A stretch of DNA of 64,000 bases from Pseudomonadota bacterium (GCA_918234285.1 CAKJXZ020000003.1:1-64000), one strand, 5' to 3'. Positions 1 to 64,000 are shown, counted from the stretch's first letter. Notes: generated by a model not told the origin, from the sequence alone. Numbers and translations: made by a program.

Positions 1-130
1 GCGTATATCTGCGCCGTTGCCGTGCTGGTCCGGCTTCCATATCTGTACGAATAATCGCTTCGTCCGGCCGTATGGAATAGCCTTCAACAGTCGGATAAGG
101 CAGACGTTTTGGAAAGGTTATTGTTGTCAT
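1..130 (-). CDS. Phage distal tail protein (gpM/Dit-like), truncated by window edge
   Basis: ATG at 130 overlaps the TMP stop. Reads MTTITFPKRLPYPTVEGYSIRPDEAIIRTDMEAGPARQRRRYT, an N-terminus typical of the gene after TMP. Confidence 0.7.
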   Translation of the reverse strand, partial: MTTITFPKRLPYPTVEGYSIRPDEAIIRTDMEAGPARQRRRYT

Positions 131-2772
131 CTGTAACTCCCATAAGCCGGATTAAGTCCGTAACGTTGCTCCAAAAGCGGCGATAAGCCTTCGCCTTTGG
201 AGATGTTTTTGCCGATTGCGCCCTCGATTTTTTCAATAACGACATCCAAGCTGAAATCGCCGTTGCCGAGATTAGTCTTGCTGACAGAGGTTTTGACTTC
301 CGAGGCGGCATTGTTCACGACGTTAACGTTGACATTTACTTCCGTTCCGCCGCCGTTTCCCAACGCTTTCATCTGTTCCTTGGTAAAAACACCTTCACCG
401 CGTTTAGCGATAATCGGCACTTCATCGCCGACAATGCCGCCTTTGTGGAACTTTGGTGCACCGGAGAACACCGCCGGACTGGCATAGGTTGTTTTCAAAT
501 TATCCGCCCCGACAATGCCGCCGGTATGCGCCGCACCAAAGCCCATATATGCGGAAAGGCTTGCCATAAGCGGTTGCGTGACAGCTTGCCGCATTGCCAG
601 CTTGGCAAAATCCTGAACAATCGAATTAACCAAGTCCGAAATGTTCATTTTGCCGGTTGTCACGAATGACACCAGCGCATCTTCCATGCTATGAAAAGCG
701 TTTCGCACCGTGCTTTCAGCCAATGTCGCAAAATCGTCAACTTCCTTTTTTAAGCCGATAAAGCCGCGCTTGAAGCCATCTTCCATTTTTTTTGAAGTGG
801 CAAGAGCTGTTTCATCGGCTTTTTTAACCATATTGTCGTAAACTTGCTCGATTTGCTTTTTATAGTCCTCATAACCGCTCGCACTTGAACGCAAGTTTTT
901 GAGTGCATTTTCTTTCCATTGGTCGGCTTTGGCCATCGCTTGTTCGTATGGCGTTTTAAGCTCCAACAGTTTGTTTTTAATGTCCTCAATATTGCGTTTA
1001 TAAGCATTATCCGCCGATTTATCCGCAGATTTCGGCACAATGCTCGATGTTGGTGTCGGCGTTACGGTTTTGGTTTCTTCCTTTGGCCGTAACTCCGGAT
1101 TTTGCAGATATTTCAGCTCTTGCTGTGCCTTATAAGCATCTTGCTCGGCGGCTTTCAAGAGCAACAGTTTATTTTGAATTTCCTTAGCTTGCGGCTGAAA
1201 ATCCGGATACTGCGCCGCCACCGCCCAAATTTCTTTCTCATATTGCTCTAAGCTGATTTTAGACTGCCGGAGCGTTTCCGCCCATTCTTTGGCATAAATC
1301 TCATAATCTTTAAGCAAAGACTTCGGAGAATATCTGATCCGGAACGATAAACCGCCGGTGTTTTTTATTTCGGCAGTCAAATCCTTAATGTTTTGCTTGG
1401 CGGTTTTGAGCTTCAAGCCCCATTCGGCAAGCGACATATCTTTTTGTTGTTCTGCCGAGAACTTCGCCGCTTCCTCTGTGGTGGCTTTGAGTTCATCTTG
1501 CAGTTTTTTAAGCGTTTCGGCGTGGTCGTGTGCCGCATGTTTAGCCACATCATGGCTATCTACGAGTTTGTATAACGCCATACACGCCAAAACAGCAAGT
1601 CCGGCGGGGCCGCCGATAAGTGCCAGCGCACCGCGTAAAACGCCGGCCGCCGTTGCCAAAACGCCCATTTGTACCGCCGCCAACTTTGACACGTTACTCA
1701 TCATAGCAATACCGGCAACAGCCGATTTTGCTTGCAATGACATAGAGGCAAACGAGGCTTGAACATAACCTATACCGGCTCGTAGCAAGGTTAAACCGCC
1801 AAGCAGAGCCTTTGAACCTAATCGCACGGTCAGCAATTCTATTGCCACATCGGCGTGATTGGCCAAGAAAAAGAATGCGTTTGCCGCCAAATTTACCGCC
1901 GTTGTCAGACCTTTGCCGATTGAAGTGGCGGCATCTTCCGCACCGTCAACCATATCATTAAACTGTTGCAAGGCGTTTTTTATTGCGGTTGTCAGTCCAG
2001 CTTCGCCAATGTTTCGGGCGAGCTTACCGAAAGCGTCCTCGATGTTTGACATTACACCACCCATCGTGTCCATTTGCTCTTTCATGGCTCCGGCAAATTG
2101 CACGTTGCCAAGAGAGCGCAAATAGGACTCAATCGCTTTAGCATTCTTGGCAACCGTGGTCGTTATACCCTGAAAAGTGAAGTTAACCTTGTCTTTTTCG
2201 GTGGTCGCCATAATACCGAATGAACGAAGCGAGCGGAAGTTGAACATTACGGCATTTGATAACGCTTCCGTAAAGTCCATAATACCGCGCCCGAAAGCCG
2301 ATGCGGTGTTGCCGTAACTCGTCAACGCTTCCATACTTGGCTCTAAGCCGAGAGCTTTAAGCCGAATAAAAGCCTCAACGATTTCTTCCAACTGATACGG
2401 CGTATCCAGCGCGAACTTTTCAATCGTGGCAAACGCTTCCTTTGCGCCTTCAGCCGAACCGGTCACGGTTTTTAATGAGCCGGATAGGCTTTCAAATTCC
2501 TTGTTTATACTGACAATGCCTTTGAAAGTCCGCATTAAACCGCTTGCACCGAGGTAAGCACCGACTAAACCGGCGGTTTGTTTCAATATACCGTTAAAGG
2601 TCTTGGCTGTGTCGCTTAAGGCAAGCAGATTGTCGTTTGCCGGAGTGATTACCTGCGTAATCTGCCGGAAAGCCTTTTGACCATCTGCACCGAGTGTCTT
2701 AAACTCTTGGCGCACCTTATCGCCGCCCACCGCTTCAAGTCTGATTGATAATTTTTTCGCTGTTGCTGTCAT
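127..2772 (-). CDS. Tail tape measure protein
   Basis: 881 aa, Ala-rich helical. Tape-measure domain (FALDTPYQLEEI), lambda-TMP-like C-terminal region (FHSMEDALVSFVTTGK..KFHKGG..GEGV). Lies after the chaperones. Confidence 0.93.
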   Translation of the reverse strand: MTATAKKLSIRLEAVGGDKVRQEFKTLGADGQKAFRQITQVITPANDNLLALSDTAKTFNGILKQTAGLVGAYLGASGLMRTFKGIVSINKEFESLSGSLKTVTGSAEGAKEAFATIEKFALDTPYQLEEIVEAFIRLKALGLEPSMEALTSYGNTASAFGRGIMDFTEALSNAVMFNFRSLRSFGIMATTEKDKVNFTFQGITTTVAKNAKAIESYLRSLGNVQFAGAMKEQMDTMGGVMSNIEDAFGKLARNIGEAGLTTAIKNALQQFNDMVDGAEDAATSIGKGLTTAVNLAANAFFFLANHADVAIELLTVRLGSKALLGGLTLLRAGIGYVQASFASMSLQAKSAVAGIAMMSNVSKLAAVQMGVLATAAGVLRGALALIGGPAGLAVLACMALYKLVDSHDVAKHAAHDHAETLKKLQDELKATTEEAAKFSAEQQKDMSLAEWGLKLKTAKQNIKDLTAEIKNTGGLSFRIRYSPKSLLKDYEIYAKEWAETLRQSKISLEQYEKEIWAVAAQYPDFQPQAKEIQNKLLLLKAAEQDAYKAQQELKYLQNPELRPKEETKTVTPTPTSSIVPKSADKSADNAYKRNIEDIKNKLLELKTPYEQAMAKADQWKENALKNLRSSASGYEDYKKQIEQVYDNMVKKADETALATSKKMEDGFKRGFIGLKKEVDDFATLAESTVRNAFHSMEDALVSFVTTGKMNISDLVNSIVQDFAKLAMRQAVTQPLMASLSAYMGFGAAHTGGIVGADNLKTTYASPAVFSGAPKFHKGGIVGDEVPIIAKRGEGVFTKEQMKALGNGGGTEVNVNVNVVNNAASEVKTSVSKTNLGNGDFSLDVVIEKIEGAIGKNISKGEGLSPLLEQRYGLNPAYGSYR

Positions 2773-3052
2773 TTAATCCCTGTTTCATAGCAAAAACGCA
2801 AACAGACAACAATTCCGTCAGCGTTTCTTTATCAAAATTCAATGTTTCCGCGATTTTTAAGGCTGTTTCGAGATTCGGCTCGGAGAGTTTTAATAAAACT
2901 TCCCACGCTTGATAACCCTCGGTTGTTTGCGGTGTTGTTTCGGTATAGCGACATTTGTGGAAAGGACAAAGCGGGTTTAGCTCTGTGCATCCGGAGCAGT
3001 AACTTCGCCCGTCACCGAAGTGCCACTTGGCTCGGGCGTAAAGTCGTTTTTT
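2735..3052 (-). CDS. Tail assembly chaperone frameshift extension (gpT-like)
   Basis: -1 frame relative to 2977-3462, entered at the slippery A-AAA-AAC (3046-3052). Reads KKRLYARAKWHFG... Confidence 0.75.
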   Translation of the reverse strand, partial: KKRLYARAKWHFGDGRSYCSGCTELNPLCPFHKCRYTETTPQTTEGYQAWEVLLKLSEPNLETALKIAETLNFDKETLTELLSVCVFAMKQGLNDSNSEKIINQT

Positions 3053-3462
3053 TCCGCATCCAACAACTCCCGCAAGCCGCAATATTGATTGCGAAAGTTC
3101 TCCGCCACTACCCAGAAATTAGAGAACAGCTCATCAATTTTGGCTTCCGTCAACGGTGCGGCTTTCTCGCTGTCTGCTTCCTGAATGCCTTGCCATTCCA
3201 AAATACCGGCGATACCTAAGCCGATAAGCAGGAATTTATCCGCCAATGCCTCACGCTTTACCGGATTTTCAATATCTTCATCCACCGCTAAACCGGCATC
3301 TTTATTGGCTTTGTATTCCTTAGCCAAATCTGCCAGTTTTGCATTCATATAGGCTTTGGCCTCGTAAAATACCGCCGATGTGCAAGGCTTAACCTTTACC
3401 TTTACGCCGTAGCCAAGCTCCAACCAATACGGTTCTTTGTTGATTTTCAGCTTTAACATCAA
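2977..3462 (-). CDS. Tail assembly chaperone (gpG-like)
   Basis: Between tail tube and TMP. Contains the EKN slippery codons near its C-terminus. Confidence 0.78.
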   Translation of the reverse strand: MMLKLKINKEPYWLELGYGVKVKVKPCTSAVFYEAKAYMNAKLADLAKEYKANKDAGLAVDEDIENPVKREALADKFLLIGLGIAGILEWQGIQEADSEKAAPLTEAKIDELFSNFWVVAENFRNQYCGLRELLDAEKNDFTPEPSGTSVTGEVTAPDAQS

Positions 3463-4400
3463 TAACTCTCCACGTCATTTACAAGCGTTACAGTCATCAT
3501 TCTGCCGATTTCATCATTTTTTGAACCTTGAAAATCGTAACTGCATTCAATTCCATTCGGGCCGTCGATTGAACGTTTCGGCTTTGGTAAATAGACTTCA
3601 TGGCAAACAATAACCAATTTTTGACTTTCCGAAAGTTTATAGCCGAGTTCTATATCAACCGGCGTACCGGCACGCGCTTTATCAAGCAAAACATTATCAC
3701 CATATCGAGCGGAAATGCTTCCGGACAAGCTCGCTACGCCTAAATCAATCGCCTCAACCAAGCCATCATTGCGGATTGTTTCGATTTTTTCGAGATTGTT
3801 GGAATAAGTCGCACTTGCCGCCGTAATGTTTGCCAAGAATTCGCCACCGCTTTTAATATATCCCTGAAATTGTGATACACGCGTATATGTGAATACTTCC
3901 GGCTCGCTTTCAATCGTTTCCGTGTTTCCGCTTTCACATTGTGCCATTAAATTGAGCGTAACTTGTGCTTCGCCGGAACGTTGAAAATTAAAGGCGATAC
4001 TATTTGCACGAACACCTAAAAAATGAATAAACTGCGGCACTTCGGATAATCCGACTTCCAAAGAATAACTCGGAATTGAGATTTTGCCGCTTTCAAAAAC
4101 GTGATTATAAACTACGTCATTTTTTGTCGTAGTAGGCGTACCGAAAATCGCTTTCAACCATACGCCGATATTTCGAATATCAACCGGAACCGCCATATCG
4201 CCATCAACGTTAATCACATCTTGAAATGGTTGTGTCGGGTCGCGGCCAAGTCCAAGCACATTTGAAGATACGAGATTTTGCTCGCTGTCTAAAGATGAGG
4301 ATATAAAAGGTATTTGCCTATATCCGCTTTGCGGCATAACGCCATATTCTGTTTCTTCCGCTAATAATAGTTTAGCGTTCCAACCATAAGCTCTGCTCAT
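3459..4400 (-). CDS. Phage tail tube protein
   Basis: 313 aa, MSRAYG..E.EYG start, GRDP motif, beta-rich, position in tail operon. Confidence 0.85.
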   Translation of the reverse strand: MSRAYGWNAKLLLAEETEYGVMPQSGYRQIPFISSSLDSEQNLVSSNVLGLGRDPTQPFQDVINVDGDMAVPVDIRNIGVWLKAIFGTPTTTKNDVVYNHVFESGKISIPSYSLEVGLSEVPQFIHFLGVRANSIAFNFQRSGEAQVTLNLMAQCESGNTETIESEPEVFTYTRVSQFQGYIKSGGEFLANITAASATYSNNLEKIETIRNDGLVEAIDLGVASLSGSISARYGDNVLLDKARAGTPVDIELGYKLSESQKLVIVCHEVYLPKPKRSIDGPNGIECSYDFQGSKNDEIGRMMTVTLVNDVESY

Positions 4401-4412
4401 TGTTAAAATTCC

Positions 4413-4838
4413 TTATAAAAGAGGGTTATTCGTTATAAATTCCATGATGACCGGCAATCTGCCAATTCTTATCGGCGGCGCACCGTCAATGTCTTCGTCC
4501 GAATATTCGGGCATTTCAAAATGCAAATAATCCACCGCGCCATCAAGCGTATAATCGTATTCAAAACATTTTGCGATTTTGCCGACAATTTCCTTAGTTA
4601 GCGCACATCGTTCGTCATCATTGCTGTTTTGCACTAAAACTTCTAATTCCGGTCTAAGCTCCACAATATACGAAACTGGCGAAAGTATCGTTTGAATTAT
4701 GGTGTTTTTACCATCGCCAAGCATAATTAAGCCGGTATCGGGTATTGTTTGCGGTGTTGCCGCGTTTTTGAGTATTAAAATATCTGGTATTGTTTGCAAT
4801 TTCTGATAAAAAATGCTGATAACATCCTGCGTATTCAA
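4413..4838 (-). CDS. Tail terminator/completion protein (gpU-like)
   Basis: Position before tail tube; D.TL.G.V motif; TTG start. Confidence 0.6.
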   Translation of the reverse strand: MNTQDVISIFYQKLQTIPDILILKNAATPQTIPDTGLIMLGDGKNTIIQTILSPVSYIVELRPELEVLVQNSNDDERCALTKEIVGKIAKCFEYDYTLDGAVDYLHFEMPEYSDEDIDGAPPIRIGRLPVIMEFITNNPLL

Positions 4839-4851
4839 TTTTCAACTTCCT

Positions 4852-5421
4852 TTAATCTTTCCAATTTGCCAGTATAAACGAGGGCAAAAGGCTTTCCATT
4901 TTTTGACTTTCCGTAGTAAAGTTTATTAACTTTGGCATTTTGGCCTGTTTAACCAACCAAAAGGCAATAATTGTCTTGCGTTTTTGCTCGTGAACCAACA
5001 AAGAAGTGCCGTTATCACGATAAACAAAGCGCAAACGCACACCTTTTCGCCTTTCGTATAGCTCCGGTGTGATTTTTTTATTGCCTATACGTTTCGGGAT
5101 TGCCGGTGTCGGTATTGCCAACCAAAAGCCGTCTTTTCCGCGAATAACTAAGGCATACTCAAAACTTTCCATAATTTTTTCTGCCTTTGAATAAACAACT
5201 CCGGCAGTTTTAAGACTGCTGGAAGATTTCGGAAAGACATCGCCTCGCCAAGTGTAAGCTAATCTTGACCCGAGTTTTGCGGCTTTAACCTGCGAACGCA
5301 TGGTTTCTTTTAATTGCGTAGTCGCAGATGAAATACCGCGCGTAACGGCTGTTTCCGCTTTTTTAAGCTCTTTATCAAGATATTCTTCAAGATTGCCCTC
5401 TAATGCAGCTTTCATTCGCAT
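4852..5421 (-). CDS. Phage minor tail/neck protein (gpZ-like, DUF6441-like)
   Basis: Basic 189 aa with WLAIPT motif; head-tail joining region. Confidence 0.65.
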   Translation of the reverse strand: MRMKAALEGNLEEYLDKELKKAETAVTRGISSATTQLKETMRSQVKAAKLGSRLAYTWRGDVFPKSSSSLKTAGVVYSKAEKIMESFEYALVIRGKDGFWLAIPTPAIPKRIGNKKITPELYERRKGVRLRFVYRDNGTSLLVHEQKRKTIIAFWLVKQAKMPKLINFTTESQKMESLLPSFILANWKD

Positions 5422-5708
5422 ACGACTTCAAAACTCCATATTAAATTATTCGTGTCTTTTTGCGGCTCTTGACTGACTTTATAAATGACATCGTTGTAGG
5501 TTATGGTATCGCCAACTTTTAACTGAGGCGCGTCGGCAATGCGTATTTTCATGGTATTTGTTGCCGTGTGGGATTTTGTGAATCCCACACTAACAACAAT
5601 ATCCGGACACAAGAGAAAAATCAAAACTTCACGATTTTGATATTCTGCCGGTTCGCCAAGTTTCTCAAACTGGCTGTCCACCGCTTTCTTGAACTGTTGA
5701 ACCGTCAT
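5412..5708 (-). CDS. Head-tail joining protein (gpFII-like)
   Basis: 98 aa with P..GD.I motif, after the capsid. Confidence 0.65.
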   Translation of the reverse strand: MTVQQFKKAVDSQFEKLGEPAEYQNREVLIFLLCPDIVVSVGFTKSHTATNTMKIRIADAPQLKVGDTITYNDVIYKVSQEPQKDTNNLIWSFEVVCE

Positions 5709-5928
5709 TTTCGTTGTCCTGCGTTATATCGTCATCATCATTTTTTGATGGTTCCGATGTTTTGCCGTCTTCCTTTTTAGCTTCCGGAGCGGCATTTTTC
5801 TTAAAAGCAGAGGCAAAACCTCGACTAATCAAGGATTTTGCCTCTTTATCGTTTTGAATATCTACGGTTGAATTTGGCAGATATTCTTTATTGCCGACAA
5901 CGAGTGTTACTAAAGCTATGATTTTCAT
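5665..5928 (-). CDS. Small phage protein downstream of capsid (gpFI position)
   Basis: RBS GGAG upstream; EAKSLISRGFA motif with acidic tail. Confidence 0.55.
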   Translation of the reverse strand: MKIIALVTLVVGNKEYLPNSTVDIQNDKEAKSLISRGFASAFKKNAAPEAKKEDGKTSEPSKNDDDDITQDNENDGSTVQESGGQPV

Positions 5929-5939
5929 ATATCATACTC

Positions 5940-6962
5940 CTATCTTACGGTTACACACATTGTTGCGTTAGGACGATACGGCACAATCAGCGGAGCAGAT
6001 TGCATCAATATCCAACGAATAGCAGGGTCATTTTCCAGCCACGACTTTGTAAAGTAGCGATTTGATTGGAAATTTGCCTGTTCATCTTTGATTGCGCCAT
6101 AGCAACGAACGCCCTCTGTTCCGCTTCGACTTCCGAGAAGTACCGTGTTATCCGGCAAAATCTTCTTTTCTACGTTGTTCTCAACGTATATGTCGTTATA
6201 TACCCATACTTCAAAATCGCCGATATTGCCGACATATCTGGCTTTATCGTTGCCGAGTATAATAGGGTCAATATTGAGCGTATTATTTGTGCCACGGCGA
6301 TAATCAAGGTATTTTTGAACATACGAATTTGCGCGAAACAGCTTCCATGCCAACGGGTCTAAAATAACCGAGTTAGCAACAACACCGGATTTTGTTTGCA
6401 CGTTTCCAGCCCAGTCTTCAAGATTATCCAGAATATTAACTCCGTCATTATCCCAAGTGTTATTACCGGTTAAAACCTTTGTAAACGACGGGTCGCGGCC
6501 AAAATCAACCGTAACAGCCGGATAACCGTCGCCTTCCACCGTAATTCTACCGGTACGCAAAACTTCGGCAGCCATAACTTCTTCGCGCCGCGTTAAACAG
6601 TCTAATTGATTGGCAAGAGTGGTCGCCACCGCTTTTTCTAAGCGTTGAGCCGCGGTTAATTCGCCACCGATACGCTCACCGGCAACACGTTTGAAAGGCA
6701 TATCCGGCGTAAACCGTCTTTTATCCTTAACATAAGCAGGCTTAAACGATTTCGTACTATAACCCTCGTGTTCAATGACTTTTCCCGGCATTAAAGGCGA
6801 AACAAACGGCGAAATACGCGGCTTGCTTTCCTGAATGTCAAAATATATTTCTTCCGTGTCCGAGCGTTGCTCTTGTGAGAAGAACATATCAAGTAAAAAA
6901 GATGGCGGAGTTTGAAGATTCTCCACCACTTTAGCTAATAAATGAGTTGAAAAAATATCCAT
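5940..6962 (-). CDS. Major capsid protein (lambda gpE family)
   Basis: Start corrected to MDIFSTH at 6962. FKPAYVKDK, RREEVMAA and QSAPL motifs. Confidence 0.93.
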   Translation of the reverse strand: MDIFSTHLLAKVVENLQTPPSFLLDMFFSQEQRSDTEEIYFDIQESKPRISPFVSPLMPGKVIEHEGYSTKSFKPAYVKDKRRFTPDMPFKRVAGERIGGELTAAQRLEKAVATTLANQLDCLTRREEVMAAEVLRTGRITVEGDGYPAVTVDFGRDPSFTKVLTGNNTWDNDGVNILDNLEDWAGNVQTKSGVVANSVILDPLAWKLFRANSYVQKYLDYRRGTNNTLNIDPIILGNDKARYVGNIGDFEVWVYNDIYVENNVEKKILPDNTVLLGSRSGTEGVRCYGAIKDEQANFQSNRYFTKSWLENDPAIRWILMQSAPLIVPYRPNATMCVTVR

Positions 6963-6972
6963 TTTTACTTTC

Positions 6973-7311
6973 CTATGATTGAGTGTTACGAACAAAAATG
7001 CTCTTGGAGCGGAGCTTATCAACAAAGGTGTCAATATCCGCTCCGGCGATTAACGCGGCTTTATTAAATTCGCCGGTAAGGTAAACTACCGCTTGTTTAT
7101 CACCGCTGGAAGCATCAACGCTTTCGGCAAGAATAGCTTCCGGTTCGCCGTTGGCCGCGCATTGTGTGTATTTTCCGCTTGATTTGCTTAATACTGTGCC
7201 GCGCGTATAATTGCCGCCGGTAATTGTTACCAAAAATGCGACTCGCGGATAATCGCCGGCAATCAGTTTATCAGGCGTTAAAGTGCCTTCATCCTTAAAT
7301 TCTGCATACAT
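6973..7311 (-). CDS. Head decoration protein (gpD-like)
   Basis: Start corrected to MYAEF at 7311 (GGAG RBS). PDKLIAGD, RGTVL and YLTGEFN motifs. Confidence 0.85.
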   Translation of the reverse strand: MYAEFKDEGTLTPDKLIAGDYPRVAFLVTITGGNYTRGTVLSKSSGKYTQCAANGEPEAILAESVDASSGDKQAVVYLTGEFNKAALIAGADIDTFVDKLRSKSIFVRNTQS

Positions 7312-7312
7312 T

Positions 7313-8425
7313 TTAATCTCCTGAAGAATGGTTAACCAAAGATGCAATATGCTTTGCCATCGCATCCATATTTTCTGATTTATCCGTGTCCGCGGCAACA
7401 ATCTGCGGTTTCGGAATTTGCGCCATAACTTGTTCAAACGGCGTTACGGCTTGAGGTTTATTTTGCGGTATATCTTTGAGAATATCCAAAATCTGATTTG
7501 CCGATAAATCAGTTGTCGCAAGCATTTTACTTGCAATTTGTTCACGTCCGCGAACAATATCGCTATCTAAGACAGCTTGCATTCGCTGACGTTCAATTTG
7601 TTTGACGTCAATTTCATCCATTATATTATCCTTTTCTTGGTTAAGGTCTGTTAAGATTTTCTCGAATGAGCCTTGACGATCTGCCAGACCTTTCAAAACC
7701 GCCAAGTTGCCAACAAAGACATCGCCTTGCCCGAAATTCTTCATTACGACTTCGGCTGAAACATCTCTGTATGTTGCTATTTTGTTGATAAAAACTCCTG
7801 CCAGCGTATCAAGTTGCGCTTGAATACGATTTAATCCCTCGGAAGTTGACGGACTAATCCGCTTAAACGGACTTTGAGAAGATACAATTTCTATTTTATT
7901 TTCGTCATCTTCCTTTTCAAAAACAGCGACAACGCCGATTGAGCCGACAATAGCCGTATCGGTAACAATGATTTCATCGCAAGCAGAGGCAATCCAATAC
8001 GCACCGCTACAACAATTCCCAGAGGCATACGCCACAATCGGCTTTTTGCCGCGAGAATTATAAATCATATCGGCTAACTCTGAACAGCCGTTTACCTCGC
8101 CACCCGGACTGTCTATGTCAAAAAGAATGGCTTTTATGCTGTCATCTGCAAGTGCCGTATTAAAATCACGAGCCAAAAACTCATAAGAAGTCGCTCCGCT
8201 AATTGCCGTAAATAGGTTAGCATAGCGAAATAAGGGGCCGTGAATCGGTATGACGGCAACATTATCACGCACCGATACCGCATAAGTATTTTGCAATTTG
8301 CGCCCCAGTTGAGCTGCGATGACTTCTGGAGAGGAGTTTTGTCTTCGCGCGATATTTATTATATTTTGCAACGTATCGCTTGTCGTAGCCCACGGCTCGT
8401 TGGTTATTTTATTCCATATTTTCAT
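7313..8425 (-). CDS. Prohead protease, S49 family (gpC-like, with scaffold C-terminus)
   Basis: DIDSPGG, CCSGAYWIASA and VGSIGV motifs. Confidence 0.92.
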   Translation of the reverse strand: MKIWNKITNEPWATTSDTLQNIINIARRQNSSPEVIAAQLGRKLQNTYAVSVRDNVAVIPIHGPLFRYANLFTAISGATSYEFLARDFNTALADDSIKAILFDIDSPGGEVNGCSELADMIYNSRGKKPIVAYASGNCCSGAYWIASACDEIIVTDTAIVGSIGVVAVFEKEDDENKIEIVSSQSPFKRISPSTSEGLNRIQAQLDTLAGVFINKIATYRDVSAEVVMKNFGQGDVFVGNLAVLKGLADRQGSFEKILTDLNQEKDNIMDEIDVKQIERQRMQAVLDSDIVRGREQIASKMLATTDLSANQILDILKDIPQNKPQAVTPFEQVMAQIPKPQIVAADTDKSENMDAMAKHIASLVNHSSGD

Positions 8426-9890
8426 TTATATTTTCCTCTTGTTTGATAAGTTCAATGTTTCCTTTTTCCGAAGTTTTTATGCCGAGTTCCTGCATACGCT
8501 TTAATTCGCGTACGCGTTGCATTAAAACTTCTTCCCAATCTAAACCCTGTGAAGCGCATTCGTCCTCTAAGGTTGATAATCCGTTTTCCATACGAATTTG
8601 CGAGGCTTGCGCCTCTTTCACAGGGTCAACCCATCCACGCCCCGGGCCAATCCATTTACACCGGCACCAAGCGGACTTTTTCTCGTAAAAATCAGGTGCT
8701 TCAATCAAGCCCTTATTAACGCATTCTTCAAGCCACAACTCAAAAACCGGTTTCGCCCAGTAGTTAATTATCCAACTGCGCCGACCGTTAAAAAAACGCC
8801 ACGCTTCAATCAGCGCGGCTCTTGCAGAAGAATAATTCGTTTTAGAAAAGTCTTTCATCAATAGTTCAAGCGGTATGTTTAGGCCTGTTCCTATATGTCG
8901 CAAGACATTTTCAACAAACGCGGCATAACTGGAGTTCGGGCGGCTTGGCGTAAATGGCGAGACTTTATCGCCCGGAAACACCGGAATAATCGAGCCGCCC
9001 TCTAACTTTACGCTCCAATCTTTTCGCTTTTCCAAGTAGTCATCAACGGAATCTCCGAACATCTCGGCAATAGATTCACTATCCATAGGCGTTTCAACAA
9101 ACGCGGCTATCATAGCATTGACTACCGAGGCCTTTAATTCCGAACGCTCATAATGGTCTAACATCTTAAACAACGGCATAATTGAGGAAAACAGCGGCTT
9201 CCCGCGATTTTGCCCGATACGCTCCGGATGATGAACGTGCAAGATTAACTTTCGCCCGAAATCCGTCTGCGCGGCGATTTTCTGCCAAGTGTTTGCGCCG
9301 CGGTTAAAGTAATAATCATTCGGGTAGTATTTGCTTATCCAGTAACCTATGGCCTCGCCGTATTGATTGATTTCTATGCCATCGCGTAAAAATTCGGTGT
9401 TTTGCTGAAAATCCGGATTTGATAATCTATCCGGCTCAATAAGCTGTAAGCACGTTGAAAACTGCGTTTCGGGATTATCTCGCCATAAAACGAGAGCCAA
9501 AGCTTCGCCGTTTTCTATAACTGAGCGAAAAATTAAAGCGGTTTGTGAATTAAAATTAAGTTTTCGCGCCGCATCACAAAATTGACTTTCAGACCATACG
9601 CGCCATAAACTTTCGACTTTTCGCGCCCAATCTTCTAAATAATCTATATCCAATCCCAAAATTCTATGGTCTGGAATAGAAACGAGCTTTAATCCGTTAC
9701 CGACAACATTGTCAACCAATGTCTGAATTGCTCCGCTGGCGATACCGTTATTACGGATTAAATCGCGAGAACGTGCGACAAGCGTTGACAATTCGCCGTT
9801 TAATTCCGCATCTGCAGAATGCCGTATAGGTCGCCAACTCAACATCTCTTTTGCCGAAAGTGATGCTCCTTTGTAATTTGTATCATCCAT
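8409..9890 (-). CDS. Portal protein, lambda family
   Basis: ARSRDL.RNN, NYSSARA and WVDPVKE motifs. Confidence 0.95.
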   Translation of the reverse strand: MDDTNYKGASLSAKEMLSWRPIRHSADAELNGELSTLVARSRDLIRNNGIASGAIQTLVDNVVGNGLKLVSIPDHRILGLDIDYLEDWARKVESLWRVWSESQFCDAARKLNFNSQTALIFRSVIENGEALALVLWRDNPETQFSTCLQLIEPDRLSNPDFQQNTEFLRDGIEINQYGEAIGYWISKYYPNDYYFNRGANTWQKIAAQTDFGRKLILHVHHPERIGQNRGKPLFSSIMPLFKMLDHYERSELKASVVNAMIAAFVETPMDSESIAEMFGDSVDDYLEKRKDWSVKLEGGSIIPVFPGDKVSPFTPSRPNSSYAAFVENVLRHIGTGLNIPLELLMKDFSKTNYSSARAALIEAWRFFNGRRSWIINYWAKPVFELWLEECVNKGLIEAPDFYEKKSAWCRCKWIGPGRGWVDPVKEAQASQIRMENGLSTLEDECASQGLDWEEVLMQRVRELKRMQELGIKTSEKGNIELIKQEENINENME

Positions 9891-9905
9891 TGAATAACAA
9901 TCCTA

Positions 9906-10133
9906 TTAAAAGCTAACTTTAATTACTTTGCGCCGCTTAGTTCCTGTTTCCTTGCTTATTTCACTTTCAAGATAAGCGATGTATTCCTTTAATTTTGCGC
10001 TGTCGGCTTGCGCGTATGACGTAGAGCCAACGCCCTCGACATTTACGCTGACAGTTCGCGCACCAATCATCAACTCATGGTATGCAGTCTGCGCTTCCGT
10101 TAATTGTTGTCTTAAAATTTCAATTCTTGTCAT
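9906..10133 (-). CDS. Head-tail adaptor gpW
   Basis: 75 aa, AYHELMIG..L..YI..LE; between TerL and portal. Confidence 0.85.
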   Translation of the reverse strand: MTRIEILRQQLTEAQTAYHELMIGARTVSVNVEGVGSTSYAQADSAKLKEYIAYLESEISKETGTKRRKVIKVSF

Positions 10134-10142
10134 GACAAATCC

Positions 10143-12026
10143 TTATAAATATGGGTCTTCTGCTTTGATAACATCGGGCTTAAATGCTCGAATAGGTTTC
10201 TTTTTCGCCGGAATAGTAACCGTTTCGGATTTTTCGGAAATGAGTGCTTTTTCAAGATTTTTCCATTTTGTTTCCGAAAACTGTTCTATTCCGTAGCTAA
10301 TGCTTGCGGCGCGTGCATAAATCCGGCAGTCTAACGCCTCGTTACGTTCACGCGTTTTTTGCCATTCTCGTTTTTGATAACCGCGGACAACTTTGGTAAC
10401 GAGCTGTTCGGCGGTTAACTGCTTAAAATACTCGCTGTCGTATTTCGGAAAATGGCAATATCCGGCAGGATAACTTTCGTCTTCATTACGAGTAAGCCTT
10501 AAATACTGGTAAAGCTCCGATTTAAGAATTGACGTTCCCACCGCCCAAACTTTCGCGCCACGACGCATTTTTTTGCCGTTGATATTAAGGTCAACTCTTG
10601 TCGGCAAACCCAACGGCGTAACGCCGCTGTCTGTTCCTTTAACCGCCATCGCAAAATTGAGCGGCTGCTTGCGTACCCAGTCATAAACTTGTTGCGTGGC
10701 AAAACCGCTATCTATCGCAAATCTTGAAATCGGCAACATTATGCCGGAGCTATGCTCGAAATAACGGTGCGCGAATTCTGTCAGCTCATTCCATACGCTA
10801 TCTCGGGCAGTATCGCCGTTAATAATGAAATAGCCAACAGACCAGCTTTCTTTATTTCTGCCCCAAGCAACGACTTCGCATTCTATACGGTCTTTTTGAA
10901 CGTCGGCACCAGCGGTTAAGAATAAGCCACCGCTCGGAATAATCTCTTGCGGATAATCTTCGCGGCGGTCAAATAGAATTTGCCACTCCGGAGCTTCGCC
11001 TTTTTCAAGCCACGTTTCGCCCAAAACCGTATTTACCCAAACTTTCAAAAGATTGTCTTTTTTATTCGCATCTAAAAATTGTTTGACGGCATCCGACCAA
11101 GAAAACCAACCGACAGGCGAATATAAAGACGATAAATGAAAGCCGGCGACATTACTTTCGGGATTAAACCTCTGCCATTCGCCATTTTCTAACATCCACG
11201 TTTTATAATGTTCTTCAATAATACCACCGCAAAACTCGCAAATATAAACGGCAGTTTTAGGGTCATTGTTTTCCCAATGAATCTGCTTCCATTTAAGCAC
11301 TTGCTTATTTTTGCAATGCGGACACGGCACAATATAGTGTCGCTGATCCGAGAGGTTAAATTCGTATTCAATTCGGCTAACGCCTTGAACGGTAGGTGTT
11401 GATACCATAAAAATTTTACGGCGGTTAAATGTGCTTGTACGCTTAATCGCCAAATTGACAGGGTCGCCTTCGCCCTCGACATCGCCTTTATACGCGTCTA
11501 TTTCATCAAGAAAAATATATCTAACCGGCATTGAACGCAGGCCAATCGCCGAATTTGCACCGGTTAAAACCAACACGCCGCCTTGAAATTCTTTCATTAA
11601 CGTAGTGTTGCTGGCATCTTTTGAGCGGCGCGTGCTGATTAAGCCATTTATTTCTGGTATTGCCGCAAACATCGGGTCTATTCGCGTTTTAGAAGTTCTT
11701 TTTGCACCGTCCACCGTTGGCATAACCATCATAATGGGGCCGGGGGATAGATGCACAATATAACCTAAAAAATTATTGCCGACTTCTGTTCCGCCAACTT
11801 GCGCGCCTTTCATAAACACGACTTTTTCAATACCCGAATACGGCGACAAACAATCCATAATCTCTTTCAAATACGGCGTTCTACTTGTGCGCCATTTTCC
11901 CGGCTCCGCTGAGGCTTTTTGCGATAAAATGCGGTATTTATCCGCCCATTCGGATATATTCATTAACGGCTCGGGCTTTAAGCCGGCATTAAATCCGTCG
12001 TTATAAATGATAAAAGCATCAGCCAC
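10143..12026 (-). CDS. Terminase large subunit (lambda GpA family)
   Basis: KGAQVGGTE Walker A, FLDEIDAY Walker B, STPT, CPHC, and RNEALDC nuclease motif. Confidence 0.96.
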   Translation of the reverse strand: MADAFIIYNDGFNAGLKPEPLMNISEWADKYRILSQKASAEPGKWRTSRTPYLKEIMDCLSPYSGIEKVVFMKGAQVGGTEVGNNFLGYIVHLSPGPIMMVMPTVDGAKRTSKTRIDPMFAAIPEINGLISTRRSKDASNTTLMKEFQGGVLVLTGANSAIGLRSMPVRYIFLDEIDAYKGDVEGEGDPVNLAIKRTSTFNRRKIFMVSTPTVQGVSRIEYEFNLSDQRHYIVPCPHCKNKQVLKWKQIHWENNDPKTAVYICEFCGGIIEEHYKTWMLENGEWQRFNPESNVAGFHLSSLYSPVGWFSWSDAVKQFLDANKKDNLLKVWVNTVLGETWLEKGEAPEWQILFDRREDYPQEIIPSGGLFLTAGADVQKDRIECEVVAWGRNKESWSVGYFIINGDTARDSVWNELTEFAHRYFEHSSGIMLPISRFAIDSGFATQQVYDWVRKQPLNFAMAVKGTDSGVTPLGLPTRVDLNINGKKMRRGAKVWAVGTSILKSELYQYLRLTRNEDESYPAGYCHFPKYDSEYFKQLTAEQLVTKVVRGYQKREWQKTRERNEALDCRIYARAASISYGIEQFSETKWKNLEKALISEKSETVTIPAKKKPIRAFKPDVIKAEDPYL

Positions 12027-12489
12027 TTTCTAAAATTTCCTCAATAATCTGCCTTATCTCTTTTGTTAAAATTTCGTGTATGCGGTTTGTATCGGTTTCT
12101 TTTGCCAACATTGAGGCCACACGGTCTGGAATATTCAAGAGGGCATCACGCACCATTCTGCCTTTATTAAAGGCGGCAATCCTCACACCGTCTGCCGAAA
12201 CAAGCGTTTTTTCCGCTTCCTTATTTTTAATTTCTAAGTATTTGACTTTTTCAAGCTCGCTTTTAATGCGTGTCTTTAACAACACCGTAGAGAGATTGTT
12301 TAAGTCTGCAAGATTATCGTTTTTGCTTGATTTCATAGGTTGCCGAATTGCCGCAATCGCCAAATCAGCTTCTTCCTCGTTTACCTTTCCGTTATGCAGT
12401 TTTATCGTTCCATTATTGACGAGCTTATTTACATATTGTCGGGTGTAATTATGTTTTCGCCCCCATTCTGCTTGCGTTATAAATGCCAT
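12019..12489 (-). CDS. Terminase small subunit (Nu1-like)
   Basis: N-terminal HTH, C-terminal RDALLNIPDR; overlaps the TerL start. Confidence 0.8.
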   Translation of the reverse strand: MAFITQAEWGRKHNYTRQYVNKLVNNGTIKLHNGKVNEEEADLAIAAIRQPMKSSKNDNLADLNNLSTVLLKTRIKSELEKVKYLEIKNKEAEKTLVSADGVRIAAFNKGRMVRDALLNIPDRVASMLAKETDTNRIHEILTKEIRQIIEEILESG

Positions 12490-12528
12490 AATTTACTAAA
12501 CTTCTTTGTGGTTTCATTAGAAAAAACA

Positions 12529-12556
12529 TTGCAATCCTATGTGGTTATATTATAAT
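12529..12556 (+). promoter_or_regulatory. Sigma70-type promoter for antisense moron
   Basis: TTGCAA-16 bp-TATAAT, 6 nt before ATG 12563. Confidence 0.6.
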
Positions 12557-12562
12557 GTAAGT

Positions 12563-13018
12563 ATGAAAATTAAATATGTTACAAACCGCCAAAAAGTTAC
12601 CGGATTTAAGTATTTCTGGATGAAATATGTAAACGGTTTTGATGCTTCCGTTCATTGTGCGCGATGCCTGCTTGGTCATTACTCTCAAAAAGTCGGGTTA
12701 CAAATGCCGGTTAATACCGAAATTACGATTGACGAGTTTGATGATTATAAATGTATCTACCTTTGCGGCGTTATCGGTTATGTAAATAATCTTCATGTTG
12801 CCTTTGTTCCGAGCGATAATGAAGAAGACATCATTACCGCCGAAACATATTTAGGCGACAAAGTTATCATAACCGGCGCAAAACGGCTGCCAATTCCACC
12901 GCTTCCAAACGGATATAATGGCTTGCCGTTAGCTTATACTTCTTGCCGTAATTATCAATTCGGCGTGAGTTTTTTTGAGCCGGAGCAATCGCAAACCGAT
13001 TTATTTTCCCTTAGCTAA
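12563..13018 (+). CDS. Hypothetical Cys/His-containing moron protein (151 aa)
   Basis: Only convincing plus-strand ORF in the prophage. HCARC, YLCG, NLH and SCRNY motifs; own promoter. Confidence 0.75.
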   Translation: MKIKYVTNRQKVTGFKYFWMKYVNGFDASVHCARCLLGHYSQKVGLQMPVNTEITIDEFDDYKCIYLCGVIGYVNNLHVAFVPSDNEEDIITAETYLGDKVIITGAKRLPIPPLPNGYNGLPLAYTSCRNYQFGVSFFEPEQSQTDLFSLS

Positions 13019-14398
13019 CGCTATTTTATAGGCTTTTATCACATCGGCACTTCTGCCTATCGGCTTGCCGTTAGGGTGGAGCATTTCAAATTCGCGAATG
13101 ATTGATTGTTCGACATCTTCAATCGGTAGCTCAACGCTTTTTATGCCGGACATACACCAAACACCCGGATTGTGCCGCTCTAAAATAGCGTCATCACTGA
13201 TAAAACGCTTACCAAGAGCTATTGCCTCGCGTTGTCGGTGGAATTTTTGATAAAACCAATGGCCTTTACGAAACAATGCCGAAAATCCGTTATCATCAAG
13301 AAACTCAATATATCGGTGCGACTTTGCCTCGCCGGCGTAGGTTGTTCTATCCTGCAAATCAATCTTTTCGCGAGCGCGACCGGAAAAATAAATCTTTCCG
13401 CCCAAATGACACATCGCATTTACAAACGTCAACACATCATTTTCTGCCGTCATACTGTCAACAGAGTTAAGTACATAGTCGCAAATCACAATGTCAAACA
13501 AGCCTTTTGTTTCCAACTGTTCGCAAAGATTATCAATCATTTTATGAACCGTTGTCGCGTCAATAAAGTTGCCGCTCCGGTAGAAAAGTTCCACACCATG
13601 AATATCATAACCGATTTTACTTAACTTCCGGACATAATCGGCTTGTCCGCAACCAAAATCAAGAATACGTTCGCCTTGTTTATAATTCGGCATTAAGCTC
13701 TTTTCATAAGTAGGCGAGGCATTAAACGGTTTTTCTTCTTCCTCATCATGGCGCAACCGGAATTTTTGAGCGAATGTCTGAATAAACGTCGTCTTTGTAA
13801 GATGTTCGTAAGAAAATTTACCATACTTTTTATTGAGAAATTCTGCGGCTATCTTGGTTTTATCATTCGGAATACGATAAACTCTTGCCGGAATACCCAT
13901 CGCTTTACAAGCCAAAACATATTGTCCGGCGTGAATAACTTTTCCCTCTTGATTTGCAACGCACGCGCCCCAGTTACCGTATTTGATAATCAGCTTGCAT
14001 ATTTCATTACGGACATTTGCCATTCTTGCACGCATATTGCCCCGTAATTTAAGCGGATTAACCATTTCATAGCCGAGTTTATCGCTCCTGCCAACCCAAG
14101 CTCTTTCGTCGCCGCTGTCAAAATCCGTACCGTTGTGCAACTGGTTAAATCGGATTTCGTCTGTTTGGTTAATATCCGGCGGTAATAAATAAACCGGAGC
14201 TTTATCAATACCGGCGGCAAGCAAAGCCTTTGTTCTTTGGTGTCCGGCAACAATTAAATTACCGGATACGATTATCGGCTTAACTATTCCAAGCGTTTTG
14301 ATTGATTCTCGAAGCGTATTTAACGATTCTTCGTCAATCTCTCTCGGGTTGTAATCCGCGCCCACTAAGTCTTTAAGAGGATAATCAAACTCTAACAT
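13001..14398 (-). CDS. ParB/Srx domain fused to class I SAM methyltransferase
   Basis: YNPR..AGHQR ParB motifs; ILDFGCG SAM motif and CDYVLNSV. Confidence 0.85.
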   Translation of the reverse strand: MLEFDYPLKDLVGADYNPREIDEESLNTLRESIKTLGIVKPIIVSGNLIVAGHQRTKALLAAGIDKAPVYLLPPDINQTDEIRFNQLHNGTDFDSGDERAWVGRSDKLGYEMVNPLKLRGNMRARMANVRNEICKLIIKYGNWGACVANQEGKVIHAGQYVLACKAMGIPARVYRIPNDKTKIAAEFLNKKYGKFSYEHLTKTTFIQTFAQKFRLRHDEEEEKPFNASPTYEKSLMPNYKQGERILDFGCGQADYVRKLSKIGYDIHGVELFYRSGNFIDATTVHKMIDNLCEQLETKGLFDIVICDYVLNSVDSMTAENDVLTFVNAMCHLGGKIYFSGRAREKIDLQDRTTYAGEAKSHRYIEFLDDNGFSALFRKGHWFYQKFHRQREAIALGKRFISDDAILERHNPGVWCMSGIKSVELPIEDVEQSIIREFEMLHPNGKPIGRSADVIKAYKIALAKGK

Positions 14399-15018
14399 TG
14401 CTTTAATAAAACCTTTGCGACAAATCCATAACGAACGCCGTTTTCCTTAACGAAAGTTTCGTAAGCGTCGGCTAAACCTTGATATTCTTCTTCCGAGATG
14501 TGAATTTTATAACTTCCGAAAGATAAAAATTTGTTGGTTTGAGCTTTTTCTTCCTTTTCGCCCTCTAAGGGGTCTAACAGCTCATTGTCGGCATCAAGAT
14601 TTAAGGTTTCTTTTAAGAAGTCATCATCAAAACCGGTAATTTCCAAATCAAGCCCGTCATCCATGATAAACTTTAATTGCTCCGACAATTTTTCCAAATC
14701 CCAGTCGGCATTGAGCGCGATTTGATTTTCAGAAATACAAAGCCGCGCTTTTTGTGACGGCGTTAAGCCGCGAATAATCATAACCGGAACTTCTTCAACA
14801 CCCAGCAATTCGCCGGCCGCTTTTCTGCCGTGTCCTGCCAAAATCATATCGTCTTCATCAATAAGCATCGGCGCAGTCCAGCCGTTTTCCATCATAGAAT
14901 TAGCGATTTGCATAATCTGTTCTTTATTATGCGTACGCGCGTTGCCGTCATATTCTTTCAAGTCCGCTAACTTCCGGCGGCTATATTCAAGATTTGTGTT
15001 TACTTCAACTTTATCCAT
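14392..15018 (-). CDS. ParB/Srx N-terminal domain protein
   Basis: NARTH..QIANS..GW..P, ILAGHGR, WD..L motifs. Confidence 0.87.
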   Translation of the reverse strand: MDKVEVNTNLEYSRRKLADLKEYDGNARTHNKEQIMQIANSMMENGWTAPMLIDEDDMILAGHGRKAAGELLGVEEVPVMIIRGLTPSQKARLCISENQIALNADWDLEKLSEQLKFIMDDGLDLEITGFDDDFLKETLNLDADNELLDPLEGEKEEKAQTNKFLSFGSYKIHISEEEYQGLADAYETFVKENGVRYGFVAKVLLKQC

Positions 15019-15247
15019 TGGTTTACATTCCTTTTTATAATGAAAACGGCGGAATTCCTAAGAAAACCGCCGAAATTGTCAACTAAATCAGAGAAAAATC
15101 TGAAAAAAATTATCTATTTGAAATTGCATAATAATTATCGAGAGATAAATTTCATAAATATTCTGGAATCCCCTGAAAACACAAACAAAAGGAGTAGAAA
15201 TGTCAACTGTGTCAACCAAAATTTTCGGGGTATCGGCTAAAAATGCG

Positions 15248-15292
15248 CCGCACTTGAGCCACCCCTATAGGGTTTTTCTTTCAGAAGGACCC
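15248..15292 (-). other. Putative cos site (cosQ plus cosN-like)
   Basis: Minus strand reads GGGTCCT (identical to lambda cosQ), 21 nt, then GGGTGGCTCAAG-TGCGG, compared with lambda GGGCGGCGACCT-CGCGG. Confidence 0.65.
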
Positions 15293-15478
15293 AGAATATT
15301 TATTTCGCCTTAAGAGGCAATAAAAAACGAGAAAAAGTGCCTGCCGACACCTTTTCTCATCTTAATAAAAATATATGCAAAAAAACGCGAAAATGTCCAT
15401 AAAAAGTTTTGCTACATCAGCTCTAATACGTTTTTTATAGTTCAAGACATCTCTATACAAACGTTGTTTGTGCAAATT

Positions 15479-15853
15479 TTATACGTCGCCAATCACTTCA
15501 CTCAAATAGTCAAGCGCACCATTAAGTTTTTCATTTGCACCACTACGACATAAGCCAAGACTAATACAAACTTCACGCCATGGTTTACGATTGGCGCGCA
15601 TCCATATCAATTTACGCTCTATTTCCGTAAGCAAAACAATCCAGTTCAAAACTTCATCTAATCGTGAGAGCTGTTCCGGTGTAGGCAGTATCTTTAATGG
15701 TTTTCTGTCTTGTTGTAATATTTCAAGCTCGGTTAAAATGAATTCAGGCCAAGCGGTTCTATATCCTGCTGGCATTACCGGTGGTAATCGTTTTGCAACA
15801 TATACAGCTTCCTCAAAGCGTTCCATAATGTCTTGTCGCGACAATTTAGTCAT
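15479..15853 (-). CDS. Phage putative late regulator (DUF6362-like)
   Basis: RFEEA..RLP..WP..LSRLDEVL.W..LIW.RA..PW pattern with C-terminal HTH-like region. Confidence 0.6.
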   Translation of the reverse strand: MTKLSRQDIMERFEEAVYVAKRLPPVMPAGYRTAWPEFILTELEILQQDRKPLKILPTPEQLSRLDEVLNWIVLLTEIERKLIWMRANRKPWREVCISLGLCRSGANEKLNGALDYLSEVIGDV

Positions 15854-16433
15854 GACTCCGCTCCTTAGAAATCTTATCTAAAATTTTATCAAAATTATTG
15901 AACAGCCCGAGTTCCATCGCTTTACGATATTTTTTGCCTTGCATAAGCGGCCAATCGTTTTTGTATTTTGCCTCTAAGTTCTTATATTCCTCAATACCCA
16001 TTACATCTTTAAGCATAACAGATAAGACATAATCTGCGGCGTATTTGTAATCTGTGATAATATGAACGCAACAATTATTCTCAATATCACGTTGCATCAG
16101 CTCGTGTTCAATGCAAAAATAACGGTATTTGCCAGTATCTTGCTTTTGAGCTTGTTCGCATTCTTTTTCTTGGTCGCTCAACTCTGCCAAAAGGTGTGCC
16201 AGTTTAGGAAATGTCGCGACTTTTTTGTATTTGAAAAGGTTATAGCACGCTTGGCGCAACTGAACTTCCGAATAACTACCCAGCTCGGTAATCCATTGTT
16301 CGATGATTTTTTCGGGTTCTTGTCCGTCTTTTGGTTTTCTAAGCCATGTCGGCTCGCCATATAAATCGTATAAAATCTCGAAAACACAATTCATCACTTT
16401 ATGCTTGCGATTTAGATAATCCATTACAGACAT
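15846..16433 (-). CDS. Phage replication accessory protein (helicase loader/inhibitor-like)
   Basis: Follows the initiator; W..EL..Y....A......FP.LA pattern. Confidence 0.5.
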   Translation of the reverse strand: MSVMDYLNRKHKVMNCVFEILYDLYGEPTWLRKPKDGQEPEKIIEQWITELGSYSEVQLRQACYNLFKYKKVATFPKLAHLLAELSDQEKECEQAQKQDTGKYRYFCIEHELMQRDIENNCCVHIITDYKYAADYVLSVMLKDVMGIEEYKNLEAKYKNDWPLMQGKKYRKAMELGLFNNFDKILDKISKERSHD

Positions 16434-16969
16434 TACTCAATTCCTTTGGATTTAAGCAATTCCGCAAAGCTCCTGCCATTTTTTTGAGGTTCGTCTTTTG
16501 ATAAAATATCCGAATGAAGTGAGGATATTTTATTTTTTAAACAATTCTTATTTTCTTGAGTCGTGGCTACTGCTTGGACTCTTGACTGGCTTTTCGTTGG
16601 ACTTTTGTCGGACATTTTGCTTGTCATTGGTTGGACTTTTTGCTGGACATTTTCAACTGGCTTTTCTTGGAATAGGTCATATTTTCCTATGGTTATGAGC
16701 GAATATTGGTTGGTCGTTTGCGTGGTTATTACGCCGGACATTTTGAGTTTATCTAAAGATGTTCTTATCTGGCGTTCCGAGAGTCTTAATGCTTGCGCTA
16801 ATTCTTGTCTGCCGGTTACGAGTTGCCCGCGCTTGACATTGACATTACGCCACCGCTTGTCCTCATAATTTGCCGTTAAAAGCAAGTGCATGAACAAGCG
16901 AAAGGTATTAGCATCGCTATACCATTCCCATTCCGTGATACGTCTATGAATTTTTATCCAGCCACTCAT
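16433..16969 (-). CDS. Phage replication initiator/replisome organiser
   Basis: GWIKIHR..W.W...F.LF.HLLL.AN..RGQ winged-helix N-terminus; internal iteron-like repeats. Confidence 0.8.
   Translation of the reverse strand: MSGWIKIHRRITEWEWYSDANTFRLFMHLLLTANYEDKRWRNVNVKRGQLVTGRQELAQALRLSERQIRTSLDKLKMSGVITTQTTNQYSLITIGKYDLFQEKPVENVQQKVQPMTSKMSDKSPTKSQSRVQAVATTQENKNCLKNKISSLHSDILSKDEPQKNGRSFAELLKSKGIE
16574..16666 (-). repeat. Iteron-like repeats (putative phage ori)
   Basis: About 7 variants of AAAA(T)GTCCA/AAAAGCCAG at roughly 12-bp spacing inside the initiator gene. Confidence 0.55.
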
Positions 16970-16988
16970 TGCAAATCACAGATAACGC

Positions 16989-17213
16989 TTAGTTATTCTC
17001 TAATTTGTTCTCTAACGTGTTTTGAGCTTTATTCTTATTTTCAAACTCAATTATACTATCGAGAGAATAAAGCACCTTGCGCCCAATCTTGATAAATTCC
17101 GGCCCAAAACCATATATACGCCAATGTTCGATTGTGTTGGGGTTGACTTTCCACCGTTGAGACAGCTCTTTCGTAGTTAAATAGCTGTTCGTAGTTGAAT
17201 TTTGATTTTCCAT
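16989..17213 (-). CDS. HTH_17/AlpA-like excisionase or regulator
   Basis: LTTKELSQRW..T...WR..G.GP.F.KIG..V.Y motif. Confidence 0.85.
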   Translation of the reverse strand: MENQNSTTNSYLTTKELSQRWKVNPNTIEHWRIYGFGPEFIKIGRKVLYSLDSIIEFENKNKAQNTLENKLENN

Positions 17214-17424
17214 GATTATTTTTTCCTCATAAAGTTATTGAAAATTACATTCAAACTTTGAGGAATTAAGTCGCAGAATTAAAGTCGGATAGGTCTGAGT
17301 AAAAATCGGACATACTCGGATATTCAACCGACAAAAAGATACTTTCGGCTGTTTTTATCAATAATGTTAATCGGACACTCATCCGACTTATATCATACTT
17401 TAGTTGTATTTAGCTGTGTATAAA

Positions 17425-18108
17425 TTATGTTATCATCAGGCAATAATAGCCTTTTGAACGATATTTTATACGCGACAATATCGGATGCGAGCGAAACAAG
17501 TCTCTCAAATGTTGCGTTCGTGCTCCGCTGTCCATCAACAAATTTTTACCTAATACCCATGGATTATTTGTTGAGGCTGCCTTATACAATTCTTTGATAA
17601 TTTTTGCCTGTAATGGCCCGAAAGTATAAACATCGTGTCCAATCATCAGCATATCGTTGTCGTTATGTGTGGTTAGATTATTTATAGGTTCTGGATTGCT
17701 ATTATCCCACAGAGGCAATTCTGTCTGTATGCAAGACAGCTTATACTTCTGCTCAAAATCTTGTAAATCCTTAAGGAATATAAGCAAATCAACTTTAGTT
17801 ATTATAATATGCTCCGGTTGAACAAGCCTCATTCTTTTAGATTCAGTAGTACTTAGTAGTTCAGAGATAGTCCTTTTGTAATGGCGAAACATTATATGGC
17901 AATCTTCCGGTAATACTTTTACGCAACCGGTAAATTTGCATATATTATTCTCATTATTATTTGCGACAGGGGATAATTTGACTGCACAAACTTTAATGTG
18001 AGCGTTAAGTAAGCCATTTTCAATACAGTATTCAACGTCCTTTACTTTTCTATGCCAGCGAGAAGCCACTTCGATAATAGAAAAGTATTCTTTACTCGGA
18101 AATGTCAT
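17425..18108 (-). CDS. Phage hypothetical DNA-binding protein (putative activator, C-terminal wHTH-like)
   Basis: 227 aa, AT-rich, RBS AGAGG. N-terminal EVASRW HTH-like; C-terminal Q..II..LY.A..PW..LF.SHP..GYY.L. Confidence 0.6.
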   Translation of the reverse strand: MTFPSKEYFSIIEVASRWHRKVKDVEYCIENGLLNAHIKVCAVKLSPVANNNENNICKFTGCVKVLPEDCHIMFRHYKRTISELLSTTESKRMRLVQPEHIIITKVDLLIFLKDLQDFEQKYKLSCIQTELPLWDNSNPEPINNLTTHNDNDMLMIGHDVYTFGPLQAKIIKELYKAASTNNPWVLGKNLLMDSGARTQHLRDLFRSHPILSRIKYRSKGYYCLMIT

Positions 18109-18319
18109 GAAAACCTCTCTTGAAAATTAAGTTAAGGCCTACATTTTAACAAACGATTTTTAATATATGATTACACAAAAACTACCACCTTAAATGGAAA
18201 TTCTTCACTCACTTAAAATCAAAAATAAATATTGTAAAATCATATAGTTATAAAGATTTATAAAAAAATTCACTCACTCAGGAAGAAAAATTGTCGGATT
18301 GAAAAGGGATTTAAAAAAG

Positions 18320-18346
18320 AAAAAAACCTTGATAAATCAAGGCTTT
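18320..18346 (-). terminator. Terminator downstream of tRNA-Thr
   Basis: Minus strand CCTTGAT-TT-ATCAAGG hairpin followed by a T run. Confidence 0.6.
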
Positions 18347-18350
18347 GAAA

Positions 18351-18426
18351 TGGTGCCAACAGAGAGACTCGAACTCCCGACCCACTGATTACAAATCAGT
18401 AGCTCTACCAACTGAGCTATGTTGGC
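18351..18426 (-). tRNA. tRNA-Thr(UGU)
   Basis: 76 nt GCCAACATAGCTCAGTTGGTAGAGCTACTGATTTGTAATCAGTGGGTCGGGAGTTCGAGTCTCTCTGTTGGCACCA; cloverleaf, anticodon TGT, encoded CCA. Confidence 0.96.
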
Positions 18427-18442
18427 ATAGCACCTGCAGACG

Positions 18443-18471
18443 CTTATATAGTATCGTTTTTTTAAAGTCAA
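18443..18471 (-). promoter_or_regulatory. tRNA promoter
   Basis: TTGACT-17 bp-TATAAG with AT-rich upstream DNA. Confidence 0.6.
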
Positions 18472-18722
18472 TATTATTTTAGAAAAATTTTTGTATATTG
18501 TGCATATTTTCTGAATAAATCCAATACATAAGCGTACATTTCAGAACATAAGTCAATTATCCGAGTGAGCGCCGAGTGAGTGAGCAAGAAACAGTTGACG
18601 ACTCCACGGATAATTTTAAAACAGGTTGACAATTAGCAAAATCTCTTGTAACCTTTTAGCGGTAAAGAAAAAAACATTTAAATACAGGTGCTTAAAAGAC
18701 AGGGGATTCAAGTGCTTGGCAA

Positions 18723-18769
18723 GATTTGTAATCAGTGGGTCGGGAGTTCGAGTCTCTCTGTCGGCACCA
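18723..18769 (+). repeat. 3' half of tRNA-Thr (att core-like), inverted relative to the intact tRNA
   Basis: 46/47 identical to the reverse complement of 18351-18397; starts at the anticodon stem-loop. Confidence 0.9.
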
Positions 18770-18773
18770 ATAT

Positions 18774-18802
18774 AAAAAAGCCACCAAAAGGGTGGCTTTT
18801 TT
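18774..18802 (+). terminator. Rho-independent (bidirectional) terminator
   Basis: AAAAAAGCCACC-AAAAG-GGTGGCTTTTTT. Confidence 0.8.
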
Positions 18803-18825
18803 AAGTTATCTCCAAAGGGAAAAAT

Positions 18826-19566
18826 ATGCGTTACAAAATTACGATAGAATATGACGGCACCAATCTCGTCGGCTGGCAAAAACAGCGCGAAGGACCGAGT
18901 GTGCAAGAATTTTTAGAGCAAGCCATTCTCGGTTTTTCGCACCAAACTACCGAAGTCTTCGCCGCCGGACGCACCGATGCCGGAGTTCATGCCTTAGGTC
19001 AGGTGGCACATTTCGACTTGGATTTGGATTTGAGCGAATACAAAATGCAAGAAAGCCTGAATGCCTTGTTACGCGAATTGCAGGCGCCGGTTGCCGTACT
19101 CAAAACCGAAAAAGTCGGCGCCGATTTTCACGCCCGCTTTTCCGCCAAAGGCCGCGGTTACATCTATCGCATTCTTAATCGCCGCGGTCCCAGCCCGCTA
19201 CTCATTAATCGCGTCTGGCAGGTTACCTATCCGCTTGATGTCGAAGCCATGCAAAAAGGGGCACAATATCTGCTCGGCCATCACGATTTCAGCTCATTCC
19301 GCGGTTCCGGCTGTCAGGCCAAATCGCCGCTCAAAACGCTGGATAAACTGGATATTGCCCAATCAGGTGACGAGATTATTTTTACGGTGGAAGCGCGTTC
19401 GTTTATTTATCATCAGGTACGCAATATGGTCGGTACGTTGATGCAGGTCGGCAACGGTCAACTGCAACCGGAAGACGTTAAAACCATTTTGGAATCTAAA
19501 GACCGTAAAAAAGCCGGCGTCAGTGCGCCGGCTTACGGGTTATACCTTAACAAAGTTATGTATTAA
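18826..19566 (+). CDS. truA: tRNA pseudouridine(38-40) synthase
   Basis: YDGT..GWQ.Q, AGRTDAGVHA, FHARFSA and HDFSSF motifs. Confidence 0.97.
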   Translation: MRYKITIEYDGTNLVGWQKQREGPSVQEFLEQAILGFSHQTTEVFAAGRTDAGVHALGQVAHFDLDLDLSEYKMQESLNALLRELQAPVAVLKTEKVGADFHARFSAKGRGYIYRILNRRGPSPLLINRVWQVTYPLDVEAMQKGAQYLLGHHDFSSFRGSGCQAKSPLKTLDKLDIAQSGDEIIFTVEARSFIYHQVRNMVGTLMQVGNGQLQPEDVKTILESKDRKKAGVSAPAYGLYLNKVMY

Positions 19567-21566
19567 GCCTCCATTTCCTTGCCGCGACTGCCCTGAGTAT
19601 TGGCCGGATATTTCTTTGCCGCCTGAGTCATCGCATCATGCAACGCACCGGCATTGGCCTCCAATCTGACTTCCTGAGCTTTGGCGTTTGCCTTATACAT
19701 AACAATATCATTGCCGTTTTCGTCTTTCTTGAAGGTGTAGATACCATTGGCCAACTTACCTGCATTTGTGGCATCTCTGCCCTCAAATCCGGACAAAGTG
19801 TAAACCGTCTGTGCCGAATTTGAAGCATCTACCTTCACGCGTTTCGGAGCAGCTCCGTTATAAACATCAGTTGCCCGATCGGATACCCAATGTCCGGCAT
19901 TTTGTGCGGCCTTCTTCATCTTGGCCCACATTTTATTATTATGTTCTTTAGCCTTTGTAGCCGCCTTTTCCACTGCCTTTTGAGCACGTTTGGCATCGTT
20001 CTCGGCCTTAGCTTCGGCTCTTTCCTTATCTCTTTGAGCTGTTTCCTTAGTTTCTTCCTTGGTTTCATTGGCTACGGCTTCCATAATTCCCAGATGATAC
20101 TCATCACCGGCAGCTTTATATGCAGCTTTAGCCTTTTCAAACTTTTTCGGGTCTTTTGCCAACAATTCGCGGGCTTTTTCCTTATCCGACGTTACCTTCG
20201 GATCTTCCTCAATTGCTCCGCTCTCACGGGTATTGCCCGCTACTGTGTTACCCAAGTTTTTCAGGTCATCTTCGGTCGGCGCGGTAACACCTGTCACACT
20301 AGCCGCACGCAGTTTTTCATCAAACTTGGCCTTACTGCCGACAACAACAACTTCCGGCACTTCCTCTTCAGCCGTAATACCCTCATCAGCCTGACCTGCG
20401 CGGGTATTGGTAGCCGCAGTGGCCGCCAAATTCTGTGTATCTTCTTGCGCCTTCGATCCCTGAGCTATATCCTCACCTATTGACAAGGCATCTTTGGCAA
20501 AATCGCACATGGAATTGTCATCATAACCATACTGCTTCATCATATTTATAACAAGTTGCATCATTTCGTCCGGTATGCTTGAATCATCATTACCGTTAGC
20601 AAGCGTCTGAAATGCCGACATAAAGTTGTTATATGTGGCGCTGTCAACCGCTTCCATCGTTGTTAAATCATCTCTCAGCTGATCTTTACCGGTCTTTTCT
20701 TCCGTCACCACATCAGCTTCAATTTGTTCCTCAGCCGGTGCCGCCGCTGCAGCTTCTTCCTGCGCAACTTCGGCTTGCGGTGCCGCCGCAACATAATTAT
20801 CCCGATTGTTAACCTCATTTACCTTGGCATTAAAGGCCGCACGGTCGTCAACCAACGCATTTAATTTATCGATTTGTTCGGCCGTAAATTCTTGTTTTTC
20901 CATCCAAGCTTTCAGCTTGCTGGTCGGGATATAATCACCGTTTTCGCCGTGACGAATCATACTTGCATCAAACTTGTAACCCATGGCTTCCAGTTCTTCT
21001 TTTAAGACCGTCGGCCCTGCATTCAGCGCATATTTCATATTGGCCGACATGGTTAAATTGCCGGAGCCTCCAGTTCTTTCTTCCGCTTTCGGCGCTTTAC
21101 CCGGAGCATAAGGCACTACGGTTTCTTCCTGCGTTACTTCCGGATGTTTCGCAAAATTATCCAAATCGGTCTGTCTTTCTTTGAGCCATTCAGCCATTGT
21201 TTTGCCGCCGACATTATTCTGAGCATCTTGAGCCGCTTGTGCACGCTGTTCCGGAGTCATTTTCTGATATTTATAATACCACTTTTTCTCCTCATCCGTC
21301 ATGCTCTTCCAACGCTGTTCAATAGGCTCTTTTGCCGGAGCCGTCTGTGCTCTGGTTGCCTCGCGGGAAGCCTGTGCTCTTTCTTTTTCAATACTGGCTT
21401 GTCTGTACACCTTTGACTCCGGAGGTGTTGCTACACCCGTATTGCCGAATTTTTCTTTGTTTTGGGCATCAACCTGTGCATCGTGCAATATTCCCCATGT
21501 ATTATTTCTCACTTCTTCGTCCGAAGCGCCTTGCATCCACATCGGTTTATCATTATCGTTAGCCAT
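19563..21566 (-). CDS. Large orphan protein, family member A (667 aa)
   Basis: AGGAG RBS; paralogous to 21728-23983; no signal peptide. Confidence 0.85.
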   Translation of the reverse strand: MANDNDKPMWMQGASDEEVRNNTWGILHDAQVDAQNKEKFGNTGVATPPESKVYRQASIEKERAQASREATRAQTAPAKEPIEQRWKSMTDEEKKWYYKYQKMTPEQRAQAAQDAQNNVGGKTMAEWLKERQTDLDNFAKHPEVTQEETVVPYAPGKAPKAEERTGGSGNLTMSANMKYALNAGPTVLKEELEAMGYKFDASMIRHGENGDYIPTSKLKAWMEKQEFTAEQIDKLNALVDDRAAFNAKVNEVNNRDNYVAAAPQAEVAQEEAAAAAPAEEQIEADVVTEEKTGKDQLRDDLTTMEAVDSATYNNFMSAFQTLANGNDDSSIPDEMMQLVINMMKQYGYDDNSMCDFAKDALSIGEDIAQGSKAQEDTQNLAATAATNTRAGQADEGITAEEEVPEVVVVGSKAKFDEKLRAASVTGVTAPTEDDLKNLGNTVAGNTRESGAIEEDPKVTSDKEKARELLAKDPKKFEKAKAAYKAAGDEYHLGIMEAVANETKEETKETAQRDKERAEAKAENDAKRAQKAVEKAATKAKEHNNKMWAKMKKAAQNAGHWVSDRATDVYNGAAPKRVKVDASNSAQTVYTLSGFEGRDATNAGKLANGIYTFKKDENGNDIVMYKANAKAQEVRLEANAGALHDAMTQAAKKYPANTQGSRGKEMEA

Positions 21567-21628
21567 GGTCGTTCTCCTTATGTCATAAATTGTACAAGTC
21601 TATAGTATATTTATAACATACTTTTTTT

Positions 21629-21654
21629 ATTTTGTGTATTACATTTTTGTTACA
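21629..21654 (-). promoter_or_regulatory. Conserved upstream motif TGTAACAAAAATGTAATACACAAAAT
   Basis: 26 bp identical to 24038-24063. Confidence 0.65.
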
Positions 21655-21727
21655 ATTCATTTTTTTTGTCATTTTATAAGCAAAAAGCCGGCACTTTCGT
21701 ACCGGCTTAACTTGGCTCATAAACCGC

Positions 21728-23983
21728 TTAACTGTTGGTTTTTTGTTGCGCGGCAGCACGAGCGGCAACTTGCGCCTGCTCTGAAGAACGCGCCGCCATT
21801 TCATCTTTCAAAGTCTGAATCAACGAAAGTTGCTGTCCGCCTGGTGAATAGTCCGTAAACTGACTACCGTCGTTCGCCGCAAATTTGACCGCACTGGCAT
21901 TTCCGAATTGGTACACCGTATATTTACCGTCATACAAACCGTTATGGTCTCCGCCGTCAAATCGACCGTAACCGGATAACGTATACACCGCATTACCGTC
22001 CTTATCGTGCTCGAGCGTAATCTTCCGGCTGGCAACCGCTTTCTGCATTTCTTCGGCCTTCTGCTGTTCGACCGCCGCCGTCGATTCTTTCTCCTTATCT
22101 TTCTTGGTTTTGATACCGAATGTTTTCTTAAAGAAACTGCCGACATCGTTAGCGCGATTCTTTAAGGCTTTTTTCAGGCTCTTCTTCTGCTGTTCTTCTT
22201 TAACTTCCTGTGTTGCCTGATCGGCTTTTGCTTTATCCTTCTTGGCTTTGCTCTTGACATCTGCCTTTGCTTCCGCCGCCACTTCGTCCATAATGCCTAA
22301 ATAGTACTCTTCACCGGCGGCTTTATAAGCAGCTCTTGCCTTCTCAAACTTTTTCGGGTCTTTTTTCAGCAATTCGCGAGCTTTTTCCTTATCCTCCTTA
22401 ACCTTCGGATCTTCCTCAACCGCTCCGCTTTCACGAGTGTTGCCCTCTGCCGTGGCTGCCATACTCTGATTTTCTGCTCTGTTTCTCCTCGGCCCGTGAG
22501 CAATATCATTACCTATTGCCACAGCATCCCGTGCAAAATCGCACATGGCATTATCGTCATAGCCATATTGTTTCATCATTTTTGTAATAAGCAGCATCAT
22601 TTCATCAGATACACCGGAGTCATCATTACCATTGGCAATTGTTTTAAATGCAGACATGTATTTATTGTAGGTGGCAGTATCAACCGCTTCCAACTTTGCA
22701 AAATCATCTCTCATTTTATCAATACCGGTCTTCTCAGGTGCGGATTGCTCTTGTTCGGCTGCAGGTTTTTCTTTAGCTGCCGGTGCTGCCGCATGCTCTT
22801 GTGCAGCTTCAGCCTTCGGTGCCGCTGCAGTATGCTCATGTGTAGCTTTGGCCTTCGGTGCCGGCGCGACATAATTATCACGGTTGTTAATCTCTTTTAC
22901 TTTGGCATTAAAGGCCGCACGATCGTCAACCAACGCATTTAATCTGTTGATTTGCTCGTCCGTAAATTCCTGTTTTTCCATCCAAGCTTTCAACTTGCTG
23001 GTTGGGATATAATCTCCGTTTGCGCCGTGACGAATCATACTTACATCAAACTTGTAACCCATTGCTTCCAGTTCTTCTTTCAAAACTGTCGGTCCCATGT
23101 TCAGTGCATATTTCATATTGGCGGAAAGCGTCATATTACCGCCGGCACTGCCGCTGTTATCGGAAGTGCGGGAATGGTTTGTAGCGGCCGTGTTACCGAA
23201 ACTGATATTGTTATCGGTTGTATGTTCCTGCTTTTTTGCCGATTCTTTAACGAGATTTTTTACTTCATCTGAATAATTTTTTGCCGTTTCCGGATTATTA
23301 ACCAAGTCAAGCACGGCAAGATAAATCTTGTGGCTCGGGTCGTCTTCTCTGGACGCTCCTTTCAAAAATCCCGTAAATACTCTCTTTTGTTCATCCGAAA
23401 GCGGGCTCGGAAGTCCTCTGAGCATAACATCAGCCTGTTCCCGCGTCAGATTATCTATCGGTTGTTGCACCTTTTTCTCAGTATTAGTTCTCTCATTTGT
23501 TTTTTTCTGAACGTCCCTTACCATATTTTCGACATCTTCCGAATATTCTTTGCTGGCTACCAAAACAACCGCCGTTTTATAGTAGTCGTTGGCATACCCA
23601 TTTTGTCTGGCATAGGCTTCCAATCTGTTTGCAAAGGCCTTCTTATCTTCCGGTGTTTTAAGCGCTCTGAGGTCTTTATCTACAACTTCATATAACTTTC
23701 CGCGATTCGTTCTGCTTTTGCCTTCAGTTTCTCTCTGTTTGATAAATTCATTGAAGATACCCTTTAAATCGTCTGATACCTCTATTTTACCATGGGCTAT
23801 ACTATCAAGCATAGCGGTATAAACATCATAATTGGTCTTAGCCAACTGTTTTAGCTGTTCCTTAATATGACCTTCCCGACCTTCAGAAGACATATATCCC
23901 ATACTGCCGTACTTTTTCAACCAATCTTCATATCCTGCAATTATATTTTCAATTGTCTTAACTTGCTCACTCTTATCAGCCAT
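21728..23983 (-). CDS. Large orphan protein, family member B (751 aa)
   Basis: GGGAG RBS; shares central domains with 19563-21566; terminator hairpin at ~21682-21708. Confidence 0.85.
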   Translation of the reverse strand: MADKSEQVKTIENIIAGYEDWLKKYGSMGYMSSEGREGHIKEQLKQLAKTNYDVYTAMLDSIAHGKIEVSDDLKGIFNEFIKQRETEGKSRTNRGKLYEVVDKDLRALKTPEDKKAFANRLEAYARQNGYANDYYKTAVVLVASKEYSEDVENMVRDVQKKTNERTNTEKKVQQPIDNLTREQADVMLRGLPSPLSDEQKRVFTGFLKGASREDDPSHKIYLAVLDLVNNPETAKNYSDEVKNLVKESAKKQEHTTDNNISFGNTAATNHSRTSDNSGSAGGNMTLSANMKYALNMGPTVLKEELEAMGYKFDVSMIRHGANGDYIPTSKLKAWMEKQEFTDEQINRLNALVDDRAAFNAKVKEINNRDNYVAPAPKAKATHEHTAAAPKAEAAQEHAAAPAAKEKPAAEQEQSAPEKTGIDKMRDDFAKLEAVDTATYNKYMSAFKTIANGNDDSGVSDEMMLLITKMMKQYGYDDNAMCDFARDAVAIGNDIAHGPRRNRAENQSMAATAEGNTRESGAVEEDPKVKEDKEKARELLKKDPKKFEKARAAYKAAGEEYYLGIMDEVAAEAKADVKSKAKKDKAKADQATQEVKEEQQKKSLKKALKNRANDVGSFFKKTFGIKTKKDKEKESTAAVEQQKAEEMQKAVASRKITLEHDKDGNAVYTLSGYGRFDGGDHNGLYDGKYTVYQFGNASAVKFAANDGSQFTDYSPGGQQLSLIQTLKDEMAARSSEQAQVAARAAAQQKTNS

Positions 23984-24037
23984 TTCTTTTCTCCCTGTTT
24001 AACGTTATTTATACTCTCTTTATATCACACTTTTTTC

Positions 24038-24063
24038 ATTTTGTGTATTACATTTTTGTTACA
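24038..24063 (-). promoter_or_regulatory. Conserved upstream motif (second copy)
   Basis: 26 bp identical to 21629-21654. Confidence 0.65.
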
Positions 24064-24160
24064 TTTTGCCGTTAAGTGATTTTTGCTTTGCAGAACCGCA
24101 ACAAAAAGCTTGCACCGCGGCAGTATATCGTATAATTTGGTGTCAGCAAAGGATAAGAAA

Positions 24161-24814
24161 ATGATTGCAAAATTACGCGGAATTATAGATACAATCGGCG
24201 AAGACACCTGTATCATCGACGTAAACGGAGTGGGCTATGCGGTAGCCGCTTCGGCCAAAACTTTGGGTAAATTGCGGCTCGGTGAAGAAACGACCTTGCT
24301 GACGATTATGACCGTGCGCGAAGATGATATTTCGCTGTTCGGATTTGCCGATGCCTGGGAAAAAGAATGGTTTAACACCTTAACCAAAGTTCAGGGAGTG
24401 GGCGCCAAAGTGTGCCTGAGTATTCTCTCGGTGTTAACCCCTACCCAGCTCGCGCAGGCCGTCGGCGCACAGGACAAAGCCTCTTTCTGTCGCGCTTCCG
24501 GTGTCGGTCCCAAACTGGCGGCACGCATTGTGACCGAACTTAAAGATAAAATCGTTACCATTCCGGTGACCGCCGGTAACCATCCGCTGACTTCCGCCGC
24601 AAGCGAACCGACAACCTCTCCTATTGCCCCTCAGACCGAAGTCGATTACGGCAAAAGTGAAGATGTCACCTCGGCATTGGTTAATCTCGGTTATCAGCGT
24701 TTGGAGGCTTATCACGCCGCCAGCAAAGTAGTTTCTGCCAATCCGGACGCCAACGTCGCCACCTTAATTCGCCTGGCGCTTAAAGAATTTGCCAATAAGG
24801 AATTTGAAGTATGA
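24161..24814 (+). CDS. ruvA: Holliday junction branch migration protein RuvA
   Basis: Start corrected to [39 protein letters not shown] and ALVNLGY motifs. Confidence 0.96.
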
Positions 24815-25872
24815 CAGATGACACCCGCATAGTGAGCCCGAAAGAGCAACCAGAAGACAGCCAAATCGGCAACAATCCGATTAACTTGCGCCCGAACTCT
24901 CTTGATGATTTTGTCGGCCAGCGTGAAGTCTGCGACAACCTCAAAGTGTTTATTACCGCCGCCCGTCAACGCGGTGAAGCCCTGGACCACGTTTTGCTGT
25001 TTGGACCTCCGGGATTGGGCAAAACCACCTTATCTTCCATTGTGGCCAAAGAGCTCGGTGTGGGTTTTCATGCCACTTCGGCGCCGATGATTTCCAAATC
25101 CGGCGACTTAGCGGCGATTTTAACCAATCTCGAACGCAACGACGTGCTGTTTATCGATGAAATTCACCGCCTTAATCCGGCAATTGAAGAAGTTTTGTAT
25201 TCGGCGATGGAAGATTTCCAGCTTGATTTGATTATCGGCGAAGGGCCGTCGGCGCGCTCGGTGCGCATTGATCTGCAACCGTTTACTTTGGTTGGCGCCA
25301 CCACCCGCTCCGGCCTGCTGTCAACCCCGTTACGCGAACGTTTCGGCATTCCGCTCCGGCTTGATTTCTATTCGCACGAAGATTTGAAAAAAATCGTCCA
25401 ACGCGGCGCTCGTTTGCTCAATATCGAAATTTCCGACAGCGGCGCTATGGAAATTGCCAAACGCTCCCGCGGCACTCCACGTATTGCCGGCAGATTGTTG
25501 CGTCGCGTCCGTGATTTCGGCGCGATTTCCGATAAAAAAATCATTGACGAACATATTTCCGATATGGCATTGAAGCGCCTCGATGTCGATGATTTCGGGC
25601 TGGATAATTTTGACCGCCGCTATCTTAACTGTATTGTCAAAAATTATGGCGGCGGACCGGTCGGAGCAGATACTTTGGCAGCGGCTTTGTCCGAAGAACG
25701 CGACACCATTGAAGAAGTGGTCGAGCCGTTTTTGCTTAAACTCGGCTTTTTGCAACGCACCCCGCGCGGCCGCATAATTTCGCAACTCGGCTATAAATAT
25801 TTGGGGATACGCATGCCGGCTAAACCGAGCAAACAATATGATTTATTGGAGGAAACCGATGCCGACTTTTGA
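24811..25872 (+). CDS. ruvB: Holliday junction helicase RuvB
   Basis: [22 protein letters not shown] and RGTPRIA motifs. Confidence 0.98.
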
Positions 25873-26311
25873 CCTTTTGCCGGCTGCCGGCACTGCCGTT
25901 GACAACATTTTTGCCTATCCGATTCGCGTGTATTACGAAGATACCGACGCCGGCGGCATAGTTTATTATGCCAATTATCTCAAATTTGCCGAGCGTGCTC
26001 GTACCGAATTTTTGCGGATGCTGACCATTCATCAGCAGCAGGATTTGGAACAAAAACAAACCGGTTTCATCGTGCGCTCATGCCATATTGAATACCTCAA
26101 ATCCGCAGTGTTGGACGATGCTCTGGTCGTAACCTGCCAAGTTATTGAAGTGGGTGCCGCCAGCGCGGTAGTGGCGCAGGAAATCCGCCGCGGCGACGAT
26201 TTGCTTGCCACTCTTGAAATCAAAGTGATTTATATGGATGTTGCTTCTCACCGCCCAATCAGAATACCGGCAGAGATGGTCGAAAAATTTCATAAATACG
26301 AAAAAAAATAA
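25859..26311 (+). CDS. ybgC: YbgC/FadM family acyl-CoA thioesterase
   Basis: [28 protein letters not shown] motif; follows ruvB. Confidence 0.92.
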
Positions 26312-26392
26312 GGCATTTTCCGGTAGTTTAATCTTTTATAAAAATTTTCCGGCTAGAATGGACGCAATCACAACATTCTTAAGGAAAAACTC

Positions 26393-28438
26393 ATGCACGG
26401 ATTGCATCCACTGATCGTCGATTTGACACTGATTACGATTTATGCCGCCATTACCACGTTGCTGTTCAAAAAGCTGAAACAGCCGATGGTTTTGGGCTAT
26501 TTGCTCGCCGGTATTTTTGCCGGTCCGTACTTCAATCTGGTGCCGACGGTAACCGACCATGCCAATCTCAGTTTATGGGCGGATATCGGGGTAATTTTCC
26601 TTTTATTCAGCTTGGGCTTGGAGTTCAGCGTCAAAAAAATGTTTGCCGTCGGTAAATCGGCGGTTATCACGGCCATGCTCAACATTTTCCTGATGTTGTT
26701 TGTCGGCTATTACGTTGGCATGCTGATAGGTTGGAGCACCTCCGACAGCTTCTTCCTCGGCTCGATGATTTCCATGTCGTCCACCACCATCATCATCAAA
26801 GCTTTCGACGACTTGAATATCAAAAAACAAAAATTCACCGACTTGGTGTTCGGCATCTTGATAATCGAGGATATTGTCGGCGTTTTGATGTTGGTATTAT
26901 TACCGACACTGGCCGTAGGCAACAACATTGACGGCAGTGAAATCGGCTTGAGCATCTTAAAATTGGCCGCATTTTTGATTTTGTGCTTCGTAACCGGTAT
27001 TTATTTGATTCCGACCGCCTTACGCAAACTTCAAGACTTTGTAAACGACGAAATGCTGTTGCTGGTTGCCGTTGCCCTTTGCCTGAGCATGGTTTATCTG
27101 GCAGTATATTTTGGCTTTTCTTCGGCTTTGGGCGCATTCATTATGGGCTCGATACTCTCCGAAACCGGCGTAATTCAACGCGTCGAACACATCATCAAAC
27201 CGCTGAAAGACTTCTTCGGCGCGGTATTTTTCGTTACCGTCGGTATGATGGTTAATCCGCAAATGTTCGTCACTTATGCTTACCCGATTGCGGTGATTAC
27301 GTGCGTGGTTTTAACCGGTATGGTAATGTTTTCCATTTTCGGCCTGGTTATCTCCGGTCAAAACCTCAAAACGGCGGTTTCCTGCGGTTTTTCGTTGGCG
27401 CAGGTCGGCGAATTTGCCTTCATTATCGCCACCCTCGGCACCAGCCTGAACATCATTGACGACTTTGTATATCCGATTATCGTGGCTGTTTCGGTAATCA
27501 CCACCTTCTTAACCCCGATTATGATAAAATCGGCGGCAAAATTCCAAAAATACTTGGAACAGACTCTGCCGGAAAACTGGCTGACATTTATCAACCAGAA
27601 CGCCAAATCGCATGCCGTTGCCTCTGAAGAAAACCAGATGTGGGCCGATTTATTTAAAATCTCCTTCATTCGAATGTTTATCTTCTCTTTCATTCTGGCG
27701 GCCATTATCGCTCTGGTAAAATTCTGGATTCGTCCTTATGCCATGCAATGGATGCCGAATTTAACCGCCCGTATTTTAACCACCGCGATTGCCCTCTTGC
27801 TGATGGCGCCGTTCCTGACCGGTCTGGCCGGCCGCAATATTCTGCCTTCGGTTACCGCGGACAGCATCAAAAACACCCTCAAAACCACCTCGGCCAAAAC
27901 CGGCGGAAAATTGCGCTCCGTATTGCCTTACGACCGTATATTGAGTTATATCAAAAGCCTCTTTCCGCACCTCAATATTCGCAAAAGACTTAATGTATCG
28001 TATTATCTTTTGCGGCGGCGAGTATTCCCGAAAAAACAGGAAAACGAGGCAAACACCGAAAAACACAAATTTATGATGCCGCAACATTTCAAAACCGTTA
28101 TTCATGACAATACCGAAACCGTCAAGGGTTCCGTTAAAAATATTATTTCCAAGGACAGTGTCTCCAGAATCTACACGGATTTGTGGTTTGCCAACAAAAT
28201 CTATCGCCCGTCACTGCTGATATTAACCAGTATACGTATGTTGGTCGTTTCTTTCTTTATTGTGACGGCGGTGCACCAATTCTTAACCGAAAATCCTAAA
28301 GTAATATTCTTGCTGCTGCTGGCTTCGATTTGGCTGATTATGCGTTCGCAATGGCTCTTTAATCAATATATTCGAATAGAAAGCCACTTCTTGGATAACT
28401 TAAACGGCGATAACGAAGCCGCGCCGACGGAAGAATAA
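26393..28438 (+). CDS. CPA2-family cation:proton antiporter
   Basis: LGLEFS, SSTTII, ILIIED, LKDFF and QVGEFAF motifs; many TM helices. Confidence 0.9.
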   Translation: MHGLHPLIVDLTLITIYAAITTLLFKKLKQPMVLGYLLAGIFAGPYFNLVPTVTDHANLSLWADIGVIFLLFSLGLEFSVKKMFAVGKSAVITAMLNIFLMLFVGYYVGMLIGWSTSDSFFLGSMISMSSTTIIIKAFDDLNIKKQKFTDLVFGILIIEDIVGVLMLVLLPTLAVGNNIDGSEIGLSILKLAAFLILCFVTGIYLIPTALRKLQDFVNDEMLLLVAVALCLSMVYLAVYFGFSSALGAFIMGSILSETGVIQRVEHIIKPLKDFFGAVFFVTVGMMVNPQMFVTYAYPIAVITCVVLTGMVMFSIFGLVISGQNLKTAVSCGFSLAQVGEFAFIIATLGTSLNIIDDFVYPIIVAVSVITTFLTPIMIKSAAKFQKYLEQTLPENWLTFINQNAKSHAVASEENQMWADLFKISFIRMFIFSFILAAIIALVKFWIRPYAMQWMPNLTARILTTAIALLLMAPFLTGLAGRNILPSVTADSIKNTLKTTSAKTGGKLRSVLPYDRILSYIKSLFPHLNIRKRLNVSYYLLRRRVFPKKQENEANTEKHKFMMPQHFKTVIHDNTETVKGSVKNIISKDSVSRIYTDLWFANKIYRPSLLILTSIRMLVVSFFIVTAVHQFLTENPKVIFLLLLASIWLIMRSQWLFNQYIRIESHFLDNLNGDNEAAPTEE

Positions 28439-28444
28439 AACACG

Positions 28445-28774
28445 CTATTCAACGCGCAGCAACTTATTATCCTTTTGCTCCCATGTGCCCGGCAAACCGG
28501 TACACTTAGCAAAGCCGTTCGCATCACCCGCATGCAGATAATCCATACAATTTACTTCTGAGCCCGATTTATTCTTTTGAGCCTTTTCTTTGCATTTCCA
28601 ATAATAGATTCCGTCTTCACGGCAACTTCTGCACTCGCTTTTGCTATACCCAATCGGCAAATCTCTGATATTTTCGGTTCCCGCAATATTAAACCCGCGC
28701 TGTTCACATCTGTCAGCCGCGGCCGCAAATGACCATAACATTACGCCTAAAAAGATAACCAAACCTTTTTTCAT
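28445..28774 (-). CDS. Small secreted Cys-rich hypothetical protein
   Basis: Signal peptide MKKGLVIFLGVMLWSFAAAA; 6 Cys; AGGA RBS. Confidence 0.7.
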   Translation of the reverse strand: MKKGLVIFLGVMLWSFAAAADRCEQRGFNIAGTENIRDLPIGYSKSECRSCREDGIYYWKCKEKAQKNKSGSEVNCMDYLHAGDANGFAKCTGLPGTWEQKDNKLLRVE

Positions 28775-28791
28775 AGCTTTCCTTTCAAGAT

Positions 28792-29055
28792 TTATTTCGC
28801 GCGCTGCATTATAATTATATAGAGGATAATCGCGGCAAAAAACAGCGACACGGCATTAAAAAACATCATCTGTACCGAATGCAAATACACCCCGTAGGCT
28901 ATCCACAGCAACATACCGAGGCAATAAATCACATAACTGCCGAGCGACAAGCCTCTGACATCTTTGGTTTTGATGGTGCGTATCGATTGCGGCAAAAATA
29001 CTATTGCCGTGCAAATACCTGCCAAATATCCGATTATTTCACCCACAATATCCAT
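28792..29055 (-). CDS. SemiSWEET (PQ-loop) transporter
   Basis: IGYLAG.CT...FLPQ..KTKDV.GLS..W..YG motif, 3 TM. Confidence 0.92.
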   Translation of the reverse strand: MDIVGEIIGYLAGICTAIVFLPQSIRTIKTKDVRGLSLGSYVIYCLGMLLWIAYGVYLHSVQMMFFNAVSLFFAAIILYIIIMQRAK

Positions 29056-29066
29056 TTTACATTCTT

Positions 29067-29762
29067 TTATAAGAACTTCAACGTAACCACACAGTTATCC
29101 GTCATGCAATTACAAGCTTTCAAAGCCTCCCATTGCGTGAGCGGTTTACGCGATAACGTGCCGTTATCGGCCGATTTGTATTCTTCGTCCTGATTATCCT
29201 TCAGCAAAAAATAGTTAATACGTTCAAGCCCGTTATACGGTTCGCGCTCAGAAACAAACGAAGCTTCAACTCCCATAAAATTAGGCAAAATCGACTTCCA
29301 ATCGGCAGTTGCCATTTCAACACATTCCTGACGTTTTAACTCCGTAAACATTATGTAGTATGCGCCTAAACCCTGATATTGTGCCTTAAACATCTTTTCT
29401 TCACGTTTGATATAAAGATATTTTTTTCTTTCGGCAATCGTTCTCGGCGATTCGTTGAAAATCATTTTACCGCCGAAACGATTATAAATGTCGTTACCCG
29501 TATCTGATTGCTTAATTTTGACATCGAGCGGCAGAAAATCGCTGTACCCGATAAAGTCGGCATTGAAATCAATATATTTGGCACTCGGATAGTTATCGCG
29601 CACATGTTGCATAAAATAAACCAAATCTTCTTGCGTTTTTTCCACACGATTTTTGGTCAGCTTCAAATAGAATATATAACCGACAATCAATATAAAAATC
29701 ACCGGCAGCAAGAAAACCAAAAAACGTAAAAGACTGCGTATAATTTCTTTTATCTTATCCAT
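29067..29762 (-). CDS. Type IV pilin-like/PilS-like membrane-anchored protein
   Basis: N-terminal TM, NRFGG, L....CV.MAT..W and terminal Cys cluster. Confidence 0.45.
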   Translation of the reverse strand: MDKIKEIIRSLLRFLVFLLPVIFILIVGYIFYLKLTKNRVEKTQEDLVYFMQHVRDNYPSAKYIDFNADFIGYSDFLPLDVKIKQSDTGNDIYNRFGGKMIFNESPRTIAERKKYLYIKREEKMFKAQYQGLGAYYIMFTELKRQECVEMATADWKSILPNFMGVEASFVSEREPYNGLERINYFLLKDNQDEEYKSADNGTLSRKPLTQWEALKACNCMTDNCVVTLKFL

Positions 29763-29961
29763 AGCGCACCTCTCTGAGAGTAGTTTAACACATTTTCCGA
29801 GTCATACAAGTTATTTATAACTCACGCACCATAAAAGAAACGTTAACAAAATACAGTATATTGAATTTTAAATAAAAATTTATTCAAATCGTATTTTGCT
29901 CAGCCTTTTTGACACGGCTTTGCCACATATCCTTCTTCATTTGCGTCGCCTTATATTATGC

Positions 29962-31839
29962 TCAGCGTTCGCGAGTGTCGTTTCGAGTTGCAACATTATG
30001 GGCAACAGCCGCTTTAACCTCATCCAAACTGACTCCCCACACGGAGAGATGATACTTCTTAGCCAGTTCCTCTCCGAAAATGATCTTCCCGCTTATCTCT
30101 TGCGGTAAGGCATCAAATTCTTTCAATTCGGTACAACCGTTTAAATTGAGATTACCTTCTATACTCCGCGCAATTCCTTTTAGCGACTTAAGCCGGTGAT
30201 TGCTTACCAAATCAACACTTTCTCCGATCTTTTCCGGCATTCCTTCCAACGAAGTAATTAACGTATCACCTACATCAAAATATCCCGTTACACATTTTGG
30301 CGAACCGCGCAAAGAGGTAATCTTACTACCCGAGCACTCAAAACTTCCATTCAACACAATATGCGATAAATCCGGTAATTTTTCCGTACCGTACGGGATA
30401 TAAATATCTCCGTTATAAACAAATCCGTCCGTTTGTTCCAAAAGATTATAATATTTTCCGGCTTGCTTAACCACAAACAGCGTATTTTGCTTATTGCTTA
30501 CAAAAACATCTCCCTTTATGTCCGTCGGGACATCACTCATATTTTCAATTTCGACATTAATCGCCGTCAAATTGCGGTCAATCATCGGTAAATTATCCAA
30601 CTTTTCAATCGGATTACCGCTGATATCCAAGTCTTTGACATGAGGAATAATTCCGCGCAAATCCTTCAGGTTATTTCCCGAGACATCGTAATTACCCAAC
30701 ACTTGTGCCGGAGAACCGTACAAATCCGACAATTTATTGCCGCAGCAATAAAAATTGCCCTTAACAACTAAATTTGAAAAATCCGGTAATCTTTCAAGCC
30801 CCATATCGGAAACATCCAAATCCCCGTTCAAAACAAGTTTTTTATCTTTCGGCAGATTAAATATATCATAATATTTACCACTGCATTTTATCAGCCCGAT
30901 ATTTTTGGCATCTCCTTCAATTTCCAGTTTTTTTCTTATCACAAACTCTTGCACATACGGGCGATATTTAGCCACCGGCGCTTTATCCTGCTTGCCTTTG
31001 CATTGTTCGATTTTTTTACCGCGAACCTCAAAAGTGGCGTGCGGTTCACCGTTTTCATCGCGCAACGAATAAATTTTAACCGTTTTACTTTTTAATTCCT
31101 CATCATATATTCCTTTGCCGACGCAGTGCCCCATATATTCGCTCTCAAAGTCGAGTGCCTCCGGCGTAGTCAGTTGCACCACATACATACCGTCGGCCAA
31201 ATCCATCACCGGCTTGGTGCCCTCGAGTGATTCTTTATATAATTCGGCATCATATTTCTTAAATTTACCGCCGGCAGCAATATTTTCGTGCCATTTTTGC
31301 GCCAGTTTCAAGACTTTATTAAAGCTGTTATATTCGCCGTTGGTTTTGAGATAATCCATACGGATTCGCGGCTTTTCCTGATTTTTGTTGCCTTTGGCAT
31401 TCGGATTCTTTTCGTATTTCTTTTGCGTATCTTTGGCGCGCGCTATAATTTTATTGACGTATGCCTCACCCGCCGAATACAAAAAATCGCGGCTCATGGT
31501 AATATCGTTTTTCAGCGAATCCGGTATCTTATCGGCCTTGAAACGATATACCGGCTCGCCCTTATCCATACAATTCCGCGCCCAAGTCGGTAAATCTCCG
31601 TCCATAACGTTAATCAGCGGCAAAAAGCGCATAGTATGCGGCGTTTTGGTACTCATATACGGCTTAAGCGCATAATTTGCCCATTGATACAGCATCGAGC
31701 GCACAATTTCGTCTTTGTGTTGTTGCACAAAATCAACGCTGTTGAAGTTACCATCCGTGAATATTTCCACATCCTGCCCGCGATAAACCACGTCCTTGAT
31801 ATAGTTATCCAAATCTTTGATATTGAGAATATTCGCCAT
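29962..31839 (-). CDS. PcfJ-like domain plus leucine-rich-repeat-like protein
   Basis: L.FES..MGHCVG..IYSLRD..PHATFEV..Q.KGK.D (PcfJ-like); repeats of GNFYC..N.L..L.G.P. Confidence 0.75.
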   Translation of the reverse strand: MANILNIKDLDNYIKDVVYRGQDVEIFTDGNFNSVDFVQQHKDEIVRSMLYQWANYALKPYMSTKTPHTMRFLPLINVMDGDLPTWARNCMDKGEPVYRFKADKIPDSLKNDITMSRDFLYSAGEAYVNKIIARAKDTQKKYEKNPNAKGNKNQEKPRIRMDYLKTNGEYNSFNKVLKLAQKWHENIAAGGKFKKYDAELYKESLEGTKPVMDLADGMYVVQLTTPEALDFESEYMGHCVGKGIYDEELKSKTVKIYSLRDENGEPHATFEVRGKKIEQCKGKQDKAPVAKYRPYVQEFVIRKKLEIEGDAKNIGLIKCSGKYYDIFNLPKDKKLVLNGDLDVSDMGLERLPDFSNLVVKGNFYCCGNKLSDLYGSPAQVLGNYDVSGNNLKDLRGIIPHVKDLDISGNPIEKLDNLPMIDRNLTAINVEIENMSDVPTDIKGDVFVSNKQNTLFVVKQAGKYYNLLEQTDGFVYNGDIYIPYGTEKLPDLSHIVLNGSFECSGSKITSLRGSPKCVTGYFDVGDTLITSLEGMPEKIGESVDLVSNHRLKSLKGIARSIEGNLNLNGCTELKEFDALPQEISGKIIFGEELAKKYHLSVWGVSLDEVKAAVAHNVATRNDTRER

Positions 31840-31851
31840 TATCACTCTCCG

Positions 31852-32511
31852 CTAGTAGTTTCTGATAATTCCCGAAAGCACACCCTGAATTTTTACCCGA
31901 TTCGCTTCCAGTGTTTTGGTTTTATATTCCTTGTTGCACGGCACCAACTGCACATACATTCCGTTTTTCTTCAGCACCTTGAGTGTTGCTTCCTGATTAT
32001 CAACCAGCGCCACCACGATTTTGCCGTTATCCGCCTGATTCTGCTTTTTGATAATGGCGGTGTCGCCATCCAAAATTCCGGCTTCCACCATCGAGTTGCC
32101 CTCAACCTTCAGCGCATAAAACTGCCCCTTATCCACCATATTGAAAGGCACGGCAATCGTTTCGGTTTCATCGGCCAAGGCCTCAATCGGCTGACCGGCG
32201 GCGATTTTGCCGTAAAGCGGAATCTGCACCGAACCGTTTTGAATGGCCTGCTCGCGCTTTTTTTCTTCATCAATTATCGCCTGCGGCTTAAAACGCGGCA
32301 TCCGTACCACTTCCATCGCGCGTGCCTTATGCGGCAAACGGCGAATAAAGTTACGTTCTTCCAAAGAAGTTATCAAAGCATGGATTCCCGATTTTGATTT
32401 CAGCCCGATGGCATCTTTCATCTCATCAAACGACGGACATTGTCCGGTTTCACGATTAACTTTATTGATAAACATGAGTAAATTGTATTGTTTTTCTGTC
32501 AGCATCGACAC
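31852..32511 (-). CDS. lexA: SOS repressor LexA
   Basis: PSFDEMKD.I.LKSKSGIH HTH (alpha type), IAAG cleavage site, GNSM Ser and ATLK Lys. Confidence 0.96.
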   Translation of the reverse strand: MSMLTEKQYNLLMFINKVNRETGQCPSFDEMKDAIGLKSKSGIHALITSLEERNFIRRLPHKARAMEVVRMPRFKPQAIIDEEKKREQAIQNGSVQIPLYGKIAAGQPIEALADETETIAVPFNMVDKGQFYALKVEGNSMVEAGILDGDTAIIKKQNQADNGKIVVALVDNQEATLKVLKKNGMYVQLVPCNKEYKTKTLEANRVKIQGVLSGIIRNY

Positions 32512-32527
32512 TCTCCCATGAAAATTT

Positions 32528-32542
32528 GTTCTATTTTAGTTC
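32528..32542. promoter_or_regulatory. Alphaproteobacterial LexA (SOS) box
   Basis: GTTC-TATTTTA-GTTC = GTTC-N7-GTTC immediately upstream of lexA. Confidence 0.85.
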
Positions 32543-32655
32543 TGTAAAATTTCAAAAGTCAAGCACTATTTGCGACAACGATAAAAAAAACAATCGCACT
32601 AAAATTTCAATAGACTAAGACCAAAATATGTGTTATATTTTCTCCCGAGGTGGAA

Positions 32656-33753
32656 ATGGAAAAAAAAGATTACGTTTGGCTTACCCGCAATACCGATATC
32701 GCAAATGTCTGCAACTGTTTTGAAGATTGCGACACGGCACCGGTGGCGTTTAAGTTGTTTCGCGCAACGCACCTGCCGCAGATTCGGCAAATTTTCGCCG
32801 AACACAACACCGAGCTGTATCGCGATAAACAAGATACCTGCTGGCTTACCGTTACCGATATGACCATAAGCGATTTTTGCGATATTGCTCTGCAACATAA
32901 TTCCGACCTTATATATAACGATGCCGACGGCCGTATTTATTATGACCCGGCGGACCGGCGCAAATATCAGCATTTTCTCCGCCGCAACACCACGCAGACT
33001 CTTTCGCAACTGTCACCGCAAAGAAAGCTGAATATTCTGCTTTCCATCAGCAAAGAATGTTATATGAACCTGCGCGGCAAAGAGCGACATGAAGCGGCGC
33101 TCAACCGACAGGCAGATAAACTTAACGCACTGCTGCAGCTGCCGATATCACCCGAATTTTGGGAAAACGAACAGCGCAAGATTCGCCTGATTACCGCTGA
33201 CATCGCCCAAATCCCGCACATTAAAGAAAAACTTGAAGATTTTAATACATTGAATTTACCGGAACAAAAAAAGCTGTTATATAAGGTTGCAAGCATAACC
33301 GCAAAATACAACCGCATCAAAACTCCGCAGTTTGTACTGCTGACCACCGAACAATTACGGCAGTTTCAGCTTGATAATTGGGTTGAGGCCGACGCCTTTG
33401 CTCTTGATAAAACATTATATATATGCGCCGACAAACTCAAAGAACAAAGCGGGATTCGCTGTTTGGCTCTGGCTTGGCACGAAACTAACCATATTGCCAT
33501 GGCAACCGGAGATTATTCTCGCTTTCCGCCGGTGGAAGATATGTTGAACCCGCGCCTTAATTATATTAACGGCATTGAGCAATCATATATTTTCCACCCA
33601 CAGGAAAAAATAAATTATGCGCTTGAAAAGATGTTTATTGCGGAATGCGCTGCCCGTACCGGAGTTAAAAAACTCGGCAATACCTTTGCGCCGGCGGCGG
33701 AATTTGACGTTGCCGCCCAATATATTGCCCGTTCTTTGCAGAAAAAATACTGA
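32656..33753 (+). CDS. Hypothetical protein with HExxH zinc-metallopeptidase-like motif
   Basis: LAWHETNH plus downstream Y..HPQE..Y; GAGG RBS before ATG 32656. Confidence 0.65.
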   Translation: MEKKDYVWLTRNTDIANVCNCFEDCDTAPVAFKLFRATHLPQIRQIFAEHNTELYRDKQDTCWLTVTDMTISDFCDIALQHNSDLIYNDADGRIYYDPADRRKYQHFLRRNTTQTLSQLSPQRKLNILLSISKECYMNLRGKERHEAALNRQADKLNALLQLPISPEFWENEQRKIRLITADIAQIPHIKEKLEDFNTLNLPEQKKLLYKVASITAKYNRIKTPQFVLLTTEQLRQFQLDNWVEADAFALDKTLYICADKLKEQSGIRCLALAWHETNHIAMATGDYSRFPPVEDMLNPRLNYINGIEQSYIFHPQEKINYALEKMFIAECAARTGVKKLGNTFAPAAEFDVAAQYIARSLQKKY

Positions 33754-33860
33754 TTTTAAAATTTTTTTCATTTTTTTGCATTTTTTATCTGGATTTACCC
33801 TCAAAAATGTGATATATTCAATTTGTTTCACACTTAACAATTTTTATTTTAGGAGCAATT

Positions 33861-34379
33861 ATGAGTATTAAAAAATTACCATCATTGACGTTTAACGCCG
33901 GAGAATATGTTGTTTATCCGACACATGGTGTCGGTAAGGTATCCGATATTACCAAACAAACGATTGCCGGTACGGAATTAGAAATGTTGGTCGTCAACTT
34001 TGATAAAGATAAAATGACCTTACGGATTCCGACGGCAAAGATTCCGAATGTCGGCTTGCGCAAAATTTCGGACGATAAAACTATGGAAGAAGCTTTTAAT
34101 ACTCTCAGAGGAAAAGCCAGAATCCGCAAGATTATGTGGTCACGTCGGGCTCAGGAATATGAAAATAAAATCAATTCAGGTAACCCGGTAGCTATTGCCG
34201 AAGTTATCAGAGATTTGTACCGCAGTGAAAATATTGCGGAACAATCGTACAGCGAGCGCCAGATATATGAGCAAGCAGTTGACCGTTTGGCTAACGAGGT
34301 TTCGGTATACAGTAATTGCTCGCTTGAAGACGCCAACAAAAAACTAAATGATATTTTATCAAAAGAAAAAGCTGTGTAA
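33861..34379 (+). CDS. carD: CarD transcriptional regulator
   Basis: VVYPTHGVG, WSRRAQEYE.KINSG and QSYSERQIYE motifs. Confidence 0.96.
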   Translation: MSIKKLPSLTFNAGEYVVYPTHGVGKVSDITKQTIAGTELEMLVVNFDKDKMTLRIPTAKIPNVGLRKISDDKTMEEAFNTLRGKARIRKIMWSRRAQEYENKINSGNPVAIAEVIRDLYRSENIAEQSYSERQIYEQAVDRLANEVSVYSNCSLEDANKKLNDILSKEKAV

Positions 34380-34427
34380 TTTTCTCCTTTTTTACCGCTT
34401 TATCTGATGATACAGCAACTTCAAAAT

Positions 34428-34462
34428 AAAAACCCCTGCTACGAATAATAGCAGGGGTTTTT
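34428..34462. terminator. Bidirectional terminator between carD and hup
   Basis: AAAAACCCCTGCTA...TAGCAGGGGTTTTT. Confidence 0.85.
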
Positions 34463-34480
34463 ATCGAAAAAACGTATTAA

Positions 34481-34753
34481 TTACTTAACAGCTTTCTTCA
34501 AAACAGCACCGGCCTTAAAGCGCGGAGCCTTAGATGCAGGAATTTTGATTTCTTTGCCGGTAGCCGGGTTGTGACCCTTGCGAGCAGCACGCTTAGCTAC
34601 ATCAAATGTACCAAAACCGGTAATCTGAATAGATACACCCTTTTTCAAAGATTTGGTAACAACAGCGATAGCAGCGTTAATTACTTGTGCAGCAGCAACT
34701 TTAGATGCGCCAGCTTCTTTGGCAACGGCATCAACGAATTCAGTTTTATTCAT
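34481..34753 (-). CDS. hup: DNA-binding protein HU
   Basis: Start corrected to MNKTEF; GFGTF..RAARKGHNPATG..P.FKAG motifs. Confidence 0.95.
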   Translation of the reverse strand: MNKTEFVDAVAKEAGASKVAAAQVINAAIAVVTKSLKKGVSIQITGFGTFDVAKRAARKGHNPATGKEIKIPASKAPRFKAGAVLKKAVK

Positions 34754-34981
34754 TTCATTTCCTTTCTCTAACGTTAAAGTAGAGGCAAACAACCACCTCT
34801 GCCTATAGTCTGAACAATATTTTAGCCAAATGTCAAATAAAATAGCGCATTAATCACAAAAAAATTGCATTTTTCGGCATAAAACGGGCTTTAAAACAAT
34901 TTTTTTGCAAATTTTGTTTTACTTTTTAAATTAAATGAGTTAAAGATTATGTGTCTTAAACCAAAATCAGAAAGGAAAAAG

Positions 34982-35440
34982 ATGAAAGTTTTTTATACTC
35001 TTTGCGTAGTAATCGCTGTTTTCATTTCCGGTTTCTTTGCCGGTTATGTTTATTCGGAACAAATGAATTCCAGAGTTGCCGTGGTAGATGTTGCTAAGGT
35101 TGTGGCAAGCTCCACTCAGGTACAGGGCCTCAAAGCCGAACAAGAAGCACAAAATGCGGAATTGGTACAATGGATTCAAAATGCTCAAAATTCGGTTAAC
35201 GAAGAAAAAGACCAGGAAAAGAAAGAGAAATTGGCTCAGAAGTTAAACGAAGAACTTAATTCTAAGCGCAACGTTTATGCTCAGCGCTATGTTACGGCAT
35301 TACAAGCTATTGAACAAAATATCAATTCTGCCATTACCGATGAAGCTCATAAAAAAGGCTATAAATTCATTATTGCCAAAGGTATGATCCTCGGCGGCGG
35401 TGACGATATTACCGATGACATCGTTAAAGTTGTAAAATAA
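34982..35440 (+). CDS. OmpH/Skp-like periplasmic chaperone
   Basis: N-terminal hydrophobic segment, VAVVDV, coiled coil, DITDDI C-terminus. Confidence 0.75.
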   Translation: MKVFYTLCVVIAVFISGFFAGYVYSEQMNSRVAVVDVAKVVASSTQVQGLKAEQEAQNAELVQWIQNAQNSVNEEKDQEKKEKLAQKLNEELNSKRNVYAQRYVTALQAIEQNINSAITDEAHKKGYKFIIAKGMILGGGDDITDDIVKVVK

Positions 35441-35461
35441 TTTTAAGCGATTCTCAAAAAC

Positions 35462-35491
35462 AAAGACGCGGTCATGAGCCGCGTCTTTTTT
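35462..35491 (+). terminator. Rho-independent terminator
   Basis: AAAGACGCGG-TCATGAG-CCGCGTCTTTTT. Confidence 0.8.
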
Positions 35492-35635
35492 ATTGGCTTA
35501 AATAAAGAAAAGCGTTGTTAAAAAGATGCCAGTCATTCTGAGTGAAGCACCAACGAAACGAAGAATCCAAAAGCAGTACATAAAAAAAGAGGAACTTCAA
35601 AGAAAAGAAATCCCCCTTAAATATCAGCCTACCTT

Positions 35636-36084
35636 AAAACTCGGATAGCGAGGCGATTGCGAAGCGGAATTTTTGACGCCGTGTATAAGGCAGTACACAA
35701 AAAAGGATTCCCAAACAAAGGAATCCTTTTCGTATTGGCACGGCCTCGCCAAAACTCGGATAGCGTGGCGATTGCGAAGTGAAATTTTTGACGCCGTGTA
35801 CAAGGCAGTACACAAAAAAGGATTCCTAAACAAAGGAATCTTTTTCGTATTGGCACGGCCTCGCCAAAACTCGGATAGCGTGGCGATTGCGAAGCGGAAT
35901 TTTTGACGCCGTGTATAAGGCAGTACACAAAAAAGGATTCCCAAACAAAGGAATCCTTTTCGTATTGGCACGGCCCCGCCAAAACTCAGATAGCGAGGCG
36001 ATTGCGAAGTGAAATTTTTGACGCCGTGTACAAGGTGGTACACAAGGAAAAAATTTCCGAGCAATCGCCCGCTAGACGAGTTTT
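35636..36084. repeat. 115-bp tandem palindromic repeat (3 full units plus a terminal full hairpin)
   Basis: Units start at 35636, 35751, 35866 and 35981; internal hairpins GTGTAY..GTACAC and AAAAGGATTCC..GGAATCYTTTT. Confidence 0.92.
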
Positions 36085-36086
36085 AA

Positions 36087-38768
36087 TTAAGCAGCTTTGT
36101 TTACTTTGTGCTCCTTCTGAGTCTTTCCGAACTTCACCGCAGCTTGAGCGGCAGCCAAACGAGCTACCGGTACACGGAACGGCGAGCAGGAAACATAGTC
36201 CAAACCGCACTGTTGGAAGAACTCGATGGATTTCGGATCACCACCGTGTTCACCGCAAACGCCCAAGAGCAACTCCGGATTCGTTTCACGACCATATTCG
36301 CAAGCACGTTTAACCAGTTTGCCTACACCTTCTACATCAATGGAAGCAAACGGATCGGCAACGTAAATGCCTTTGGAACGATAGCAATCCAAGATAGCGC
36401 CGGTATCATCACGGCTCATACCCAAAGTGGTTTGTGTCAAATCGTTGGTACCGAAACCGAAGAACGCAGCAGAAGCGGCAATTTCTTCAGCCATCAAAGC
36501 GGCACGCGGCAATTCAATCATCGTACCAACTTCGTATTCGATAGACTTGCCTTTTTCGGCGAAAATCTTCTGAGCGGTTGTATCAATGATGTTTTTCACA
36601 ATATCCAATTCTTTCTTGGAGCCGATGAGCGGAACTTCGATTTCCGGAGTAACTTTTACGCCTTCATCGCGGCATTCCATAGCAGCTTCCAAAATAGCAC
36701 GGGTTTGCATTTCGCAGATTTCCGGATAGGTAACAGCCAAACGGCAACCGCGGTGACCGAGCATCGGGTTCATTTCGTGCAAAGAATTCGAGCGATTCTT
36801 TACTTCAGCCAAGGTCTTACCCATCTTGTCGGCCAATTCCTGCATTTCTGCATCGGTATGCGGCAAAAATTCGTGGAGCGGCGGATCGAGCAAACGAATA
36901 ACTACCGGATAGCCGTTCATGGTGCGATACAATTCTTTGAAGTCTTCCTTTTGATACGGCAACAAACGAGCCAAAGCAGCTCTGCGACCTTCTTCGTTAT
37001 CCGACAAAATCATGGTACGCATATCGGAAATACGTTTAGCATCAAAGAACATGTGTTCGGTACGAGCCAAACCGATACCTTCGGCACCAAATTCCAAAGC
37101 CTGTTTGGCGTCAGCCGGAGTTTCGGCATTGGCGCGAACATGCATGGTGCGGATTTCATCAACCCACTTCATAAAGCGACCGAAGTTACCGGAGTTGGTA
37201 TCAGCCTTAACCGTCGGAATTTTACCTTCGATAATCTGACCTTTACCGCCGTCCAAAGATACCCAATCGCCTTCTTTAATGCAAGAACCGGACTTGGTGG
37301 TCATGGTCTTGGAATTGTAGTCGATGGTAATATCAGTAGAACCGGAAACGCACGGAGTACCCATACCTCTGGCCACAACGGCTGCGTGAGAAGTCATACC
37401 GCCGCGAGCGGTAATAACACCTTGCGAAGCGTGCATACCGCCGATATCTTCCGGAGAAGTTTCGTTACGGATAAGGATAACTTTTTCACCCTTGGCAGCC
37501 CAAGCTTCCGCGTCTTCGGCGCAGAATACGGCGCGACCGACAGCGGCACCCGGAGAAGCCGGCAAACCGGTAGCGATAACTTTCTTATCAGCTTTCGGGT
37601 CCAACATCGGGTGCAACAACTGATCGAGCTGATCGGCACCAACGCGCATAATGGCTTCTTCTTTGGTAATCAAACCTTCGTCAAACATTTCAACTGCCAT
37701 ACGAACAGCAGCGGCAGCGGTTCTCTTACCGTTGCGGCATTGCAACATCCACAATTTACCGTGTTCAATGGTGAATTCCATATCCTGCATATCTTTATAG
37801 TGAGCTTCCAAAGCGTTGCGAACATCTACCAACTGCTTATACAGATTCGGCCACAATTCTTCCAAAGAGTTGCCTTCACCTTTTGAGCTCATCGGTTGCG
37901 GAGTACGAATACCGGCCACAACGTCTTCGCCTTGAGCGTTTACAAGATATTCACCGTAGTATTTGTTTTCACCGGTAGCCGGGTCACGCGAGAAGCAAAC
38001 ACCGGTTGCGGAATCGTTACCCGCATTACCGAACACCATGGTCTGTACGTTACAAGCGGTACCCCAGTCACCCGGAATATTGTTCAGCTTACGATAGGTA
38101 ATGGCACGAGCCACGTTCCAAGAACCGAACACGGCACCGATACCGAGCCACAATTGTTCCCACGGATCTTGCGGAACGACTTTGCCCAATTTCTGACCGA
38201 TTTGTTTATATTGATTTACCAATTCCTTCAAATCTTCGGTAGTCAAATCCGTATCAGACTTATAGCCTTTGGATTTTTTCATAGCTTCAAGTGCGCCTTC
38301 GTATTCATCAAGGTCGGCACCTAAAACCACATCGGAGAACATTTGAATAAAACGACGATAAGAGTCGTAAGCAAATCTTTCATTACCCGAAGTTTGCGCC
38401 AAACCTTTAACGCTTTCGTCATTCAAACCGAGGTTCAAAACCGTATCCATCATGCCCGGCATGGAAATTCTGGCGCCGGAACGAACCGAGAACAACAGCG
38501 GATTGCTGTTATCGCCGAACTTTTTGCCCATAATAGCTTCAACGCCGGCAACCGCAGCCTTAACTTGATCTTTCAAATCAGACGGATAAGTATTGTTGTT
38601 GGCATAGTAGTATGTACAAACTTCTGTTGTAACCGTAAATCCCGGAGGAACCGGCAAACCTACCTTGTTCATTTCCGCAAGGTTAGCGCCCTTACCGCCG
38701 AGGAGATTACGCATGTTGGCATCGCCTTCGGCTTTGCCGTTTCCAAATGTATAAACCCATTTACTCAT
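36087..38768 (-). CDS. ppdK: Pyruvate, phosphate dikinase
   Basis: LLGGKGANLAEM, GGMTSHAAVVARG (phospho-His) and CGEHGGDP motifs. Confidence 0.98.
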   Translation of the reverse strand: MSKWVYTFGNGKAEGDANMRNLLGGKGANLAEMNKVGLPVPPGFTVTTEVCTYYYANNNTYPSDLKDQVKAAVAGVEAIMGKKFGDNSNPLLFSVRSGARISMPGMMDTVLNLGLNDESVKGLAQTSGNERFAYDSYRRFIQMFSDVVLGADLDEYEGALEAMKKSKGYKSDTDLTTEDLKELVNQYKQIGQKLGKVVPQDPWEQLWLGIGAVFGSWNVARAITYRKLNNIPGDWGTACNVQTMVFGNAGNDSATGVCFSRDPATGENKYYGEYLVNAQGEDVVAGIRTPQPMSSKGEGNSLEELWPNLYKQLVDVRNALEAHYKDMQDMEFTIEHGKLWMLQCRNGKRTAAAAVRMAVEMFDEGLITKEEAIMRVGADQLDQLLHPMLDPKADKKVIATGLPASPGAAVGRAVFCAEDAEAWAAKGEKVILIRNETSPEDIGGMHASQGVITARGGMTSHAAVVARGMGTPCVSGSTDITIDYNSKTMTTKSGSCIKEGDWVSLDGGKGQIIEGKIPTVKADTNSGNFGRFMKWVDEIRTMHVRANAETPADAKQALEFGAEGIGLARTEHMFFDAKRISDMRTMILSDNEEGRRAALARLLPYQKEDFKELYRTMNGYPVVIRLLDPPLHEFLPHTDAEMQELADKMGKTLAEVKNRSNSLHEMNPMLGHRGCRLAVTYPEICEMQTRAILEAAMECRDEGVKVTPEIEVPLIGSKKELDIVKNIIDTTAQKIFAEKGKSIEYEVGTMIELPRAALMAEEIAASAAFFGFGTNDLTQTTLGMSRDDTGAILDCYRSKGIYVADPFASIDVEGVGKLVKRACEYGRETNPELLLGVCGEHGGDPKSIEFFQQCGLDYVSCSPFRVPVARLAAAQAAVKFGKTQKEHKVNKAA

Positions 38769-39020
38769 AATGTGTTAAGCTCCTGTTAGCTGTATTTGTT
38801 AAAACGAAGTCTCGGCTCACAATGAACCGGAACTAAAATCAAAAAAACTTTAATTTGCGTTGAATTTATATCACAAAATCACAATGTTCAAGCAAAATCT
38901 TTGCTTTGAACGTAAAAAAATGGTTAATTTTTCGATACTTGCCGAAATATATGTCAAAGTCTGTATTTTGTCGGCTTTTTACACGCGCAAGTAAAGAAAA
39001 GTGTTGTTAAAAGACTAAAC

Positions 39021-39126
39021 GTCATTCTGAGGCATAGCCGAAGAATCCAATCGTTTCGCAAGAAACGATGTGATGCTTTGCATCACCGGATACTTCCACT
39101 TCACTAATGTTCAGTGTCAGTATGAC
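39021..39126. repeat. GTCATTCTGA-type palindromic (REP/MITE-like) element
   Basis: Imperfect terminal IR GTCATTCTGA/TCAGTATGAC, inner GAAGAATCC/GGATACTTC, two internal hairpins; half copy at 35532-35568. Confidence 0.7.
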
Positions 39127-39211
39127 GATAAAACAATGTGTTGTATAACAAAAAAACACCCCATCCGCCACACGATGAAGGTGTTTTTTTTATAAAACTT
39201 TGCCCGTCTAT

Positions 39212-40237
39212 TTAAGCGGCCTTATTTTTGCTTGATTTTGACGGTGCGGTTTCATTCAAAAAACCGAGTTTTTCCTCAACCTCCCAAATCACGCGCAAGG
39301 CGGCAAGGGCTTGTTCGCCGTTAACTCGTGGAGTTGCCTCGCCGTTGACGCACTTAACAAAGTGATTAAGTTCGGCCAACAGCGGCTGATTAGTCGGAAT
39401 AAACAGCTGTTCCACACTGCCTTTCAAGCCGTAATTCATCCATTCCGGAATTTCTTCCTGATTAACGAACGGCATACGTCCCTGCGAATGAACATTAATA
39501 CTCTGGTTGATAAAATCCATGTCGATATAGTTGGTATCGGTCGTAACCGTCAGAGTGCGCACGCGCGATTGCGTAATGCGGCTGGCCGTAATATTGGCGG
39601 TTGCGCCGTTGGCAAATTCGAGCAATGCCGTAATATAGTCCTTACCGAGCGGGCTTTCTTTGGTCTTTACCGAAGCAGTCTGTACGTTAATAACCGGAGA
39701 TTGCACCAAAGATTGAATAACTTCCACGTCGTGAATCATCAAATCCATCGCCACGTCAACATCGGTAATACGTCCGCTGGCAGCCGACATGCGTTGCGCC
39801 GTAATCGAACGAATTTTGGAGGTATCCGAAAGCAGTTTACCCATTTGTTCCACCGCCGGATTAAAGCGTTCGATATGCCCCACCATCAATACCACATTGT
39901 TTTTCTTGGCGGCGTTAATCAGGCGCATACAACCTTCTTCGGTGGTGGCGAGCGGCTTTTCCATCATACAATGAATACCGTGATTCATAAAAAACTCGCC
40001 GACGTCGGCGTGCGTTACCGATGTGGTTACAACGCTTACGGCGTCAACATTGGCGGCCACTTCTTCCATAGAAGAAAATGCCTTTATGCCAAACGCTTCC
40101 GCCGCCGCTTTCGCTGCTTCCGGAAAAATGTCGTAAACGCCGACAAGCTCTACGCCCTGCATGGTTTTGTATGTTTTGATATGATTTTTACCCATCATAC
40201 CGGCACCGATAACGGCGACTTTTACTGTATTGGTCAT
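39212..40237 (-). CDS. Gfo/Idh/MocA family oxidoreductase
   Basis: GAGMMG, EKP, GHIERFNP and DLMIHD motifs. Confidence 0.93.
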   Translation of the reverse strand: MTNTVKVAVIGAGMMGKNHIKTYKTMQGVELVGVYDIFPEAAKAAAEAFGIKAFSSMEEVAANVDAVSVVTTSVTHADVGEFFMNHGIHCMMEKPLATTEEGCMRLINAAKKNNVVLMVGHIERFNPAVEQMGKLLSDTSKIRSITAQRMSAASGRITDVDVAMDLMIHDVEVIQSLVQSPVINVQTASVKTKESPLGKDYITALLEFANGATANITASRITQSRVRTLTVTTDTNYIDMDFINQSINVHSQGRMPFVNQEEIPEWMNYGLKGSVEQLFIPTNQPLLAELNHFVKCVNGEATPRVNGEQALAALRVIWEVEEKLGFLNETAPSKSSKNKAA

Positions 40238-40431
40238 CAAAAATCCTTTTGTATTTAGCTAAATTACGAATTATGCCACGATATATAGCACATTTTTCGC
40301 GCGCGCGCACTTAACAAGTTGTTACAAAATGTTACAAAGCACGTAAGCTACTGTAATACAAATATATTATACTGTTAATAAGACACAAAAAAGGCCGGCA
40401 TCAAACCGACCTTTTCGTAATTTGCTTACAA

Positions 40432-42150
40432 TCAGCGCCCTTCACCGCTCTTAATATCGTCTTTAAACGATTCGTTGAACTTCTTCGGAGCGTGGTCCGC
40501 CGGCGTCTTCTTCTCCGCCAATTTTCCCAAATCAACACCGTCAGGCGCGATATAATCGTCTTTACTGAACACAATCTTGTTCTTTTTTCTGACATTCATG
40601 GCATGCATATTCTTACGCACATCTTGCAATTTGGAAACAATTTTCTCACGATTTTCTTCCGACTTTATTCTGCCGGTAATACTGAGGAATTTATCGAGCA
40701 TCTTATCATCGATATTACTGAATTTTTCCGTATCCATTTTGTTGATGATAAGATCCGGCAAATAACCGCTGATTTGAGAATATTCACTAAGCTTATTAAT
40801 AGCTTTTTCCATTTCTTTTTTACTCGGGGTGCCGATTTTATTGATATCAATTTTATAATCGGAATCCGGATAGTTTATATTCAAAAGTGCGCAAATTTCG
40901 CTATTCAGACGCCGTACATTTTTCTCATGACGATAAACATTGCGCATTCTCTTTTCAAACATGGTTTTTTCATGGTTCACCGCCATCTCTTTTTGTGAAG
41001 AATCTTCAAAAGCCAGCGCTTTTTTCATAGTCTCTTTTACTTTGTTTTCAATATCATCTTGCCCTCTGTATTTATCGGCGGTAGAGGCCAATATCTCTCT
41101 GATTTCGGCACGATGTCCCGCAACTTCGACCAATTTATTCAAAGCGCCGAAGGCTTGACTTTCCTGTCCGTCGGCAAATATCAAGCCGCCGTTTTCATCT
41201 GTCAAAGCGTTATGGAGCGTATACATGGCACATACTGCCAAGCGTTCCTTAACCTCCGGATTCTTTTCCGCTTTTATGGCCTTATTGATATAGGTCATAA
41301 TCTTTGCGGATTTATCTTTGATTTCGGCCTCACTGTCAGCCGGAATACCTTCCATGGCTTCACGGAAAATAACTCCGTAAACATCACCGCGTACGGAACC
41401 ATTGGCGATTTGCGCAACGCTTTTAATGTTTTCCATAATGGTTTCAACGGCCTTTTGCGGATCTTTCTTCATGGCAAATTTCAGCTCTTGTTCAAAAATA
41501 TCCGCACGTTCTCCTCCACTCGGATTGTTTTGGAACGATTCGATAATCTTTTCAAAGTTACCTTTGTTTCTGTCATACCCGTTTTTCATAAGCGCAATCC
41601 GTTCTCCCAGTATATTGGAAACCGGTAAGATACTCGGTACAATCGGATAAGCTTTTTCATAAATTTTATGTATTTTTTCATACGTTGCCAAATCCGGATT
41701 TGCGGTTTTGTTATAGTTTTCGGTATGCTTATTAAGTGTTGCCAGAACAACCTTAGTCTGCCGGATTGCCTCACTGTTGGAATGCTTATACTTAAACTTT
41801 GAAATCACCCTGTCCGCCAGTTCGGTTAAAAGCCCGATATCTCCTTTTCCGGCCGCTTTTTCGATTTTCATAGCACTGTTAAGAACAGACTGAATATTTT
41901 TAGGATTCAGCTCAATCGCCGCCTGCATATTTTTCGCCAGTTCATTATTTTTCATACTGCCGTTCGTCAGAGCAGCCGCAAATTCTTCTGCACGCTCCGC
42001 CAACAAATTTGCCACATCGTTAGAAGCTTGAACTTTTTCTTCGTCTGTCTGCGCATCGCTCAATACGGCATCTATAATGTTGGTGGCTGTTTTCGGGTTG
42101 AATTCTTTGTGGATTTTCGCTATTCTGAAACTGTTAAAAGTATAAGCCAT
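40432..42150 (-). CDS. Large alpha-helical orphan protein (572 aa)
   Basis: AGGAG RBS, own promoter and terminator, C-terminus ..KSGEGR. Confidence 0.8.
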   Translation of the reverse strand: MAYTFNSFRIAKIHKEFNPKTATNIIDAVLSDAQTDEEKVQASNDVANLLAERAEEFAAALTNGSMKNNELAKNMQAAIELNPKNIQSVLNSAMKIEKAAGKGDIGLLTELADRVISKFKYKHSNSEAIRQTKVVLATLNKHTENYNKTANPDLATYEKIHKIYEKAYPIVPSILPVSNILGERIALMKNGYDRNKGNFEKIIESFQNNPSGGERADIFEQELKFAMKKDPQKAVETIMENIKSVAQIANGSVRGDVYGVIFREAMEGIPADSEAEIKDKSAKIMTYINKAIKAEKNPEVKERLAVCAMYTLHNALTDENGGLIFADGQESQAFGALNKLVEVAGHRAEIREILASTADKYRGQDDIENKVKETMKKALAFEDSSQKEMAVNHEKTMFEKRMRNVYRHEKNVRRLNSEICALLNINYPDSDYKIDINKIGTPSKKEMEKAINKLSEYSQISGYLPDLIINKMDTEKFSNIDDKMLDKFLSITGRIKSEENREKIVSKLQDVRKNMHAMNVRKKNKIVFSKDDYIAPDGVDLGKLAEKKTPADHAPKKFNESFKDDIKSGEGR

Positions 42151-42181
42151 TTTAAATCTCCTTTATGTATTATATGCGTGC

Positions 42182-42209
42182 AGTATAGCATATTTTTACG
42201 TTTTGTCAA
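42182..42209 (-). promoter_or_regulatory. Sigma70 promoter
   Basis: TTGACA-16 bp-TATACT with extended TG. Confidence 0.6.
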
Positions 42210-42317
42210 CTTTTTTATTAAATCAATAATCATACCGAAAATCCTTTTTTTAAGCATATCTTAAACTTTACCCTGTATTTTGAATTAAATATTGTGCAAT
42301 TTGCGAGGTTATGAACG

Positions 42318-42926
42318 ATGAACATTTTCAGCAAAATAGTCTGTACGGCCGCTATGGCTGTATTTTTGAACGCCTGTTCTTCAATGAACAACAACACGGC
42401 GGTACCGGAACGTTACAGCGATTTACATTTTGACAACAAAGCACCGATTCAACTTATGGTTAAGTCAGTGGAAATCAAATCGGAATTTACTCCGTCGTTT
42501 ACTCGCCCGCACGTTGAACATATGCTCCCTATTTCGATTGAAAAAACCGCCAAAACATGGGCCAAAGAGCGCTTGCAGGCTACCGACTTTTCTTCCAACA
42601 GCGTGGCGGAATTTATTATTCAAGATGCCAGTGTGACCGAAACCGAAGAAAAATCTGGACAATTCTTAAGCAAAGATCGCTTAAAATATCATGCCACCCT
42701 CAAGGTGTTGTTGCGTGTGGTTGACAACAAGTCTTCGGCCTCTGCCAATGTTGAGGCCTGGCGTGATTTGGTTATGGCAATCGATACCAATATCGAAGAT
42801 AAAGAACAACATTGGAATGATATGGTTATCAACTTATTCCAAGCCTTTGATTCCAGTATGGAAAAGCAGATTTACCAATCGCTCAACATGTATATTAAAG
42901 ACAATACATCGATTACCACATACTAG
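42318..42926 (+). CDS. Conserved lipoprotein
   Basis: Lipobox FLNAC after hydrophobic signal. Confidence 0.8.
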   Translation: MNIFSKIVCTAAMAVFLNACSSMNNNTAVPERYSDLHFDNKAPIQLMVKSVEIKSEFTPSFTRPHVEHMLPISIEKTAKTWAKERLQATDFSSNSVAEFIIQDASVTETEEKSGQFLSKDRLKYHATLKVLLRVVDNKSSASANVEAWRDLVMAIDTNIEDKEQHWNDMVINLFQAFDSSMEKQIYQSLNMYIKDNTSITTY

Positions 42927-43061
42927 AAAATCGCATATATCTGAATTTACCGACGGGGCTCAACACCCCGCCGTTTTTTTATAATCGATTGACAATGCGG
43001 CAAATAAAGTTTATACCGTTTCCATAACTTTGAATTATTAATTTATCAATTAAAAATAATT

Positions 43062-43589
43062 ATGACTAAATCAGGTTTTGAGGCGTGGCTGGATAGTCTG
43101 CGCCTGGCTTGGGAAAATTTTCCCGATGCATTTGTGTTCGCACTGCTGACGGTAGGTACCTGGCTGTTTATTATCAGCTTGTGTTTTTCGGTTATCCGTA
43201 TTTTTACGAGGTCTATATCTTTCGACCTTGCCGGTCTGGATGATATTCTGCAAGACAAACTGCAAGACCCTTACAGTTTTTACGACGGAACTTACGAATT
43301 GCCGAAGAAAAACACCCGAAAGGCGATGATTTATGCCAATTTGAGCTATCACACTTTCTGGAACGCGGTGATTATGTATCGCTACCGGCTGTGCGGAGAA
43401 CCGATTAACCGAATGTATTTCAGAGTAAATCGCTGGAAGAATCACGACTTTCTTCCGTTCGGTTTGTTTACGACAACCTTTCGGTTCACCATGTTGTTCT
43501 CGTTGTGCTTCATCTGGGGATACCCCGTCTTTTTGGCGATTGTATTAATCCGCATGAAGTTATACGCAAAAAAGAAACCTCTCTACTGA
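43062..43589 (+). CDS. Hypothetical membrane protein
   Basis: Two TM segments; TTGACA promoter at ~42988; terminator at ~43594-43624. Confidence 0.6.
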   Translation: MTKSGFEAWLDSLRLAWENFPDAFVFALLTVGTWLFIISLCFSVIRIFTRSISFDLAGLDDILQDKLQDPYSFYDGTYELPKKNTRKAMIYANLSYHTFWNAVIMYRYRLCGEPINRMYFRVNRWKNHDFLPFGLFTTTFRFTMLFSLCFIWGYPVFLAIVLIRMKLYAKKKPLY

Positions 43590-43643
43590 AACAAAACTCC
43601 GCAAGTCAAACACTTGCGGAGTTTCTTCTTAAGCTTAGAAAGA

Positions 43644-44585
43644 TTATTGTACGTTTCCGAACGGATTGACGTTTTCTTCTTCCTGTGCGGCTTTGCGCAA
43701 ATCAAACCAGTTCAAAATCGGCACTGCCACAAAAATCGAGGAATATGTACCGATAACGACACCGATGGTAATTACAAATGCAAAGCTGTAAAGCGCCGCA
43801 CCGCCGAACACCAGCAATGCCAACGAGGCCAGCAACGTGGTCAAGCTGGTTAAAATCGTACGCGAGAAAATATCGTTAATACTCTTATTTAACAAATCGT
43901 ATTGCGGCATTTTCTTAAACTTTTGCAGATTTTCTCTGATACGGTCATATGTCACCACCGTATCGTTCACCGAATAACCGGCAAGCGTCAAAATGGCGGC
44001 AATCGTCGTCAGACTGAAATCCAAATGGAAGATGGAAAGCAGGCCGACCGTGATAAAAATATCGTGAAACAGACCGAGCAAAGCACCTACGGCAAAACGC
44101 CATTCAAAACGGAACCATACATACAAGCTGATGGCAACGCAAGCAAAAATCGAGGCCAAAACGCCGGAAAGTTTCAACTCGTCACCGACTTGCGGACCCA
44201 CTGATTCGATGCTCTCAAACGTATAATCGCTACCCAAAATATCTTTAATCTGATTAACGGCAATACGCTGACTTTCTTCATCGGCATTGTTGGCCTGCGC
44301 TCTGATGAGTAGCTGGTCACCTTCTTTGCCGACGGATTGAATGTTCAATTCATCAAGGTTCAGCGTCGAAAGCTGAGAACGTACCTTTTCCACATCGGCC
44401 GTACCGTCTTTGGCGCGTACATCCATCGCCACACCGCCGGAGAAGTCAATACCGTAGTTAAAACCTCTCAGCGCAATACTGGCAATCGACGCGGCAATCA
44501 ACAGCAACGAAATTGCATAACCGACTTTACGCCATTTCAAAAAGTCGATGGTTGTATCTTTCATAATCCAACTGAATATTTTCAT
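43644..44585 (-). CDS. secF: Protein translocase subunit SecF
   Basis: GIDFSGG, VGPQVG and GYSVNDTVV.YDRIRE motifs. Confidence 0.97.
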   Translation of the reverse strand: MKIFSWIMKDTTIDFLKWRKVGYAISLLLIAASIASIALRGFNYGIDFSGGVAMDVRAKDGTADVEKVRSQLSTLNLDELNIQSVGKEGDQLLIRAQANNADEESQRIAVNQIKDILGSDYTFESIESVGPQVGDELKLSGVLASIFACVAISLYVWFRFEWRFAVGALLGLFHDIFITVGLLSIFHLDFSLTTIAAILTLAGYSVNDTVVTYDRIRENLQKFKKMPQYDLLNKSINDIFSRTILTSLTTLLASLALLVFGGAALYSFAFVITIGVVIGTYSSIFVAVPILNWFDLRKAAQEEENVNPFGNVQ

Positions 44586-44603
44586 TTTCTTTTTCCTTTT
44601 TTA

Positions 44604-46154
44604 TTATAACGGTAACTTTGTCGGTTTATATTTGGCAAGCCACGCTTCCACCATCAAACGGCTGACCGTAACCGATGTAAACATCGAAACGATAATACCG
44701 ATGGTCAAGGTTACGGCAAAACCGCGTACCGGACCGCTGCCGAAGTAGAACAATACCGCTGCCGCCGCCAATGTTGTCAGGTTAGAGTCGACAATGGTGC
44801 GATAAGCTTCGGTAAAGCCGACGGTAATGGCATCACGAATCGAACGGCCGTGATTAACTTCTTCTCTGATGCGTTCAAAAATCAAAATGTTCGCATCAAC
44901 CGCCATACCGATGGTCAGGATAATACCGGCAATACCAGGCAAAGTCAGGGTCGTACCCATAAAGCTCATAATGCCGAGCATAATCGCCACGTTCAAGAAT
45001 AAGGTAACATCAACCATCAAACCGAACAGACTGTAAGCCAAAATCATAAAGATGATAACTGCGGCAAATCCGACTATGGAAGCGGTTACACCGGCCTTAA
45101 TCGAATCCGCACCCAAGCCTGCGCCTACGGTTCTTTCTTCCATCACTTCAAGCGGAGCCGGCAAAGCACCGGAACGCAGCAACAAAGCCAAATCATTAGC
45201 GCTCTTGGTGGTAAAGTTACCGGTAATGATACCGCTGCCGCCGGTAATGGCCGTCTGAATGTTCGGAGCGGAAATTACTTCGTTATCCAAAACAATTGCC
45301 AATCTTTCGCCGACATGCTCGCTGGTAACTTCGGCAAACTGGCGTCCGCCAAACGTATCGAAACGGAAGCTTACCACCGGATTCGGACCATCAAACGTAA
45401 CTTTGGCATCGGTCAAATGTTCGCCGCCGACGACCGGCTTACGGAACACAACATATTGCTCGCCTTCCGAACCGCTCATAATCTTTGAAGCTTTGCTGAT
45501 TTTACCGCGCTTGGCCTGAGCCAGTGTGGTAGATTCATCAACCAAATGAAAATCCATTTTGGCGGTTTTACCGAGCAAAATCTTCACACTTTCCGGATTC
45601 TGCACACCCGGCAACTGTACCAAAATACGGTCGGAGCCCTGTCCTTGAATAATCGGTTCTTTGGTTCCGAGTTCATCAATACGGCGACGCACGATGCTGA
45701 TGGATTGGTCAATCACACGATTTTTCAAAGCAGCCATTGCCTGTTCGTTGTAGGTCACGGTCAAAACTCCCTCGCCGTTTTCGTCTTCGGTTACCACCAA
45801 GCCTTCATCCAACTTGCGGAAGGCTTCTTTAGCCTTATCGCGTGCATTATAATCGGCAATTTTAACGGTAACCCCGTCTTTATCGGATTTCAAATCCTGA
45901 TAGCGAGTTCTGCGATCGCGCAAAGATTTACGCACCAAATCTTCAACCGTAGACATCTTGTCACGCAAAACATCATCCATTTTAACTTGCAACAGCAAAC
46001 TGGAACCGCCCTGCAAATCCAAACCCAAATTGACCGGTTGCCACCACTTCGGCAACTTTGTCTTATCCGGAGCAAAGTTCGGTATTGCAAAAAATATACC
46101 TACCAAACAAATGGCAATAATTATCAAAATTCGATTAAGTGATAATTTATACAT
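44604..46154 (-). CDS. secD: Protein translocase subunit SecD
   Basis: LGLDLQGG, LRSGALPA and GMAVDANILIFERIREE motifs. Confidence 0.97.
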   Translation of the reverse strand: MYKLSLNRILIIIAICLVGIFFAIPNFAPDKTKLPKWWQPVNLGLDLQGGSSLLLQVKMDDVLRDKMSTVEDLVRKSLRDRRTRYQDLKSDKDGVTVKIADYNARDKAKEAFRKLDEGLVVTEDENGEGVLTVTYNEQAMAALKNRVIDQSISIVRRRIDELGTKEPIIQGQGSDRILVQLPGVQNPESVKILLGKTAKMDFHLVDESTTLAQAKRGKISKASKIMSGSEGEQYVVFRKPVVGGEHLTDAKVTFDGPNPVVSFRFDTFGGRQFAEVTSEHVGERLAIVLDNEVISAPNIQTAITGGSGIITGNFTTKSANDLALLLRSGALPAPLEVMEERTVGAGLGADSIKAGVTASIVGFAAVIIFMILAYSLFGLMVDVTLFLNVAIMLGIMSFMGTTLTLPGIAGIILTIGMAVDANILIFERIREEVNHGRSIRDAITVGFTEAYRTIVDSNLTTLAAAAVLFYFGSGPVRGFAVTLTIGIIVSMFTSVTVSRLMVEAWLAKYKPTKLPL

Positions 46155-46155
46155 T

Positions 46156-46533
46156 TTATTTTCCTTTTTTTACTTTTTTATTTGCTTTTTCAGCTTTTGA
46201 ACCCTCAACAACCGCCTTAGGCGCTTCATTAATCACCGCGCCGACGGTCATCCGATCGATCAAAACTTCAACATTCGGAGCAATTTCCGCATATACTTTA
46301 TCGTCTTTTATTTTGGAAATCTTACCGTAAATACCGCTGGTCAACAAAACCTTATCTCCTACCTTCAATGCATCAACCATCGCAGCATGCTCGCGCATCT
46401 TCTTATATTGCGGGCGAATAAGAACAAAATAGAAAATCAAAAAGATCAATGCCAACTGTATCAACGTACCGGCAATGGGACTTCCCGAAACCGCAGCCGC
46501 CGTTTCCGCAGCATAGGCGTCATTTATAAACAT
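46156..46533 (-). CDS. yajC: Preprotein translocase subunit YajC
   Basis: FYFVLIRPQ, L.VGD.V...SGIYG motifs; upstream of secD. Confidence 0.95.
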   Translation of the reverse strand: MFINDAYAAETAAAVSGSPIAGTLIQLALIFLIFYFVLIRPQYKKMREHAAMVDALKVGDKVLLTSGIYGKISKIKDDKVYAEIAPNVEVLIDRMTVGAVINEAPKAVVEGSKAEKANKKVKKGK

Positions 46534-46640
46534 TTTTTTCTCCTGACATATTACAACAATATTTTATGTAGGTATTACTATACCCTTTTTGCAATAGAAA
46601 AAACTAAAAATTCAAGTTATTAACGTATTTTTATCCGAAA

Positions 46641-47291
46641 TTACTCCGAAACCGCATTTTCATTTTCTGCCACTTCGTCGGTATTCTCTCCTTCCCCTTC
46701 GCCTTCTTCTTCAACATCGGTCTCGTCATACGAAAACTCCATTCCCGTTTCAACGTTTTCCTGTCGACGCGATGTATCTTCCTGCATCTCGGAAATCGGC
46801 TCGCCGTTTTCCGCAGCTTCAGACAGGGTTTCTTTATGTACCGATTCCGGCATTACCAGTGACGGAATACTCTCATGCGCCGCCAACTGCTCGGCAGAAA
46901 GTAACAATTTCTTATCCACTTTTCTATCTTCGCAACTGAGCAACCACACGTCATAAATCGGGTGTTCCACCGCATGCGTGGCCGGCGACGACGATATCAT
47001 CCAACCGCGAAAAATATTTACATCTTCGCCTTTCAGTGTTTTATCCGCAATATCGGCAAATACGAAATTATCCGGCGTTTCTTCCATCGGGCGGGTTTTG
47101 CAGGCACGCACCACGATCGAAAGCGAACCGAACTCGACCATACCGCCGACCGGCACGTATATCACGCTGACCCGTCCGGTGATTTTATCCATCGCTTGCA
47201 TTTTAGCCGTATTTTTATCGATTCCCGAAGCCTCGGCCGTAAACACGGCACAACACGCCAAAGCGCAACATATTTTAAATATCTTATTCAT
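46641..47291 (-). CDS. DUF2155-family protein
   Basis: DKITGR, FGSL, F.GWM.SSSP..EHPIYDVW..C motifs. Confidence 0.85.
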   Translation of the reverse strand: MNKIFKICCALACCAVFTAEASGIDKNTAKMQAMDKITGRVSVIYVPVGGMVEFGSLSIVVRACKTRPMEETPDNFVFADIADKTLKGEDVNIFRGWMISSSPATHAVEHPIYDVWLLSCEDRKVDKKLLLSAEQLAAHESIPSLVMPESVHKETLSEAAENGEPISEMQEDTSRRQENVETGMEFSYDETDVEEEGEGEGENTDEVAENENAVSE

Positions 47292-47745
47292 CTTTGCTAC
47301 CGCTGTCAGTTACCATAAAAATCACTTCGCCGACCATATCTTCCAGCGTCTTGAAATCCTTGGTCTTGGCAAAAACATCGCCATCCGCCAAATATTCTTT
47401 GGAAATACCGGGATCTATTTTAACGAATTTATCTCCCATCAGGCCGTCACCGACAATTTCAGCCGTACTGTCTTTCGGCAATTTTACGTTTGAGGCAATA
47501 TTGAAGGTAACTTTTACCGTATAATCTTCATTGTTCAAATCTTGTGCCGTAACCGTACCGACCTTAATGCCGTTAATCCGCACATCTGAACCGACGCTGA
47601 GCCCGCCCACTTTCAAAAATTCGGCACTCACGGAATATCCCTGTACCACCTGCAGGTCCGACACCCGATAGGCAAAACCCAAAAACAATAAAGCAATAAT
47701 CAGAACAACAAGTCCCATAATGGTTTCAACCGGTTTTTTACGCAT
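47284..47745 (-). CDS. mlaD: MlaD (MCE) protein
   Basis: Start corrected to MRKKPVETIMG; GGL.VGSDVRI.GIKVG.V and GLMGDKFV.I.PG motifs. Confidence 0.88.
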   Translation of the reverse strand: MRKKPVETIMGLVVLIIALLFLGFAYRVSDLQVVQGYSVSAEFLKVGGLSVGSDVRINGIKVGTVTAQDLNNEDYTVKVTFNIASNVKLPKDSTAEIVGDGLMGDKFVKIDPGISKEYLADGDVFAKTKDFKTLEDMVGEVIFMVTDSGSKDE

Positions 47746-47746
47746 C

Positions 47747-48256
47747 TTAATTCTCCTCCTGCGGTGTTGTTGACGGTTCGGATTTGGCACTGAGCTTAGC
47801 TTTGCCCATTGATATAATCCGGTCAATCAATTCTTCCAAAATAATCGCGTCCTGCGTATACGAAAATTCGCCTTCGTTCACGATAAAATCCTCCGAACCG
47901 CCCGGCTCGACTTCAATATACTTGTTACCCATAATTCCGGAACTGACAATCGCCGCACTGCTGTCATCCGGAATTTGTATTTCCTTGCGAATCTTAAGTG
48001 TCAGAGTGGCTCTGAAATCGTCATCAAGTTCGTTATCGGCCACATAACCCACATCAATACCCGCCAAACGCACTTTATCGCCGATTACCAAACCATCGGT
48101 ACGATTATAAGTTGCATACACGGTATAATCGGAATTCTCGGCATTTTCCCAATCGTTTTGGTTTAACTTAAATATCAAAAAGGCCGCCAGGCAAAAAATC
48201 AACACCCCCAGGCCGATGATAAAGTTTCGTAATTCTTCTTTTGTAAATTCGTTCAA
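47747..48256 (-). CDS. mlaD: MlaD (MCE) protein, second copy
   Basis: TTG start with GGAG RBS; DGL..GD.VRLAGI.VG, IPDDSSA and GNKYIE.EPGG motifs. Confidence 0.88.
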   Translation of the reverse strand: MNEFTKEELRNFIIGLGVLIFCLAAFLIFKLNQNDWENAENSDYTVYATYNRTDGLVIGDKVRLAGIDVGYVADNELDDDFRATLTLKIRKEIQIPDDSSAAIVSSGIMGNKYIEVEPGGSEDFIVNEGEFSYTQDAIILEELIDRIISMGKAKLSAKSEPSTTPQEEN

Positions 48257-48396
48257 TTTTATTTGCTCCGTTTAAGCTTTTTGTTAATTATTACTCTATT
48301 AAAATCAATTTGTCATCAATGTTTTTTCATTATGGTTGAAAAAAATTATTAAATAATGTTATATATAGGTATAATTCACCAAATTGAGGGTACAAT

Positions 48397-49107
48397 ATGC
48401 TGAAAATCGACAATATTTCAAAATCTTTTGATGATAAACGCGTTTTATCTGATATTTCTTTGCAACTCGAAAAAGGATATGTTGCGGCATTGCTCGGCGA
48501 AAACGGTGCCGGAAAGTCAACGTTGATGCGCATTTTAAGCGGATATTTTGAGGCGGACACCGGTACGATTACGTTGGATAATCTGGATATTAAAACCGAC
48601 CGCATCGCTTATCTGCGCCGCATCGGTTATGTTCAGGAAATCTCCGCCTTATACGGCGAAATGAGTGTTTATGATTTTCTGAACTTTGTTGCAACGATTC
48701 GCCAAATTCCGCAAGAAACGATTTCGGCGCGCTTAAATGACGTAATCGGGCAATTACAGCTCAAAGAAGTACTACCGCAAAAATGCGAAACCTTATCCAA
48801 AGGCTTTAAAAAGCGCACGGAACTGGCCGCCGTTTTGTTGGCCGAGCCGGAAGTACTTTTTTTGGACGAGCCGACGGAAGGCCTCGACCCCAACCAAAAA
48901 GATGCCATTCGCAAAATCATCAAAAAATATGCCCGCAATCATCTTATCATAATTTCTACCCATACTCTGGAAGATGTGGAAGCTCTGGCCGATAAAATTC
49001 TGCTTTTGCATCAAGGAAATTTACTGTTTGACGGGACATTGGCCGATTTCAAGAAAAAATCCCGTAACGATTTATCGGCATCTTTCCGCAAAGCAACGCA
49101 GAAATGA
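48397..49107 (+). CDS. ABC transporter ATP-binding protein (GldA-like)
   Basis: GENGAGKST, LSKG signature and LDEPT motifs. Confidence 0.9.
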   Translation: MLKIDNISKSFDDKRVLSDISLQLEKGYVAALLGENGAGKSTLMRILSGYFEADTGTITLDNLDIKTDRIAYLRRIGYVQEISALYGEMSVYDFLNFVATIRQIPQETISARLNDVIGQLQLKEVLPQKCETLSKGFKKRTELAAVLLAEPEVLFLDEPTEGLDPNQKDAIRKIIKKYARNHLIIISTHTLEDVEALADKILLLHQGNLLFDGTLADFKKKSRNDLSASFRKATQK

Positions 49108-51392
49108 GGTTTATCATGCAACAATTTTACGCTTTATTCAAAAAAGAATTTCATGGCTATTTTCAAAGTTATTTTGCGCTGGCCATAGTCTTTATATATT
49201 TACTTATTTCTTCCGGAATTGCCTTCTACACTTCCTATTTGGATATGCATGATACCGGACTTTACGCACTTTTCAATATGCAGATTTATATTCAGGCCGC
49301 TTTAATCCCGGCGCTTACCATGAAGTTATGGGCAGAAGAATATAAGAGCGGAACGGCGGAATTTTTGTTGACGCAGCCGCTGGAATATCGCAAACCGGTA
49401 ATCGCCAAGATTTGCGCCGCCATGATGTTTGCCGTTTTCATGAGCCTGCTGCTGTTGCCGTTTATCCACGATTCGGCCGAACTGATAACTCTTGATTGGG
49501 GCAATATCGTATGTGATTACATCGGATTATGGCTGATTATTTTTGTTTTCTGTGCCGTCGGCTCGCTGATTTCGGCCTTAAACAAGAATATGATATCGGT
49601 ATACTTGCTCAGCTTATTTTCCACGGCATTTCTTGCTTTTATCCCGGCCACACATTTTCGCGCCGCATACACCGACTTTTTACTGGCCGAAATCGCCGTC
49701 GGCGATTGGTTATACTTCCTCACCGTCGGTGGTGTTCTGGTCTTTTTGAATATATTGGTATTGCAATTGCGAGCCTCGGCGCAAAAATACAAAATGCCGC
49801 GTTTTATTGCTTTCGGTGCCATGCTGCTCGGCGGTGTTGCCGCGCTTAACTTCGTCGCTTACACGCTGTTTGAGCAAAAATACGATGCAACCGCACAAAA
49901 AATTTACACTCCGCAGCAAATAAGCCGAGATATAGTCAAAGATTTGAAAGAACCGTTGTGTATCGATGTTTACATTTCCAAAGATTACGTTAATCGCAAT
50001 ATTGAATACTCACGTTACTACCAGCAGGTTATGCGCTTTCTGAAAAAATACGAGAAACTCTCAAACAAAAAAATAAAAGTCAACGCCGTAACCGTGGAGC
50101 CGTTCAGTCAAATGGAAACCATTGTTCTGAAATCGGGTCTGTATTTTGAAGAAAATATTTACGGCAGTAAGGATTATTTCGGCGCCACTGTTCATAATGA
50201 AGACGGCGAAGGTGTGGCAATTAAACACTTTTTAGCCGCACGCAGCCCTTATCTGGAAAAAGATATTGATACGGCCATATTAAAAATCAGCCGTGCCGAA
50301 GTTATAAAAAACATCGGTGTTTATCTGGACCCTTTCCAATATCTCGATGATTTTCAGGGACTTATGCTTAATCTGGAAAACGACTACAACCTCATCAATT
50401 TCACGGATGATGTCTATGCCATATCCCCTAAATTGGATCTATTGCTGTTGGTCAACCCTAAGAAATTATCATCCGAATTTAAATCGGCTATCGACAAGTA
50501 TATCGTAGGTGGCGGCAAGGTCATTATTTTGTTTGATTTTTTCACCGACAACCAATCAAGCAACGTTAATATCGAGCATTTTTCTTTGCTTAACCTCATC
50601 AGTTCATGGGGTATAAATTTCAGCGGTCAAATAGTTGATGAAGCAAAACCGGTTGCCGAATATGCTCCGTCCGGATTGCCGATTGTCATCTATAAAGCGG
50701 TTGACTTCGATATAAAAGACAGCGAAAGGATTGTCACTCCGCTTATAACCGACGACAAACAAATGATCGGTGCCTTAATTCAAGGAAAATTTCCGCCGTT
50801 GCATTCTGAAAACGCGTCAACAAAACAGAGCGCCGATGCTCAGGTTGCCGTGTTCGGCGATGTTGATTTAATCATCGATGATAATTGGATAGCCGAGCAA
50901 TCGCCTGATAAAAACCCTTATGATACCGTTTTCAAATCGTCTAACATTGAAGTCTTGCGTAACCTGATTGACCGGATGGTCGGTAACAATATCTATTTTT
51001 CGTTGCCGATACGCCATGCCCAACATAATACCTTCAGCATCAGCGAAAAATTATATAACCGGATATATGCACAAAACGCACCGACTTATTTTAAATTAAG
51101 CGCCGAATTAATTGACGCCCGTTCCGATATTGAAGCCGGCATTCCGCAAAACCCGGACAGAATCGAGCAAATGCTGCAATCGGGTGCGGCCGGACAAAGA
51201 ATTTCCGAGTTGGAAATAGAGGCTGAAAATATTCTGCATAAAATGAGCCGACAATATAAATCCGAGGTACAACTGCTGTTCATTTCGCAAGTTTTGGTGG
51301 TGCCGACGCTTGTTACTTTTGTGCTGTTTCTTATCATGTTTGTTATTCGGCGCAAACACAGAAAAAACATAAAGGAGTTTATGAATGAATAA
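49104..51392 (+). CDS. ABC permease/GldF-GldG-like fusion
   Basis: PALTMKLWAEEYKSGT.E.LLT.P permease motif followed by a periplasmic Gldg-like domain and C-terminal TM. Confidence 0.8.
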   Translation: MRFIMQQFYALFKKEFHGYFQSYFALAIVFIYLLISSGIAFYTSYLDMHDTGLYALFNMQIYIQAALIPALTMKLWAEEYKSGTAEFLLTQPLEYRKPVIAKICAAMMFAVFMSLLLLPFIHDSAELITLDWGNIVCDYIGLWLIIFVFCAVGSLISALNKNMISVYLLSLFSTAFLAFIPATHFRAAYTDFLLAEIAVGDWLYFLTVGGVLVFLNILVLQLRASAQKYKMPRFIAFGAMLLGGVAALNFVAYTLFEQKYDATAQKIYTPQQISRDIVKDLKEPLCIDVYISKDYVNRNIEYSRYYQQVMRFLKKYEKLSNKKIKVNAVTVEPFSQMETIVLKSGLYFEENIYGSKDYFGATVHNEDGEGVAIKHFLAARSPYLEKDIDTAILKISRAEVIKNIGVYLDPFQYLDDFQGLMLNLENDYNLINFTDDVYAISPKLDLLLLVNPKKLSSEFKSAIDKYIVGGGKVIILFDFFTDNQSSNVNIEHFSLLNLISSWGINFSGQIVDEAKPVAEYAPSGLPIVIYKAVDFDIKDSERIVTPLITDDKQMIGALIQGKFPPLHSENASTKQSADAQVAVFGDVDLIIDDNWIAEQSPDKNPYDTVFKSSNIEVLRNLIDRMVGNNIYFSLPIRHAQHNTFSISEKLYNRIYAQNAPTYFKLSAELIDARSDIEAGIPQNPDRIEQMLQSGAAGQRISELEIEAENILHKMSRQYKSEVQLLFISQVLVVPTLVTFVLFLIMFVIRRKHRKNIKEFMNE

Positions 51393-52332
51393 AAAATATT
51401 TTATAAGCGCTTTCATTTTTGTTTTTGTATCCGCCGCTTGCGGTATCGGTGCATGGTTATACACTTCATGGCGCAACAGCCTGTCGGTTGGCGGTGCCCC
51501 GACTTTTGCCGCCACCAAAGCCAAAATGTCATACTTGGGAAAAATCAAAATAACCAACCCCGGCGGTAGCGAAATTACCTTATCGCGCCAAGAGGGAATT
51601 TGGCACTTTGAAGAAGCCAAAAATTATTTTGCCAATCTTAATCAGATGAATGATATGTTGCGAATGCTCAACGATTCATCCGTTATTTCGGCAGAAGAAA
51701 CCGGTAAGCACCAACTTGAACGCCGCGGTTTGGATACTCAGTCCGGAGTTTTGTTGCAAACCTATACCCTTGATAACAAAATTCTCGACAGCTTGATTAT
51801 CGGCAAAAAAGATGGCAAAAAAATCTGTTATGCTCGCCAACCGCAATCCGAAACATACACCCTGCGCATCAGCTCTTGCGGTAGTTTTTCCGGCCAACCT
51901 GCCGACTGGATTCCTTATCCGTTACTCTCCGTACCGCATGATGAAATTGCGCGTATCCAAACCCCCGAAAAAGAATTATATGACAACGAAATTCATGAGC
52001 AAATTATGCAATCGAGCGATATGCGGCGCTTTATTTTGGCGCTTGGTGCCGTCGACTATCAGGGAATCGCACTTCGTGAAGAGCTGCTGAACAACCCTAA
52101 TCTGGAAATATCCACCCGCCAAATAGAAGTAGAACTTAAAAACGGGCTGGTTTATATTTTCAATATCCATTTAATCGAGGGCTCTTATTGGCTTGAGCCG
52201 GCTATGAAAGTCGGTAAAATTGCTCGCAAATCGGTACCGGAGTTCATCGAAAAAAATCGCAGCTATTTTGAAAATTGGCTGTTTCAACTGGGTGACGCTC
52301 AAGGTAAAATCCTTTATAACTTTAAGGGCTGA
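51385..52332 (+). CDS. DUF4340-like protein
   Basis: N-terminal TM; typical third gene of Gld-like ABC operons. Confidence 0.65.
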   Translation: MNKKYFISAFIFVFVSAACGIGAWLYTSWRNSLSVGGAPTFAATKAKMSYLGKIKITNPGGSEITLSRQEGIWHFEEAKNYFANLNQMNDMLRMLNDSSVISAEETGKHQLERRGLDTQSGVLLQTYTLDNKILDSLIIGKKDGKKICYARQPQSETYTLRISSCGSFSGQPADWIPYPLLSVPHDEIARIQTPEKELYDNEIHEQIMQSSDMRRFILALGAVDYQGIALREELLNNPNLEISTRQIEVELKNGLVYIFNIHLIEGSYWLEPAMKVGKIARKSVPEFIEKNRSYFENWLFQLGDAQGKILYNFKG

Positions 52333-52344
52333 ATTTGTATTTTT

Positions 52345-53073
52345 TTAATCGTCGGTACGCGCCAACGTCAGCGAATAAATTGCCGCTGCTCCGGCTTTGT
52401 GCAAAACCTTGGCGCATTCGTTTAAGGTTGAACCGGTAGTAGAAACATCATCTATCAGCACAACTTTTTTGCCCTTTATATTTTGCGGATATACTACCGC
52501 AAACGCCTGCTTCAAATTATTTCGCCGCGCCGCCCCCGATAACTGCACCTGCGGCACGGTATTGCGCTGACGCACCAATGCTGCGTAATCCGCCGCAACC
52601 CCGGTTTTCTGCGCCAGATATTTACAAAGCAGTGCCGATTGATTATAACGGCGTTGCAACAATCGCAAACGATGAATCGGTACAGGTATCAACAAATCGG
52701 GGTTTTCTTTCCATATATCGCTTCCGGCCGTATACAGCAAACCCGCCAGTGTTTCCGCACTTCCGGTACGATCGCGGAATTTCAGATTGAGAATTAAATC
52801 CTTGGATTCGTCGTCATAAATAAAAGATGAGCGTTGCAACATAAACAAACGTCTTTTCCGGCGCAAGCACTCGCCGCAATACTGCACCGCCCCGAACTTG
52901 ACATCCGCACCTCCGGCAAACGGCCGCCCGCAACAATGACACAACGGTGCGCTGATAAAGGTTATCTTGGTAAAACAATCGGCGCAAATACCGTTATGCT
53001 CGCTCAATATCTGACCGCACTTAATACATCGCGGCGGTAAAATCATGTTCAGAAAATACTGCCATATTCTCAT
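52345..53073 (-). CDS. comF: ComF/phosphoribosyltransferase family protein
   Basis: Double zinc ribbon CxxC, RRYNQS and LIDDVSTTGST motifs. Confidence 0.92.
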   Translation of the reverse strand: MRIWQYFLNMILPPRCIKCGQILSEHNGICADCFTKITFISAPLCHCCGRPFAGGADVKFGAVQYCGECLRRKRRLFMLQRSSFIYDDESKDLILNLKFRDRTGSAETLAGLLYTAGSDIWKENPDLLIPVPIHRLRLLQRRYNQSALLCKYLAQKTGVAADYAALVRQRNTVPQVQLSGAARRNNLKQAFAVVYPQNIKGKKVVLIDDVSTTGSTLNECAKVLHKAGAAAIYSLTLARTDD

Positions 53074-53942
53074 ATTTTAAGTTCTTGTAACGTGTTATGA
53101 ATCTGATTCATCTGGTCAACCACAATGATTCCGGCCTCGCGCATAATGCGCTTTTTATCGGCAACGGTAACCCGACCGTGAGTAATAATGTCGGCGGCAT
53201 ACCCCATCGTATGCCCGAACGGCAACGCTTCTCCGGCCACAAATGCCACCACCGGTTTTTTAACCGCAAGCCCATAATAATACTCGGCAATCAGTTGCTC
53301 ATAAGCATTATCGGCCTTACCGACCAACACCACCGCTTTGGTAGCATCATCTTCCATAAACCGCCGCAACGGCTCTCTGAAATCGGTACCGATAATCATA
53401 TCATCGCCCAAACCGACCACCGTCGATTGCCCCAGCTTCGCTTCGTTTGTCTGCAAAACCGCCTCATAAGTCAAAGTGGACGAACGCGAAATAACACCGA
53501 TGCAACCTTTTTGATGAATATTATCCGGAAAAATCCCCAAACGTGCCTCTTGCGGCGTAATCAATCCCGGAGTATTCGGTCCTATCATCAGTGTTTTGGA
53601 ACCCTTCAACATGGCGCGGATTTCCAACATATCATGCACCGGCACTCCGCTGGCGATCGAAACAATCAGTCCGATTTCCGCCTCAACCGCCTCTTGCACT
53701 GCTCGCTTAACCGCCATTGCCGGCACAAACAAAACGCTGGCATCAAAATTAAACTGGCGCTGGGCATTATGCACATTATCAAAAACCGGTACTCCGATGT
53801 GCTTTTCCCCCTCGTGCCCCGGCGACGTTCCGGCCACGACATTGGTCCCGTTTTCAATCGAGCGCTTCACATGGAAGGAGGCCTGTGTACCGGTAATTCC
53901 CTGAATCAGCACTCGCGTATTTTTATCGGCCAAAATAGACAT
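53070..53942 (-). CDS. sucD: Succinyl-CoA synthetase alpha-like subunit (active-site His replaced)
   Basis: Full-length SucD similarity (QGITG, GPNTPG, SRS.TLTYEAV) but MGYAAD in place of MGHAGA. Confidence 0.85.
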   Translation of the reverse strand: MSILADKNTRVLIQGITGTQASFHVKRSIENGTNVVAGTSPGHEGEKHIGVPVFDNVHNAQRQFNFDASVLFVPAMAVKRAVQEAVEAEIGLIVSIASGVPVHDMLEIRAMLKGSKTLMIGPNTPGLITPQEARLGIFPDNIHQKGCIGVISRSSTLTYEAVLQTNEAKLGQSTVVGLGDDMIIGTDFREPLRRFMEDDATKAVVLVGKADNAYEQLIAEYYYGLAVKKPVVAFVAGEALPFGHTMGYAADIITHGRVTVADKKRIMREAGIIVVDQMNQIHNTLQELKI

Positions 53943-55141
53943 CAGTCGTTAACCTCCATCTTTGCCAACAGCTTTTCCACCGCATCGTTAATGTCATCCG
54001 CAAACACCACCGCAAGATTGGATTGTTGCAAAATTGCTTTGGCTTCTTCTTTATTGGTACCCTCAAAACGTACAATCAGCGGCACGGTCAACCCCACATC
54101 CTGCGATGCTTCCAAAATTCCGTCGGCAATCAGATTGCAACGCAGAAATCCGCCGATAATATTAATCAACATTCCCTCAACTCGCGGATTGGTCATGATG
54201 ATTTTAATACCGGCGGCAATTTTTTCTTTATCCACACCGCCCTTAACATTTAGCGAACAAGCAGTGCCGTATCCCTTGGACTGAATAATATCCATTGCCT
54301 CCAGCGCCAAACCTTCGCCGTTGACGATGCAGCCTATATTCCCGTCAAACTCATGATATTGAAAGCCGCATAATCTGGCGCGACGGTGGCGTTTTTCTTC
54401 TTCAAAATCTTCGTGAATCCGCACAATATCCGGGTGCCGAAACATAGCATTGTTGTCAAACTTAATCTTAGCATCAAGCGCAATCAGTTTCTTATCCGGC
54501 AAAATCCCCACCGGATTGATTTCAATCATCTGCGCGTCCAAATTAACAAACGTAAACAACAACTTGCCGAAAAAATCATGAAAACTCTGCAAATATATTT
54601 TATCCAACGACAGAAAATCCAAAATCTGGAAAATCTGTTCATCGCTGATACCGGAATCCTGCTGCAAATTAATCCGCAGAATTTTCTCTCGCCGCTGTGC
54701 CAATGTAACGATATTCTCGTCGGCCACTTCCGAAATCAGCAGAGTTATGCACGGCACCGAACTGTCAATAATCATACCCGCATAAAACGGATGCTTGACT
54801 TCTTCAAATTTTTCCACATAAACCTTGGTAACCAAACGCCCCTTATCGCCGGTTTGTTCCGTAACCAAAGTGTTGTTGAGCATTTGTGCCGCCTCATACA
54901 AAACGTTGCTGATTTGCGTTACCTGCCGGATTCCGCCCTTACCGCCGGCGTCGTGATCAATAAAATGTCCGGTAGCTCTGGCGCCCGATTGAATTTGCGC
55001 TTTAAGCATCCACGGCCCGCGTGACGACAGCTTTTGTGCCACTCTTTTGGCCTCACTCGGCGTATATGCAATACCTCCCGGCGGAACGAGAATACCGTAT
55101 TGCGCTAAAATTTTCTTCGCCTGATATTCATGGATGTTCAT
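53942..55141 (-). CDS. sucC: Succinyl-CoA synthetase beta-like subunit (divergent)
   Basis: MNIHEYQAK, EINP, LDAK and VRFEGTN motifs; several Gly-rich motifs altered. Confidence 0.87.
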   Translation of the reverse strand: MNIHEYQAKKILAQYGILVPPGGIAYTPSEAKRVAQKLSSRGPWMLKAQIQSGARATGHFIDHDAGGKGGIRQVTQISNVLYEAAQMLNNTLVTEQTGDKGRLVTKVYVEKFEEVKHPFYAGMIIDSSVPCITLLISEVADENIVTLAQRREKILRINLQQDSGISDEQIFQILDFLSLDKIYLQSFHDFFGKLLFTFVNLDAQMIEINPVGILPDKKLIALDAKIKFDNNAMFRHPDIVRIHEDFEEEKRHRRARLCGFQYHEFDGNIGCIVNGEGLALEAMDIIQSKGYGTACSLNVKGGVDKEKIAAGIKIIMTNPRVEGMLINIIGGFLRCNLIADGILEASQDVGLTVPLIVRFEGTNKEEAKAILQQSNLAVVFADDINDAVEKLLAKMEVND

Positions 55142-55150
55142 ACAAATTCC

Positions 55151-55552
55151 TTACTTAAAGTCCGCATATTCTTTAATTTTAGCCACCATCGATAACATAC
55201 CGTTGCGGCGGCTCGGCGTTAAATTTTCCTCTAAACCGAGTTTAGCAAAAATTTTCATAACATCAATACTTTTTATTTCTTCAGGTGTTTTATCGTTATA
55301 AATCAGCAAAATAATCGCTATAATTCCCCGCACCAAAATCGCATCGCTGTCGCCGGCAAAATGAATACATCCGTTTACAAAATGCGGCACCAGCCATACT
55401 TGCGATTGGCAACCTTTTACCTTCCATTCTTCGGTTTTGTACGCCGCGTCCAAAGGTTCGAGTTTATTGCCCAAATCTATGACATACTGATATTTTTCTT
55501 CCCAATTTTCAAAAAAAGAAAAATTTTCGATAAGCTCCTCAATATCCATCAC
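55151..55552 (-). CDS. sufE: Fe-S cluster sulfur acceptor SufE
   Basis: VKGCQSQVW, DSDA..VRG and LTPSRRNG motifs. Confidence 0.93.
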   Translation of the reverse strand: MMDIEELIENFSFFENWEEKYQYVIDLGNKLEPLDAAYKTEEWKVKGCQSQVWLVPHFVNGCIHFAGDSDAILVRGIIAIILLIYNDKTPEEIKSIDVMKIFAKLGLEENLTPSRRNGMLSMVAKIKEYADFK

Positions 55553-56013
55553 AGCAACTCCAACATTTCTTTGGCCTCATCGGTCAGTTTATCCGGTGTC
55601 CAAGCCGGTTCCCACACCAATTTCACCTCGATTTTGCCAACTCCCTCCAGCAAAGCAATCGCATCGGCGACCTGCTGCGGCAAAACTCCGGCAATCGGAC
55701 ACGTCGGCGCCGTCAGTGTCATTTCGATATATAAATCACCGTTATCTTTCTGGTCTATCTTATAAATCAGCCCCATATCATAAACGTTTATTGGGATTTC
55801 CGGATCGGAGACGGTACGAATTTGCTCGACAATATCAATCATCTTGGCCTTTTGCGTACCCTCTGCCAACACCTCTCCGGCATAAGCCACAAAATCCGGC
55901 AACGGTTCCGCCGAAGTTTCCGCCGCGCTGTCGTCAACACTCATTGCCTGCAACAGCCGACTTTCGGTTGCGCCGATTATTTTTTCTTCCGTTTCTTTAA
56001 TTTCTTCGTTCAT
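55549..56013 (-). CDS. sufT: SufT/DUF59 Fe-S assembly protein
   Basis: DPEIPINVYDMGL, TLTAPTCP and WEPAW motifs. Confidence 0.88.
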   Translation of the reverse strand: MNEEIKETEEKIIGATESRLLQAMSVDDSAAETSAEPLPDFVAYAGEVLAEGTQKAKMIDIVEQIRTVSDPEIPINVYDMGLIYKIDQKDNGDLYIEMTLTAPTCPIAGVLPQQVADAIALLEGVGKIEVKLVWEPAWTPDKLTDEAKEMLELL

Positions 56014-57236
56014 TATGCTTCTCTGAAAAACTTTTCGGCCTTTATCAATGCCGCCACCAATGCATCTATGTCTTCTTTGGTTGTATATAAACCGAGTGAA
56101 GCCCGTGCCAGTGAATTATACCCCATCCGATTGACAATCGGCTGTGCGCAATGGTGCCCGATTCTGATGGCAACATTTTCTTTATTCAGCACAAAAGCCA
56201 GATCTTGCGGATGTATTTTACCGACGGCAAAACTGAACACCCCGCCTTTATTTTTAGCCGTGCCGATAATTTTGAGTTTCGGCACTTCGGCCAAACGTTC
56301 GTTGGTATATTTGATAAGCTCTTCTTCGTGTCGAACAATATCTGCAAACCCGATTCGCTCTATATATTTTATACCTTCCGCCATACCGACGGCCTGCACC
56401 GATGCCGGAGTACCTGCCTCAAAACGGGCCGGAATATCGGCATACGTCGTTTTTGCAAATGTAACATTATCAATCATGTCTCCGCCAAACTGATACGGCG
56501 GCATTTTTTCCAAAACCTCCGCCTTGCCGTATAACACGCCGATACCGGTCGGGCCGTATATTTTATGGCCGGAAAACGCCGCAAAATCACAATCAATATC
56601 CTGCACATCCAGCGGATAATGCACCGCAAACTGGCAGGCGTCCACCAACACCTTGGCCCCAACTCCGTGCGCGGCCGCGGTAATTTTTTTAATCGGAAAC
56701 ATGGTACCCAAAACATTGGACATGGCACTGACGGCCACCAGTTTGGTCTTTTCGTTCAAACGCGCGAGAAATTCTTCTTCGATATAATCGCCGTTATCCG
56801 CCACCGGAAACACCGCCAACTTGGCTCCGCTGACTTCACACAGATGTTGCCACGGCACTAAATTGGCATGATGTTCGGCCTCCGAAATCAAAATCTCGTC
56901 ACCGGCACGAACATTCTGCAACCCCCAGGTTGCCGCTACCAAATTAATCGATTCCGTAGCGTTGCGTGTAAAAACTATTTCCCTTGTTTCGCGGGCATTG
57001 ATAAACTGCCGCACCGTTTCACGCGCCTGTTCATAAGCCGTGGTAATGGCATCGGCAAAATAATAAGTGCCGCGATGCGGATTGGCATAAAATTCATAAT
57101 AAACGCGACGCATGGCATCAAACACCGCCTGCGGCTTTTGTGCTGAAGCGGTAGTATCGAGATACGCCACCGGTTTGCCGTTGATACGCACATCGAAAAT
57201 CGGAAAATCTTTCCTTATTTTATAAACATCATACAT
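56013..57236 (-). CDS. sufS: Cysteine desulfurase SufS
   Basis: SGHKIYGPTG PLP site and RIGHHCA group II motif. Confidence 0.95.
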   Translation of the reverse strand: MYDVYKIRKDFPIFDVRINGKPVAYLDTTASAQKPQAVFDAMRRVYYEFYANPHRGTYYFADAITTAYEQARETVRQFINARETREIVFTRNATESINLVAATWGLQNVRAGDEILISEAEHHANLVPWQHLCEVSGAKLAVFPVADNGDYIEEEFLARLNEKTKLVAVSAMSNVLGTMFPIKKITAAAHGVGAKVLVDACQFAVHYPLDVQDIDCDFAAFSGHKIYGPTGIGVLYGKAEVLEKMPPYQFGGDMIDNVTFAKTTYADIPARFEAGTPASVQAVGMAEGIKYIERIGFADIVRHEEELIKYTNERLAEVPKLKIIGTAKNKGGVFSFAVGKIHPQDLAFVLNKENVAIRIGHHCAQPIVNRMGYNSLARASLGLYTTKEDIDALVAALIKAEKFFREA

Positions 57237-57364
57237 CGCATATTCCTTTAAAGCTTTTTACATATTTAGCCTGTAAAAAAATATTTTTCAAGATTTATAT
57301 TGCACCGAATAAAAAATCTCCGACAACAACCGCTGCCGGAGATTATGAAGAATACCTCTGTAGC

Positions 57365-57814
57365 TTATTCGACAATCAAAATCAGACTGTCTTTAACCGC
57401 CGTAACTTTGGCCTTATCGCCTTTTTTCAGCGGCTTTTCGGTATATGCCAACCAATAAGTATCGCCAACCTTAACCTTGGTTTGGCTGTCGACTACATCT
57501 TCGGCAATCGTCACCGTACGACCGACAAATTGTTGCGCCGAGTCATTCAAATTGCGATATTCCTGCGGTGCCTGCACTCTTTTGAAAATAAAGCGATAAG
57601 AATACCAGCCGATAACCGCAAAAATTGCCGAAAATGCGGCAAACCAGATGATTTGCGTGGAGAGCGCCATCGGTATAAAATACGTCAAAACGCTCATACA
57701 CAGCCCGGCCAAACCGAACCAAATCAAATAGGTTCCCGGCACTATCAATTCCAAAATCGACAAGGCCAGACCGATAATCAGCCAGTTTGTCGCCGCCGTT
57801 TCAAATAACATCAT
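57365..57814 (-). CDS. NfeD family protein
   Basis: LELIVPG..LIWFG TM region and C-terminal OB fold; paired with SPFH. Confidence 0.9.
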   Translation of the reverse strand: MMLFETAATNWLIIGLALSILELIVPGTYLIWFGLAGLCMSVLTYFIPMALSTQIIWFAAFSAIFAVIGWYSYRFIFKRVQAPQEYRNLNDSAQQFVGRTVTIAEDVVDSQTKVKVGDTYWLAYTEKPLKKGDKAKVTAVKDSLILIVE

Positions 57815-57822
57815 AGTTCTCC

Positions 57823-58734
57823 TTATTTTTTAGGTTTTTCAGCAACGTTTTTAGCAATCTCGGCAATACCGGCAATCGTGCCCATAACCTGCGTGGCATC
57901 AACCGGCAACATCAGCAGCTTCTCATTCGGCGAAGTAACAATACCTTGCAAAGCATCGATATATTTCTGCCCCAAGAAGTACGATAAAGCGTTTTGATTA
58001 CCCTTTTCAATGGCGTCGGAAACGAGTTTGGTAGCCGTTGCTTCGGCCTGAGCTGAACGTTCGCGAGCCTCGGCTTCACGGAATGCGGCTTCTCTGTTAC
58101 CTTCGGCTTCCAAAATAACCGCCTGTTTTTCACCTTCCGCTTTCAAAATTTCCGCCTGACGCAAACCTTCGGCTTCCAAAATGTTGGCACGCTTATCGCG
58201 CTCGGCCATCATCTGGCGCGCCATGGAATCAATCAAATTTGCCGGTGGGGTAATATCCTTAATTTCTACACGCGTAACTTTTACGCCCCACGGAATGGTT
58301 GCCACGTCGACCACATCCAACAGCCGTTGGTTGATGATGTTGCGTTGCGACAACAGCTCATCGATTTCCATACTGCCGATAACCGTACGAATGTTGGTCA
58401 TTACCAAATTCATAATCGCAAAATCGAGATTTTCCACCTGATAGGCGGCCTTTACCGCATCCTGAATTTGATAAAACAGCACGCCGTTCACCGTTACCAT
58501 AGCGTTATCTTTGGTAATCACTTCCTGCGAAGCCACATCCAAAACCTGCTCCTTGCGGTTGATTTTGGCGCCGATGTTTTCAAAAATCGGAATCAATATA
58601 TGAAAACCCGGTTTCAGCGAACGAGTATATTTACCGAAGTTTTCCACGGTATATTCATAACCCTGTTGCACGATAACCACATACTTCAACAAAATCAGAA
58701 ACACCAAAATAACCAGAACGATAGCAACTTCCAT
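57823..58734 (-). CDS. SPFH/stomatin-like protein (QmcA-like)
   Basis: ITKDNA, WGVKVTRVEIKDI.PP and QMMAER.KRA motifs. Confidence 0.93.
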   Translation of the reverse strand: MEVAIVLVILVFLILLKYVVIVQQGYEYTVENFGKYTRSLKPGFHILIPIFENIGAKINRKEQVLDVASQEVITKDNAMVTVNGVLFYQIQDAVKAAYQVENLDFAIMNLVMTNIRTVIGSMEIDELLSQRNIINQRLLDVVDVATIPWGVKVTRVEIKDITPPANLIDSMARQMMAERDKRANILEAEGLRQAEILKAEGEKQAVILEAEGNREAAFREAEARERSAQAEATATKLVSDAIEKGNQNALSYFLGQKYIDALQGIVTSPNEKLLMLPVDATQVMGTIAGIAEIAKNVAEKPKK

Positions 58735-58878
58735 TGTTTATTCCTTTCACATAATAACCGTTAAACCGTATCTGAACATAAAATATACTTTGTTTTATAT
58801 TTTCGCAAGCAAAAAAACACCCCGCCGTAAAGCAGGGTGTTAAATTCAGTATTTATGCTTGTTATTTCGGGTTCAACA

Positions 58879-61800
58879 CTACATTTCGCGTCCGCTTTTA
58901 CCGAAATTTTTCAAGACCGACTTAACTTTGTTTTCCGACAGCTTTGAAGCCCTTACTTCGGTAACATTTCCTTTGGCGTCAATATCGCGTTCATACATGT
59001 TTTTACTGTCGCCGTCACGAATGTATTCTCTTATTTCGCCGTTTTGATTGCGGATTTTACCGATTAACTGGTCTTCTTTACCGCCGTCACCGCCCACGGT
59101 GTTTGACGCCAAATTCGCACCCTTGTAGGTGGCAACGTCGTGACCGTTATGGTGTTCAAGTTTCATTCTGACACCGTCAACGGTACGAGTTTCGGTATTA
59201 CCATCGTTGCTGACCTTAACGTGAATTTTATGACCGTTAACCGTACCCTTAACATTATAGCCGTGCTTTTTCATTTCTTCCGCCGATGTAATCGGGTTAT
59301 CCGGATGTTTGGCATTATACTCTTCCATCGCCACTCTGCCGGCATATTCTTCGGCTGTGGCATTGGCATCGGCGGTTACCGGCATATAAACCGTATGTTC
59401 ATGCTTTTTAGTGAAAATACGTTTAAACCAACTTCCGGATTCGCTTTTGCCGGTAACATTTCCCATCTTCTTCTGTTCTTCAATGGCCTTTTGCGCATCT
59501 TCGGTAAGGCCGCTCTGTTTGGTCGGGTCCGGAACAATTCGCGGCTGACCTTCCGGTGTATCCACGCCTCTTATCGGTGCGGAGCCGCCATTACCGCCGG
59601 CCTCGTTGCCTTCTGCAGAACCGTGACCGCCGTTACCGCCGGAAGAACGGGTCCAACCGTGGTCGCGTTCCACTACTTCGCCGCCCGGACGAATAATCAT
59701 GTGTCCGGAGTTAAGTTTACCGGCTATCCGATCGAACTCGCCGCTGTCAAGTTTGGCCTGAAATTCTGCTTGTTGCGCATCGGTCAGTTGCAATTTGCTT
59801 AAATAAGAAGTCATACCGGATTTAACAATATGCGTATTACTGCCGCGTAAATCGTCAAAGTCCTTACCTTCCATCAAGCCCATTTCCTTCAAAATTACAT
59901 AAGTGGCATTCGGCATGTCCGTAACTTTTGCATCGGTAATATTAAATTCGTGAGTTGCCGGAGTTTCGGTAATTACATCACTGCCACCGTTATCCTGTTC
60001 TCCAAGCTCTTTACCGACGGCGGCACCGGTTTGTGCACCGTCCGCCAATTCATTATTCTCCGGAGCGCCGAAGAAATAGTTTTTAAGTCCCGTAACTTTT
60101 TCTCCGACAAAATCCTGTGCCGTATCGCTCAGCATAAATCCGCCGGCAGCCACACCGAGAGCAGCGGCTAAACCTTTGCCTTTGCTCCCCTTAATTTGTC
60201 CGACCAATTCCATAGCCTTTTCTTTGTCTTCTGCCGACATATTCGGAGCATATTGATCCAACTTTGCCAACACTTTTTCATCGCCGTTACGTATCAATTT
60301 AGAAAGATCTTTGGCGATTTTTTGTGCCGTAGTGGCCTTTTTAATACCGAACAACCCTTTGCCCGGCTCTTCCTGTTGCGGCAAATATTTCTGCAGCAAA
60401 TCCGCCAAATCTTTTTGTGCTTTGGCAGCATCATGACGGACATTGAGATATTGTCCCAAACCGGCCGCCGCCGTAATCGTACCGGCAACTTTGGCTTTGC
60501 CCAACCCCATAATGGTAGTCTGCGCCGCGTTTTGTGCCGCCTGAGCGCCCCATCCGGTCATACTGCCCCACGCTCCGAATGCTAAAGTTCCGGAAGCAGC
60601 CATTACCGTGGTAAACGCGGCCGAGGTCAGGAACAAACCGGCCTGACGAGCCAAATTGATGGTTTCTTCACGATTATCTTTCAAATATCCGAAAAAGCCT
60701 TTAATTGAGGTTTTGCCGTCACTCTTTTCTTTATAATTTCTCCACGATTTTCTAACGGCTCCAAACAATTTACAACCTTGACGCGCCGTTATACCGATAG
60801 GGCCGAATGCCGCCGCCAAACCGGCAGTCCAGGCCACGTTTTTGATACATTCCTTAACCGCGCCCATAACCGTAGGATGCTTAGCCGTCATTTGATTTTT
60901 GGCTTCTGCCGCTCTTTCCGGCGTCTGTTTCATACCGGTTTTTCTGCCCAAGCGAGAAGCATAGATTGCATTTTTATCGGTATAAATACCGTTGGCAATC
61001 GTATAGGTATTGGTAGCCACATACTTGGCAAATTTTGCCATATATTCTTTCTTCTTTTCCGGATCTTTCTGTGCCTCATTCCATTCGTCAGCAGAAAGTT
61101 TATTATCCTTCAGATATTTTTTCAGCCACTCATTTCTCTCTTCCGGCGAACTCATGATATTGTTGAAAGTCAGCGTAACCGTTGCCAGATATTGAGCGCT
61201 GATTTCTTCAACTTTTTGATGATAACGCTCAATATTCTTTTGGTTGTCATCGTCAGGCGTTTCCAAAGAAAGCTGGGTTAAAGCAGTGGTGCGAATAACA
61301 TCCAAAGTTTCTTTGAAAACTTCCGGATTTTCTTTTGCAAACACTACCGTGGCCGGGTCTTTTTTCAATTCTTCCGGCATCGAATCCGTATACGGAGTTT
61401 TTTCGGTCAGAGCCGCCCATTTATCTTCGTTTTCTTTGATTTTTTCCGGGCTCGGCAACTCGCCGTCCAAACCGTTATTCTTGTCGTATTCTGCCAGTTT
61501 TTGTTCCAACTCGTCGGCTTTTTCGTATTTGTAATTCGGATCTGCCCCCAATAAAATATCGGCATAATCTTTAACCAACGGAGCATTGTTTTCATCAAGA
61601 TTGATTTCTTTGATTTCCTTGGCGGCATATTTTTCAATGTCTTTCATCTCGCCGTTGATTTCAGCCATTTTCTCGGCAATTTCTTTAGCCTCCGGAGTAT
61701 CTAAAGAAGCAAATTCCTCACCGAATTGCGATACTCCCTGACTGACCAGGTTGTTATAATCTTCTTTTAATTTTTTATAATATTGCAACAAATCATACGA

Positions 61801-62187
61801 CGTCATGCCTTCGAATTTATCAGATGTTTTTTCTTCCGGTTTCGGAGTCGTATTTTCGCCCACCGGCTGTTCAGGTTTCGGAGTTGTATTTTCGCCCACC
61901 GGCTGTTCAGGCCGCGGAGTCGTATTTTCGCCCACCGGTTGCTCGATTTCTTTTAACTTTTCGCGACGTGCCGAAATCTGTTTGTTCAACGAATCCTGCA
62001 ACGAGGTAGGCAGATTAAAGTTGCCCATAATACTTTCCAATTTATCCAGCGATTCTTTGTCGAAATCATCCAACTGGATAGTATTAAACTTGCGCAAAAT
62101 GCGGTCAAGTTCCTCTCCCTGCAAAGTTTTAACGTCATCAAGAGAATTGATTTTATCTCTGAATTCTTGATCGGTCATATCAGCCAT
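58879..62187 (-). CDS. Very large orphan protein, family member C (1102 aa)
   Basis: Start corrected to MADMTDQ (AGGAG RBS). Helical N-terminus, central hydrophobic Ala/Gly segments, C-terminal motifs shared with members A and B. Confidence 0.82.
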   Translation of the reverse strand: MADMTDQEFRDKINSLDDVKTLQGEELDRILRKFNTIQLDDFDKESLDKLESIMGNFNLPTSLQDSLNKQISARREKLKEIEQPVGENTTPRPEQPVGENTTPKPEQPVGENTTPKPEEKTSDKFEGMTSYDLLQYYKKLKEDYNNLVSQGVSQFGEEFASLDTPEAKEIAEKMAEINGEMKDIEKYAAKEIKEINLDENNAPLVKDYADILLGADPNYKYEKADELEQKLAEYDKNNGLDGELPSPEKIKENEDKWAALTEKTPYTDSMPEELKKDPATVVFAKENPEVFKETLDVIRTTALTQLSLETPDDDNQKNIERYHQKVEEISAQYLATVTLTFNNIMSSPEERNEWLKKYLKDNKLSADEWNEAQKDPEKKKEYMAKFAKYVATNTYTIANGIYTDKNAIYASRLGRKTGMKQTPERAAEAKNQMTAKHPTVMGAVKECIKNVAWTAGLAAAFGPIGITARQGCKLFGAVRKSWRNYKEKSDGKTSIKGFFGYLKDNREETINLARQAGLFLTSAAFTTVMAASGTLAFGAWGSMTGWGAQAAQNAAQTTIMGLGKAKVAGTITAAAGLGQYLNVRHDAAKAQKDLADLLQKYLPQQEEPGKGLFGIKKATTAQKIAKDLSKLIRNGDEKVLAKLDQYAPNMSAEDKEKAMELVGQIKGSKGKGLAAALGVAAGGFMLSDTAQDFVGEKVTGLKNYFFGAPENNELADGAQTGAAVGKELGEQDNGGSDVITETPATHEFNITDAKVTDMPNATYVILKEMGLMEGKDFDDLRGSNTHIVKSGMTSYLSKLQLTDAQQAEFQAKLDSGEFDRIAGKLNSGHMIIRPGGEVVERDHGWTRSSGGNGGHGSAEGNEAGGNGGSAPIRGVDTPEGQPRIVPDPTKQSGLTEDAQKAIEEQKKMGNVTGKSESGSWFKRIFTKKHEHTVYMPVTADANATAEEYAGRVAMEEYNAKHPDNPITSAEEMKKHGYNVKGTVNGHKIHVKVSNDGNTETRTVDGVRMKLEHHNGHDVATYKGANLASNTVGGDGGKEDQLIGKIRNQNGEIREYIRDGDSKNMYERDIDAKGNVTEVRASKLSENKVKSVLKNFGKSGREM
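61834..61944 (-). repeat. Coding 36-bp tandem repeat x3 (EQPVGENTTP[RK]P)
   Basis: Three near-identical units visible in both DNA and protein. Confidence 0.9.
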
Positions 62188-62389
62188 ATTTGTTCTCCTA
62201 AACAGCCTATTTTTTCTATACTGTAACGCAAATTTACCTAAATTGCAAGCAAAAAATGACAAAATTTACAAAATTTTTGTTAATATTGTCAAATACCGGC
62301 GATTCCGGTCAATAACCCGTTTTTTTAGTATACTTTTCTATTCTGTATGCTATAACAGTTTTAGTTTAAGAGTGGTTAACGGAGAATAA

Positions 62390-63868
62390 ATGTCTCAAAT
62401 TACGAAAAAATTTGCCTGTTTATTGCTTTTCAGCTTTGTTTTATGGAGCGTCGTGCCGATATTGCGCATTTCGCTCTCGATGGACACGCAAGAGGCGATT
62501 GTCTGGGGCAAGTATTGTTTATGGGGAACCACCAAACACCCTCCGTTTTCGGGATGGGTTGCTTATTCTTGGTATACTCTGTTCGGGCAAAGCGACAAGA
62601 TAATGTACGCATTGAGCCAAATTTTCGTCTTACTGGGCCTGATATATGTTTATAAACTTGCCCGTTGTTTTTTGAGTGAAACCGCCGCAATCGCGGCAAC
62701 CGCATTACAATTAGGTATCATTTATTACGGCTATTCCACTCCGGAATTTAACGTCAATGTCATCTCGGTCGGGTTGTGGCCGATGTGTGCCTACTATTTT
62801 TGGCGCGCTTATACGCAAAACAAACTGCTTGATTGGCTGTTGTTCGGAATTTTGGTCGGGCTCAATCTGCTCAATAAATACAGCGTTGCCATGCTGTTAA
62901 TTTCTCTCGGAATTTTCGTTTTGTGTGATAAAAGTGTTTGGAAGTTGCTGAAAAATATTAAAGTTTATGTTGCAATTACAGTATCTATAATATTGATTTT
63001 TCCGCATCTTTATTGGTTATGGCAAAATAATTTCGAATCATTTAATTATATCTCATCACGCAGCCATGGCGGCAACATTACTTCTTTTTGGCGCCATTTG
63101 ATTTATCCGCTGAAATTTCTGACGGCGCAGATTTTATTTGCCGCGCCGGCGCTGATAACCTATCTTTGTTTTTGGCGTAAAAACAAAACATTAGAATCAA
63201 AAATTGAATCAAAGAATCAAGTCGATACCACCCGTTTTATCTTTTGCACCGCGCTCATTCCGGCGCTTACCTTTGCGCTGATTTGCCTCATAAGCGGTAA
63301 TGCCGCCAAGAGTATGTGGGGATTTCCGTGCCTGTTTATGTGGGGAACAGCCTTATGTTATTTTGCGCCGTTCAAAACCGACGATAAAACCGTCAACAAA
63401 CTGCTGAATGTTATGTTTATCTGGGTGGCGCTGTTTGCGGTCGCCTACGGCATACAGTGCGTGGTAACTACCAGTATGCGCTACCAAACTGAGGTCAGAC
63501 AGGTGGCGCAAAGTTTTGAGCAAAAATGGACCGAACATACCGCAAAACCGCTGGAATATGTGGGGGCCGACGTTTGGTTCGGTGACATTATGGCGCTGTA
63601 TGCATCTCACGAAATCAAGCCGATGATTTGGCTGAAACCGCAAAATAACCCGTGGTTTGATGAAGCCGATTTCAAACAAAAAGGCGCATTGCTGATTGCC
63701 GCTGACGATTGGGAATACGAACAATACCAAAAGATGTACGGTGCGGCGGTTTCGGCTCCGCAAAAAATGACGCTTGCATTTAAAAACTATTTTGGTAAAA
63801 CTAAAGAAAAAGAAGTATTATACGGATTTTATGAACCGTGGGAGGTTACAAATGCCGAAGAAAAATAA
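62390..63868 (+). CDS. GT39/ArnT-like membrane glycosyltransferase
   Basis: D..E...WG....G..KHPP, L.KY and PHLYW motifs; many TM helices. Confidence 0.85.
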   Translation: MSQITKKFACLLLFSFVLWSVVPILRISLSMDTQEAIVWGKYCLWGTTKHPPFSGWVAYSWYTLFGQSDKIMYALSQIFVLLGLIYVYKLARCFLSETAAIAATALQLGIIYYGYSTPEFNVNVISVGLWPMCAYYFWRAYTQNKLLDWLLFGILVGLNLLNKYSVAMLLISLGIFVLCDKSVWKLLKNIKVYVAITVSIILIFPHLYWLWQNNFESFNYISSRSHGGNITSFWRHLIYPLKFLTAQILFAAPALITYLCFWRKNKTLESKIESKNQVDTTRFIFCTALIPALTFALICLISGNAAKSMWGFPCLFMWGTALCYFAPFKTDDKTVNKLLNVMFIWVALFAVAYGIQCVVTTSMRYQTEVRQVAQSFEQKWTEHTAKPLEYVGADVWFGDIMALYASHEIKPMIWLKPQNNPWFDEADFKQKGALLIAADDWEYEQYQKMYGAAVSAPQKMTLAFKNYFGKTKEKEVLYGFYEPWEVTNAEEK

Positions 63869-64000
63869 ACTGATCAGTATCGTTATTTCCGCTTACAACG
63901 AACAGGATAACGTGGCAGAACTGCACAAACAGCTGAACGCAAGCACAAAAGAGTGCAAAAATGTCGACTTCGAATATATTTTTGTTGACGACGGCAGCAA
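63852..64000 (+). CDS. GT2 glycosyltransferase (ArnC-like), truncated by window edge
   Basis: MPKKNKLISIVISAYNEQDN...FEYIFVDDGS. Confidence 0.85.
   Translation, partial: MPKKNKLISIVISAYNEQDNVAELHKQLNASTKECKNVDFEYIFVDDGS

Follow-up and report, generated by a model that had tools for sequence, protein, structure and literature searches.

Introduction

The Beps of Bartonella are alphaproteobacterial paralogues of the VirB/VirD4 system, in which variable N-termini are combined with a shared, C-terminal helical delivery domain of ~100 residues, the BID domain. The tandem-repeat and ankyrin effectors of the Anaplasmataceae are secreted through T1SS or T4SS by bacteria with a proven intracellular life. 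Organisers of the PodJ, TipN and PopZ type are large, helical or coiled-coil, of low complexity, membrane-anchored, single-copy and poorly conserved. Membrane effectors of T3SS and T4SS lie just below the threshold for inner-membrane targeting, according to PMC6110835.

In this study, we analysed a stretch of 64 000 nt (hereafter, the window) from a Pseudomonadota genome (GCA_918234285.1, CAKJXZ020000003.1:1-64000), for which an earlier note had described three large orphan proteins, A, B and C, as a modular family sharing two domains, a helical block and a beta-rich tail. The family resembles the Beps in consisting of paralogues apparently formed by duplication and shuffling, with variable N-terminal modules, one common helical domain and a host encoding a VirB/VirD4 system, but differs in that the block has no Pfam match, is central, and also lies inside a putative membrane-hairpin protein, and in that translocation is only putative here. 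As in the Anaplasmataceae effectors, the proteins are acidic, contain little Cys, carry tandem repeats, lack an apparent signal peptide and come from a small genome with ankyrin-repeat proteins; there is, however, no sequence relation. C is large, helical, of low complexity, single-copy and poorly conserved like the PodJ/TipN/PopZ-type scaffolds, its membrane anchoring being putative, but it has no family match, and module exchange between species and soluble paralogues in hot spots set the family apart from them. With transmembrane T3SS/T4SS effectors (Inc-like hairpins; PMC6110835 and PMC12981334), C shares the lack of a signal peptide-like start, putative paired helices of moderate hydrophobicity, large soluble flanks and fast evolution, but not a T3SS export gate or effector homology, and C is core and syntenic, with membrane insertion only putative.

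We hold the following descriptive account with high confidence: the block is a new domain confined, among the sampled genomes, to one genus, has its usual home in C, and was copied into the soluble, shuffled proteins A, B and D in the sub-lineage that includes this genome.

Proteins A and B and the further members of the family

The ORFs of A, B and C were found on the minus strand at the positions given by the earlier note. The features of A and B are as follows:

19563..21566, minus strand: protein A, 667 aa, a soluble mosaic member
20772..21074, minus strand: block of A, residues 165-265 (HMM 1.1e-55)
19566..19877, minus strand: beta tail of A, about residues 564-667 (tail HMM 2.2e-35)
21728..23983, minus strand: protein B, 751 aa, a soluble mosaic member
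22850..23152, minus strand: block of B, residues 278-378 (HMM and structure model)
21731..22045, minus strand: beta tail of B, residues 647-751 (tail HMM and structure model)

Judged by their alignment (47% identity over 466 columns, E 6e-112, BLASTP), A and B are true paralogues. The parts in common were those noted before. The aligned block spans residues 169-262 in A and 282-375 in B, and the match extends over other helical modules to the VYTLSG tail, whereas the N-termini could not be aligned with each other. In A, its own N-terminus is followed by the block, M2, an extra insert, M4, a Lys-rich helix and the beta tail; in B, the order is an N-terminal helical domain (residues 1-270) that differs from the N-terminus of A, the block, M2 (415-500), M4 (512-580), the Lys-rich helix and the beta tail. 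The block, a new domain some 85 residues long, consists of five helices, which were modelled in B at residues 289-296, 298-307, 328-337, 342-353 and 355-369, together with a short hairpin at 318-325 (pLDDT 74-85). The tail of B was modelled as five strands followed by a long helix (pLDDT 81-89).

Two additional members were identified in the genome: D (contig C30), in which the tail stands directly behind the block, so that module order differs between paralogues, and E (contig C14), which has modules in common with the family but is devoid of the block. Both are surrounded by housekeeping genes, and two ankyrin-repeat genes lie ~3 kb from D. A, B and D represent a recent expansion of soluble, Lys/Glu/Ala-rich proteins, which recombine five or six modules and occupy variable slots. 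No 19-residue window of A, B or D reached 1.2 or more on the Kyte-Doolittle scale, and a hydrophobic N-terminal stretch was absent from all three; judged by this hydrophobicity scan, no Sec signal is apparent in A, B or C. The proteins of the family are acidic (pI 5.0-6.7) and poor in Cys (0.1-0.3%). Part of B was covered at ~97% identity by RNA contigs of one metatranscriptome (run X20), which is not proof of transcription, just as the stretches of A and B without such cover in that run are not evidence of silence.

Architecture of protein C

Protein C is single-copy and syntenic, and belongs to a wider family of proteins of 900-1640 aa. Its features are as follows:

58879..62187, minus strand: protein C, 1102 aa counted from ATG
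61828..61944, minus strand: Pro-rich linker repeat, EQPVGENTTPxPE, in three tandem copies (sequence; linker modelled at pLDDT <50 at 84-119)
60853..61830, minus strand: N-terminal helical domain, residues 120-445 (alignment and model)
60028..60852, minus strand: basic, Ala/Gly-rich, weakly hydrophobic helical-hairpin region, residues 446-720
59644..59961, minus strand: block of C, residues 743-848 (HMM, hhalign and helix prediction)
58882..59472, minus strand: C-terminal alpha/beta domain, residues 906-1102 (model)

The reading frame is open back to a TTG at 62262, but 62187 is the likely start because all 11 aligned family members (11/11) begin with an ATG-encoded 'MA'. A large acidic helical N-domain is followed in C by the hairpins and the block, then by a linker of low complexity and, last, a beta-rich C-domain, five parts in all. 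The helical N-domain was modelled at pLDDT about 85-95 and has many invariant residues, and the C-terminal domain forms a ten-strand meander with a terminal helix (pLDDT 82-92). The start has no signal peptide-like features, and the long acidic N-domain precedes the first hydrophobic helix. The Ala/Gly hydrophobic stretches noticed previously are real but only moderately hydrophobic, with 19-residue Kyte-Doolittle maxima of 1.44 (residues 516-538) and 1.29 (672-690) in addition to weaker Ala/Gly helices; the hydrophobic helices were modelled at pLDDT <50. This hairpin region is the part kept in 11 of the 23 sampled genera.

Relationship between the block of C and that of A, B and D

The presence of the A/B block in C, proposed from an alignment by eye, was confirmed by iterative search and hhalign, but only as a remote relationship that BLASTP and direct HMM search did not detect at significance. 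BLASTP recovered the proposed register only at E 2.4-3.2. The earlier note had named the failure of an A/B profile to find C, combined with differing predicted folds, as a ground for rejecting the proposal. In the profile part of this test the proposal fails: a profile built from A/B/D-type blocks only left C unreported at E<=10 among 23,042 genome ORFs, as did bridge-only and G-type-only HMMs searched against the genome. Even a profile including bridging members reached other C-type proteins only at E 0.1-2, with P0012 absent from its matches. These results and the moderate model confidence (pLDDT 55-67) of the block of C, which has diverged into a 'C-type' form with one hairpin more, would fit convergence or chance, in which case the true block would have given way at this position to an unrelated helical module. 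Against this reading, the A/B/D-only HMM matched, at the corresponding position, the C orthologues of sister species (5.4e-16, 1.4e-13 and 2.3e-13), and the iterative search from A/B/D, run with default filters, reached C of the window in round 3 (4.8e-14), its weakest link being 4.8e-5 in round 2. No unrelated genome ORFs were recruited through round 5, and iteration 6 drifted to EF-hand proteins. Block-only hhalign of A/B/D against C gave P 2.4e-5 (probability 75%, 71 columns), while reversed controls gave P>=0.05 in 12/12 cases and none of 150 column shuffles attained the observed score. The predicted helices of the B and C blocks coincide in 45 columns (55 helical in B, 53 in C), with matching helix boundaries, and P0035 and P0042 are intermediates with motifs of both block types. 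We therefore regard convergence or chance as very unlikely. A profile over the genome (A4) detected B (1.5e-39), A (6.2e-38), C (1.4e-33) and D (1.8e-33), all four thus belonging to the block-bearing family by profile; since A4 was built from all four types, it is circular for C, and the non-circular evidence is that of the sister-species HMM matches, hhalign, iteration and the shuffles.

The second proposed link, that C shares the tail of B, was not supported at the sequence level. The A/B/D tail HMM had no match to C-family proteins at E<=10, hhalign of the tail with the C family gave P 0.32, the iterative tail search converged on 11 A/B/D-type proteins, and the C-family C-terminal profile had no match to A/B/D proteins at E<=1. 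Homology of the A/B/D tail with the C-terminal domain of C was rejected on sequence. Sharing of two domains hence holds for A and B, while C has one remote domain only. As fold candidates for the two C-terminal parts, the Polo-box and single-layer beta-sheets (TCP10, OspA) were compared, with no match standing out from noise.

Distribution of the block

The block was detected in 43 of 1.84 billion representative proteins (E<=1e-3), and in 9 of the 121 genomes of the bacterial family, every one of them from genus g1, one of 23 sampled genera; it was found in none of the 112 genomes of the other 22 genera. On this sampling, the block is restricted to a single genus, whose members are uncultured Alphaproteobacteria of small genome size; the named relatives are rumen MAGs. 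The possibility that the block is a known housekeeping domain, raised by the earlier note, found no support, as no relative was seen in Pfam, NCBIfam, PHROGs, PADLOC or PDB. The best Pfam-A matches (E 0.024-0.38) were all below cut-off, the best NCBIfam match had E 0.032 and 13.5 bits against a cut-off of 352, the best PHROGs match (E 0.0025, below a useful score) was a family of unknown function, and PADLOC gave no match. Sequence searches of PDB yielded nothing below E 0.14, the best, weak matches being calmodulins (E 0.14-0.9) at profile positions 34-68.

Structure searches likewise gave nothing above noise. Foldseek against PDB returned no row at E<=1e-3 for C or B, and the best BFVD row for B had E 3e-3 and TM 0.06. 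The top, non-significant rows for B were a phage ejectosome (E 0.07) and large uncharacterised phage proteins, but the TM-scores of the fold matches (0.05-0.1) indicate no shared fold. In the ESM Atlas, C had a best score of 0.81, to unnamed clusters, and B had no match. A homologue search with a 23-row C-like profile identified 10 proteins only, one of which is named 'hypothetical protein', and literature searches on the lineage and its secretion systems brought up nothing about these proteins.

Genomic context and evolution

The genes next to C and at the edges of the A/B slot are as follows:

57365-57814, minus strand: NfeD-like ORF, called by eye, downstream of C
57823-58734, minus strand: SPFH/Band 7 gene, directly downstream of C
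62390..63868, plus strand: PMT_2 glycosyltransferase, divergent from C, a conserved neighbour
18351-18426, minus strand: tRNA-Thr, edge of the A/B slot
18826-19566, plus strand: truA, edge of the A/B slot
24083-24814: ruvA, other edge of the A/B slot

The arrangement of C, the SPFH/Band 7 gene and the NfeD-like ORF is conserved within the genus. The core of the C-like proteins occurs in 35/121 genomes from 11/23 genera; the C-like genes of the other genera lack SPFH neighbours, and the orphans flanking them had no phmmer homologue in this genome. The interval from tRNA-Thr/truA to ruvA is a variable slot that holds A and B here and is empty in a sister species. In G004 it contains a gene resembling DNA methyltransferases, and in G001 an additional repeat protein. 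A lambda-like prophage adjoins the slot, with tRNA-Thr and truA standing between it and A/B.

C evolves fast and as a mosaic. Across loci that keep the Band 7 neighbour at 94-99% identity, C itself shows 33-87%. In P0021, the block has 90% identity to that of C and the adjoining domains 28-42%, and in P0022 the C-domain has 56% identity and the block 24%. The dN/dS ratios (0.15-0.16 for C, and 0.02 for its block, the most constrained part) show that C is under purifying selection. The findings support the earlier proposal that the family is modular and specific to the lineage, its parts being swappable, and do so more strongly than in its original form: modules are reordered between paralogues, E has modules of the family but no block, and within the C family the identity values of the block and of the C-terminal domain disagree with those of the remaining protein.

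Secretion systems

The FHIPEP export gate (PF00771) was detected in control genomes but not in this genome, which is rated 100% complete, making a T3SS-type translocon unlikely. The T6SS sheath protein VipB (PF05943) was also not found in the genome. VirB4 and three TrbC/VirB2 genes were present on contig C17, and a 739-aa VirD4-type coupling protein (T4SS-DNA_transf/TrwB) on contig C24. With VirB4 single-copy in 119/121 genomes of the family, a T4SS apparatus is present and near-universal, and the proteins may therefore be exported. Because VirB4 occurs in nearly every family genome, its co-occurrence with the block (119/121 versus 9/121 genomes) offers no contrast and is uninformative.

The last 25 residues were net positive in 20/20 C-like proteins, and at least +4 in 11 of these 20, compared with 13.8% of 1,457 genome ORFs, the 20 proteins being kin and hence not independent; A, B and D, with C-terminal charges from -1 to +3, were not unusual in this respect. 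The hydrophobicity maxima of C, only 1.29-1.44, would fit the sub-threshold rule for T3SS and T4SS membrane effectors as formulated in PMC6110835.

Discussion

Our best guess, offered with low confidence, is that the family comprises exported proteins that interact with a partner or host. Such proteins would most plausibly be substrates of the conserved VirB4/VirD4 T4SS of the bacterial family; C would insert into a membrane via hairpins whose hydrophobicity falls short of what normal inner-membrane targeting requires, the block may be a protein-binding or delivery adaptor common to all cargoes, and the activity particular to each protein would reside in its variable N-terminus and tail. The ankyrin-repeat genes near D, the empty A/B slot in the sister species and the absence of a hydrophobic N-terminal stretch were counted for export. 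Against it, we counted that the T4SS may instead be used for conjugation or for building pili, and that in A, B and D the block lies in the middle of the protein and not at its C-terminus. We identified neither a translocation signal nor a chaperone or eukaryote-like domain in any of the proteins A to D. The status of C as a core, syntenic gene beside housekeeping and SPFH/NfeD membrane genes fits a cell-autonomous role. By analogy with BID, the block might even be a new T4SS delivery or docking domain marking the translocated repertoire of bacteria in or on rumen eukaryotes, with C-like proteins as the conserved membrane-inserting effector of the family and A, B and D as recent soluble effectors hijacking the block; we consider this extended form improbable.

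Nearly as likely as export, and likewise only a possibility, is that C is an inner-membrane scaffold with a cytoplasmic N-terminus, whose hairpins keep both ends in the cytoplasm and which organises the envelope or a microdomain, A, B and D being cytoplasmic partners or competitors that bind the same ligand, or C itself, via the block. The single-copy, syntenic position directly upstream of the SPFH/Band 7 and NfeD-like pair across the genus, the spread of the C-like core over 11 genera, the purifying selection on C and its block, and the acidic N-domain in place of a signal peptide-like start all agree with such a scaffold, and the coiled-coil scaffolds of Alphaproteobacteria diverge fast too. 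Whole-module exchange between diverged species and the hot-spot location of A/B would, however, be unusual for a housekeeping scaffold, the helices fall below typical membrane spans in hydrophobicity and are poorly modelled, and the C-like gene is away from SPFH genes in other genera. A, B, D and E could also be cargo of mobile elements or conflict systems (polyvalent or internal-virion-like, anti-defence or exclusion proteins) that borrowed the domain from C, as the slot near the prophage, its methyltransferase-like and repeat-protein occupants and the phage proteins among the non-significant fold rows of B might suggest; yet no PHROGs or PADLOC family was matched at a useful score, tRNA-Thr and truA separate the prophage from A/B, D and E lie among housekeeping genes, and the fold rows reflect no shared fold, and we consider this origin unlikely. 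Export of partner- or host-interaction proteins is our preferred reading, at low confidence.

This analysis defines an unnamed domain and a large mosaic protein family in abundant, uncultured Alphaproteobacteria of the ruminant gut. The combination of a core hypervariable hairpin protein, an expansion by domain capture, module exchange and a core T4SS makes these proteins good candidates for partner-interaction molecules, the candidate partners being rumen protists, other bacteria and phages. If export is true, the family would provide a first handle on the lifestyle of the lineage and a new delivery or interaction domain; if it is not, it would still represent a well-documented case of domain birth and shuffling within one genus.

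Genomic context of the orphan genes

The window is chromosomal DNA, contig C3 of a 2.0 Mb genome (71 contigs, rated 100% complete), and the closest named relatives are rumen MAGs labelled Alphaproteobacteria. In the window, 43 ORFs were annotated with Pfam, which assigned the housekeeping genes secDF, sucCD, sufS and PPDK in addition to the prophage, truA and ruvAB listed below. At the coordinates given in the earlier note, the three orphan genes A, B and C were all open, on the minus strand.

Main features of the window
127-18108 (end about 18,100), minus strand (all genes): lambda-like prophage (Pfam: tape measure, tail tube, capsid E, S49 protease, portal, large terminase, ParB-methyltransferase)
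18351-18426: tRNA-Thr, beside which the prophage terminates
18826-19566: truA
19563-21566, minus strand: A, open frame
21728-23983, minus strand: B, open frame
24083-25872: ruvAB
58879-62187, minus strand: C, open frame

The open frame of C extends upstream to a TTG at 62262; since 11 of 11 aligned family members start with 'MA', translation likely begins at the ATG at 62187. At 18361-18419, metagenome contigs of four runs stop or pile up, the pattern expected of a prophage integration site. Among the window ORFs at 29962-31845, 32650-33753 and 40432-42150, a 627-aa PcfJ-like protein adjoins lexA, and the others are orphans of 367 and 572 aa; none has a clear family.

A modular family of hydrophilic proteins

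A and B were related, with 466 aligned columns at 47% identity and an E of 6e-112. Searching the genome with B gave a fourth member, D (contig C30, 48630-50543, 637 aa), in which the block, a helical domain of about 85 residues, is followed directly by the beta-rich tail and later by a 'KKFE' helical module; this different arrangement indicates that module order has been shuffled. Just eight further proteins matched B among 5.77 billion clustered proteins, all without a Pfam domain or informative name. In an alignment of 11 members, the block was the sole part common to all (41 invariant columns), set among optional modules and N-termini of no fewer than four unrelated types. Module searches brought the number of proteins to five by adding E (contig C14, 70910-73660, minus strand, 917-aa open frame), which lacks the block and comprises tandem repeats, the helical modules M2 and M4, Lys/Glu/Gly repeats and a small beta end. 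Both the family and the modularity proposed in the earlier note are real. Two adjoining ankyrin-repeat proteins of 379 and 504 aa are encoded about 3 kb from D (L017:13688-16356).

Every member is hydrophilic, with GRAVY between -0.76 and -1.28, and contains little Cys (0.1-0.3%); the hydrophobic maxima of C reach 1.29-1.44. In the predicted structure of B (mean pLDDT 64.7), the block, M2 and tail scored 74-85, 83-90 and 81-89, respectively. In that of C (mean 69.7), the helical N-domain (120-445) and the alpha/beta C-domain (906-1095) were confident, the block was moderate (55-67) and the hydrophobic region was below 50. Fold searches with the whole-protein models gave no match above noise.

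Probable remote homology of the block in C

The block had also been ascribed to C, and here direct tests were negative: BLASTP of A and B against C gave E 2.4-3.2, and an HMM of the A, B and D blocks only did not list C at E<=10 among 23,042 six-frame genome ORFs. Indirect evidence, from bridging orthologues, hhalign, iteration and predicted helices, agreed with the assignment. Clear orthologues of C share 33-89% identity with it, and in three of these the A/B/D HMM matched at the position of the C block (P0020, 1.4e-13; P0022, 5.4e-16; an ORF of the related genome G008, 2.3e-13). Block-only profile-profile comparison gave P 2.4e-5 (probability 75%, 71 columns) for A/B/D against C-type blocks, P 1.4e-4 (53%) for the bridge against C-type and P 1.5e-5 (79.5%) for the bridge against the G-type variant. 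Reversed-target controls gave P>=0.05 in 12 of 12 cases, and 150 column shuffles averaged 11.9 and peaked at 22.5, all short of the score of 33.0 actually obtained; when the target was the alignment of the entire C-type family, the top match lay at the expected place with P only 0.002. An iterative search seeded with A/B/D blocks only was run on the genome ORFs together with 52 fetched proteins, themselves pre-selected with a profile that already contained C-type blocks; it recovered intermediates in round 1, P0017 and P0018 (4.8e-5) in round 2 and C of the window (4.8e-14) in round 3, with the first unrelated genome ORFs only at round 6, as drift to EF-hand proteins. The predicted helices of the B and C blocks overlap in 45 alignment columns (55 helical in B, 53 in C), and two helices share identical boundaries. 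Taken together, the block of C is very probably a remote homologue of that of A, B and D.

The tail said to be common to B and C found no such support. For an HMM of nine A/B/D-type tails, the only genome matches were A, B and D, and nothing in the C family was hit; hhalign of the tail against the C family gave P 0.32, iteration settled on 11 A/B/D-type proteins, and the C-terminal profile of the C family matched no A/B/D protein at E<=1.

Conserved and variable neighbourhoods

Among five related loci, C was flanked by PMT_2 in all five and by Band 7 in four, the fifth ending with its contig. G095, a related genome, keeps this order, with a C only about 20% identical, and there, too, an NfeD-like ORF follows. 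In the window, the SPFH/Band 7 gene and the 149-aa ORF after it (57365-57814) occupy 57365-58734; judged by eye, the latter looks NfeD-like, its C-terminus being beta and its membrane helices numbering two or three. In three other genera (g25, g35 and g29; L032, L033 and L034), a C-like gene lies between ileS and alr, in the order ileS, an orphan of about 500-556 aa, the C-like gene, an 847-984-aa orphan, alr and tatD. These flanking orphans are conserved and homologous to each other, with neither a Pfam family nor a phmmer homologue in the genome of the window.

The truA-ruvA slot filled by A and B is variable. It measures 92 bp in G095, and in G004 a membrane protein and a DNA methyltransferase-like gene are found there. 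The latter ORF (L045:5941-6705) has a DPPY motif and a 179-aa neighbour, and the presence of these two identifies the slot as a hot spot for accessory genes. In G001 it contains A-like and B-like genes and a third, acidic repeat protein. This protein (L044:4288-6159, between the B-like gene and ruvA; 623 aa) has four or five 'YGYTD..EF' repeats, which resemble M2 of A and B, yet phmmer at E<=1e-3 found no link. Contigs of an independent study, about 99% identical, span the junctions truA-A, A-B and B-ruvA, and an RNA-library contig covering part of B at about 97% identity hints only weakly at transcription.

Possible functions

Neither a T3SS export gate nor a T6SS sheath gene was found in the genome, which encodes VirB4 (single-copy in 119 of 121 family genomes), three VirB2-type pilins and a VirD4-type coupling protein. 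At the T4SS locus (C17:12001-32000), three consecutive TrbC/VirB2 pilin genes precede VirB4, five ORFs without a Pfam match follow it, and type IVb pilus genes (TcpQ, secretin, PilO) adjoin. We tentatively rank first a putative export through this T4SS, on the combined grounds of the weakly hydrophobic hairpins of C (compare PMC6110835), the positively charged C-termini of C-like proteins, ankyrin-repeat genes, small genomes, and hypervariability with module exchange. That C is a core gene and neighbours SPFH/NfeD genes favours instead a cell-autonomous scaffold in the inner membrane whose soluble partners bear the block, a reading itself rather doubtful and almost as likely as export. A role in mobile elements or conflict is possible for A, B, D and E, though improbable.

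Distribution and evolution of the block

The block profile built from all four variants, run against 1.84 billion representatives, matched 43 proteins at E<=1e-3, nine of them already known from the earlier searches. A Pfam scan of the 24 strongest of the 34 new matches gave no family for 21; the other three had unrelated families and multi-stretch matches and are likely spurious. A search of 41 relatives with B gave a match in 4. Within the bacterial family, the block occurred in 9 of 121 genomes, all of genus g1 (8 of 9 sampled, plus this genome), once per genome in a 1029-1075-aa ORF, with four copies in the genome of the window alone. The C-like core (hairpin region) is broader, being present in 35 of the 121 genomes and in 11 of the 23 genera (ORFs of 580-1644 aa).

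C is a mosaic protein: relative to it, P0021 is 90% identical in the block, 42% in the N-domain, 30% in the hairpin region and 28% in the C-domain, and P0022 is 24% identical in the block, 56% in the C-domain and 32% in the hairpin region. dN/dS was 0.15-0.16 for whole C and 0.02 for its block, compared with 0.007-0.027 for Band 7, 0.03-0.04 for sufS and 0.10-0.14 for PMT_2. In a block tree rooted by midpoint only, the A/B/D blocks formed a clade with support of 90/99 and the C-type blocks a second with 100/100, with bridging C-like blocks unresolved between them, a topology in keeping with soluble proteins having captured the block once. The block domain is a new one with respect to every library searched, and among the sampled genomes it is restricted to a single genus; C is very probably a remote relative of A, B and D through this one domain, and probably its ancestral host.
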